A DNA stretch of 30,403 bases from IMG/VR virus record IMGVR_UViG_3300014073_000001. One strand, written 5' to 3'. The notes under the pieces are model-generated. The model had not been told where the DNA came from. It made no database searches and saw only the letters and a list, made by a program, of their open reading frames with translations. Origin of the DNA: an uncultured virus (IMG/VR IMGVR_UViG_3300014073_000001). Its lineage: Duplodnaviria; Heunggongvirae; Uroviricota; Caudoviricetes. Of this stretch, positions 1 to 30,403 are shown in pieces; within the stretch, counting starts at the first letter, position 1; each line of letters opens with the position of its first letter. The position numbers were made by a program, and so were the translations under genes.

Positions 1-1736
1 AATTCAGTATAAGTTCCAAGCAGCAGCTCATCAGCAAATACTTGGAGGGTGGCGCCGACCGGCATGGTCTTACTCAGGGCTAACAGAGTATCGACCGCAA
101 GAGCAGGATCGAGGTCCGGAGAGAATACAGGATAAGTGGTGGTGACTGCAATCTCTACGGTTTCGCCTACATCGCGGATAACGTCGCCGGTAAAGGCCAT
201 CTCGGTGCCGGCGATTGCAGCGTCGAGCGCTGCACGGCGGTCAACGATTTTGATCGCTTCGGTATGGCTTGCAAGTACGTAACGCGAGGAAATTACTTCG
301 AACTCGTCAGACTTGGCGGCGACTGCTTTTACGGTGAGGTCATATTGACCAGGGGTAATGTCGCTGATTACCAGAGACCATTCTTCATTGCCGGAATGTG
401 CATTAAGCACGGTGCGTGCAATGCTGAAGGCTTTGGATACGAAGAACTCTTTCACTCCGGCTTCAGCTATTACGTAAGTTCCTATGGTAGTGTTGGCATT
501 TTTCAGCTCGATTAAGGTGCCGATCGGCAAAGCTTTATCGAAGCTTACCATGGAGTCAAGCAGTGTATCAGTGCCGATAGCAGCATCGAACACAGGATAG
601 GAAACTGATACGGTAGCGGTGATGTCTTCTTCCTTGTCGGCCACTGCAGGAGCAACAGTCACAGAAATCGAAGTCCCGGCGATCGCATTTTGCAATGCGG
701 CTTCCAGGGGGGAGACATATTCGTCGCCGGCATTAGGAACGCTTACGGCTACATTGTTTACCACCGTAAGCTCAGTACCTGCGGCATTCATTTCATAAGT
801 AGCATAGTACCAATTCTCGCCAACTTTGAGTGCTATTACGAACCTGCCGCCCTGAACATAATTGCTTCCAACGACCAGATTGGTTTGGCCAGGAGTCAAA
901 GTGGATTTAATGCTGTCAGGCTGGTCAGCAGGATAGTTGGCAATACCGGTTTGAACTGCACGGTATCCTTCAGGATAGAACAGATAAGCTTCAGACGCAT
1001 CACCGATGCACACCGAATCTTTGAATACTATCGAGAACGGAGCATTACCGCCTACATTTTTAACCCGGGCTACATTCAATATGTTCTCACGAGCATTGTA
1101 AATGGTGATAAGCTTGAAAGATGCGTACTGGTTGCCAGCTGCGGAATAGTAGCGTGTCATAAGTGCCGGCTGTTCCACTGGCAAGCTCAGGATTGCTGCA
1201 TTAACAACCTGACGAAGAGATTCGAGTTCAGCATACTGCGCCCGGATCTCATCAATCTCAGCATTGCTTAATTGAGCCAGCATGTTTTCGTATTCGAACA
1301 GCGCTGTTTCGATAGTCACAACCTTGACAGAGACTTCGGCAGTGCCAATTACAGTGTCACCTTCTTTGATCTCAACATGAATTGTGTATTCGCCTTCTTC
1401 CGCTTCGTCGGAAATTACGGGGTTGACCTCGGTCACTGCACGAAATCCGACTGGCTGAATAAATCCTTCAGGCGGCCCCCATTGGAAGGTAGAATAGGGT
1501 CCGGCCATTTCGTACGGGCCATCATCCGGCGCGTCATCATTTTGAGACGTCATTTTTAGAGAGTTAAATACCTGGTCGAAGTTAACCGGCACGCCGGCTT
1601 TGCTTAACGATAGGAGGGTTTTTAATACACCAGCGTCTTGCTGGAGCACGTTCTCCACGAGAACTTGTTTGGCTTGATTACCGGTTACTGCAATCAGCTC
1701 TTGATTCAGTACCGTAATGCGCATGATATCAGACAT
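1..1736 (-). CDS. Large acidic beta-rich protein with a ~156-aa internal repeat (Ig-like domains likely); 3' end runs off the window
   Basis: Not in the ORF track. Manual translation from ATG 1736 (GGAGAGG RBS upstream) gives MSDIMRITVLNQELIAVTG... with no stop down to base 1 (578 codons). AALQNAIAGT...YPVF...LPIGT...GTY recurs as AALDAAIAGT...YPVF...MPVGA...GTY 468 nt later. Confidence 0.9.
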   Translation of the reverse strand, partial: MSDIMRITVLNQELIAVTGNQAKQVLVENVLQQDAGVLKTLLSLSKAGVPVNFDQVFNSLKMTSQNDDAPDDGPYEMAGPYSTFQWGPPEGFIQPVGFRAVTEVNPVISDEAEEGEYTIHVEIKEGDTVIGTAEVSVKVVTIETALFEYENMLAQLSNAEIDEIRAQYAELESLRQVVNAAILSLPVEQPALMTRYYSAAGNQYASFKLITIYNARENILNVARVKNVGGNAPFSIVFKDSVCIGDASEAYLFYPEGYRAVQTGIANYPADQPDSIKSTLTPGQTNLVVGSNYVQGGRFVIALKVGENWYYATYEMNAAGTELTVVNNVAVSVPNAGDEYVSPLEAALQNAIAGTSISVTVAPAVADKEEDITATVSVSYPVFDAAIGTDTLLDSMVSFDKALPIGTLIELKNANTTIGTYVIAEAGVKEFFVSKAFSIARTVLNAHSGNEEWSLVISDITPGQYDLTVKAVAAKSDEFEVISSRYVLASHTEAIKIVDRRAALDAAIAGTEMAFTGDVIRDVGETVEIAVTTTYPVFSPDLDPALAVDTLLALSKTMPVGATLQVFADELLLGTYTE

Positions 1737-1784
1737 TAAATACACGTCCTCTCCATTGTAATGAATAGGAATTCGATTTGGCTT

Positions 1785-1816
1785 AAAAGGGATGCAATAA
1801 TGTATTACATCCCTTT
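1785..1816 (-). terminator. Probable intrinsic terminator after the 964-aa gene
   Basis: Minus strand reads AAAGGGATGTAATA-CAT-TATTGCATCCCTTTT, a 14-bp stem with one G-U pair and a short T run, about 10 nt after the stop. Confidence 0.65.
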
Positions 1817-1826
1817 CTACCCTTTA

Positions 1827-4721
1827 TCAAGTGGCAACAGGGTCGCCTTTTGCATAAATCTTAAATACTTTTCTTTGGATGGACTGTACATCGATCTCAG
1901 ATTCAATCCGCACATAGAACGGCTTTACTTCGCTATTTGCCATTGTATTGGTCAACGAAATAGTTTCTACGGGAACAAACGGGCTGAGAGTTTCGCTCAG
2001 CATCAGTTTAACTTTCTCTTCTTGGGTTTCGTTATCAGCCCAAATTGAGACATCTTCCAAAGTAAGTCCGGTGCGGTTCTCCAGGAATACGATGCGCGGT
2101 TCGGCGAACAAGCCGCCGATAACGGTGCCGAAGTCAAGCTGCTGGAGAATATCGCCTTTGTCGGTACTATAGTAGAAGTTGTTCTCGTCTTTGAACAAGA
2201 GGCTTCTGTATCCACCAAGGACATGGAATTTAATCTCGGCTTTCGTGTTGAGTTCATCAACTGCCTCGATTGTGATTTCGTTAGGTAATCCATAGAGTAG
2301 GTCTTTTGAATCCCAGCTGAAGTCAAATGTGAACCCGGCCTCTTTCCAGTCGGTGTAGCCATCCAGAGGAGTAATCTGATTGCTGTTAACCAGTATACGG
2401 AAGCGTACTTTCTTGCTAAGCGAATGATTGATCGTAGCATTCATATAGAACTCGTTCTGGAAATTCAGTTCAATTTGCGGTTCACCGGTAATAAGAATAA
2501 TCTGAAATTCCTTCTCATAGATTACGCCGCGGCTGTCGCGGGTAATAACCTTGATAGTGTTATCGCCGGCACGGAAACTAGTAAAGTCATATTCATGGTA
2601 GAACTGATAACCGTTTTTCCGTTTGAACCAGCCAGGCTGCTCAGGGGTAATTTGCCTCCATCCAATTTCATTGAACTGCTTGGTAACGACTTGGTATTCA
2701 ACCGCGTCATTTTCGGCATCGAATAATGTCCCGATGAGAGCAATTCTGTCGGTAAGAACTTGAACCTGGCCATCCTGTACAAGTGGCCCCTGGTTGGGCA
2801 TGAACTCGATATCGAGTTTGCCGATCTTGTGAGTGGAATTAAAAGATTCGTTCCGTATACCGACGGCATATTTAATTTTGGAACGGTAATCAGACGGCAA
2901 GCTGTCCCAAATTTTTTCGTCAGCCATTTGGTTAATCGTGATACCGTTATCACTGATGCTGCGAAGTTCGGTTTCTACCCAACTTCTTGTATCCGGACTA
3001 TAAGTAAGCCATTTACCACCGTTGTTAACAGACATGAGGTAACGTGATTTGCCTTCACCCTTGGTGTCAACTTTAATAGCCCGGTCCGTTTTCGTGATGG
3101 TTTTATAAATTTCGTACACAGCATTACCTTCAATATTGTTGCGTTCTAATTTGCGGTCAGTCGTTACGATAATGTCCTTCGTATTAGCAACAGTATTGCG
3201 TCCGGTTAGTTTTTCAGGATCAACAGGCTTTTCAGCTTCGCTTACGATATTGATGTCAACACCGGTAACGGTTGCTTCATCGGAAGAATCAATCTCGATG
3301 CTTCTACCAGTATCAAGTAGAGAAGTAAAAGTGCTTGCAGACTCACTCGATTTGCCAACAAAGTTGACTGTGATGCCACGCTCAAGAATAGTTGACTCTT
3401 GCTCGTCGTCAACGATAATCAGAGTGGACTTACCATTGATCTGGTTAGGTCTACCAATCAAAGCTTTCGGATCGACGGTTGCCTCCGTTTGAGACACGAT
3501 ATCTACGCCCATCGCATCATTATCTTCCCTGTCTTCTTGCTCGATGTTAAGCCCCCTGTTAACAGGGTTGAAGTCTCCATCAAGTGGAAGCGGATCTTCA
3601 ACAAACGATTGAACGTATAAGGATTTGTTAGTGCGAAGTACGTCAAATATTAGCTGAGTCTTAATTTTAGTGTTAGCACCTTGCGCTCCACTTTCAACTA
3701 CGTTAACAATATCGACAGAGCCATAGACTTCAAGTTCTTTGAACTTCGCAATAGGGATACCTTCTAAATCTTTCATGCCCTGTTCCCAGAATGTGGCACG
3801 ATCGGGCCTGGCGTCACTAACATATTGCCATGATTCGGTGGTAGTATTATATATATAATACTGACCGTTCAGGACAATCATTGCGCGGCCAAGATCTTCA
3901 AACCAAAGCTTAGGTGCATTGTTGTCAAGAAATTTCCAAACAGGTACATTGTTGCGGTATCTATACAGCCAAGCATCAAACTTCAGCTTGTTCTGGGTCT
4001 CTGTAGTGGTAAGGCCGATTGCAAGATCATTCTTTTGCATCGTCTTCTCTTTGTCATAGAAACAGCCCTGAACATCGATGTTTTCACAATAACCATAGAT
4101 CGGGCCTGCGGTTAACAAGTTGCCGCCAGTGATGTTACCGTTATAGAAACAGTTGTAAACCTTATTCTTATTGGTAGCAAATGGCGACGTAACGTACCCG
4201 GCGATGCCGCCAGCGAAGTCCTCCTCGATCACGATATTCGTCGAAGAACGGCTATCTTGAATAAGCGTCACATTTAGCTGATTGATATCGCCGACTAAAC
4301 CGCCTGCTATATTTTTGGCCTTTATAGAACCGGTCGAATAGCAGCGAGCGATACTTGCGCTATTGGCAAAAAAACGTCCAGCTATTGCCCCTACCTTCTC
4401 ATTGCCAGTTATATCAACATTGACCACTCCAAGATCTTTAACGGCACCACTTAAGTTCGCGATTAGCCCTAGAATTGATATGGTAGGACTGTTAATCTTA
4501 AGATATTTGATGACATAACCGTCGCCATCTAATTGCCCCGTAAGATTCGGAATGGGTGTCCACCCCGCACTGTTGTACGGGGCGACATCCAAGTTAATAT
4601 TATTCTTCAATTTAAAGTAGCCGGCTGGCTTAGTACGGATAGCGTCTAAGTCGGCAGCGTCTTCAATGATATAAGGATCGTTACTGACGCCAGTGCCGCC
4701 GCCAAAAGTTCCGTCTGCCAT
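1827..4721 (-). CDS. 964-aa multidomain hub protein: N-terminal GLUG-motif beta-helix, linker repeats, two Ig-like domains, C-terminal LDFGT...N domain
   Basis: Starts MADGTFGGGTGVSNDPYIIEDAADL and has VGAIAG/AGGLVG/AGGIAG motifs. The C-terminal ~400 aa align by eye with the 666-aa protein (PNQGP vs PNSGP; YYSTDKGDILQQLDFGT vs FYSTDLGEIIQKLDFGT; AKGDPV vs AKADPA). GAGGAGG RBS. Confidence 0.85.
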   Translation of the reverse strand: MADGTFGGGTGVSNDPYIIEDAADLDAIRTKPAGYFKLKNNINLDVAPYNSAGWTPIPNLTGQLDGDGYVIKYLKINSPTISILGLIANLSGAVKDLGVVNVDITGNEKVGAIAGRFFANSASIARCYSTGSIKAKNIAGGLVGDINQLNVTLIQDSRSSTNIVIEEDFAGGIAGYVTSPFATNKNKVYNCFYNGNITGGNLLTAGPIYGYCENIDVQGCFYDKEKTMQKNDLAIGLTTTETQNKLKFDAWLYRYRNNVPVWKFLDNNAPKLWFEDLGRAMIVLNGQYYIYNTTTESWQYVSDARPDRATFWEQGMKDLEGIPIAKFKELEVYGSVDIVNVVESGAQGANTKIKTQLIFDVLRTNKSLYVQSFVEDPLPLDGDFNPVNRGLNIEQEDREDNDAMGVDIVSQTEATVDPKALIGRPNQINGKSTLIIVDDEQESTILERGITVNFVGKSSESASTFTSLLDTGRSIEIDSSDEATVTGVDINIVSEAEKPVDPEKLTGRNTVANTKDIIVTTDRKLERNNIEGNAVYEIYKTITKTDRAIKVDTKGEGKSRYLMSVNNGGKWLTYSPDTRSWVETELRSISDNGITINQMADEKIWDSLPSDYRSKIKYAVGIRNESFNSTHKIGKLDIEFMPNQGPLVQDGQVQVLTDRIALIGTLFDAENDAVEYQVVTKQFNEIGWRQITPEQPGWFKRKNGYQFYHEYDFTSFRAGDNTIKVITRDSRGVIYEKEFQIILITGEPQIELNFQNEFYMNATINHSLSKKVRFRILVNSNQITPLDGYTDWKEAGFTFDFSWDSKDLLYGLPNEITIEAVDELNTKAEIKFHVLGGYRSLLFKDENNFYYSTDKGDILQQLDFGTVIGGLFAEPRIVFLENRTGLTLEDVSIWADNETQEEKVKLMLSETLSPFVPVETISLTNTMANSEVKPFYVRIESEIDVQSIQRKVFKIYAKGDPVAT

Positions 4722-4742
4722 GTTAGTTCCTCCTCTACTTCA

Positions 4743-5894
4743 TTATTGAAGAATACGAATTCTGTTGATGGAATCTCCGAACTGACTAAAATCAATCGTG
4801 GTTTTTAGCACTACCGCATCAGAAATCTGAGCATCGACAACCATATCTTTCTTAACGGAGGTACGGTTGATAACGAATTTGTCAGTGCTCGCTACCAACT
4901 CGAACTTGCCGAACTCGCGCAACTCATTCCACTTGAAACGAGGGATCATAGCGAGCTCATTATCAGAGATGCCGTGCTGGTCAAATACATTGGCACTCGG
5001 AAAGGTCACGGAAACGTCGATCCACGTTTGATTGCGGTATGTTTTATAGCCGTTGTTGACGAAGATGAAATACTTTGTCGCTTCGGTATAAAACAAACGA
5101 GGATATACGCCGGTACGAAGTACCCATAGTTTCTTTTCGAAGTTGTAGTATTGGTCGGTCCATTTGTCGAAAGTGGCCGGAGTTTCCATTTCGGCTTTCG
5201 TCTTAGAGCCGACACCGGTTAACGGATTTTTGGTGCTATCGAAATAGCTCTCGGTTACGGTGCCAGCAGTTACCGTGCCTACGACACCGCTACGGCCAGT
5301 ACCGCCACCGGTGATAGTTCCGCCGTAGAAGCAGTTTTTAATCACGCCATACGTGTTATTCAGTACGGAAGTGATGCCGCCGATGTTATTACCGGTACAG
5401 GTGATATCGACTTCGGAATAGCTGTTGATGATTCTGCCGCCATCCATACGGCCTGCAAGACCACCGATATCACCAGTCGCAAGAATCTTGCCGACCGCAA
5501 GGCAGTTTTCAATCAAGCATTCCTGAGTAGTCATCTGTCCAACGATACCTGCACAATAGGAAGTGCCGCCAACGATGTTGAAGCTGAATACGCCCAGGTT
5601 AGTAATGGCGCCACCGCGAGTGCTAGTGAACAAAGCCTGGTTATTCGCAATCCGGTTGATGAACAAGTTACGTACTACATAGCCATTACCGTCAAAATTA
5701 CCGCGGAACGCAGGGATCGGAGTCCAACCAGTGCCGTCGCTAGACTCGTTGCAGACTTGGGTCAAGTCGACATTTTTAATCAATTTGTAAGAGGCGGTGA
5801 GATTGTTTCGGACAAAGTTAAGATCATATCCGTCTTCGATTAGATACGGATTGTTGATAGAGCCGTCTCCGCCTGCGAATTTACCGTTAGCCAT
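4743..5894 (-). CDS. GLUG-motif beta-helix adhesin-like protein, 383 aa (tandem paralog)
   Basis: Starts MANGKFAGGDGSINNPYLIEDGYDL, has FRGNFDGNGY and IGGLAG/IGGITS motifs, and the shared C-terminal module. Its start overlaps the upstream stop (TAATG). Confidence 0.85.
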   Translation of the reverse strand: MANGKFAGGDGSINNPYLIEDGYDLNFVRNNLTASYKLIKNVDLTQVCNESSDGTGWTPIPAFRGNFDGNGYVVRNLFINRIANNQALFTSTRGGAITNLGVFSFNIVGGTSYCAGIVGQMTTQECLIENCLAVGKILATGDIGGLAGRMDGGRIINSYSEVDITCTGNNIGGITSVLNNTYGVIKNCFYGGTITGGGTGRSGVVGTVTAGTVTESYFDSTKNPLTGVGSKTKAEMETPATFDKWTDQYYNFEKKLWVLRTGVYPRLFYTEATKYFIFVNNGYKTYRNQTWIDVSVTFPSANVFDQHGISDNELAMIPRFKWNELREFGKFELVASTDKFVINRTSVKKDMVVDAQISDAVVLKTTIDFSQFGDSINRIRILQ

Positions 5895-7174
5895 TAAGCA
5901 ACAACTCCTTTATTCATGGTTACAATGTTATTACCAAAATCAGTGAACTTGATTTCTTTACGGAAGTAGTTTTTGTCTGCTGCCGAATTTGCTCCATCTA
6001 ATGTCATCGGAAAACTGACTGATTGCTGTGTCGTACCATTGGAAAGCTCAACTATGTTGATGATGTCAACCTTGGTGTTCGTTGCTCTGAGCACGTCCCA
6101 GGCGGTGTACGGAATATGAGAAATGCTCTTCATTCCGTTGTTAACAGCTTGAGCTCTTGTCGGCATGGTCGTATATTTAATTACCCACGATCCATTCTCA
6201 TAAACACAGTATCCGTCGTTAGTTCGTACAAAATATCTGTCTAAAAAGAATTGGCGGGGTAAAGGATAACGGGTTCCTTCTTCGTAATCCCAAATCTGAG
6301 AACCGTCACTCGTTAGGCGCAGATCCATATCGGAGAACCGGGTTTTAGTCATATTGTCTGTAGAGATGCCGGTAGTCCCAGGAGTGGCTGCCGTTAGCCA
6401 GCGAGTATTATCATAAAACAGATTGGAATATCCAGCGGCAAAGTATGCTACTCCACTAAAGGTGCCGAAAGACGTGGGATTTAATGAAGCATTTGCCAGG
6501 CCGTTGATCATATTGCTGAATGAGCAGGCGCTTATGACATAATTAAGGATAAAGTTCTTCGTTGCGCTGTTATATATAGTCCCGGCCACGGCGCCAAAAG
6601 CGGAGCTTACAGCAGAAGGCTGAAGGAAGACATCGATAAAGATGTCCTGGCCAAGACTAAATAACATTGCTTGAGAAGCAGCATCCCAGGTCATGTATCC
6701 GAAAATTCCGCCGCCATTTCCCTCTGCGGTAACTTTGCCGGAAAAATAGCAACGATCTACAATGTAATATGCAGGTGCTCCGCCAGCAGTTTGGTATATT
6801 ACAAGACCTCCGGCAAGAACCCCAACATTGGTTTTGCCAACGATATTGGCATTTTCGATGCAGAGATTACTTATCCGCTGCGGGTAATTGTCGATAACTT
6901 TAATATTCTCAAACAAACCGACACCGCTTTTGTCTGGGCGATTAATGAAGAGGTTGTAGATCTTTTTACCATTGCCGTCCAGTGTGCCAGCGAAGTCTTT
7001 TATGGGATTCCAACCCTTTCCAGTATTGTACGGTGCAGTACCAAGGTTGATACTGTATGCTAACTTAAAGTTAGAGTTAGGGAAATATCGAATTGCAAAA
7101 AGGTCTTCTGCATCTTCGATTAAGTACGGATTGTCTGGAATACCAGTGCCGCCGCCGAATTTTCCTTGTGCCAC
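5894..7174 (-). CDS. GLUG-motif beta-helix adhesin-like protein, 426 aa (tandem paralog)
   Basis: GTG start after AGGTGG. FGGGTGIPDNPYLIEDAEDL, LDGNGKKIYNLFINRP, VGVLAG, C-terminal FRKEIKF. Confidence 0.85.
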   Translation of the reverse strand: MAQGKFGGGTGIPDNPYLIEDAEDLFAIRYFPNSNFKLAYSINLGTAPYNTGKGWNPIKDFAGTLDGNGKKIYNLFINRPDKSGVGLFENIKVIDNYPQRISNLCIENANIVGKTNVGVLAGGLVIYQTAGGAPAYYIVDRCYFSGKVTAEGNGGGIFGYMTWDAASQAMLFSLGQDIFIDVFLQPSAVSSAFGAVAGTIYNSATKNFILNYVISACSFSNMINGLANASLNPTSFGTFSGVAYFAAGYSNLFYDNTRWLTAATPGTTGISTDNMTKTRFSDMDLRLTSDGSQIWDYEEGTRYPLPRQFFLDRYFVRTNDGYCVYENGSWVIKYTTMPTRAQAVNNGMKSISHIPYTAWDVLRATNTKVDIINIVELSNGTTQQSVSFPMTLDGANSAADKNYFRKEIKFTDFGNNIVTMNKGVVA

Positions 7175-7194
7175 GTTAGACCACCTGTCCTTTA

Positions 7195-8484
7195 CTAAAT
7201 ATTGATGATAGATAAGTTACCGCCCGATGCGGAGAACACGATCTCTTTGCGGAAGATTGTTTTGCTACTATTACTATTAGCAGCATCTTTGGCAAAATTA
7301 AACGGTGTTCCAAAAATACTAAATGTATCCGCCTTATCAATAATATTTACGATATACGGTTCATTATGGTTCTTGAAGAAATCCCATGCAGTTTGCGGGA
7401 TTTGTTCAAGATGCCGCATCCCTTTTTCAATTGCTTGCTGACGGCTAGGAATCGTATCGTTAACCATAGTCCAGCCAGTGGACGCCTTATACGTGTAGTG
7501 GCCGCCATCGCCACAGATATACAGATAGTCAGGTGATTGATGATATAGCTCAGGAGATTTGTCCGTAGGGAAATACCATTCAGGAGCATCATTGAATATT
7601 GCAGTCGGCAAAACAGCAGGAAACCTCGAAAGATCTTTCATTTCTTCAGAAGTTAAGCCAACTACGGAATTGGCATTAACGGCTACATTAGAAATAGTCC
7701 AAAGTGTTTTATCATATCGACAGCTATTTGCATACAAATTTTGCCCCTGGCGATGAAAGCATATCGGACCAACATTTGTCGGCGAAGCTACAATAGATGT
7801 ATCAATTTTGCCTTTACCAATACAGTTCGATAAAATGAAGATATTGTATTGGGCTGCCCAATAATCTTGCACATTTCCAAACATTTGGCCGTACATCGAT
7901 CCGCCCGTTAATGGGACGATTGTCACGTCTGCAACACAATCTCCGGCTACAAATGTCGTATAAGTATAGTTGGTGGCACCCCAGTAGTATTGTCCGCAAA
8001 AACCGCCTACGACAGATCGTCCACTCACTTTGCCCTGCACTGAACAACGAAGGAAGACGGCGTAGTCTGCGGAACTGGGATCACCGCGTAATTGACCGAT
8101 AGAATATGCGCCAAGTAATGCACCGACATAATCACGTCCGGTAACATCAACATTTTCTAGGCATAAATCATAGATTCTAACCTTTGTCATTTGGTCAAAA
8201 CTTGTCATATTGAAAGTCCTGAATATGCCGACATAATCTTCATCCGGACGGTTGATGTAAAGATTGTAAATCTTTTTACCGTTGCCATTAAAATTGCCGG
8301 CAAAGTTATCGATCGGTACCCAGCCTTTGTTCGCATTGTATGGCGCCACACCGAGATTGATATTCGAAACAAGTTTGTAATAAGCTGTTAAGTTGTTTCG
8401 AACCTGATGCAAGTCAGCTGCATCTTCTATGAGGAAAGGGGAGATAGCAGTGCCTGCCCCGCCCCCGAATTGACCTCCAGCCAT
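7195..8484 (-). CDS. GLUG-motif beta-helix adhesin-like protein, 429 aa (tandem paralog)
   Basis: FGGGAGTAISPFLIEDAADL, FNGNGKKIYNLYINRP, VGALLG/VGGFCG, C-terminal FRKEIVF. GAGGTG RBS. Confidence 0.85.
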   Translation of the reverse strand: MAGGQFGGGAGTAISPFLIEDAADLHQVRNNLTAYYKLVSNINLGVAPYNANKGWVPIDNFAGNFNGNGKKIYNLYINRPDEDYVGIFRTFNMTSFDQMTKVRIYDLCLENVDVTGRDYVGALLGAYSIGQLRGDPSSADYAVFLRCSVQGKVSGRSVVGGFCGQYYWGATNYTYTTFVAGDCVADVTIVPLTGGSMYGQMFGNVQDYWAAQYNIFILSNCIGKGKIDTSIVASPTNVGPICFHRQGQNLYANSCRYDKTLWTISNVAVNANSVVGLTSEEMKDLSRFPAVLPTAIFNDAPEWYFPTDKSPELYHQSPDYLYICGDGGHYTYKASTGWTMVNDTIPSRQQAIEKGMRHLEQIPQTAWDFFKNHNEPYIVNIIDKADTFSIFGTPFNFAKDAANSNSSKTIFRKEIVFSASGGNLSIINI

Positions 8485-8508
8485 AAATGACTCACCTCTT
8501 TCTTGTTA

Positions 8509-9837
8509 TTAAGGCACGATGCTGATGATATCATCGTTGAAACTTTCAAAGTTGATTTCTTTCTTGTAGCAAAGCATACTTTCATCATTTTGGGCGGTTA
8601 GCGGCAAAATTGCTGCAATCGAATTCAGCGATAGTCTTTCGGTTGGTTCCACGAAATTAACAATATCTACCTGTCCGTATGCGGCCCTTAATTGATTCCA
8701 ACCTTGAGTATCGATGTGATAAAGCGTCGGCATGCCTAAAGATAGAATTGTCGGCGTATCCTGAAGAACGTCGAATTGTTTCATCCATTTCTTTTGATCA
8801 GCATCGTATGTTAAATAGTCTTTGCCTGCCCGGACAAAGTAGCATTCCTGATTCGTGAACCAGAAAGTTGGATAGTGCCCTTCCCTGAAACGGTATAATG
8901 TTTTGCCGTATGGAGTAATTAGGTCTTTGAATGTACTGTACAAAGAAAACGCTTTGAGATTGGCTGTTGTAACTGCCGTTACTCCTGCATTGGCGAGGTT
9001 GCCGCCAAACAGTGTAGAATCATAAAAGCAGTTGGTGTTAAAGGATGCTGGTGCTACAGGATTACTGGGATGCATACCAATATGCGACCTTGCAATTTGA
9101 TTGGCATCGGTCGTAATGAATGTACATAATGAAATTGAGTTAGCTACGCCACCAGCATAGTTGTATACGTAATTGCCGATATTGTAATTATAGTGGTATG
9201 TCGCCGCACCATAACCGACTATGCCGCCCATAATTCTCTCAGATGCTGTATCTGGCGCTACGCAGTTGATCTCGCACATAGATATCGCATCAATTATAAA
9301 GTTGTTCCAGTCTGCGCCCCAGTATACATTACCGATACCACCTGGGAAATAAGCCAGACCTACGATCCCACCTAAGCGGCTTTGACCGATGATTTTACCG
9401 GTTACATATACTCTGGTTAATATGTTGGCAGGGGGAATATAATTTGTGTTGATTGTCCATGCTACTGTTCCAACCAGCCCGCCGACGTTTTGTTTCCCGG
9501 TTACATTGACATCCTCCAGAGCCACATCGTAAATGATTGGATCTGTCCATGCTACTGGCAATGAAATTACACCAAATAAACCAACTGAGTCAATATCTGA
9601 TCTGTTGATAAATAAGTTTATAATTTTCTTGCCGTTGCCGTTGAACCTGCCGAGAAAGTTGTTGATCGGCAACCAGCCTGAGCCGATATTATATGGAGGC
9701 ACACCCAAGTTGATATTGTTGATCAACTTGTAGTTGGCAGTAAGGTTCTTTCTGATGGCGTCGAGGTCGGCCGCATCTTCGATCAAATATGGGGTAGCAG
9801 CTGTTCCGTTGCCGCCTGCAAACATGCCATAAGCCAT
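8509..9837 (-). CDS. GLUG-motif beta-helix adhesin-like protein, 442 aa (tandem paralog)
   Basis: FAGGNGTAATPYLIEDAADL, VGGLVG/LGGIVG/MGGIVG, C-terminal YKKEINF. TAATG overlap with the upstream gene. Confidence 0.85.
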   Translation of the reverse strand: MAYGMFAGGNGTAATPYLIEDAADLDAIRKNLTANYKLINNINLGVPPYNIGSGWLPINNFLGRFNGNGKKIINLFINRSDIDSVGLFGVISLPVAWTDPIIYDVALEDVNVTGKQNVGGLVGTVAWTINTNYIPPANILTRVYVTGKIIGQSRLGGIVGLAYFPGGIGNVYWGADWNNFIIDAISMCEINCVAPDTASERIMGGIVGYGAATYHYNYNIGNYVYNYAGGVANSISLCTFITTDANQIARSHIGMHPSNPVAPASFNTNCFYDSTLFGGNLANAGVTAVTTANLKAFSLYSTFKDLITPYGKTLYRFREGHYPTFWFTNQECYFVRAGKDYLTYDADQKKWMKQFDVLQDTPTILSLGMPTLYHIDTQGWNQLRAAYGQVDIVNFVEPTERLSLNSIAAILPLTAQNDESMLCYKKEINFESFNDDIISIVP

Positions 9838-11138
9838 TATTCATTCACCGCCTTATCTGCCATAAATATTCCATGATCGAAATCATCAAGATGGATTTCT
9901 TTTCTCCAGACTTGTTTGTTGGAGTAATCGTGAGCGGCGTCACGGTCAAATGACACATTGTTGTCTTTGAACGTTAACCCACCAGATTTGTCTACGATGT
10001 CAATGATTTCGATATTCGCATGACCGAGCGATTGCAGCATATTCCACGCTTTGCGATCAATATCCGACAAAGATTTCATGCCGTACTGAAGAGCCTCTTG
10101 GTAGGTAGGAATTCGGTCGTATTTTTCTATCCACTGCTTATTGTCAGCATCATAGATGTAATATTTACCGTCCGTCTTGATGAACAGGTTGTTGAGTTCT
10201 AAGAACCACAAGCGTGGGAATCTTTCGAACCCAAAGACCCATGTGCTTCCACCGGTAGAGATTTTTTTCAGCTCCAGATCGGGGAACTCTTCTTTGAGGA
10301 CCATCTTATCGGACGTTTTAGCAACATGACCAGTAGTCTGTTTACCGTTCCATATGGTGCTGTCATAAATAGAAGTTTCCAGAGTGGGGTTGACTACCGT
10401 CACATTGGTAGGCGGATAAGCAGACCAAAGATTTGGGGCATTGCCGCCAGAGTATTGATAGTTGCCACGGGCGATACAATCCTTAAATCGAGGGATATTC
10501 GCGCTAACCCCGTTTATGTTGCCGAACATCAGCCCTGCGTTAGATTGATCTGTCGGAACGATAAGTTGAACATCTATTAAGCAGTCTTCCATTAGACGCC
10601 AGTTATAGGCATTGTTGCCATAAACATAAAGTTGGCCGATCATTCCGCCGAAATACTGTTGCCCTGAAACTGTCCCGCTAACATGGATCTTTTCAAGAAC
10701 CAATGCTGAGCTGTCAGTAATATGGACATCGTTTTGTTTTCTGGCATATACATAGCCAGCCAAGATGCCAACGTAGTTTCTGCCTACAATCTTGGCGTTC
10801 TCAATACTGATATTACATATACGACCAGTGTAGTTTTGCCCAAGAGAGCCGTAGAAGTCAAGGCTTACTTTTGAGAATAGGCCTACGTAGTCGGTATCCG
10901 GCATCGTGATCTTAAGGTTGGAAATCTTTTTGCAGTTACCATCAAGGGCGCCTGCAAATGTGCCAGGAATAGGAATCCATCCAAGCTTGTCGAATGGAGA
11001 GACATCCAAGTTTATGTTATTGGCCAGCTTATAATATTTAGCGAGGTTAAAACGAATTGCGTATAAATCGTAAGCATCCTCGATCATATACGGATCATTT
11101 AATACGCCAGTGCCGCCGCCGAAAAATCCGTTTGCCAT
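9837..11138 (-). CDS. GLUG-motif beta-helix adhesin-like protein, 433 aa (tandem paralog)
   Basis: FGGGTGVLNDPYMIEDAYDL, VGILAG/FGGMIG, C-terminal WRKEIHL. AGGAGG RBS. Confidence 0.85.
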   Translation of the reverse strand: MANGFFGGGTGVLNDPYMIEDAYDLYAIRFNLAKYYKLANNINLDVSPFDKLGWIPIPGTFAGALDGNCKKISNLKITMPDTDYVGLFSKVSLDFYGSLGQNYTGRICNISIENAKIVGRNYVGILAGYVYARKQNDVHITDSSALVLEKIHVSGTVSGQQYFGGMIGQLYVYGNNAYNWRLMEDCLIDVQLIVPTDQSNAGLMFGNINGVSANIPRFKDCIARGNYQYSGGNAPNLWSAYPPTNVTVVNPTLETSIYDSTIWNGKQTTGHVAKTSDKMVLKEEFPDLELKKISTGGSTWVFGFERFPRLWFLELNNLFIKTDGKYYIYDADNKQWIEKYDRIPTYQEALQYGMKSLSDIDRKAWNMLQSLGHANIEIIDIVDKSGGLTFKDNNVSFDRDAAHDYSNKQVWRKEIHLDDFDHGIFMADKAVNE

Positions 11139-11155
11139 TATGCTCGCCTCCTTCG

Positions 11156-11836
11156 TTAGTTATCGACCACTTCAATCTTAGCAATAGCTTTGAAAGTTCG
11201 AAGATCCGACAAAGGCAACCTCTGTAGGATGCTATCGCCGCGGTCTGCACGATAAATTGCAGTACACTTAGAAGATGCATCGCCAAGTTTGTCCGGATCA
11301 CCGACCACAGTAATCTTTTTGATCTTGGCGCGGCCATCCATCTGGATCGCATTTTTTGGTACGACGATACCTTCTTCAAGGCCAGCCTCAGTGACCAGCT
11401 TAAGACCGTCAACGGGGTCTATAGTAAGCGGTCCGGACACAAGGTACTCTTCTTCGAACGCAAAGCGTCTTGCAATTTTGAGATTCTCTCTATCCTCCAT
11501 GATGACATCGTACTGGAACTCAATCTTACCAGTACTGTCGATCGGTGGATATTCGTCCTGGAATGTGAGGAATAAGGTATTCTTACCAAGCACCAATTCT
11601 TTTGCAAGTACGCTATACGTACGTACGGTATCTGCCAAAAAGTCGGTTTGATCAAGCAGCGTTCTGCGAACATTCGAGCCATTCTGAATATCGACCTGCA
11701 TCGACACCAGTTTGGTATCAGGAATGCCGAGAACAGCTTTTAATATGAGGTTGCGTCTGTCATCTTTCCATGGGTTTGTATTTGAAAATTGAATATCCAA
11801 AATGCTATGCCATGGTGTTGCAGGAATTACTGCCAT
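11156..11836 (-). CDS. 226-aa hypothetical protein, probably a headless Ig-like adaptor
   Basis: GGAGGTG RBS. ELVLGKNTLFLTF...MEDRENLKIARRF resembles the GxNT...KExxRxxxxRxF module of four right-hand genes. Ends FKAIAKIEVV. Confidence 0.75.
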   Translation of the reverse strand: MAVIPATPWHSILDIQFSNTNPWKDDRRNLILKAVLGIPDTKLVSMQVDIQNGSNVRRTLLDQTDFLADTVRTYSVLAKELVLGKNTLFLTFQDEYPPIDSTGKIEFQYDVIMEDRENLKIARRFAFEEEYLVSGPLTIDPVDGLKLVTEAGLEEGIVVPKNAIQMDGRAKIKKITVVGDPDKLGDASSKCTAIYRADRGDSILQRLPLSDLRTFKAIAKIEVVDN

Positions 11837-11848
11837 AGCTTACACCTC

Positions 11849-12502
11849 CTATTTTATAAGCCAGTTAAGTTGGCTTGTCTTGTCTTTGGCCAAGAAACCA
11901 TCGATGGATTCGATTTCTTCTCGGTTCCTGATAAAGATGATTCGGCCGTCAAGATCTCTATCAGTCATGATGTTAACAGAGATGTACGGAGCCTTGCTAA
12001 GTGGCAAAGACACAATTGGTTTAAAGGTGAAGTTAAAACCATCAATCGTGAACTGCGTCTTGTAACCGTAGTAGTAACCTACGATACGGGAATCCAGGCT
12101 GCCCGTTCTTGACGTTGAGGCTTTCTTACTTCCGACTCCGACCGGTACATCTGCTATAGCCTTTTTGAACGTGATGATATCACGAGTCATATTGCTGCCG
12201 TTACCTGTTAGACTATAACGCTTGCCATCTTTACTTTCGAAAGCTATATCAATACGCCGTCCGGTAATATTAAATGTGCCGCCAATGCATTCAAACCATA
12301 ATTTCCGGTTATTTCCAATAAGACCGAAACGGATTAATTTATCCTTATCGATATCCTGGAGGTTATTCTCCGTTCCCGTTGCTAAGTCGAATTCAGTAAG
12401 TCCGCCTGAAAAATACTCAGCCATCCATACGAACGGCTGAGTCGGGATTGGAGATACTGCACTAACTTCTGAGAATGTCAACATATTCATATCTCCCCTC
12501 AT
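11849..12502 (-). CDS. ~217-aa conserved hypothetical protein, paralog of 26438..27034 (true start may be 12490 or 12484)
   Basis: QPFVWMAEY...TEFD...EN...IDK...FGLIG matches QPFIWFADY...TEFE...EN...IDK...FGILG. DIITFK matches DVINFK, and YGYK matches FGYK. Confidence 0.8.
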   Translation of the reverse strand: MRGDMNMLTFSEVSAVSPIPTQPFVWMAEYFSGGLTEFDLATGTENNLQDIDKDKLIRFGLIGNNRKLWFECIGGTFNITGRRIDIAFESKDGKRYSLTGNGSNMTRDIITFKKAIADVPVGVGSKKASTSRTGSLDSRIVGYYYGYKTQFTIDGFNFTFKPIVSLPLSKAPYISVNIMTDRDLDGRIIFIRNREEIESIDGFLAKDKTSQLNWLIK

Positions 12503-12531
12503 CCTTGTACTGCTGAGATTTGTACTTCGGT

Positions 12532-12987
12532 TTAGGTATAGTAGTAAACCACACGGGTCTTGAACTGACGCAAGCCTGCAGGCACGTTCAGCGGTGGATG
12601 TGCATACAGCGTAGCACTGGCATAGTTCTCGATAGCGGCCAGGTCGCCAACATTCGAGGCACCTTTGATAATGCCAGGATCGCAGTTACGAGCTTGGATA
12701 GTGTACATTGCATCGCCACCAACTTGGCTGAACACAGTTTCGTCAGCCGAATTGCAGCGAACGTACACCCACTTATCCATTACAACGTCCAGGGTATCAC
12801 CTACGTTGTCAGTAGTAGTGATCTGAGTGTCCTGCATATCGGATAGGTCAGAAGCACCATTATGATTATTCCAGATCAGAATGGTCTTTTCGGTCGAAGG
12901 ATGGCCGGCATTTACCTTGCCCATTTGCCACTTAGTAACCTCAGTAATTCCATCAATTTCTGTCCATTTTACTACGGGTGCTGCCAT
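12532..12987 (-). CDS. 151-aa hypothetical beta-sandwich protein; candidate major filament subunit
   Basis: AGGAG RBS, no signal peptide. WQMGKVNAGHPSTEKTILIWNN resembles LDFGTLIAGQISVPKEVYVVN. Ends in an aromatic beta strand (FKTRVVYYYT). The CDS is solid; the function is inference. Confidence 0.75.
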   Translation of the reverse strand: MAAPVVKWTEIDGITEVTKWQMGKVNAGHPSTEKTILIWNNHNGASDLSDMQDTQITTTDNVGDTLDVVMDKWVYVRCNSADETVFSQVGGDAMYTIQARNCDPGIIKGASNVGDLAAIENYASATLYAHPPLNVPAGLRQFKTRVVYYYT

Positions 12988-13004
12988 TGGCGATCTCTCC
13001 TTTG

Positions 13005-13466
13005 CTATATAGCTATTGTTATTTGGATTGTAAGCTCACGGATTCGAAGGTCATCGATCGGTGTACCGATCGGTCCGGTTTTCAGGAAGCTAACCCTGAA
13101 TAGATCATTAGCATCGACTGCATTGGTTGAGTAGTTGTAAGCGTAATCTTGCTTTTTGAAGTTGGCAGGGATCTTGAGTTTTTGAGTACCGAAAATACTT
13201 TCCCAAGTTTCCAGGCCAGCTTCAAACTCAACCTCGGATATCTTTTCTATATCGATTACCGTGTCTTCCACGCCGGATACAGAACAGTACGCATCGACGT
13301 TCATGATGTACCCCTTAAAGGGGAATTTACACAGAGGGCCAAGTACACCGTTTTGGACTAGCGGAAATATAAAGGTCATGATCTTCTGTGTACGTTCATT
13401 AAGTCGAAATGCGGCTTGTATGCTATCTTGGTTGAGTTGGACAACATCCACTAAATGCTTTGTCAC
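13005..13466 (-). CDS. 153-aa hypothetical beta-rich protein
   Basis: GTG start after AGGTAGGTG, fills the gap between neighbours on the same strand, ends in the strand LTIQITIAI. Confidence 0.75.
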   Translation of the reverse strand: MTKHLVDVVQLNQDSIQAAFRLNERTQKIMTFIFPLVQNGVLGPLCKFPFKGYIMNVDAYCSVSGVEDTVIDIEKISEVEFEAGLETWESIFGTQKLKIPANFKKQDYAYNYSTNAVDANDLFRVSFLKTGPIGTPIDDLRIRELTIQITIAI

Positions 13467-13507
13467 TCATCTCACCTACCTCTTTGAATTCGCTAGTCCA
13501 CGGCAGT

Positions 13508-15022
13508 TTAAGCGGGATAGGGAATATGAGTCACGGGCGCCACGTCAGCTTTCACTTTATAGTGAGCTGCTACATCGAAGCTTTCCAGCAGATCGAATCC
13601 GCCAACTTCTGCTGTAAACGTCCATGTTAACTTCACTTTCGGAGTAGCTACACGGTCGACAGTGAAGTGTTTGCCTTCACGATAAGGAATGCAATTAATG
13701 GTTATAACAACCGGATCAACAGTTGGGATAGCTTCCAGCTCGATATCAACTTGCTCGTTTGCAACCATGATATCTTCATCCCTATCGGTAACTGCAGCCA
13801 TGTCGTCGATCCGGTGGTTAACATCTATGATAGCGTTCTGGCGATCGATATCAGCTCTAGCCGTCTCGTTATCCAGAGCGGTGATCTTGTCATCGAGTGT
13901 TTTTTCGGCATCTTTTGCACGATTTTTCTCTTCACTGATCTGACTCTCGAGATCAGACTTTAGGGCGTCGTCGGCATCTTTGTATGCCTGATCCATATTT
14001 GCGACAGCGGTTTCAAGATCGCTCACGCGTTTCTGGAGAGCTTCAGTCATACCAATGATTGCATTCTGAACTGCTTCAGTACCAATCAGCGAAATTACAT
14101 GTTCAATGAGTTCTTTGTCGCTGGCTAAGCCAAGTACTAACTCGTCGATAACTTCGCTGTAGGCTATTAGGTTGAATTCAGTATTGTCCAGCAGGTATTC
14201 TGCCGGCAGTTGGCCGAACTTAAAGTTTCCAATCGGGAATAGCTTAATACTTGCGGCGCCTACCAGCGGAACGAAAGTAAGCTCAGATACATCATGCTGG
14301 TAGTCAGCATAAATGTCTTCGGTCTGATCCGCTTTGAACAGAATCTTACCGGATACAGTATTGACATAGTAGTCTGCGGAATCAACCGGAATGACAGGAT
14401 CGCCTGATTCCTCTTTACGAAATACACTCACCGAGTCAGTCTTGATATTGATGTTGGCCAGGTTATAAGTCCGTTTATCAGTGCCAACCGAGGCTTGTTC
14501 TTTTGAAATATCCTTTGTGGTCACATTAACTTGGCGAACATGGGGCGTGTCACTTAGGGCACTGGTGCTAAAATTGTAGGTAACATTTTTGCCTTCAGCA
14601 TCTCGGACCGGTTTATTGTTCTCGTAGTAAACGATATAGTCAATCGACTGGTCAAGCGCTGTAACACCGGAGTAATCTGCCAAAGTCATCGTACCGGCAG
14701 TATCAATAGTGCCAGTAACTTTAACACGGTCTTTTACCTCACGGTTATTGATAGCATCAATATTGGCTTGCAGCTCTTGTTTGAGAGCTTGTAGGCGCTC
14801 AGCAACAGAACCTTCACTATTGCCCAGTTGAGTGTCCACGATGGTTTTCAAAAGCAGCAACAACTCTTCAACATTGTACTGTTCAGAAGAACCTTCGCCC
14901 TTGGAAATGCGGGTAGTTACTTGGTCAGCAGGATAAGACGCTCTGAGTAAGTCTATAGCCTCTTTTAGCGCCAGACCGCCATTGATTTGCGACAGGTGAA
15001 TAAGCTGTAGGTTATCTGCCAT
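13508..15022 (-). CDS. 504-aa structural protein with acidic coiled coils and two small beta domains (fibre/adaptor-like)
   Basis: Heptad-like stretches (AERLQALKQELQANIDAIN; ALQKRVSDLETAVANMD...). The DYYVNTVSGKILF...ADY motif is of a kind I associate with phage structural proteins. C-terminal W.F....GGFDL domain is shared with the 224-aa gene. Confidence 0.8.
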   Translation of the reverse strand: MADNLQLIHLSQINGGLALKEAIDLLRASYPADQVTTRISKGEGSSEQYNVEELLLLLKTIVDTQLGNSEGSVAERLQALKQELQANIDAINNREVKDRVKVTGTIDTAGTMTLADYSGVTALDQSIDYIVYYENNKPVRDAEGKNVTYNFSTSALSDTPHVRQVNVTTKDISKEQASVGTDKRTYNLANINIKTDSVSVFRKEESGDPVIPVDSADYYVNTVSGKILFKADQTEDIYADYQHDVSELTFVPLVGAASIKLFPIGNFKFGQLPAEYLLDNTEFNLIAYSEVIDELVLGLASDKELIEHVISLIGTEAVQNAIIGMTEALQKRVSDLETAVANMDQAYKDADDALKSDLESQISEEKNRAKDAEKTLDDKITALDNETARADIDRQNAIIDVNHRIDDMAAVTDRDEDIMVANEQVDIELEAIPTVDPVVITINCIPYREGKHFTVDRVATPKVKLTWTFTAEVGGFDLLESFDVAAHYKVKADVAPVTHIPYPA

Positions 15023-15070
15023 TAATCTCGCCTCTCTTATCTTTTAAATTAAACGGGTTTCCCATATGAA

Positions 15071-15093
15071 TATTACTGAGGAATAGAGGCTTA
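15071..15093 (-). promoter_or_regulatory. Promoter-like motif TAAG-N13-GTAATA upstream of the 504-aa gene
   Basis: Minus strand ATAAGCCTCTATTCCTCAGTAATATT, one of five intergenic copies. The TAA is also the upstream stop codon. Confidence 0.5.
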
Positions 15094-15765
15094 TTGTGTA
15101 TCCAAACTATTTTCTGCATACAAATAGTCATAAACAATTTTTACAGCGAACCCATCCCTCAAATCAAAACCACCGGTGACAGAACTAAATACCCAGTGAA
15201 CTAAACGAGTGTCCGGATCATAGTGGTGAGCATATTCAATTCCATTGACTGTGAGTTTAATCGTGTCTTGGACCGGTATAAAGGTTAGCAAGAACGCATG
15301 TGTCGGCATAGGCCCGGTTGTAAGGTATTCGTCTTTGAAATCGAAACAGCGCCTGTTGCTTTCGATTTCCTCGCTAAGCTGAAGAATTGCTTCTTTGATG
15401 CTAGGTGCTACTGCAGAAATGTCTTGGGGATTATCTAAATCACCGGCCATATCCTTGTAGATTTTAATCAGTGCTTTAATTACTGAAGTATCGATTTTCT
15501 CTAAGTCGGAGACTAACTTGGGATCGGTGACAAAGTCTCCCAACACTGACTGTTGCTGATTCAATGATGTGTTTACAGCAGTTTTGATAGTATTAATTGC
15601 TGATAGCAATTCATTAATCGCGCCGGTAATAAACTGCTTTACTGTGTTTAGTCCCTTATTCTTTGTGGCGAGTACGCTCTTGGGCAAGTACGGATTGTTT
15701 TGTATACTTTCACCAAGCGCATCTGCCTGCAATTCATAAAGCTCTGGAGGCTGTTTGAACGACAT
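15091..15765 (-). CDS. 224-aa fibre-associated protein
   Basis: LNTVKQFITGAINEL resembles the LxTxxKxxxGAINEL fibre repeat. Helical middle. C-terminal VNGIEY...WVF...GGFDL domain. Confidence 0.8.
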   Translation of the reverse strand: MSFKQPPELYELQADALGESIQNNPYLPKSVLATKNKGLNTVKQFITGAINELLSAINTIKTAVNTSLNQQQSVLGDFVTDPKLVSDLEKIDTSVIKALIKIYKDMAGDLDNPQDISAVAPSIKEAILQLSEEIESNRRCFDFKDEYLTTGPMPTHAFLLTFIPVQDTIKLTVNGIEYAHHYDPDTRLVHWVFSSVTGGFDLRDGFAVKIVYDYLYAENSLDTQ

Positions 15766-15805
15766 GCTCTCCCCCCTTTCTTTTTAGGAGAAGGCAAGAC
15801 CGCAA

Positions 15806-17638
15806 TTAAGCGGTCTTAACCAACTTATAAACTCGAGTTCCCAGGGAACCGCTACCAAAGCTAATTGTTCTGATGCTGCTGTCATAAGATACGAACTGGT
15901 CCGGAGTCGGAGATGTGAGCGAACCATTAGTCATATGCTGCAGATCGTTCGGAACGTATTTAGGATCAGAAGAATATTGGCGGGTAGGTTCGGTACCGAG
16001 GTAGTAAACCTTAACAGTACCTCCGTCACCGGTGTCAAGACTAGGACCATAGAATTCTTCATCCTTAATTTTGAGGCCGGGATGGATCTCATCAAGTGTT
16101 TTCGACCAGTTCATAGGATCAGTAATGGAAAATTCATATTCGTAGCCGGAGCCGGATTGGGACTGAACAGTTACCTGAACGCTAGGCTGCAGGCTCTTGC
16201 TGTTCGTTACGTCGGTCGGTAGAGTTAACACTCCATCGATAGTGTAAGTACCTGCAGTATTACCGTCATACGTTACATTGTTCCAGGTTACGCTCAGGGC
16301 AGCTGCGGTGCTGTCACTGAGATTTACAGTAACCTTGTTAGGCAGCAGTAAGTTTCCAAAGGTCGTTCCATTAGCTACACTCAATGGAGTGACAGCCACG
16401 AGAGAAAGAATATCTTTACTGGTGGTCACATTTTCAAGGGCTGCTACCCTGGCCAAAAGATCGGCAATATGCTGTTCCAGGGTAGGCACTTTGTCGACCT
16501 GGTTAGTTACTGCAGGATCGAGGTCATCAGCCGTAATCTTCTCGTCGATCGGTCGGTAGCTGGCCAGATCAGAAGCGTTGGCTTTCTGATCGAGTGCAGA
16601 TTCTACATTAGTCAAATCCGTCTGCATATTGGAGATGTGATTGCCAATACCTACTACATCAGTTTGCAAGTTGCCGACATTGGTTTGCAGGTTAGCAACA
16701 GCAGAAGCATCTGCTTTGCTGTTAACCACGGTTTGCAAGTCACTCACGTTAATTGTCAAACCCGCTACATTGGTTTGAAGTCCTGTGACCGTTGATTGAT
16801 CGGCTTTATTAGCAATGTTGTTCTGCATCGTTGTCATTTTATTTTGCAGCGCATTATCAAGCTGAGTCTCAGTAATTTTGTCGGTTTTCTTCAGGTACGT
16901 GGCTTCAGCATAAGACTTATCGGTCTTACTGTTTTCCACTGCGCTTACTCTTGACTTGATAGTGGTGTCGTCATATCCTGAAGCGGCCGCATTCAGCTTA
17001 GAGACAATAGCTGGATCGAGATCAGTCTCAACAATCTTGTTGGCTTTAGCCCGGTATTCACTCATAGCCGTTTTATCGACCTTGTTGCTGAGGGCAGTAT
17101 TAATAGCATCAAATTTAACAGCAATCGCAGGGTCGGTAGATTGACGGGCCAGTTGAATGTACTTCTCATTGGTCTCATCAAAGCGATACAAGAAGTCGGC
17201 ATCTTTAGCAATATAGATTGCTTTGGCCTGGCCCGCAGGCGGGAATTGAGCCGCAGCGGGATATTCGAAGATCTTGGTTTGAATGGTGCCACCAGAACCG
17301 TTACCTGTTCCTATCTGTTGATAGCCGTCTTTAGTCCAAAAGTAAATGGCAGCATCAGCTGCAGATACATAGAGCTTTTCTTTTACACCGATTTCAGGCA
17401 GGACGTCTATATCGGCCACGATCACGATGTCAGAGACTTTTTTAATCGAATTGCCTGCCCCGCCACCTACAAATAGTTCGCCAGAGTCAGTAGTCCAAAT
17501 CAATACGGATTTTTCCTCGGCGCCAGGCATATCTTTGCTATGTACGTATTTGACCCTACCTTGCACCGGCCCCGGACGTTTGATCTCCACTGCTTTATCA
17601 TTAAGTTTTTGCTTCTTAAAGCTAATCGTATTGGACAT
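15806..17638 (-). CDS. 610-aa fibre protein: two xPxxG..Y..Y.(W/F) knob motifs, coiled-coil shaft, Big_4-type Ig domain
   Basis: LPEIGVKEKLYV...IYFW and FPPAGQAKAIYI...LYRF; KVDK/KTDK/KAD repeats; three KIxxxxLDxA units; LPNKVTVNLSD...VTW...YDGNTAGTYTIDG (~16160-16412) is typical of bacterial Ig group 4. AAGGAGG RBS. Confidence 0.8.
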   Translation of the reverse strand: MSNTISFKKQKLNDKAVEIKRPGPVQGRVKYVHSKDMPGAEEKSVLIWTTDSGELFVGGGAGNSIKKVSDIVIVADIDVLPEIGVKEKLYVSAADAAIYFWTKDGYQQIGTGNGSGGTIQTKIFEYPAAAQFPPAGQAKAIYIAKDADFLYRFDETNEKYIQLARQSTDPAIAVKFDAINTALSNKVDKTAMSEYRAKANKIVETDLDPAIVSKLNAAASGYDDTTIKSRVSAVENSKTDKSYAEATYLKKTDKITETQLDNALQNKMTTMQNNIANKADQSTVTGLQTNVAGLTINVSDLQTVVNSKADASAVANLQTNVGNLQTDVVGIGNHISNMQTDLTNVESALDQKANASDLASYRPIDEKITADDLDPAVTNQVDKVPTLEQHIADLLARVAALENVTTSKDILSLVAVTPLSVANGTTFGNLLLPNKVTVNLSDSTAAALSVTWNNVTYDGNTAGTYTIDGVLTLPTDVTNSKSLQPSVQVTVQSQSGSGYEYEFSITDPMNWSKTLDEIHPGLKIKDEEFYGPSLDTGDGGTVKVYYLGTEPTRQYSSDPKYVPNDLQHMTNGSLTSPTPDQFVSYDSSIRTISFGSGSLGTRVYKLVKTA

Positions 17639-17670
17639 TATGCTACCTCCTTAACACTTATCGTCAAATT

Positions 17671-17694
17671 TATTACTAGCTAAAATGGTGCTTA
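17671..17694 (-). promoter_or_regulatory. Promoter-like motif TAAG-N14-GTAATA upstream of the 610-aa fibre gene
   Basis: Minus strand CATAAGCACCATTTTAGCTAGTAATAAA, lying between a hairpin and the RBS. Confidence 0.55.
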
Positions 17695-17767
17695 TGAGAT
17701 GAAAAGGTAAATTTTTTTAACAAGTGCTCTTTGAAGATACGATCCATACTTTAAAACGTAGTACGCT

Positions 17768-17809
17768 AAAAGAAATCGGCGCCATCTCTGATTGAATCAA
17801 GGAGGCGCC
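17768..17809 (-). terminator. Probable intrinsic terminator after the DNRLRE gene
   Basis: Imperfect hairpin GGCGCC..TGATT/AATCA..GGCGCC followed on the minus strand by GATTTCTTTT. Confidence 0.55.
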
Positions 17810-17820
17810 AAGAATTAGTT

Positions 17821-19635
17821 TTACATTATAAAGGCGTAAGATGATCCGTAAGTTACAACTACTGACCCTTCGATATCTTCTCCCCATTTGGGTCTAGAAT
17901 GTAATGTGCCAACAAGATTATCATAGGCGTGTCGCTTAACAATCAAACTTCCGTTAATGTTTTTGCTATCATGCTGCCGTATGATAATATGTCCCTGAAT
18001 ATCTGCTTCCTTATCAATTCTAGGAATAACTACAAATCCATCAAGCGTTATTTTATCGACCTGTTTTACTACTACTGATCCGCTTAAATCGAGTTCATTT
18101 TCTTTAGAATTCAATACTAATGAGCCTTGAAGATCGATAAAATCTGTTGCACGTACCTTTATCGCCCCCGTGAGTTCATTACGTTTTTCTATTCCCACTA
18201 AAGTAAATAAACCATTTAAAGAAGTTTGATTTTTTTGTTTGGAGATTATAGAGCCGACAAAATCACTGTATTTTGCATTTTGCGTAATTAATATGGAACC
18301 ATCTAAAATTCGTTCGTCTCCTTGCCTTACTACTATTGAGCCCGGTAGAATAGCGTATTTTAATTTTGAAGTGATTGACATAGAGCCATTTAAAACTATA
18401 TTATCTTGTTGTTTGATTACGATTGAACCAGGGAAATTAGTGTCTTTTAATTTTGAAGCAATCAACATGGAACCATTTATAGCTGAACCATCTTCTTGCT
18501 TTACTACAATATAGCCTGAAAAATCATTTTGGTTCTGGATATTAACCATAGTTATTGATCCATTAATATATGATTCAGCTATTTGTTTGCTAACAATAGA
18601 TCCAGAAAGCTCTGTTCTGACAGTTTTTTTTGTGATTATTAATGAACCAACAAATTCGTTCATATTTTTCTTACATACAGTTAAATTACCAACGATTTCT
18701 TTGGTATTCTGTTTTTTATTTATAAGAAGGAAACCCTGTAAATCATCACGGAAAAGGCCATTAGTGATATGAAGACTTCCGGCAAGAATTGCTGTGTTCT
18801 GAAAACGAGGGGTTAAACTGCCGCGCATGTCAAGAACACCCGCACTTGGAGGAAAGTACTGATAAGCATACTCAAGTAGTGGTGCATCATCAGTTTCACG
18901 TGATCCAAATGTAATAGGTATGGTCAAAGTCGTATTTGATACGTCACGAATTGTAAAGCTGATAATTTGGCTTGTTGTTGCATTTTGCTTAAAAAAGTTA
19001 AATAAATTAAACTCGATATAACTTGCACCCAACGGAATATTTGCTGTTGCAATCATTTTAGAAAGTGGCGATTGGTTTACCCAGTTTACGCCGGTCTCCG
19101 ACCAGTCCGATTTGCTGGTAGTGTATAGAGTTAATGTCGTTGCCTTGTTGACCGGACGAACAAGACGCAATCGCAATTTGGCATATTTAAGGTTTTCAAG
19201 ATCAGCTGAATCTATCGCCTGCAAGTTGAAAGCCAATGTCGATCGATATTCTTCGTTCGCTGATATTTTACCAACGGCAAGCTCGCTCCCCAGTCCAAAC
19301 TGTAAATAAGGAGCATTAGATGCTAAGTTTGCATCTTTAATAGGCACTGATTGAACGGTTTTTACAGGCGGTTCCACAACGTTTACACAACCAACCATGC
19401 GGTTATTAGGTCGAACACTGATAGAACCAAATAAATCCTGCATTCCTTTTTGTTTAACCGTTAAGAAGCCATTAATTTCTTCATGATGATTAACATTTTT
19501 ATAATCCAGTGAGCCATTGAGATTTGTGCTGTCTTTTCGCTTTACTACGATAGAACCATGGGCATCTTGTTCTCCGACACCTTTCACAAGAACATTCGCA
19601 GTCATCTGGTTTGTTTGTTGACCAAACACTGTCAT
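17821..19635 (-). CDS. DNRLRE/CBM96-like domain protein with ~29 tandem 14/15-aa beta repeats (~604 aa)
   Basis: DANLAS...G...LAVG...YRSTLAFNL...AKLRL...WSETGVNWVNQ...FGSRE...PLLEYAY (~18858-19365). About 23 C-terminal and 6 N-terminal (L/I/F)xGS(I/L)x(V/I) repeats. Start moved to ATG 19635 because GAGGTG precedes it. Confidence 0.8.
   Translation of the reverse strand: MTVFGQQTNQMTANVLVKGVGEQDAHGSIVVKRKDSTNLNGSLDYKNVNHHEEINGFLTVKQKGMQDLFGSISVRPNNRMVGCVNVVEPPVKTVQSVPIKDANLASNAPYLQFGLGSELAVGKISANEEYRSTLAFNLQAIDSADLENLKYAKLRLRLVRPVNKATTLTLYTTSKSDWSETGVNWVNQSPLSKMIATANIPLGASYIEFNLFNFFKQNATTSQIISFTIRDVSNTTLTIPITFGSRETDDAPLLEYAYQYFPPSAGVLDMRGSLTPRFQNTAILAGSLHITNGLFRDDLQGFLLINKKQNTKEIVGNLTVCKKNMNEFVGSLIITKKTVRTELSGSIVSKQIAESYINGSITMVNIQNQNDFSGYIVVKQEDGSAINGSMLIASKLKDTNFPGSIVIKQQDNIVLNGSMSITSKLKYAILPGSIVVRQGDERILDGSILITQNAKYSDFVGSIISKQKNQTSLNGLFTLVGIEKRNELTGAIKVRATDFIDLQGSLVLNSKENELDLSGSVVVKQVDKITLDGFVVIPRIDKEADIQGHIIIRQHDSKNINGSLIVKRHAYDNLVGTLHSRPKWGEDIEGSVVVTYGSSYAFIM
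17845..18835 (-). repeat. Coding tandem repeat, ~23 units of mostly alternating 14/15 aa (87-nt dyad)
   Basis: For example FSGYIVVKQEDGSAINGSMLIASKLKDTN / FPGSIVIKQQDNIVLNGSMSITSKLKYAI. TTTAATTTTGAAG recurs 87 nt apart near 18360 and 18447. Confidence 0.85.
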
Positions 19636-19730
19636 TTTTACACCTCTTCTCATTGTATTGAGAGCTATTTAATAAAGACTTTAAGCTGGTTTATATCACC
19701 TCAAAATATTATCAACCACTCATTTAACTG

Positions 19731-19752
19731 TATTACCTTAAGATTCGTCCTA
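19731..19752 (-). promoter_or_regulatory. Promoter-like motif TAGG-N12-GTAATA upstream of the DNRLRE gene
   Basis: Minus strand TTAATTAGGACGAATCTTAAGGTAATA, 22/27 identical to the copy at 27067-27093. Confidence 0.55.
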
Positions 19753-21510
19753 ATTAATAGAAATGGTGTTGATAAACTTATCAAGCTGAACCTCAGCTAA
19801 ATTCAAAGCTCTCTTTGATGAATTTAACCTTTTTTTGTTACGAGGTTTGGCCATTTCTAAGAAATCGATATTATCTTGTATAAATCCGCCGTCAATGCTT
19901 CTCATAGTTCGTTCTGCACTGGTGCGGAATTGTTGTTCTTTGTACACATGCACAACAGCTTCTCCGAAGTCTCCAGCGGGTGATTCAACCTCAATCTTAA
20001 TAACATTATCCCCAACCGTTAGATTGGGAGTGTCTATAGAAGCTTCGACAAGTCTGATATTTTGAGCCGTATTGAATGGAACTTTTTCAATTCCGTTAAC
20101 TAGTATTCTCCAAGAAACATCGCGTTGTTCAGGCGGTGCCGGATAATCTGCTTGTATAGTTAATTCCTCTATGCTGGCGGCATTAGTCGAAGCTGATTTT
20201 TCTAAATAGAATCCGAAACGCAGTTTTTTAGAATCCCTTATTAAATAATTCCACAGCTCCGATGTAATAGCTGACAATGCAGATGACGAAAGACACTTAG
20301 CAGACACATTAGTCAAATCTCTTGTATCTATAGCTGCTAAGTTTACACCGGTCCAGCTTGCTCCCCCGTCATTACTTACTATTACACCCACCTTGCTGTT
20401 GCCACTTGTAGTGGAGGTTAAAGTGATTGAGTCTAAATTAGATATATCTGATAAGTCTATATCTTGGTTCATAAGCAGTAACTTTGGCTTTGGGACGATT
20501 GTTAATTTAGCTTTTGGAGAAGTTGCTGTCTCATCCGTCCAATACAACAATTCTGGAGAGCCTAATTGAGATAATACCTCGTCGGTTAGTGAAGTTAACG
20601 CCATGGTGCTGGACATAAATTTTTCCTCTGTGACATCTGCAGGGTAAGAGCCTACGTCCTCCCATTTAGATTCAACATACTTTTTAAGCTTGTCATTATC
20701 TCTTATAAGATATCTTCTCTCGGGCCAGGCTCCCCAAGCATATGGGCCTCCATACACTCCAATAGATGATCTACTACTGTCAGGATTTAAAATAGTAGGG
20801 TCTCCAGTTTTATTCCACCCTGTAATGGTAATATTATAGTTACTATCTAGACTTGTAGTATTTATAGAATATGTCGTAGTTGGTATGACAATCTTAGTAT
20901 CCATTTTATCTGTACTTGGAACCGATAAAGACCCATTGTATATGCAGTTAATCATCTTTGCATTCGTAGTCATGTATAATCCATTATCATAAGCGCTACC
21001 AATTCGATGATTTAAACTAACTGAGAAAACACAATTTTTATAAGTAATATTTAAAGTACTAGTACCCCCATTTCTAAATCCAATCCCTACAGCTATTTTT
21101 GTAGAATTTGGATCCATTGTCCAAGTAGGATACTTTAATATACAATTGTAAAATTCTAGAGTTAATATAGTTTTATTTATATAATAATGTGTATTATTGG
21201 GATTACCAGCAAATACAGTATTATAGATACTTAAAATTTTTCCAGCTTGCGGGACTGGAATTGCTAATGTTTGTTTTTTATTTCCTATTATAGCTCTTGC
21301 ATTCACAGCCATATATCCAGCCACATCAGCAGTATTACTTATAAGATAAATACAATCAGTATATGCTGATGCTGTTCCAGCTTTAGATAGAGTTTTATAT
21401 GGTAATTCTATACTGCCATTACCGGTTGTATCGCTTCCATTTATTCCATCGACGTACCATATCTTATTAAAAGACATCGTTGTTTTATTTATTTTAATTG
21501 TCTCAGCCAT
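19750..21510 (-). CDS. 586-aa protein: DUF1565/pectin-lyase-like beta-helix head, connector domain, partial Ig plus shared tail
   Basis: WYVDGINGSDTTGNGSIELPYKTLSKA start motif and DSSRSSIGVYGGPYAW cap. VSNDGGASW...W..L...LRFGFYL connector also seen in the 666- and 964-aa proteins. KEQQFRTSAERTMRSIDGGF tail. Confidence 0.8.
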   Translation of the reverse strand: MAETIKINKTTMSFNKIWYVDGINGSDTTGNGSIELPYKTLSKAGTASAYTDCIYLISNTADVAGYMAVNARAIIGNKKQTLAIPVPQAGKILSIYNTVFAGNPNNTHYYINKTILTLEFYNCILKYPTWTMDPNSTKIAVGIGFRNGGTSTLNITYKNCVFSVSLNHRIGSAYDNGLYMTTNAKMINCIYNGSLSVPSTDKMDTKIVIPTTTYSINTTSLDSNYNITITGWNKTGDPTILNPDSSRSSIGVYGGPYAWGAWPERRYLIRDNDKLKKYVESKWEDVGSYPADVTEEKFMSSTMALTSLTDEVLSQLGSPELLYWTDETATSPKAKLTIVPKPKLLLMNQDIDLSDISNLDSITLTSTTSGNSKVGVIVSNDGGASWTGVNLAAIDTRDLTNVSAKCLSSSALSAITSELWNYLIRDSKKLRFGFYLEKSASTNAASIEELTIQADYPAPPEQRDVSWRILVNGIEKVPFNTAQNIRLVEASIDTPNLTVGDNVIKIEVESPAGDFGEAVVHVYKEQQFRTSAERTMRSIDGGFIQDNIDFLEMAKPRNKKRLNSSKRALNLAEVQLDKFINTISIN

Positions 21511-21514
21511 TATT

Positions 21515-21835
21515 TTAAATCACCTCAACTTTTTCTATAGTTTTTATCATAAATGAGGTAAGCAGCGAGACAAACATTTGCCCAGTCCCGATTTGCCCAA
21601 GATCAGTCATGTCGGCAGTTATTGAAGACTGCATGCAAATCGCACCATTTAATAAGATAGAGCTATCAATTCCGTTAAACTTACTTGCTTCTGTTTCATC
21701 AAAATTAAGCAAAGTCTTTTTTACATTGCTTTGTCCGGCATCATAATCAATATTGGCCTTAATCCCTACCTGGCTATGATTATTATAGACATGAGTAGGA
21801 GTCACTTTAGTAAAGGTTATATTTATTTCAGACAT
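21515..21835 (-). CDS. 106-aa protein, apparently chimeric (first strands of the Ig adaptor plus an unrelated C-terminus)
   Basis: GAGGAG RBS. NITFTKVTPTHVY matches NITIKKVTPTHIY (404 aa) and IKVTPTHVY (363 aa). Ends KTIEKVEVI. Confidence 0.75.
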   Translation of the reverse strand: MSEINITFTKVTPTHVYNNHSQVGIKANIDYDAGQSNVKKTLLNFDETEASKFNGIDSSILLNGAICMQSSITADMTDLGQIGTGQMFVSLLTSFMIKTIEKVEVI

Positions 21836-21867
21836 AATATCATCTCCTCAAACAAAGGAATTAGGTA

Positions 21868-23082
21868 TTATTTAATTTGTATTTTTTTGATATATTTGCT
21901 TAGGACCACTTCAAAATTATTATCAGTAAGATTCGTAGGAATAGTTGATGATAAACTGAGAGCTTTAGCAGAATTATCAAAACCGATGTTTTTTTTATAG
22001 TATCCCCCATCAAAACTTAAAAAAGTTCGGCTCGCAATTGTTCTGCCATTTGCTTCTTTGGTTACAGTAAAGATGCCTGATTGATTGTCATCTGATATGA
22101 TCGTGATCGTATTAGTATCATCATTTAGCTCATCGACGGATATTTCTCGTATAGTTTTTAAACTAAAGTCCGAAAGCAGTATAGAATTAAGCATTGTCTT
22201 GTAGCTATGTGGGATATAACCTCCCGCCCCATCGGGCTGTAATGCTTCAGCCTCAACAGAGATTTTATTTACTTGTCGGGGATATATATGTGTTGGCGTT
22301 ACTTTCTTAATAGTTATATTAGAAAATGGCACTGACAGCGTTTTGCTATTTGATGCTTCTAATGAGCCATCTGAAGCGGTTATCTTTATTGTGTTATTGC
22401 CGCTTTTCAGAGCGTCTCGCGGGATTGAAACAGTTCCTGTGTATGGCGAACTAAAAAAATCACTCCATCCCGAGGCCGGAAAAAATTGTGTTCCGTTGAC
22501 TTGCACCTGATATTTGATCAATGAACTATCAGGATCTATTATTGATATTGACACTATAAATGTGTCCGCATCTGCTTGAGAAATGGAAATATTGCTTATG
22601 TTTGGAGGCATTTGTGCAATACCTTCTTTAACATACCAGTAGCCGTCAGTATGCCTGCCATTTGTCGGGTATGCTCCATCAACTGCCGTAACTACTTGCA
22701 TATAATTACCTTTAGAATAGCTAACAGTAGCGTCAGTCGCTGCATTCCACGCATCGCAAACATTCCCAGAGTTTGAACTCATCCATTTGTATACTAATTT
22801 TATAATTGACTTATATCTTTCTATATAACCATCTTTATAAGCAGGAGACCCAACTCCTATGTAGCATGGGGAGCTACTAGTAGATTGGCTGATAACCCCC
22901 GTATAATAGGTATCGAGTTCATATAAGCCTGTTGATCCATTAAAGGAGTAGGAAGTGCATCCGCGTTCATAAGAAACGCCATATGCACTTCCATTCCAAG
23001 TATACGGTGTTGCGTCCCACTTTTTGGTATATGTTGTGGTGCTGTTACAAGAATACTTGTTGTATGAATAATAAACTGTCAT
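21868..23082 (-). CDS. 404-aa adhesin/fibre-tip-like protein: Tyr/Ser-rich variable head, two Ig-like domains, shared tail
   Basis: YYSYNKY...YSKG...AVDGAYPTNGRHTDGYWYV; paralog of the adjacent gene; AAGGAG RBS. Confidence 0.8.
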   Translation of the reverse strand: MTVYYSYNKYSCNSTTTYTKKWDATPYTWNGSAYGVSYERGCTSYSFNGSTGLYELDTYYTGVISQSTSSSPCYIGVGSPAYKDGYIERYKSIIKLVYKWMSSNSGNVCDAWNAATDATVSYSKGNYMQVVTAVDGAYPTNGRHTDGYWYVKEGIAQMPPNISNISISQADADTFIVSISIIDPDSSLIKYQVQVNGTQFFPASGWSDFFSSPYTGTVSIPRDALKSGNNTIKITASDGSLEASNSKTLSVPFSNITIKKVTPTHIYPRQVNKISVEAEALQPDGAGGYIPHSYKTMLNSILLSDFSLKTIREISVDELNDDTNTITIISDDNQSGIFTVTKEANGRTIASRTFLSFDGGYYKKNIGFDNSAKALSLSSTIPTNLTDNNFEVVLSKYIKKIQIK

Positions 23083-23134
23083 TTGTTCATCTCCTTTAGG
23101 TCATATATGAATGGCATAAATCTGGTTTAGCGAT

Positions 23135-24319
23135 TTAACTGATTCGAATATTGCAAATGAATTTATCCAGATTAACGACAAGCTCTTCGTCTACAATGTC
23201 GTATTTGCTTCGAAATTTGTTTTTTACTTTACTGTCTAAATCATTTGCATAAATATTGTTTTGAATAAAGCCGCCAGAAATTGAGCAAAAGAATCGTTCA
23301 GACGCTATTCTATATAACTCTTCCTTTTTTACGATTATAGATACAGTTTGATTATCATCAGATCTGATTGTTAGTGTATTGTTACCAACATTAAAGTGGC
23401 TATTATTAATTGCTCGGGATGTCTCGGCGCTCATGTCTGACACCATGGTTCCATTAACTTCTATACTAAAACTATGCTCGATTTTTCCGCCGAAACCATC
23501 GTCTTGCAAAGCCTGTACAGAGATTATACAGCTAGTATGTTGTCCGTCATAAAGAACTAATGGAGTTACCTGGCTAATGTTTACATTAGAAAAAGGGATG
23601 TCAATGTGACTTATATAGCTATTCTGATCTTCTGTGTCATATACATCAATTTTTATAGTATTTAAACCTTGTAGCAAACTGTCTCTTTTGACAATATAAG
23701 TAGCGGTATATGGCACCGCAACCAATTCGCTCCATCCTGTAGCGGCTGGATATTGAAATCCATTTAAGTTCATTTTATATTGCACCCAATTGCTATCCCG
23801 ATCAGTAATATTTATAATGACTTTAAATTCATCTTTACTGATTTGGACACAATCAATTGCTGCGATTGGCAGAATGTTTGTAATAGCTCCTCTTACATAC
23901 CAATAACCATCAGTATGTCTTCCGTCATTAGGATACGTTCCATCTTCAGCTACAAGGTTTTCTAGTACCAATGTCCCTTTAGAATAAATTAAATCTGATG
24001 TCGCTCTCATCGCTGAGAAATAGGCAGAAGCAAAAACACCACCATAACCGGTGCTTGTGTATTTTAAAAGATATCGAGTTATGGTATTATTGCTTGAAAC
24101 ATAGTAGTATTTACCAGATTCTATCTTGCCAGCAGATGATTGTACGCCAGCATAGTATTGTGCGCCAGCATTTGCGAATATTCCGGTGGATGCATTTAGG
24201 CTGTAGGACGAATATAGAACATAGTATTGATTGTTTGTAGTGAAATCAGAAAGCGTTTCGAAATCTCCTACTACATATGAAGCGATAGCATTATATTTGC
24301 TATAGTAATATTTGGACAT
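23135..24319 (-). CDS. ~394-aa paralog of the 404-aa protein
   Basis: KYYYSKY...YSKG...AEDGTYPNDGRHTDGYWYV. Start moved to ATG 24319 because GAGGTG precedes it. Confidence 0.8.
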   Translation of the reverse strand: MSKYYYSKYNAIASYVVGDFETLSDFTTNNQYYVLYSSYSLNASTGIFANAGAQYYAGVQSSAGKIESGKYYYVSSNNTITRYLLKYTSTGYGGVFASAYFSAMRATSDLIYSKGTLVLENLVAEDGTYPNDGRHTDGYWYVRGAITNILPIAAIDCVQISKDEFKVIINITDRDSNWVQYKMNLNGFQYPAATGWSELVAVPYTATYIVKRDSLLQGLNTIKIDVYDTEDQNSYISHIDIPFSNVNISQVTPLVLYDGQHTSCIISVQALQDDGFGGKIEHSFSIEVNGTMVSDMSAETSRAINNSHFNVGNNTLTIRSDDNQTVSIIVKKEELYRIASERFFCSISGGFIQNNIYANDLDSKVKNKFRSKYDIVDEELVVNLDKFICNIRIS

Positions 24320-24348
24320 CAATTTCACCTCTTATTTAATGCAACTAT

Positions 24349-24397
24349 AAAGGCATCCACGAATTCTTTTTAATAGAAATAGAGGAAGGATGCCTTT
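24349..24397 (-). terminator. Possible terminator or stabilising hairpin after the 666-aa gene
   Basis: AAAGGCATCC / GGATGCCTTT inverted repeat with a 29-nt partly paired loop and a weak T tail. Confidence 0.4.
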
Positions 24398-24411
24398 TAT
24401 GTTACAAAATT

Positions 24412-26412
24412 TTAAGCTGGATCTGCCTTGGCAGAAATGTCAAAATCGCCGCCACCGTAACTGGCTTTAGTAGTACGAATTCTTACAAATATAGATTTCT
24501 TTTCATTCTGCATTAACGTACCTACGGTGATGTTATTAGTTGGAGTAAACGGATTTTCATTGACAGATAATTCAGCATAGACATTTGTAGGTAATTCAGG
24601 AGATGTTAAGATAGTAAGATTTTTAAGATCAAATCCACACTTATTAACAACATATACTTCTTTCGGCACTGATATTTGTCCAGCAATCAAAGTTCCGAAA
24701 TCAAGTTTTTGAATTATTTCTCCTAAATCGGTTGAATAAAAATCACCTGTAAGATTCGTAAACAATATGCCATAATAGGCTCCTACGAATTGTTCCTCTG
24801 TAAATCCTAATTCTTGAAACTCGTCTCTAAATTCAACCCGAAGTGTATTGATTATTCCGAAGTTAATTTCTCTTTTATCTATTTCGTATATGATAGTTGC
24901 AGGAGACTGATTTAAATTAGTCCATGAAACCTTTTCTATGCCATTAAATAAAATTCTATACTGAACATTATCATTGTCCGGGTCTTCAACAACCGCACGA
25001 TAAATGTTTCCGGACAACACACCAGTTATAATTGGAGCGATATTCGTTCTTGTAATAAAAACTGTATTCTCAGTTTTCAGTCCTCGTGCATCAGTCGCTT
25101 CAATTCTTACAGCATTTAATCCGATAACAAATAAATTACTTGGAATCGCAATATTAACATACCCATCTGCCGGAACGCCCCTGACCCCTTGGTATTCTGC
25201 TCCATTGAAGAACGTTTCGTATGTTATATCGTCTTCTTCTGGGTCATAAATTTTACAAGAAACAATGACATCTTCTTTATGCATATTATCGGGGGTAGCT
25301 GCAACATTTATGATATTCGGCCCGGAGTTAGGAGGAAGCGATACCACGAAAGAGGTTAAGCTTTCTCCTGTAAAGTCATAGTTTAGTGCGTTGTAACCGC
25401 TTGGGACATTGTTTACAAAAGCAGTGTCGCCAAAATTAAATGTTGCCGTTGCTGTAGCTCCACTAGCACCATTATTAATAGAAGGATATAGTGTTTGAGT
25501 ATATCCGGAATACAAAACTCCTAAGTTTACATTGTTTTTATAAACTTCGATTTTTTTACTGTCAGCATCTATTGCAAACCCAAGAATGTCGCCTGCTATA
25601 AGATTTGTGGTAAATGTAGAAACAGCGCCGTTTATATATTTTTGATTCAAAGTATAAGCGTAATATACACCGTTTGTTGAAGCGTAATTTATGGCTGCCT
25701 CTGAAGCAAGTCCCATCAGCAAACTTCCTGATTGATAGGTAGTTTCAAAATACCATTTCCCGGTTGCTGGTATTGGTTTGTTGCCCTTACTAATAGAATT
25801 CGTTCCATTTGCAAGAAGAGCTGTAAGATTATTATCACTCAAAGTGCAGTTAACTGATTTAACTGGATCTAAAGAGTTAAAACCAGGCCTTATTTGAGCA
25901 CTCTTTAAATAACACATGATGTCTAATTGTGTACGCAAAAACACTTGAGCCCAATCAGCGGGCTGAAGCGATTGAATGGCTTCTTTAGACATGCCTTGTG
26001 CCTCAATATCGCCCGGCGAGATAGCCTGCCATGTTCCATTAACTCTACTTTTCCAGCTTTCACCACTGTCAAAACTAACTGCAAATTTTCCGCCTACACC
26101 GTTAATGCTGATACCATTAATGCCAGAATAACCATGGAGATCAATAGCTGTGATCGGAGTCGTTTGAACAATGCCATAGTCAACAGGTGTAATATCGACA
26201 ACTGGCGTCACTCCGGCATCAGTATGAATTAAGAGTTTGCCGTTCGCGAGTGAAGCATAGTCCTCGTTATTCAGTAACGTCAACTCTGTATCAGTGAATC
26301 CTTGATTAAAATTTTGAGATTCTATCTGTACAAGTTCACCAGAGGCATTAGCTGTAAAGTAAAGCAGATTTCCCAATGAAGGTTCAGTTGTAATTAAATA
26401 TTTGTTTGCCAT
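24412..26412 (-). CDS. 666-aa hub protein with SPRY domain, two Ig-like domains and C-terminal LDFGT...N domain
   Basis: TLSDNNLT...GKWYFE...GDILGFAIDADSKKIEVYKN...LYPSI...FNFGDTAF...PSGY (~25383-25869) is a SPRY/B30.2-like signature. The C-terminal half parallels the 964-aa protein. Confidence 0.85.
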   Translation of the reverse strand: MANKYLITTEPSLGNLLYFTANASGELVQIESQNFNQGFTDTELTLLNNEDYASLANGKLLIHTDAGVTPVVDITPVDYGIVQTTPITAIDLHGYSGINGISINGVGGKFAVSFDSGESWKSRVNGTWQAISPGDIEAQGMSKEAIQSLQPADWAQVFLRTQLDIMCYLKSAQIRPGFNSLDPVKSVNCTLSDNNLTALLANGTNSISKGNKPIPATGKWYFETTYQSGSLLMGLASEAAINYASTNGVYYAYTLNQKYINGAVSTFTTNLIAGDILGFAIDADSKKIEVYKNNVNLGVLYSGYTQTLYPSINNGASGATATATFNFGDTAFVNNVPSGYNALNYDFTGESLTSFVVSLPPNSGPNIINVAATPDNMHKEDVIVSCKIYDPEEDDITYETFFNGAEYQGVRGVPADGYVNIAIPSNLFVIGLNAVRIEATDARGLKTENTVFITRTNIAPIITGVLSGNIYRAVVEDPDNDNVQYRILFNGIEKVSWTNLNQSPATIIYEIDKREINFGIINTLRVEFRDEFQELGFTEEQFVGAYYGILFTNLTGDFYSTDLGEIIQKLDFGTLIAGQISVPKEVYVVNKCGFDLKNLTILTSPELPTNVYAELSVNENPFTPTNNITVGTLMQNEKKSIFVRIRTTKASYGGGDFDISAKADPA

Positions 26413-26437
26413 ATTTTCACCTCATTACATATTGGTA

Positions 26438-27034
26438 CTAACAGATAAATAACCATTCAATTTCTTTAGCTTCATTAGGATTTAAAACTAAGTCGAATTC
26501 TTTAATAACCTCACCGTCAACAATAGCCATTAACTTGCCGACAATTTCTTTGTTCGCTACCATTCTGATCATAAAACGCATCGTGTCGTCCAGGGGAAGC
26601 GCAAAGATAATTTTGTTGAAGAACTCATTGTCGCTTATTTTGAAATTGTGCTTATAACCGAATAAAAAACCATCAATGACGCTGTAAGACTGATTGGTAT
26701 TGAGATTATGTTCAACATAAGCAGATTTGAAATTAATAACATCCTGGTAAGGGCTTTCTTGACTTGTTAAATTGATAATCGTGTCATCGTCTTTCCAAAT
26801 CAAGAATTCGACTTTCTTTCCGCAAATATCAAAGATCCCGTTTGAAGCATTTAGACTAAGCTTTGCGCCGCGCCCTAATATGCCGAATTCCTTGATTCGG
26901 GTTTTATCTATATCGTGAAATTTATTCTCTATACCACTATCCTCAAACTCGGTAATCATTTGCTTGTTCCCGTAATCGGCGAACCAAATGAAAGGCTGAT
27001 CCGCACCTCTCGGTGATAAAAGTCTATCAATCAT
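26438..27034 (-). CDS. ~198-aa conserved hypothetical protein, paralog of 11849..12502
   Basis: AGGAGG RBS before ATG 27034. Motifs shared with the 217-aa protein along the whole length, including the terminal WL. Confidence 0.8.
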   Translation of the reverse strand: MIDRLLSPRGADQPFIWFADYGNKQMITEFEDSGIENKFHDIDKTRIKEFGILGRGAKLSLNASNGIFDICGKKVEFLIWKDDDTIINLTSQESPYQDVINFKSAYVEHNLNTNQSYSVIDGFLFGYKHNFKISDNEFFNKIIFALPLDDTMRFMIRMVANKEIVGKLMAIVDGEVIKEFDLVLNPNEAKEIEWLFIC

Positions 27035-27066
27035 ACAAGCTCCTCCTTTTTCAACGATCATTAATT

Positions 27067-27088
27067 TATTACCTATGAATTCGTCTTA
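27067..27088 (-). promoter_or_regulatory. Promoter-like motif TAAG-N12-GTAATA upstream of the 198-aa gene
   Basis: Minus strand TTAATTAAGACGAATTCATAGGTAATA, immediately after a terminator. Confidence 0.6.
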
Positions 27089-27097
27089 ATTAAGTCC

Positions 27098-27137
27098 AAA
27101 AAGAAAAGCAGCACCTAAGATTTCTCTAGGTGCTGCT
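27098..27137 (-). terminator. Intrinsic terminator after the 363-aa gene
   Basis: Perfect 11-bp stem AGCAGCACCTA / TAGGTGCTGCT followed on the minus strand by TTTCTTTTT. Confidence 0.8.
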
Positions 27138-27164
27138 GTATTGGAGCAGATTAATCGACGAACT

Positions 27165-28256
27165 TTAAATCTCTACTTTATTAGTATATCTATCTAACTC
27201 GACTCCAAATACTCTCCCTGAAGAGGAAGATAGGTAGGGCTGCTGCTTGTACTTCGAACGTATCTTAGCAGATTCGACGAATGAGATGTTCTCTTGTGTA
27301 TAACCACCATCTAATGATATAAATGTTCTTTTTACGCTTGTTCGTTGATAAGCTTCTTTAAAGATTTGCACTGAAAAGGAACCACTTAATACGCCTGCTG
27401 CTAACCTAATAGTAACAGTATTATCTCCAGAGGCTAAATCATTATAATCCACGCTCAAACAAACATTTTGATCTGTAATAGGTACACCTATTTGTTTTTC
27501 ATCCCCGTTTATAGATAAAGTAGCTTGTACATTACTTAAAGCGTCAAAGTCTTCGATAAGCGCTGTTATCTTTACTGGAGATGTATTCGTATACACATGA
27601 GTAGGTGTCACTTTTATTGGCGTAGCGTAGATGCTAGGTTCTGTTACTATTAAAATTGGCCTGAAGCCAGTGGAAGCTACTGATAAAGCAGAAGTTACAC
27701 CATATGAAAATCCAGATATCCCGCTATACCCTCTTACTACACGGTTAGAAGCATCATAACTAGTAGACGTCCATGACCAAGCACCTGAAGGGAACCATGT
27801 ATTTGTATCTCCTGCTGTTATTGTGCCACCCAAATTAGACTCTACTATAATTTTAGTCCATTCATTGTCTACATCAGTAGAATTGATACCGCCAGTTACT
27901 AATCTAATCACATATTCATCAGATTTACCGTCTATAGTAGTAGGAACACCTGATCCACTCGCTACGCCAGCTGTATTCAATGTATCCCATGATATCCCGC
28001 ATTGAATATTTCTGTCGGCTATAAATTTTTTATTTCCAAGTCTATCGTATCCTACTAGTATAAATTTAAAATATCCATTTGGTGTTTGAGATGGTGACGA
28101 TGGTAATGTTAATCCAGTTACACTTCCATCTGAATAGCCTACACCTAATTCTTTAAATATCCCATATGTATTTGCTGTTAAAGCAGTATATTTACACCAT
28201 ACATAATCTCCTGCTGTGACTGCTTGCCAAACAGAAGGTTTGCATACTAATGCCAT
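27165..28256 (-). CDS. 363-aa protein: C-type-lectin-like (GFRP) head, Ig-like domain and shared tail
   Basis: IADRNIQCGISWDTLN...IRLVTGG...NEW...WSWT...RVVRG...GFRPIL, then KVTPTHVY...KEAYQRTSVKRTFISLDGGY. Confidence 0.78.
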   Translation of the reverse strand: MALVCKPSVWQAVTAGDYVWCKYTALTANTYGIFKELGVGYSDGSVTGLTLPSSPSQTPNGYFKFILVGYDRLGNKKFIADRNIQCGISWDTLNTAGVASGSGVPTTIDGKSDEYVIRLVTGGINSTDVDNEWTKIIVESNLGGTITAGDTNTWFPSGAWSWTSTSYDASNRVVRGYSGISGFSYGVTSALSVASTGFRPILIVTEPSIYATPIKVTPTHVYTNTSPVKITALIEDFDALSNVQATLSINGDEKQIGVPITDQNVCLSVDYNDLASGDNTVTIRLAAGVLSGSFSVQIFKEAYQRTSVKRTFISLDGGYTQENISFVESAKIRSKYKQQPYLSSSSGRVFGVELDRYTNKVEI

Positions 28257-28297
28257 ACTATTTGACCCCCTTAATACCTATTATATTAAAGTTAATA

Positions 28298-29968
28298 TTA
28301 ATACCATAAATTGTTCTGTTTTTTATTATCGACATATTCTATCACCGGTCTAAATCCAACATATTGATTACCTGCCCAAGTTGCACCATTGAATAAATCA
28401 TCATCCGCCGCTCCCCTTTCAACTCTTGATGAGTTAGACCCTAAAAGTCCATCTGGCCTCTTCAATCCATTAGCTGGGGTTTCTCTACACCATGAATAAT
28501 ACGATCTATTCCATATCGTATTATCGCCAGGAACTATCTTTCCATTTAAATTAGAGTGCATTACATATTTATCCCATTCATTACTAGGAGGCCATGCCCC
28601 TAAAGGCCAGCCATTTGAAAACTGAATGGATGATTTTGAACCTCCATCGCTCCCTATATATGAATTACCTCCAGAAAGAGAACGAATTATCATATCTTTA
28701 TTTAAAAATAATATAGATGAGGTACCATTATTGTATAAATTTAATGTATAATATTCAAATTCTATAGTTGCGTTTGTTGTTGATTTTGTTGCATAAACTT
28801 GTTGGAACACAGGACCTCCCCAATTAGAGCCGATATAAGCTATTGAGCCATAATATATTAATTGCCTATCTATGTGTATAACAAGTTCTCCGGTTTCTTT
28901 ATTACCATATATCTGAATATCCTTATTTATAAGATCTCCGTTATATACTATTATTGAACCATTTGAAATAGAATTTCTTGAGATAGACATACCTATTATA
29001 TTATTCGTAGTAGTAGTATTATGATGCAAATATAATCCTAAACTGGCCATTGTAATTTGTTTGAATTTAAATTTTAAATAAAATGATGATACGTTATTAT
29101 TTATATTAATAGATCTATTCCATTGCCCAGTTCCAGCACTTGAACTTCTTCCAGTTACCTGTAGGCTAGAACTAGAAACCAGAGTAAAATTACTAGTATA
29201 ATTATTAGATGATAATAGGCCAGAATTACTTCCTGAATAATAGGTATCATTGCTGCCATATCTACCTTCTATATATTTAGCAGCATTTATTGCATTCCAC
29301 GATATAGTCGATTGTATCATTCTATCGGCTATTAATAATCCTTTATCTGCTTTAATGAAATAAAATAAACCATTAGGAGTCACAGAACCTAATACTGGTA
29401 TTTCGTTAGAAATGCCAGTTCCCAGTTGACTGAAATAACCAATAGCTCTACTAGTTCCCGCAGTATATCTACATGGAATACAATCCCCTATTTCCATATC
29501 ATCTATAGAAGTTTTTTGTGCTAATATGGGATGCAACAAATAGCCAGTACTGTCTATGTCTATAGCATCTAGAGTTAATAATGCTCCGCCATTTAATTCA
29601 TTACACACTATTTCTACCTTATGCTCATTTAATGCTAAACCAAGAATCTCGTAATGGAGTATAATTTTATTTTGAGTTCCGTATGTAGTATATGTTCCAG
29701 AAAGCACACCATCAACATATACTTCTAAAAAAATAGTCGAAGATCTGTCTTCTGTATATCTATCGGATAATATTCTAAATTTAGTACCATAAAACTTAAA
29801 TATAATTTTTCCAATAGTATCGACTTGAATATAGCTCATTGTAGAATTATAATATCCAGTGCCTATTTTACTAATGCCAATTCCATCATATTTTATTCTA
29901 CTATCTTGATCATCATATCTTCTCCATCCGGATTCGGGCGCTGTTAATGCCTGCCCTATAGTCGCCAT
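28298..29968 (-). CDS. 556-aa protein: N-terminal beta-sandwich plus C-type-lectin-like (GFRP) domain with a ~190-aa inserted domain
   Basis: MATIGQALTAPESGWRRYDD...FYGTKFRI...LDAIDID; IADRMIQSTISWNAIN...[insert]...IRSLSGG...NEW...YSWC...RVERG...GFRPVI. Very AT-rich. Confidence 0.8.
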   Translation of the reverse strand: MATIGQALTAPESGWRRYDDQDSRIKYDGIGISKIGTGYYNSTMSYIQVDTIGKIIFKFYGTKFRILSDRYTEDRSSTIFLEVYVDGVLSGTYTTYGTQNKIILHYEILGLALNEHKVEIVCNELNGGALLTLDAIDIDSTGYLLHPILAQKTSIDDMEIGDCIPCRYTAGTSRAIGYFSQLGTGISNEIPVLGSVTPNGLFYFIKADKGLLIADRMIQSTISWNAINAAKYIEGRYGSNDTYYSGSNSGLLSSNNYTSNFTLVSSSSLQVTGRSSSAGTGQWNRSININNNVSSFYLKFKFKQITMASLGLYLHHNTTTTNNIIGMSISRNSISNGSIIVYNGDLINKDIQIYGNKETGELVIHIDRQLIYYGSIAYIGSNWGGPVFQQVYATKSTTNATIEFEYYTLNLYNNGTSSILFLNKDMIIRSLSGGNSYIGSDGGSKSSIQFSNGWPLGAWPPSNEWDKYVMHSNLNGKIVPGDNTIWNRSYYSWCRETPANGLKRPDGLLGSNSSRVERGAADDDLFNGATWAGNQYVGFRPVIEYVDNKKQNNLWY

Positions 29969-30036
29969 ATTTACATCTCCTATTAATTAGTAGATAAAGA
30001 CCATTCCACTCTCCTTAGCTACAATAGTCATTAATA

Positions 30037-30059
30037 TATTACTGCCAAAAGCAAGCTTA
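30037..30059 (-). promoter_or_regulatory. Promoter-like motif TAAG-N13-GTAATA upstream of the 556-aa gene
   Basis: Minus strand ATAAGCTTGCTTTTGGCAGTAATATA, immediately after a terminator. Confidence 0.6.
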
Positions 30060-30072
30060 TTAAGATTCAAAT

Positions 30073-30104
30073 AAAAAACAGCATCGAGAAAGATGCTGTT
30101 TTTT
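30073..30104 (-). terminator. Intrinsic terminator (symmetrical, possibly bidirectional)
   Basis: AAAAAACAGCATC-GAGAAA-GATGCTGTTTTTT directly after the stop codon. Confidence 0.8.
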
Positions 30105-30403
30105 TATGCGTGGTTAGCCGTCGCATATAATTTTAATGCGTTTTTACCAATCGCCTGTTCTTGATCCGCTCGCGCTTTAATGTATATCGTATATGTATCG
30201 CCATTCCCTAATATTACCGGTAGTGTAATTGAAATACGCTTATCAAACCCTTCCTTTGTTAAGCTTAATTCGATTACAGTATCTTCATTGGGATCACTAC
30301 TAATAACTATATCTTTCAGAAGCATACCTGTTGTATTTTTTATAATAACGGGTTTTACCTCTGAACTCTGTCTTATCAAAAAGCTGCCTAAATCCAATGC
30401 TTT
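30104..30403 (-). CDS. 3' end of a gene extending beyond the window; third copy of the LD(F/L)G...N C-terminal domain
   Basis: The frame is open to the window edge (KALDLGSFLIRQSSEVKPVIIKN...ELS...F...IYIK...LYATA) and parallels the ends of the 964- and 666-aa proteins. Confidence 0.8.
   Translation of the reverse strand, partial: KALDLGSFLIRQSSEVKPVIIKNTTGMLLKDIVISSDPNEDTVIELSLTKEGFDKRISITLPVILGNGDTYTIYIKARADQEQAIGKNALKLYATANHA

Follow-up and report, generated by a model that had tools for sequence, protein, structure and literature searches.

The stretch of DNA analysed here, 30,403 nucleotides from an uncultured Caudoviricetes virus (IMG/VR IMGVR_UViG_3300014073_000001; the window), raises the question of what kind of structure its genes encode, and whether a phage or a bacterium would use it. 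Twenty-four coding sequences (g01 to g24), all on the minus strand, tile the window with intergenic gaps of -1 to 182 bp; 22 are complete and two are truncated by the window ends. By a hydropathy heuristic rather than SignalP, none of the window proteins is predicted to have a signal peptide, lipobox, or transmembrane segment, the highest values being 1.46 for a 19-residue mean and 1.55 for an N-terminal 11-residue mean, and the single LPxTA-like string, in g19, lacks a hydrophobic tail. Connector, Ig, and C-terminal modules recur across the proteins, as determined by sequence and iterated profile comparison. The original prediction of 24 co-oriented genes without export signals, with variable heads on shared modules, was confirmed by the CDS calls, hydropathy, and profile comparison. 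We favour, with some reserve, the reading that the window covers an enlarged fibre (adhesion) region from a large phage of Bacillota, apparently of soil bacteria, organized in two tandem copies of one cassette, and that the fibre is formed via strands donated by the protein family E.

A conserved cassette order, A(153)-B(151)-C(217)-tips-HUB-E, occurs in two copies, and a GC step divides the window into cassette 1 (low GC) and cassette 2 (higher GC); within the window, B is missing from cassette 1 and a recognizable E from cassette 2. Cassette 1 includes g01 (30104..30403), the cut 3' end of a HUB gene with a B-like terminal domain, followed by g02 (28298..29968), a 556-aa tip or adaptor with a module common to g03 and genes of phage Sundance, and g03 (27165..28256), a 363-aa tip with the shared C-terminal module and a terminator-like hairpin downstream (27137-27107). 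The family C gene g04 (26438..27061; phrog_11178), a 29% paralogue of g16, precedes the HUB gene g05 (24412..26412; connector, SPRY head, two Ig domains, and a terminal B-like domain). Then follow the tips g06 (23135..24328; head, Ig domains, and shared C-terminal module) and g07 (21868..23082; a 36% paralogue of g06), the 106-aa module g08 (21515..21835; without a head and related to g03), the tip g09 (19750..21510; head, connector, Ig, and shared C-terminal module), and the family E gene g10 (17821..19653), the proposed thread and ruler. The cassette junction was placed at 17639..17820, where a hairpin and T-run past the g10 stop (identified by eye), the GC step, and position 17742, at which related contigs diverge into other sequence, coincide. 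Both the GC step and the strict repeat array of g10 had been overlooked in the first reading of the sequence.

Cassette 2 is opened by g11 (15806..17638; 610 aa), a possible stalk with an apparent coiled coil and a Big_4 Ig domain, g12 (15091..15765; 224 aa), whose C-terminal domain is common to g13 and a Jenst virion protein, and g13 (13508..15022; 504 aa), an apparent coiled coil located upstream of A in the closest relatives. The core genes are g14 (13005..13466; family A, phrog_11315/34854), the proposed virion link, g15 (12532..12987; family B, phrog_11814, phage G gp361), the proposed bead, and g16 (11849..12502; family C, phrog_11178, phage G gp362). Family A frequently occurs as the C-terminal domain within a longer gene, and g16 as a query returned no close locus in the viral contigs. 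Next after C, as in the closest relatives, lies the 226-aa adaptor g17 (11156..11836), followed by the GLUG-like tips g18 (9837..11138), g19 (8509..9837), g20 (7195..8484), g21 (5894..7174), and g22 (4743..5894), of which g18, g20, g21, and g22 carry a connector, and by the HUB gene g23 (1827..4721; GLUG-like head, two connectors, two Ig domains, and a terminal B-like domain). The last gene, g24 (3..1745), is truncated by the window end and occupies the place of E in relatives; it has no family match, its 581 visible residues do not contain the repeat motif, and no match was found in the phage collection.

Profile matches confirmed two of the head types originally proposed, SPRY in g05 (E 3e-6) and CBM96/DNRLRE in g10 (E 9e-17 and 8e-15). 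The six heads described as GLUG are true paralogues (26-36% identity) that all match phrog_21223; as the Pfam GLUG model gave no score at E<=0.1 on any of them, the GLUG label itself rests on the motif. The labels 'lectin-like', 'beta-helix', and 'Tyr-rich' were confirmed by no library. Sheath, tube, baseplate J, capsid, and lysis families gave no match among the window proteins; for the tape measure there is only a weak match, in g12 (E 0.0025 over 75 residues). In g11, a PHROGs 'minor head protein' match (E 9e-10) lies over the apparent coiled coil. The PHROGs annotation 'Regulator of chromosome condensation' was read as a head-domain label and not as a function, since the match falls in the Ig and end domains. 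Comparison of the HUB end with B by hhalign (probability 65, E 5.9e-5, 42 columns) and an iterated HUB profile that reaches g15 at E 5e-12 indicate that HUB proteins terminate in a B-like domain.

The context of the relatives is that of phages. Ten sequenced Bacillota phages carry C and HUB, among them G, SP-15, Jenst, Sundance, and c-st: of 50,697 phage records, 15 are matched by C and the same ones by the HUB end domain. These records represent the 10 phages, all of at least 118 kb, and B matches 13 of the 15. Where at least 2.5 kb is available downstream of B, C lies within 2 kb in 46 of 49 distinct sequences; with at least 9.5 kb, both HUB and E are present in 33 of 44, and HUB precedes E, or forms the same ORF, in all 33 loci carrying both. 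The cassette is usually located directly downstream of baseplate genes; in SP-15 it comes after baseplate or tail genes, and in Jenst, Sundance, and Perkons it is located between such genes and the lysis genes. The related blocks, in phage G (gp360-367), SP-15 (SP15_059-064), Jenst, SecTim467, and Sundance as well as in Perkons, LC76P1, LIS04, EZ-2018a, and c-st, are unannotated (PHROGs 11814, 11178, 16766, 11333, and 11315). Inspection of the regions in six phages (G, SP-15, Jenst, Sundance, Perkons, and LC76P1) showed the gene order of the window in all of them, but with 0-7 genes between C and E; in the window there are two cassettes and no fewer than 10 free tip genes. In the three Atlas clusters shown for B, 82-100% of the members that have a record are viral.

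The genes had already been grouped in PHROGs families of unknown function. Phrog_11333 often adjoins phrog_16766 (PMC12484599). A, B, C, HUB, and E match no solved or named tail-fibre protein; B and C gave no such match by sequence or by fold, and the other genes match unknown-function or domain-level PHROGs. None of the core genes matched a characterized tail or baseplate protein, though canonical tail genes flank many relatives. In the accessible portions of the sources, gp360-364 and gp366-367 of phage G are not reported in particles, and of the neighbours gp365 alone is named, which matches no window gene. The cassette is not described in the literature searched on phage G, SP-15, DNRLRE, Thornevirus, and Paenibacillus tailocins, a search that covered few subscription papers, nor in the parts seen of PMC13626063, PMC9406221, PMC4909266, and PMC7824862.

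Of the two settings originally offered, a giant-phage fibre or a spore appendage, the phage setting is much better supported, while the restriction to giant phages does not hold, the cassette occupying the tail-fibre position in sipho- and myoviruses of 118-222 kb. The contig itself is presumably of phage origin, and its source was probably a jumbo phage. The order g13-A-B-C-g17-GLUG recurs on contigs L006, L085 (318 kb), and L090/L091 (175-179 kb), where the cassettes adjoin gyrase, ClpX, RecJ, sigma, or DNA polymerase genes. The same gene set is listed for Moose phage W30-1.

Whether the families also stand alone in bacterial chromosomes had been raised with the original prediction, and such loci are present in one bacterial clade. 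Relatives of Paenibacillus aceti keep the cassette without phage head genes. Matches to tail genes lie within 20 kb upstream in 18 of 20 chromosomal copies, and the head-less relatives retain a PF05183 polymerase, a tube-like gene, a tape measure, Dit, and the cassette. A further form, present in 12 of the 93 genomes examined for a single genus and located between degV and mtnA/suf where checked, has lost the tail as well; besides the fibre cassette it retains only two small genes and a phage-type RNA polymerase of its own. The tail-less cassettes are under purifying selection (dN/dS 0.08-0.31), and some bacteria seem to have retained the fibre parts for themselves. By analogy, the window could be a domesticated chromosomal or plasmid locus for a spore or cell appendage, the more so as none of its 24 genes is a phage hallmark gene. 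We regard this as improbable: the closest gene order is found on contigs with jumbo-phage-type neighbours, the nearest relatives of B and C come from contigs no longer than 126-252 kb and not from long chromosomes, a search of the genome collection with the close-relative alignment yielded only three distant B loci (36-48%), and g11 is preceded by no RNA polymerase gene. A broader proposal, to which we give slightly less than even chances, is that the cassette encodes a filament of a class not described in the literature searched, in which pilin-fold beads would polymerize on a single template protein that provides all donor strands and thereby fixes both the length and the number of display sites. 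It would be portable between contractile and non-contractile tails and would have been domesticated stepwise (phage to head-less tail to tail-less cassette with its own phage polymerase) into a lysis-released bacterial multi-adhesin appendage, possibly at sporulation.

How the fibre might be built was approached through the folds of B and C, whose sequences match no solved structure. The model of B (pLDDT 76.5) aligns with pilins and PapD/ASH domains (Z 5.4-6.9), and its matches include TLP-1b (Z 6.7, rmsd 3.4, 130 aligned), the TasA fibre (Z 5.7, rmsd 3.7, 129 aligned), and archaeal bundling pili (Z 5.6, rmsd 4.1, 121 aligned). Every match stays under Z 8, and Foldseek with the B model returned none at E<=0.001. 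The alignments stop at residue 92 of the 9fx8_C chain and residue 97 of YadV, beyond which the chaperone G strand presumably lies; B thus seems to adopt a pilin/PapD-like Ig fold that would lack the last strand G. It begins at the first strand, and most B proteins end in a Y-x-Y-x-type strand. C was modelled as an all-beta fold with a long hairpin, its best match being a lyase supersandwich (Z 9.8, rmsd 3.0, 137 aligned), and Foldseek again gave none at E<=0.001. No function was assigned to C from the supersandwich matches (Z up to 9.8), which are not clear of each other; chaperone, cap, and platform are candidate roles.

Given its fold matches to TasA, TLP-1b, and archaeal bundling pili, B could self-polymerize into a long filament, the outer coil of phage G being one example, with E only nucleating or capping it. 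The available part of PMC8570332 does not name the outer-coil protein and treats the helical fibre genes of phage G as an open question, which would leave room for B. The same text describes the coil as unseen in other phages, whereas the cassette occurs in 10. Among 126 B relatives, a pattern found the first strand motif in 96, and in 94 of these it starts within nine residues of the N-terminus, which leaves no spare donor strand on B. Self-polymerization of B therefore seems very unlikely.

A candidate source of strands is g10, which consists of four strand repeats, the CBM96/DNRLRE domain, 23 tandem repeats, and a conserved aromatic C-terminal motif. Of its 27 strand motifs, 23 are spaced at 14/15 residues; 24 spacings of 12-16 residues were counted, compared to at most two in 200 shuffles and none in the other 23 genes. 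When B was modelled with E, the two being drawn from different cassettes, two of three B copies were placed, each with one E repeat in its groove. This prediction scored 0.70 against 0.02 for the best of three controls; the mark used for the score was reached by 116 of 157 solved pairs and 2 of 215 mismatched pairs, a calibration set that this job does not resemble. Three runs scored 0.70, 0.40, and 0.75, with at least 4% of contacts in common and a partner pLDDT of 37-50. In the best run, the repeat is predicted to run antiparallel to B residues 140-146 and against residues 3-8 and 17-27 in both copies, placing its glycine at F142 in the same register. The score may reflect likeness to solved pilin donor-strand complexes.

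E could instead fold by itself into a shaft (a two-sided beta-solenoid or a curli-like, oligomeric beta-shaft), with B and C as few-copy adaptors or chaperones of a phage fibre cassette. Alternation of 14 and 15 residues gives a 29-residue unit that would suit two strands per coil, and the median spacing of 12-13 residues in many E relatives is tight for one Ig domain per repeat. The neighbours of the Atlas model of g10 are of solenoid type, the best being a DUF342/FapA protein, but the TM by query is 0.49, below 0.5, and the model is of low confidence (pTM 0.39, pLDDT 0.57). With an unrelated protein as control, E scored 0.00 (pLDDT 30), whereas in the complex with B two repeats adopted one register; on B itself, no donor strand is evident. 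On balance, we consider a self-folding shaft unlikely, though the most plausible of the alternatives to an E-threaded fibre.

In the E-threaded fibre, donor-strand complementation in trans would drive assembly in the cytoplasm. E would serve as a long chain of beta-strand repeats, both thread and ruler, each repeat filling in the incomplete Ig fold of a single bead. Two kinds of bead are envisaged, B subunits as such and the B-like end domains of HUBs, the latter carrying Ig stalks, connectors, and sugar-binding-type heads, while free tips would dock via the shared connector and C-terminal modules. Repeat number would set the length, 23 extended repeats corresponding to an estimated 110 nm. 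A and the coiled-coil genes may tie the fibre to the particle, lysis would release it, and the heads would presumably bind the host. The original prediction of a branched multi-adhesin fibre built in the cytoplasm from a small subunit, hubs, and exchangeable tips finds support in outline; the probable g10 backbone was not part of it.

In pili, the donor strand and the last strand are antiparallel, and a glycine lies over an aromatic residue. The predicted B-E contact shares this arrangement, and the model of B the Ig-like subunit fold, with chaperone-usher pili (FimA, CfaB, PapD-type). Unlike these, the window shows no signal peptides (heuristic) and no usher family in its 24 genes, B has no donor extension, the tandem donor strands would come from the separate protein E, and the modelled all-beta fold of C differs from the PapD-type chaperone fold. 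TasA, archaeal bundling pili, and TLP-1 fibrils share with B a weak fold match and, on the proposed model, donor-strand exchange. A TasA-type protomer donates its own N-terminal strand, giving an open-ended homopolymer (PMC11494351). Unlike such a subunit, B is neither evidently secreted nor equipped with its own donor strand, and fibre length would be set by a template.

Branched receptor-binding systems and trimeric tail fibres of the T4 and CBA120/G7C type follow the baseplate and carry exchangeable heads on conserved anchors, features common to the cassette; unlike those fibres, the cassette is common to contractile and non-contractile tails. The head-less chromosomal relatives are comparable to F-type tailocins and to an SPbeta-type late region with a YonO-like polymerase, given their polymerase, tube-like gene, tape measure, and Dit; a form without a tail sets them apart. 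Among the families contained in the libraries searched, none of the Ena (endospore appendage) type scored for any of the 24 proteins.

If correct, the E-threaded fibre would provide structure and function for five conserved families of large Bacillota phages, including phage G, and introduce template-measured donor-strand polymerization, with a ruler that would do for fibres what the tape measure does for tails. It would also link phage adhesion devices to pilin folds. Since tail-less chromosomal copies exist, the cassette is testable in culturable bacteria, where it would show a phage fibre becoming a host appendage. A thread with countable docking sites would be an attractive protein-display scaffold.

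Scans of 14000-30403 were near chance for promoters (72 vs. 59.7 +/- 8.9) and terminators (13 vs. 9.8 +/- 3.1). The DNA repeats of the window are paralogous gene starts and short pairs that indicate no inversion or retroelement system, and the joint 4618-9758 probably reflects just such gene starts. Positions 17929-19900 had no coverage in three sequencing runs, which proves nothing alone. In g19, related contigs match the tail and diverge from 8904 (residue 312) headward. Loose ends were found at this head/tail boundary in three sequencing runs and at 17742 in two, and were counted as evidence for sequence exchange at both positions.

The 24 genes of the window, from g01 (30104-30403) to g24 (3-1745), all lie on the minus strand, separated by -1 to 182 bp, confirming the co-oriented array of the original prediction. 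A hydropathy and motif heuristic applied to the 24 products revealed no signal peptide, lipobox or membrane segment, in line with the predicted absence of export signals. The SPRY head and the DNRLRE/CBM96 domain were recovered with Pfam and NCBIfam in g05 and g10, respectively; the only other matches to these databases were Big_4 (g11) and a weak M26 N-terminal match (g23). The six predicted heads of one group proved to be paralogous, and connector, Ig and C-terminal modules were repeated as expected. PHROGs, mainly families of unknown function, were matched by 19 of the 24 proteins.

GC content at third codon positions was 0.20-0.41 in g01-g10 and 0.40-0.55 in g11-g24, and a hairpin with a T-run was recognized by eye 3' of g10; the window was therefore divided into two blocks. 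A sharp GC step, the hairpin and the divergence point of related contigs coincide at 17639-17820, the join of two cassettes with different histories. Gene g24 occupies the position expected for family E, with no family match, phage match or repeat motif. Positions 1-19900 were compared with contigs mostly 90-99% alike from three runs (at most two samples and two studies), two of which were soil metagenomes. The related contigs departed beyond 17742, exactly at the block boundary, in two of the three runs, and beyond 8904, residue 312 of g19 at the head/tail junction, in all three. Judged from these departures in sequence, blocks and heads appear to be exchanged in nature.

The order g13-A-B-C-g17-GLUG tip (families A, g14; B, g15; C, g16 and g04) was repeated on L006, L085 (a 318-kb contig) and L090/L091 (175-179 kb), and in almost the same form on L072, which carries a second, divergent B paralogue without adjoining C upstream of its main cassette (L072:2035-2481). 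Upstream of these loci were genes for gyrase, ClpX, RecJ, a sigma factor, tail collar or DNA polymerase, the first four in the order found in Moose phage W30-1 (PMC12484599). One contig, at most 153,765 bp long, encodes a protein identical to g16; the contigs with close relatives reach 126-252 kb. Because of this gene order, the upstream neighbours and the contig sizes, we infer that the window belongs to a large, probably jumbo, phage.

The cassette is real, and probably phage-borne in the window. Of the 50,697 phage records searched, the same 15 were matched by C and by the end domain of the HUB proteins (g01, g05, g23); they correspond to ten phages of 118-498 kb. B matched 13 of these but missed c-st. 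The 94 fetched loci, which are redundant, held 68 distinct B sequences. C lay within 2 kb of B in 46 of the 49 sequences followed by 2.5 kb or more. Where 9.5 kb or more followed (44 sequences), HUB was present in 33, E (g10 family) or its CBM96 domain in 36, and both in 33. HUB never followed E (0/33), and several loci lacking HUB/E were filled to their end by tip genes. Duplication of the whole cassette as a unit was observed on L013, L030 and L041. The cassette lies downstream of baseplate or tail genes in SP-15 (sheath-bearing), Jenst, Sundance and Perkons, and upstream of lysis genes in the latter three and two phage-like plasmids; Jenst and Sundance are described as siphoviruses in PMC4909266. 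In Perkons, an annotated reverse transcriptase gene (L017:23515-24591) immediately precedes HUB inside the cassette. On L070, a contig that looked like an archaeal virus, a B relative follows a tape-measure-like gene (L070:6009-10804), and the preceding 128-aa protein resembles, by eye, a free HUB end domain.

The cassette families had already been catalogued without function. In phage G, the cassette comprises gp360-367 and is well separated from the tail genes, gp178-190; PMC12484599 lists gp360-362, 364 and 366 as hypothetical, names gp365 in particles and reports that the E and HUB PHROGs co-locate. The part of PMC8570332 available leaves the genes for helical fibres open. No published description of the cassette or its tail-less form (see below) was found in the literature searched, and within that literature the locus is undescribed, as predicted. 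The cassette shares the genomic position of phage tail fibres but gave no match to known ones in the searches made.

The B model was an Ig-like sandwich (pLDDT 76.5) with weak fold matches (Z 5.4-6.9) to pilins, PapD/ASH domains, TLP-1b and TasA; the best Foldseek rows were FimA and CfaB (E 0.006-0.02). Alignments to PapD-type chains ended near residue 90-97, which we take to lie before the chaperone G strand. The first strand of B lies at its very start, and its last is an aromatic strand of pilin type, so B would apparently depend on a donor strand that it cannot provide itself. Gene g10 encodes 27 hydrophobic-x-Gly-x-hydrophobic-x-hydrophobic motifs, 23 of them in tandem with spacing alternating between 14 and 15; the 24 periodic spacings compare with at most 2 in 200 shuffles and 0 in other window genes. 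E relatives have retained such arrays, together with an aromatic motif conserved at the C-terminus. A predicted complex of three B copies with g10 residues 501-610, partners from different blocks, scored 0.70 (best of three controls, 0.02; partner pLDDT 37-50). This passes a mark that was also attained by 116 of 157 solved complexes and by 2 of 215 mismatched pairs, although these figures apply only roughly to the present complex. Between runs, 4% or more of the contacts were shared. The best run placed one repeat on each of two B copies, antiparallel to residues 140-146 of B and next to residues 3-8 and 17-27; g10 506-512 and 522-525 were among the best-placed pairs. The repeat glycine lay at F142 in both copies and at W20 in one. 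Donor-strand complementation in pili has this geometry, and the modelled complex may have passed partly owing to this likeness.

E repeats would complete the Ig folds of B beads. Weak homology to B in the end domain of HUB suggests that hubs could serve as beads carrying heads, and one extended 14.5-residue repeat is, by rough estimate, about one Ig domain long, suggesting that E would set fibre length. E might instead fold as a solenoid, which the low-confidence Atlas model of g10 resembles and with which the 12-13-residue spacing in many E relatives would agree; given the complex prediction, we regard this as rather improbable and lean modestly towards E as a thread through B beads. The origin of the modelled B and E in different blocks also counts against the thread. 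C folded confidently (pLDDT 86.0) with structural matches that gave no function; roles for A and C and the docking of tips are putative. The cassette would work like a donor-strand pilus but falls outside that class: in TLP-1, TasA, CS17 and CupE each protomer donates its own strand (PMC11494351). A template mechanism, if confirmed, would be categorically new. The E relative of SP-15 (L002:27747-40459; >4,200 aa, about 78 strand motifs, two CBM96 domains, after three HUB genes) offers a natural test of the ruler idea.

C occurred in 59 genomes out of 401 in the Paenibacillus aceti family and in 2 out of 401 in the G004 phylum. An orphan B gene adjoins transposase-like genes in the P. aceti chromosome (L012:10001-10492); no C was found in that genome. 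Tail-gene matches occurred within 20 kb upstream in 18 of 20 chromosomal copies (from 20 of the 59 genomes) and in none of the other two. To the question whether the families also stand alone in chromosomes, the genus of these two gave a positive answer: 12 of 93 genomes had a contiguous junction without tail genes (L153/L163/L164, L155/L165, L166-L170, L174, L175, L194-L202). In this tail-less and head-less form, read from the eight copies opened first and the visible parts of four more, degV is followed by genes for proteins of 192 aa, 906 aa (polymerase-like) and 252 aa, then by A, B, C, tips, HUB and E, and finally by mtnA/mtnK and suf genes. The 906-aa gene looks like a phage-type polymerase; PF05183, a polymerase family, scored for one copy and one distant relative, not for two other copies scanned; the aspartate triad was invariant in 5/5 aligned. 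The aspartate motif of the polymerase (L153:14989-17709) reads D-x-D-S-D in domesticated copies versus D-x-D-G-D in a distant relative. The minor tail protein of relatives had no match in three of five tail-less genomes and only partial matches elsewhere in two, and the search of the tail-less form for lysis genes gave none. A group of asparagine-synthetase-like, HPr-kinase-like, nucleotidyltransferase and ABC genes that resembles a lasso-peptide cluster (L153:2378-9424) lies immediately upstream of the domesticated site.

Mean dN/dS among tail-less copies was 0.084 for polymerase and B, 0.12 for C, 0.18 for A, 0.20 for E and 0.31 for HUB (flanking housekeeping genes, 0.03-0.05), a sequence signature indicative of purifying selection. 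The 190-aa gene after C was split in 2/12 and B short in 1/12. Tips were about 30-90% alike versus 82-99% for the core. B (L163:455-997 and orthologues) formed two allele classes, about 82% and 98-99% identical to the reference. Its dS was about 1.0, much higher than in neighbouring genes, which suggests allele exchange. We interpret the tail-less cassette as a fibre retained for its own function, and speculate that it is released when the mother cell lyses during sporulation.

At the same chromosomal site, G264 (L171/L183-L185), G148 (L172/L186) and G385 (L173/L187/L188) carried about 17 kb extra, including tube-like, tape-measure, Dit and minor tail genes. In all three, the DNA upstream was chromosomal and left no space for head genes; both sides were seen in G264 and G385. 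G374 (L156/L189/L190), G339 and G256 look head-less at other sites; in G374, MrpR- and DndB-like genes lie upstream and a holin gene downstream. The head-less elements of G264, G148, G385 and G374 and those on L160/L191 and L161/L192 combine a polymerase and a tube-like gene with tape measure, tail tip and fibre cassette in a chromosomal context and are candidate non-contractile tailocins.

Follow-up and report, generated by a model that had tools for sequence, protein, structure and literature searches.

A pilin-like tail-locus protein as a predicted strand acceptor: a possible ruler-templated donor-strand fibre carrying adhesin hubs

What would a stand-alone protein of 151 residues, here called S, build in the tail region of an uncultured virus, when its fold seems to recur at the C-terminal ends of three much larger proteins? 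A preliminary description of this DNA proposed that S polymerises by itself in the manner of chaperone-usher pilins and that the larger proteins, or hubs, cap the filament. The window, i.e. the whole stretch of 30,403 nucleotides that was analysed, makes up the last 30.4 kb of a virus record that is 154,403 nt long and has a terminal repeat of 47 nt. The record encodes tail-type genes (neck, sheath, tube, tape-measure-sized and baseplate) of the 0305phi8-36/MTATph1 type, as well as an integrase, ParA and a Rep3 initiator. The window belongs to a long tail-accessory gene block, which is duplicated and forms two cassettes, each copy consisting of X, S, Y, one or more hubs and a tape protein (T). 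The parts found in the window are as follows.

1827..4721, minus strand: hub 1, 964 aa, with a C-terminal H domain at ~1827-2204
4743..11138, minus strand: five paralogues (383-442 aa) of the hub 1 N-terminal region with a common C-terminal segment, candidate side adhesins
11849..12502, minus strand: Y, 217 aa (phrog_11178), downstream of S in nearly all loci, a candidate assembly factor
12532..12987, minus strand: S, 151-aa pilin-like acceptor subunit (predicted 'bead'), phrog_11814
13005..13466, minus strand: X, 153 aa (phrog_11315), upstream of S in most loci, a candidate base anchor
17821..19635, minus strand: tape protein T, 604 aa from its likely start (610 from 19653), phrog_11333
17851..18831, minus strand: C-terminal repeat block of T, candidate donor strands at a spacing of 14-15 aa
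24412..26412, minus strand: hub 2, 666 aa, with a SPRY domain and an H domain at ~24412-24771 (the one modelled)
26438..27061, minus strand: second Y paralogue, 207 aa
30104..30403, minus strand: H domain of hub 3 (~997 aa, with an F5/8 domain)

The S reading frame is preceded by a good ribosome-binding site, and the N-terminal region of hub 1 that is common to the five neighbours is of the beta-helix type. The last 99 codons of hub 3 lie inside the window and its N-terminal 913 codons at genome 3-2741, across the circular junction, so that hub 3 is a real larger protein; a 997-aa database protein, P0171, has the same C-terminal domain. Six further proteins (window 19750-24328 and 27165-28256, genome 2742-4286) carry pieces of a common C-terminal segment that ends in a beta strand, and are candidates for a second docking family beside the hub-1-like paralogues. 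Additional S paralogues are encoded at genome 6238-6732 (164 aa, E 1e-52) and 12005-12451 (148 aa, E 4e-12), the latter adjoining baseplate genes.

S and H are very probably remote homologues, as judged mainly from predicted structures. The motif starts given for the hubs in the preliminary description (24705, 2138 and 30397) and the coordinates of S are confirmed in the sequence, and the proposed resemblance of S to the C-terminal domain of the three larger proteins holds, since profiles beat reversed controls and the structure matches are reciprocal. With the H profile, 43 of 164 S-family proteins reach P<1e-3, compared with 1/164 reversed and 0/164 shuffled sequences, counts that are not independent because the proteins are mutually related. 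HHalign, which had been suggested as a check, gave weak support in local mode (a 38-column match at 64% probability and a 108-column match at 45%) and none in global mode (3%). Pairwise BLAST of S against the hubs returned no S-H match (best E 0.27 and 2.4); hubs 1 and 2 have ~250 C-terminal residues in common (E 2e-23). The AlphaFold models of S and H, compared as had also been suggested, match each other reciprocally through Foldseek in BFVD: the S model finds five hub-family proteins, which rank 4-12 with E 1e-4 to 1e-2 and TMq 0.51-0.57, and the H model in turn finds the SP-15 orthologue of S as its best non-hub match, ranking directly after the hubs, at E 4e-5 and TMq 0.60. Hence, it is the structure models that make the case for homology, profile support being weak and BLAST blind. 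All four domains end in a beta strand, as originally described, according to the S and H models and, for hub 3, to homology (E 6e-22 with the H profile). Profile searches gave no support for a 139-aa protein (genome 11013-11432) that looked S-like by eye, nor for X, Y and seven other neighbours as S relatives; only the 148-aa paralogue passed (96.5%). Searches for related loci with S alone or with wide alignments returned no loci.

The models of S and H (pLDDT 95.7 and 89) predict six-stranded pilin-like Ig folds that lack strand G, and residues 17-33 of S and 28-40 of H, a region that includes the motif described earlier, form no beta bridge in the monomers. In a VIA-align comparison with 48,161 PDB representatives, S 1-151 aligns with FimA 18-159 (Z 6.2, rmsd 4.0, 115 aligned), PapA 18-163 and CS17 pilin 11-145 of 145; the longest structural alignment to S is that with TLP-1b 15-237 of 237 (Z 7.2, rmsd 3.2, 131 aligned). 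H aligns with the FimH pilin domain 158-279 (Z 6.5, rmsd 2.9, 94 aligned). Among the PapD-like domains, S aligns with HYDIN 5-96 of 112, MSP 4-96 of 124 and VAP-A 11-102 of 126. The scores are middling, with best Z values of 7.8 (S) and 8.6 (H) for PapD-like/ASH/MSP domains and 5.6-7.2 for pilins, so that PapD-like domains score as high as pilins, and no S match exceeds Z 8, a range that VIA-align calls common. The two groups differ in extent: pilins align from the end of the donor strand to their last residue, whereas PapD-like domains align only to residues 92-102, after which strand G follows in PapD-like and ASH domains. The resemblance to PapD/ASH-like folds noted earlier is supported but stops short of strand G, and by these alignment ranges neither S nor H has the complete seven-stranded fold. 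The analogy with pilins and tip adhesins is likewise supported, as both domains match pilin bodies up to the last pilin residue. The last strand of chaperone-usher pilins carries a motif of Gly at -14 and an aromatic residue at -2; among S homologues ending at the family C-terminus, Gly is found at -14 in 131/149 and Tyr or Phe at -2 in 128/149, and H ends in A-x-P-x without the last-strand aromatic. Based on the alignment ranges, the unbridged motif and the Gly/aromatic signature of S, both S and H look like strand acceptors.

S begins directly with its first strand, without a signal peptide, and in the alignments its first residue falls at the point where the donor strand of pilins stops. 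The alignments start at residue 15 of TLP-1b and residue 41 of TasA, so that a self-inserting N-terminal strand of that kind is not found in S. Fewer than five extra N-terminal residues are present in 152 of the 160 scorable S homologues (164 examined), i.e. they have no N-terminal donor strand, which makes pilus-style self-polymerisation of S unlikely. Foldseek against the PDB gave no match for S at E<=0.001, the best rows being FimA and TasA, all weak (E>=0.002). Pfam, a PDB sequence search and the ESM Atlas gave S no named family; with respect to pilins in particular, the S sequence had no Pfam match and no PDB sequence match below E 0.3. No PapD chaperone or usher Pfam family was found among 110 proteins of the record, a set drawn up without 18 ORFs under ~100 aa.

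If S and H accept a strand, the repeats of T are a candidate donor. T is made up of ~6 repeats, a CBM96 domain, ~24 repeats of 14-15 aa and a conserved C-terminal YxFIM, and its repeat unit follows the pattern hydrophobic-x-G/S-x-hydrophobic-x-hydrophobic. The second tape copy, which was the one modelled with S, has 1014 aa and is encoded just outside the window (genome 120038-123082). Across loci the repeats read hydrophobic-x-small-x-hydrophobic-x-hydrophobic at a spacing of 11-15 aa, with 14-97 chained units per T protein vs a background of 0.34 per 100 aa, the SP-15 count being taken over the first 2140 residues. The repeat just before each CBM96 domain (window ~19375-19410, and homologues) is of a distinct conserved type, N-K/R-M-x-G/A, which could mark hub sites, and in several tapes this type takes turns with the other, at spacings of 12 and 14 aa. 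In SP-15 gp64 (L031:8444-21649), the tape repeats give way at residues ~2130-4100 to acidic repeats of another type, ~19-20 aa long, which may form a second scaffold. The phage G member of the T family, gp367 (phrog_11333), is reported to lie often beside phrog_16766, and the available part of that paper gives it no function (PMC12484599).

In the structure prediction, two copies of S were combined with a 42-aa, three-repeat segment of the 1014-aa tape, the cognate tape by gene order. The complex scored 0.80 and the best of three controls, all unrelated natural proteins rather than scrambled repeats or other amphipathic strands, 0.00; the pass mark is reached by 116/157 solved complexes and 2/215 mismatched pairs, counts that hold only roughly here. 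At least 98% of the contacts recur between runs, the partner pLDDT is at least 72, and in all three runs both grooves took tape, the two S copies being placed on consecutive repeats with one repeat in each open groove. S residues 17-27 and 135-151 contact repeat residues 1-29 (pairs 144-20, 142-22 and 140-24), and the repeat is predicted to run antiparallel to the last strand of S and parallel to the W20-A27 segment, with its small residue beside W20 and F142. The contacting residues are conserved in the family (W20 95/122, G23 108/122, G138 117/122, F142 92/122). The pass may in part reflect likeness to solved pilin complexes, and any amphipathic strand may dock in the open groove of S; the prediction nevertheless supports the binding of tape repeats by S.

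Taken together, we consider a ruler-templated donor-strand fibre carrying adhesin hubs the best reading of the locus, and hold it with moderate confidence. The tape would be an extended chain of donor strands on which S clamps most repeats, many copies in a row, each repeat supplying the strand missing from S. The product would be a thin fibre on the virion, and the repeat number would probably determine how long it is. Since 14 extended residues span ~4.7 nm, each bead would take up ~4.5-5 nm and 30 repeats would give a fibre of ~150 nm. Hubs would plug onto some of the repeats through H, at the tip or as side branches, and their SPRY, F5/8 or beta-helix domains would be exposed to bind the host surface. 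From the strand direction in the complex model, the N-terminus of the tape would be the tip, and the conserved YxFIM end presumably the base. Assembly would take place in the cytoplasm, followed by attachment to the tail.

The main rival holds that the tape alone forms the fibre shaft, as a trimeric beta-helix or solenoid, with S and H acting at low copy as clamps or as a folding aid on a few exposed strands, e.g. at the ends. Phage fibre shafts commonly contain amphipathic repeats whose central residue is small, and many spacings in the tapes are 11-12 aa, below the 13-14 residues covered by one S in the model, and so suit S less well; a single S gene in each cassette is compatible with any copy number. 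However, each repeat holds just one strand, the 14-aa period matches the length of the S groove, the predicted complex fits two S on consecutive repeats, the irregular spacing of 11-15 aa is awkward for a regular solenoid, and the tape segment modelled in a control without S was unstructured (pLDDT 28; a single segment, not a trimer). We regard a self-sufficient shaft as unlikely, though the most serious of the alternatives to the templated fibre.

The gene order S, Y, one to three hubs and then a CBM96 tandem-repeat protein recurs in 10 named phages (G, SP-15, Jenst, SecTim467, Sundance, LIS04, Perkons, LC76P1, EZ-2018a and c-st) and two plasmids. In all 10 phages T is downstream of the last hub according to profile search and locus reading, the module of LIS04 and SecTim467 being placed by tblastn position only. 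Among 50,697 phage records, S is found in 13, H in 15 (the same 13 plus c-st) and T in 12. By gene context the module adjoins baseplate or tail genes, and hub domains are of the SPRY, F5/8 or beta-helix type, those of relatives carrying PF07581 (GLUG). Exceptions are L006, which has S, Y and T with no hub within 10 kb, and L011, in which S stands alone within 10 kb beside a transposase-like gene; L008 and L009 showed no Y, and L004, L005 and L010 end too early.

The distribution of these parts bears on a second rival, in which the grooves of S and H are filled by other strands of the cassette, i.e. Y or the accessory C-terminal segments, to give branched adaptor sockets and no repeating filament. 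At least 10 neighbours have common C-terminal segments, in two families, and Y is downstream of S almost everywhere. Yet the minimal modules of Paenibacillus and Bacillus plasmids, c-st and Jenst consist of S, Y, hub and T without accessory genes, and the tape passes the complex test, and such sockets appear improbable. Least probable of all is self-polymerisation of S, by donor-strand exchange or edge-strand pairing, with hubs capping the tip and the tape as a separate part: the pilin-like fold, the last-strand motif and the weak FimA and TasA rows speak for it, but the missing N-terminal extension, the position of residue 1 and the predicted filling of both grooves by tape repeats argue against it, and with it against this claim of the preliminary description.

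For the templated fibre, particle data come from phage G, whose gp365, encoded inside the module, has been reported in particles (PMC12484599). In the available text of the same paper gp361 and gp366 are unnamed, and its supplements list them only as 'Hypothetical'; the accessible morphology descriptions of Jenst and phage G do not mention a fibre of this kind. A repeat-templated donor-strand phage fibre was likewise not found in the literature searched, which included the accessible parts of PMC11494351, PMC13278184, PMC8570332, PMC4909266 and PMC12484599 and few subscription papers. Phage G gp173 (L021:15148-15690), encoded among neck and sheath genes, is a distant S homologue (E 7e-9; TMq 0.73) and a candidate for a link to the outer tail coil of phage G or to fibre anchoring. 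This coil has a pitch of 21 nm and a diameter of 39 nm, and the text available does not name gp361, gp366 or gp173 (PMC8570332). The module itself was rejected as the coil, because strands of this geometry would be micrometres long and a 580-aa tape falls far short of that. Similar folds occur in BFVD in PBS1 (A0A223LDF8), Acinetobacter phage ME3 (A0A172Q008/7) and Streptomyces phage phiCAM (K4NZI9), and the fibre design may extend beyond Bacillota phages.

The nature of the element that carries the two cassettes is a question in its own right. In the close relatives L033 and L034, a portal, a protease-like gene, a 540-aa gene and the major capsid gene lie between homologues of genome genes 58868-59941 and 58153-58653, which in this record are 214 nt apart (L016:2653-2868). 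The L033/L034 head genes have no tblastn match in the record, and a family search of its 110 proteins gave no terminase, portal or capsid, the terminase Pfam searches being an insensitive test that was blank also in 5 other virus records; 'major head' matches to phrog_9206 proved to be tube genes. The record is thus either a headless plasmid-borne contractile tail, as the absent head genes together with Rep3, ParA and the closed circle would suggest, or a misassembled or deleted phage (CheckV 68%). The element also encodes its own ClpP and ClpX (genome 71959-73853), and a radical SAM/SPASM gene cluster (genome 103603-115506) inside the tail operon adjoins a 225-aa protein with a Cys/His-rich tail end.

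More broadly, we tentatively propose, at a little less than even chances, that Bacillota phages with contractile and non-contractile tails, G and SP-15 included, share a five-gene kit, in which acceptor-only pilin beads sit on one poly-donor-strand chain that fixes the length and offers programmable adhesin-hub sites, and that here the kit arms a headless, plasmid-borne contractile tail. If so, pilus chemistry would be joined to a tape-measure ruler, all subunits borrowing their strand from one repeat chain. Four phage families that lack annotation (phrog_11814, phrog_11178, phrog_11333 and the H domain) would thereby gain a function, and the fibre would account for proteins that carry the labels 'filamentous hemagglutinin', 'halomucin' or 'RCC1' in Bacillus, Paenibacillus and Brevibacillus and provide a natural length-programmable scaffold.

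Compared with known systems, the predicted S-tape fibre would resemble chaperone-usher pili (type 1 Fim, P Pap, CFA/I and CS17) in its six-stranded incomplete Ig subunit and in a donor that runs antiparallel to the last strand, and the hubs, in which putative binding domains precede a pilin-like domain at the C-terminus, resemble chaperone-usher adhesins. Unlike in chaperone-usher pili, S has neither its own donor strand nor a signal peptide, no PapD chaperone or usher was found among the 110 proteins scanned, the predicted donor is a tandem-repeat tape, and the system is phage-encoded. ASH/PapD-like and MSP domains (CEP192, HYDIN, VAP) give the highest Z for both models, but they are complete seven-stranded folds, and the S and H match stops 15-30 residues before the end of single-domain chains. 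One extended chain also sets length or lines up partner copies in phage tail tape-measure proteins, in LC8/Dyn2 on Nup159-type scaffolds and in fibronectin tandem beta-zippers; however, tape-measure proteins lie inside the tube and complete no fold, and the folds of LC8 and of the fibronectin modules are already complete and take up a further strand at an edge. As far as the accessible reports describe, strand complementation also builds the filament in TasA, TLP-1a/b (PMC11494351), archaeal cannulae and Pam pili (PMC13278184). In these secreted fibres the subunit donates its own strand to its neighbour and there is no length ruler, whereas here the predicted donor is one long chain (PMC11494351, PMC13278184). 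Thus, in the donor-strand fibres compared, a subunit lends its own strand to its neighbour and length is unfixed, and the predicted S-tape fibre would differ in both respects.

Follow-up and report, generated by a model that had tools for sequence, protein, structure and literature searches.

Two adjacent phage genes carry complementary parts of one Ig-like module, probably through an old insertion into a headless module gene

Why do two neighbouring genes in a phage each encode only part of one Ig-like domain, and could a single event have divided it between them? Exchange of receptor-binding modules changes the hosts of phages, and events of this kind are usually inferred from one linker junction. 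The window analysed here, a 30,403-nucleotide stretch of DNA from an uncultured member of the Caudoviricetes, is a structural-gene array of a large Bacillota phage in which several genes end in a common module. Its distant relatives are the Brevibacillus phage Jenst, the Bacillus phages SP-15 and G, and the Listeria phage LIS04; blastn against phages gave no match. On the minus strand, a gene for 106 amino acids (p106; 21,515–21,835), with GAGGAG 8 nt upstream of its ATG, is followed after a 4-nt spacer by a gene for 586 amino acids (p586; 19,750–21,510), whose GAGGTG ribosome-binding site (RBS) lies within the end of p106. An initial annotation of the DNA had proposed that an insertion of about 1.6 kb splits an adaptor gene at this place.

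We characterized the common module as a C-terminal unit of about 150 amino acids. It starts with an Ig-like domain whose opening strand reads VTPTHxY; a KE..YR..ERTF.S.DGGY region and the tail LDK(F/Y)I.KI.V come after it. A library search gave 49 representatives with very different heads, and there is no Pfam model for the family. Complete modules are present in the window itself, all on the minus strand, and were used as references: those of the paralogs p404 (residues 248–404; 21,868–22,341) and p397 (residues 241–397; 23,135–23,608), and that of a 363-aa gene identical to P0030 (residues 214–363; 27,165–27,617). Headless proteins whose N-terminus is of this type also belong to the family, namely P0048 (156 aa), P0018 (169 aa) and P0040 (177 aa). 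Its variable, indel-prone part is the loop between strands B and C. In 41 of the 49 library matches the match began at profile position 15 or earlier. P0007, an ortholog of p586, was the only long protein in that search to match from profile position 44 to the end; its match started at position 37 with the 33-member HMM described below.

We then scored p106 and p586 in parts, using an HMM built from 33 module members outside the window, which had been recruited via a window-derived profile and are thus independent of it in sequence content but not in recruitment. Codons 1–31 of p106 (21,743–21,835, minus strand), comprising the start codon and Ig-like strands A and B with the motif VTPTHVY, matched HMM positions 8–35 (25.7 bits, E = 4.2e-10), and residues 456–586 of p586 (19,750–20,145 including the stop codon, minus strand) matched positions 40–154 (82.1 bits). 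The remaining parts scored 0.4 bits (p106 32–106) and −2.2 bits (p586 1–455). Strand A with VTPTHxY, together with strand B, lies in residues 3–29 of p106; the motif is absent from p586, which when cut at residue 456 begins to match only at position 40 and retains strands C–G, the KE..R..AERT..SIDGG region and the C-terminal tail LDKFINTISIN. The domain complementarity of the two genes is therefore real and far beyond chance, with the module's first part in the 106-aa gene and the remainder in the 586-aa gene, as originally noted.

These data bear on the simplest alternative, that nothing happened and that p106 and p586 are ordinary separate genes which share a short motif or were brought together by an assembly artefact. 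VTPTHxY is indeed family-wide, and no likeness to the module was detected in the remainder of p106, but the motif stands only at the module start in the 41 matches mentioned above, with p586 as the one long member that lacks it. Moreover, both genes recur on three different contigs, so that both junctions are real and not products of assembly. We regard this alternative as very improbable. A MAFFT alignment had also raised the candidate that p106 is a complete, compact module paralog; it was rejected, as p106 32–106 scored 8.5 against the module in hhalign, below shuffled sequences (11.0 ± 2.0), and matches another family (see below). Against a four-sequence module alignment, hhalign matched only residues 5–19 of p106.

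An uninterrupted form of the module subtype that is split over p106 and p586 is found in P0024, a metagenomic protein of 501 aa from a 224,689-base contig, in which both module halves are contiguous in one chain. Residues 4–43 of p106 map to P0024 343–384 (E = 1e-8), the module part (residues 1–31) matching 343–370, and residues 449–585 of p586 map to P0024 361–500 (E = 5e-22), such that Y31 of p106 and Y456 of p586 both fall on F370. For both halves, P0024 is the top match among 36 family members, and the two sets of scores are correlated (Spearman 0.60). It differs in having another head, of the GDxIxCxYT...PNG.FYF..AGYD type, and its identity is only 31–43%; P0024 is a cousin and not the parental allele.

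What precedes the module remnant in p586 is a head cassette. Residues 1–266 (20,713–21,510, minus strand) correspond to a right-handed beta-helix-type head with a native N-terminus (MxxxIKIN...FNKIWYV), for which P0008–P0012, P0025, P0039 and 20 viral loci provide homologs, and residues 267–455 (20,146–20,712, minus strand) to a beta-sandwich middle domain that ends in ...IEELTIQAD and matches phrog_5811 (267–453), phrog_15809 (333–455) and phrog_16348 (291–455). If the DNA had been inserted, homologs of the insert were expected to diverge at the DY residues; the head homologs, as well as the three PHROG profiles, cease to match p586 at residues 453–455, the homologs ending in ...LLVDM, ...TADM or ...ICDY. 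The exact position of the right junction could shift by a few residues, since the final head strand (LTIQAD) and strand B of the module (EIKAD) are alike. P0007 (561 aa, 65% identical to p586) likewise has the junction DYPAPPEQRD; the two proteins differ in the beta-helix core (about residues 40–230), with both flanks about 90% or more identical. In Pfam searches, P0007 gave a weak match to DUF1565 (20.6 bits; cut-off, 20.3) over residues 23–65 only and a Pel9A-like score below the cut-off (19.2 against 25.2 bits), and P0002 gave no match at E ≤ 1.

The remainder of p106, codons 32–106 with the stop codon (21,515–21,742, minus strand), resembles a family that we call X, whose members are similar over the last 75–80 residues up to the C-terminus (FD.S....F ... 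D....TG ... K.I.K tail). The family comprises a 187-aa protein of Parageobacillus phage JGon-2020a, a 309-aa ORF at locus L010 and ORFs at loci L011–L014 and L016, and it overlaps phrog_15809 and phrog_21223, which the JGon-2020a protein matches at E = 1.3e-21 and E = 7.2e-9, respectively. BLASTP aligned p106 29–106 with residues 109–186 of the JGon-2020a ORF (L001:3373-3936) at E = 3e-6 and 24% identity. Smith–Waterman comparisons of p106 32–106 gave z = 9.3 with this protein and z = 6.3 with the 309-aa ORF (0 of 500 shuffles in both cases), and an X-family HMM gave 8.4 bits (E = 1.7e-4) with the ends aligned. By contrast, p106 1–31 showed no similarity to the X proteins (z = −0.4 and 0.4). 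A PHROG scan returned nothing at E ≤ 0.1 for p106 32–106 and nothing for the whole of p106; homologs of p106 were absent outside its own cluster among proteins of 58–186 aa and absent altogether among those of 187–2,000 aa. On the strength of these comparisons, p106 32–106 appears to belong to the X family, albeit by a remote likeness.

JGon-2020a also shows the order of genes from which such a segment might come. In this phage (CP063417.1, an unannotated record), the X gene (L001:3373-3936) is followed by a beta-helix head gene (3977-5461) whose product is 27% identical to p586 14–473 (E = 3e-34), the same order of X and then head as in the block considered here. The JGon-2020a locus differs in that its X protein is full length and without the module hairpin, and in that its head has a C-terminus of its own (...DMKGSW...YKINY) in place of the module. 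An X gene lies directly upstream of the head gene in this one of 21 loci; at L010 an X-like ORF lies directly downstream of the head gene, and at L012, L013, L014 and L016 the X gene is not adjacent to it. L011 also carries an X-like ORF.

We next examined the borders of the interval. The plus-strand hexamer ATAATC occurs at 20,143–20,148 and at 21,743–21,748, its copies 1600 nt apart, and on the coding strand both read GAT TAT in frame, encoding D30-Y31 of p106 (left copy) and D455-Y456 of p586 (right copy), in agreement with the coordinates, spacing and frame given in the initial annotation. That annotation had already cautioned that a 6-bp match is weak by itself, and this is so: GATTAT is present 26 times in the window, where 31.7 ± 5.3 copies are expected, and this count was equalled or exceeded in 91 of 100 shuffles. 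The hexamer is no evidence on its own, because its copy number is at chance level. No longer repeat flanking the 1.6 kb interval and no longer junction homology were found; an exact repeat of 13 nt also arises in 6.7% of shuffles. CCGG stands directly after the right GATTAT and 4 nt after the left one. Since p106 and p586 are one frame apart, deleting 1600 nt would bring the two reading frames together at a codon boundary; by arithmetic alone, the resulting headless gene would have the 161 codons (31 + 130) that had been predicted for it. The interval consists of the 3′ part of p106, the 4-nt spacer and codons 1–455 of p586, and nothing else, which upholds its earlier description as one gene's 3′ end plus most of an RBS-bearing beta-helix gene. 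A promoter scan gave 21 predictions where 16.4 were expected, and a terminator scan gave 1 where 2.1 were expected, both at background.

The content of the interval also bears on whether it is an active mobile or excisable cassette, either transposon-like with a 6-bp target duplication or subject to site-specific shuffling. GATTAT at both ends, with CCGG near both, is what such a reading can point to. Against it, the ORF list and the Pfam and PHROG searches revealed no transposase, integrase or invertase ORF in the interval or beside it, the ends have no terminal inverted repeats, the hexamer is at its chance frequency, and the arrangement is fixed in all three variants of the phage (see below). 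We give this possibility very little credence.

Both genes are chimeric and have a common break coordinate. Given that the module profile splits at DY, that P0024 is contiguous across the same point, that the head homologs stop at 453–455 and that the X part is identifiable, these data support the core of the original proposal, a 1.6 kb block interrupting a headless adaptor gene within its Ig-like module. We consider it probable (about 0.78) that a block of approximately 1.6 kb was inserted between Ig strands B and C of a headless module gene by an old illegitimate recombination. The recipient would have been a small gene of about 161 codons. The block, which we place at 20,149–21,748 on the minus strand from the module, X and P0024 comparisons (1600 nt including one copy of GATTAT), would have brought in the 75 final codons of a fibre-like gene of the X family, a stop codon, an RBS and 455 codons of a beta-helix-plus-beta-sandwich head. 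At the right junction, the head would have been fused in frame to module strands C–G and the tail, giving p586, a putative receptor-binding or depolymerase-like protein presumably held on the virion by the module remnant. At the left junction, the old RBS, start codon and strands A–B would have become joined in frame to the C-terminal domain of X, giving p106.

A single event and the direction of insertion are the more conjectural parts of this scheme, as are the anchoring role of the module and any present function of p106. The same genes could have arisen by two independent recombinations that happen to share a break coordinate, one placing a head onto a module without strands A and B and the other joining the 5′ portion of a module to an X gene. 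Mosaic exchange is common within the array, as the differing cores of p586 and P0007 illustrate, and the B–C loop, where both breaks lie, tolerates indels within the family. Two events, however, would have had to break at the same residue (P0024 F370) with no module residue lost or duplicated, to leave halves that both have P0024 as their nearest member, and to yield genes that are adjacent and in the order predicted by a single insertion. We therefore think two events unlikely and favour one insertion.

The age of the inferred insertion can be gauged from its distribution. Both genes are intact in three phage variants, with orthologs of p106 (P0063 and P0064, both 106 aa, 99% and 95% identical) and of p586 (P0006 and P0007) on contigs of 33,530 and 163,998 bases, respectively. 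The arrangement is not recent: it is fixed in all three variants, and their p586 copies diverge by as much as 35%. If the locus is a snapshot of head grafting, as suggested earlier, it is not a fresh one. Nor is this architecture widespread among full-length homologs, which would have told against the insertion; it is confined to the three close variants. Searches of viral, genome and metagenome contigs and of proteins for the uninterrupted 161-aa allele, for a high-identity donor phage and for an excised form found none of them, and the contigs of these three kinds contained no close relatives of p586 or p106.

Could the divided domain be completed in trans? This idea builds on the insertion and does not replace it: the A–B hairpin of p106 would dock onto the incomplete Ig sandwich of p586, with p106 adding its X-type C-terminal tail. 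In an AF2 model of p586 267–586, Ig/FN3/PKD-like structural matches cover only model residues 192–262 (p586 458–528; VIA, Z = 5.0–6.5, 56–71 residues aligned), and they align to the last two-thirds of small domains (4xed 30-96/97, 3pe9 27-90/90, 9kvu 34-95/94; Z = 5.2–6.2), and the final strands of the middle domain remain part of that domain (structural match over model residues 73–188). In this model the Ig part of p586 does not form the complete sandwich that would have told against the insertion. Z values of 5–6.5 are middling, and a Foldseek search of the PDB had no match at E ≤ 0.001. The input alignment A4 is biased towards a complete sandwich, yet the AF2 model has none.

Complex prediction for p106 with p586 gave a weak pass, with a median ipSAE of 0.48 (0.57, 0.33 and 0.48) against 0.00 for the best of three controls; the runs agreed in at least 33% of contacts, with a partner pLDDT of at least 40. 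Of 157 solved complexes, 116 pass the ipSAE mark, as do 2 of 215 mismatched pairs; at ipSAE ≤ 0.60, only 18 of the 157 pass, along with both of those mismatched pairs. A pass at this level is wrong more often than right unless the pairing was already likely, and no interface was returned. In addition, the two parts of a split gene often pass such predictions anyway. Intra-domain covariation may be misread as an interface, because both input alignments (A4 and A5) hold the contiguous members P0018, P0024, P0040 and P0048. Modelled alone, p106 is uninformative (pLDDT 36.7). The closeness of the two genes, 4 nt apart, and the persistence of p106 at 106 aa in all three variants also speak for completion in trans. 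Residues 1–58 are invariant and all five variable columns fall within residues 59–100, which has a probability of (48/106)^5, about 0.02, if substitutions are uniform, although variants that differ by only 5% make this weak evidence. We tentatively entertain, at rather less than even odds, a two-chain Ig-like anchor in which the 31-residue hairpin of p106 completes the C–G half of p586 by strand complementation. On that doubtful premise, p106 might, with equally modest likelihood, bridge the beta-helix fibre to the virion via a second, X-type tail.

Two known systems invite comparison. Receptor-binding proteins of Klebsiella and Enterobacteria phages combine a conserved anchor with a swapped specificity module (PMC8262889, PMC10408124). 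They resemble the present locus in having conserved attachment modules, exchanged heads, tandem genes and a beta-helix-type head. They differ in that their anchor is N-terminal with exchange at linkers, whereas the module here is C-terminal and the break falls within a domain, separating strand B from strand C; unlike in those accounts, both reciprocal junction products survive here as ORFs. The second system is a genes-in-pieces ribonucleotide reductase, reportedly that of Aeromonas phage Aeh1. In it, nrdA is split by an inserted homing-endonuclease gene and the pieces reassemble (PMC3045599). The likeness lies in a gene split by inserted DNA, with both pieces kept as ORFs and a function that may reassemble non-covalently. 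The insert in our case is not an endonuclease gene but structural-gene DNA that is itself part of both products, and reassembly is weakly predicted (by the ipSAE above), in contrast to the nrdA pieces, which do reassemble.

The anchor module defined here is C-terminal, not N-terminal, and is common to at least 49 protein clusters, including small headless forms. If the insertion occurred as we propose, both reciprocal junctions of one event survive at this locus, with parts assignable to the module, X and head families and a plausible donor-type gene order visible in another phage. A whole block of stop codon, RBS and new head can, on this evidence, drop inside a folded domain and yet give a conserved gene pair. 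Should the two chains indeed complement each other, they would form a naturally occurring Ig-like domain made of two chains, which would be a template for grafting fibres non-covalently. Insertion within a domain, with later complementation in trans, would then be a way for phages to acquire branched fibres.

Every gene in the 30.4 kb window is encoded on the minus strand. In the region of interest, the transcription order starts with p666 (24412-26412, minus), followed by p397 (23135-24328, minus), p404 (21868-23082, minus), the 106-aa gene p106 (21515-21835, minus) and the 586-aa gene p586 (19750-21510, minus), and then by two 610-aa genes. GAGGAG lies 8 nt 5′ of the p106 ATG; 4 nt separate the p106 stop from the p586 start, and the GAGGTG of p586 is within the 3′ end of p106. 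The PHROG matches of the window genes were uncharacterised or structural families, and distant protein matches (Brevibacillus Jenst and SecTim467, Bacillus SP-15 and G, and Listeria LIS04) point to large phages of Bacillota.

Several window genes end in a module of about 150 aa, composed of an Ig-like domain that opens with VTPTHxY, a KE..YR..ERTF region and a tail. We built a profile from the aligned C-terminal modules of p404, p397 and p586 and searched it against 1.84 billion representatives, obtaining 49 matches at E 0.001 or lower. The match began at position 15 or before, i.e., at the VTPTHxY strand, in 41 of the 49. The other eight were two proteins of 70-79 aa (P0038 and P0044), four multi-repeat proteins with short Ig-only matches (P0042, P0045, P0052, and P0062), a partial match (P0043), and P0007, a 561-aa ortholog of p586 that was matched from position 44 to the profile end. 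In P0038 (79 aa) and P0044 (70 aa), the module is reduced to an internal or C-terminal segment (profile positions 85-157 and 50-118, respectively); these proteins may be fragments truncated at contig ends or additional cases of a split module. Many kinds of head precede the module among family members. P0048 (156 aa), P0018 (169 aa) and P0040 (177 aa) essentially lack a head, and the N-termini of these three are directly at strand A, like that of p106.

For a family HMM, we kept 34 of the 49 matches and dropped 15 as window-lineage representatives (P0015, P0016, and P0007) or as fragmentary, multi-stretch or unfetched (P0038, P0042-P0045, P0050, P0052, P0054, P0056, and P0060-P0062). P0030, which is identical to the product of the 363-aa gene (27165-28256), a fourth module bearer in the window, was also removed, leaving a 33-member HMM. 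Residues 1-31 of p106 scored 25.7 bits (E 4.2e-10) on HMM positions 8-35, and residues 456-586 of p586 scored 82.1 bits on positions 40-154; the remainders, p106 32-106 and p586 1-455, scored 0.4 and -2.2 bits and matched no positions. These scores of the four pieces indicate that p106 and p586 carry complementary, non-overlapping parts of one module, cut at DY, in agreement with the initial annotation. A MAFFT alignment had suggested that p106 might be the whole module in compact form; this was discarded, as residues 32-106 scored below shuffles against the module (8.5 versus 11.0 ± 2.0).

Both module parts are found in one chain in P0024, a 501-aa protein encoded on a contig of 224,689 bases. 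Residues 4-43 of p106 aligned with its residues 343-384 (E 1e-8) and residues 449-585 of p586 with its residues 361-500 (E 5e-22), such that F370 of P0024 is the counterpart of both Y31 of p106 and Y456 of p586. Because P0024 was the top-scoring match for each half among 36 family modules and the score lists of the two halves over these modules correlate (Spearman 0.60, p 1.3e-4), the two halves derive from the same module subtype.

At the nucleotide level, ATAATC occurs on the plus strand at 20143 and 21743. It reads GAT TAT on the coding strand and, as initially annotated, is in frame in both genes, 1600 nt apart (D30-Y31 in p106 and D455-Y456 in p586). The two genes are one frame apart, and removing the 1600 nt stays in frame to give 31 + 130 = 161 codons, a matter of arithmetic only. 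The GATTAT hexamer by itself has no evidential weight: the window contains 26 copies where 31.7 would be expected, and this count was equalled or exceeded in 91 of 100 shuffles. The sequence common to both junctions is 6 bp only, and no longer direct or inverted repeat was found at the interval ends. A 13-nt exact direct repeat, TTAACGGAATTGA (coding strand), is present at 20087-20099 and 21666-21678, 1579 nt apart. Its copies share codon phase (FNGID, p106 53-57; VNGIE, p586 471-475), and recombination between them would likewise be in frame; a repeat as long as this arises in 6.7% of dinucleotide shuffles.

Homologs of the head (p586 1-455, a beta-helix plus a beta-sandwich), compared from P0008-P0014, P0025, P0039 and 20 viral loci, share the N-terminus, the beta-helix and the next beta-sandwich and diverge after ...LLVDM, ...TADM or ...ICDY. 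This is the position of ...IQADY in p586, so that the head homologs part from p586 at the proposed DY boundary; three PHROG profiles also stop at p586 residues 453-455. In the Parageobacillus phage JGon-2020a (L001), a 187-aa ORF lies directly upstream of a 494-aa head homolog (27% identity to p586, E 3e-34). Residues 29-106 of p106 aligned with the last 78 residues of this ORF, C-terminus to C-terminus (E 3e-6). In Smith-Waterman comparisons, p106 32-106 gave z 9.3 against the JGon-2020a ORF and 6.3 against a 309-aa ORF of locus L010 (0 of 500 shuffles each), and p106 1-31 gave -0.4 and 0.4. An HMM of six proteins of this fibre-like family, termed X, matched p106 with its ends in register (8.4 bits, E 1.7e-4); a PHROG scan of p106 32-106 gave no match. 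X-like ORFs were present at E ≤ 1e-20 in 7 of 21 fetched loci (L001, L010, L011, L012, L013, L014, and L016). Among L001, L010, L012, L013, L014 and L016, JGon-2020a alone has X immediately before the head gene; X lies directly downstream in L010 and is not adjoining in L012, L013, L014 and L016. X and the head middle domain of L001 match adjacent parts of the same profiles, phrog_15809 (positions 58-194 and 198-362) and phrog_16348, and X-like and middle-domain segments are therefore fused in one protein in some phages.

By sequence comparison, both genes are chimeric: p106 combines module strands A-B with the X C-terminal domain, and p586 joins a foreign head to module strands C-G with the tail. 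The two breaks coincide to the residue on the module. A single insertion of a segment comprising the X 3′ end, a stop, an RBS and the head into a headless module gene would account for every part. We thus favor the initially annotated insertion into a headless adaptor gene, with a probability of about 0.78. Two independent recombination events could have made p106 and p586 instead, but they would need a coincidence of break positions. As to the insertion, the last strand of the head (LTIQAD) resembles module strand B (EIKAD/GIKAN), a likeness that may have helped the protein to accept an in-frame graft.

Does p586 by itself contain a complete Ig domain? An AlphaFold2 model of p586 267-586 had a pLDDT of 73.3 overall and 82-96 in the Ig part, with strands at 464-471, 474-483, 500-509 and 515-524. 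VIA-align matches to Ig, FN3 and PKD domains were middling (Z 5.0-6.5) and spanned model residues 192-262 only, with model residues 73-188 aligning apart as a middle domain. In small reference domains, the aligned part was the C-terminal two-thirds (4xed, residues 30-96 of 97; 3pe9, 27-90 of 90; 3pdg, 27-91 of 91; 9kvu, 34-95 of 94). A Foldseek search with the model returned nothing at E ≤ 0.001. Since the matches span only this part even though the input alignment set family strands A-B over p586 429-455, a bias towards a complete domain, the Ig domain of p586 alone is predicted to be incomplete.

The initial annotation also raised completion in trans by p106. Complex prediction of p586 267-586 with p106 gave a median ipSAE of 0.48 (runs 0.57, 0.33, and 0.48), against 0.00 for the best of three controls, with contact agreement of at least 33% and partner pLDDT of at least 40; the output specified no interface. 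This is a weak pass: 116 of 157 solved complexes clear the ipSAE mark, as do 2 of 215 mismatched pairs, but passes at 0.60 or lower comprise only 18 of the 157 and both mismatches. Against completion, p106 alone was poorly predicted (pLDDT 36.7), and, because both alignments include the contiguous members P0018, P0024, P0040 and P0048, some of the signal may reflect covariation within the domain. We consider trans-completion less likely than not.

The arrangement recurs in relatives. Three proteins, all of 106 aa, make up the p106 cluster and come from contigs of 154,403, 33,530 and 163,998 bases, with 99% and 95% identity to the window copy; variation is confined to five columns (59, 82, 87, 91, and 100), all within the X part. 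P0007, whose contig has the same length as the last of these, has the same DYPAPPEQRD junction as p586. From these observations, the insertion would predate the three variants, with the head exchanged later, and the arrangement is fixed; the idea of a snapshot of grafting in progress is not upheld, and searches for relatives of p106 and p586 found no uninterrupted 161-aa allele. P0007 and p586 are about 90% or more identical from residue 231 on and differ strongly in the beta-helix core (window 20750-21500, residues ~40-230), both flanks of which are about 90% or more identical. The G+C content of the core is 0.28-0.32, versus 0.39-0.42 in the rest of the gene; together with the divergence, this points to a second exchange within the head at a later time.

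Elsewhere in the window, five tandem genes of 383-442 aa (4743-11138) and a 964-aa gene (1827-4721) share one N-terminus, MA.G.F.GG.G...PY.IEDA.DL (phrog_21223 positions 280-436), and differ downstream, a polarity opposite to that of the C-terminal module family. A 610-aa protein (17821-19653) has a CBM96 domain (E 9e-17) and matches phrog_11333, a profile of 4401 positions; its 29-aa GS..V.Q-type repeats are encoded by an 87-nt periodic repeat (18209-18603 and 19511-19557; five tandem copies and a sixth 954 nt away). In p666, a SPRY domain (E 3.3e-6) is accompanied by another two Ig-like repeats, of which the strand YRILFNGIEKV resembles a p586 strand. Many otherwise unrelated fibre-like proteins, from window genes 4743, 11156, 21515, 19750, 21868, 23135 and 27165 and from loci L010-L016, have similar C-termini, a two-strand tail of the form F..TI.L..(Y/F)..I..I.V that precedes the stop (for example, ...KTIEKVEVI, ...KFINTISIN, ...KKIDKLQFLI, and ...DIRSIRVEVK). 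This tail may be an attachment element common across families.

The literature searched gave no like case, a thin basis for claiming absence from print. The closest parallel to a gene that inserted DNA has divided, with its pieces kept, is nrdA of a T4-like phage, fragmented by a homing endonuclease insert (PMC3045599); unlike nrdA, the p106/p586 interval contains no homing endonuclease. The same swapped-head logic operates in modular receptor-binding proteins with exchanged heads (PMC8262889 and PMC10408124). Here, in contrast to those proteins, the module is C-terminal, the break would fall inside a domain, and both reciprocal products have been kept.
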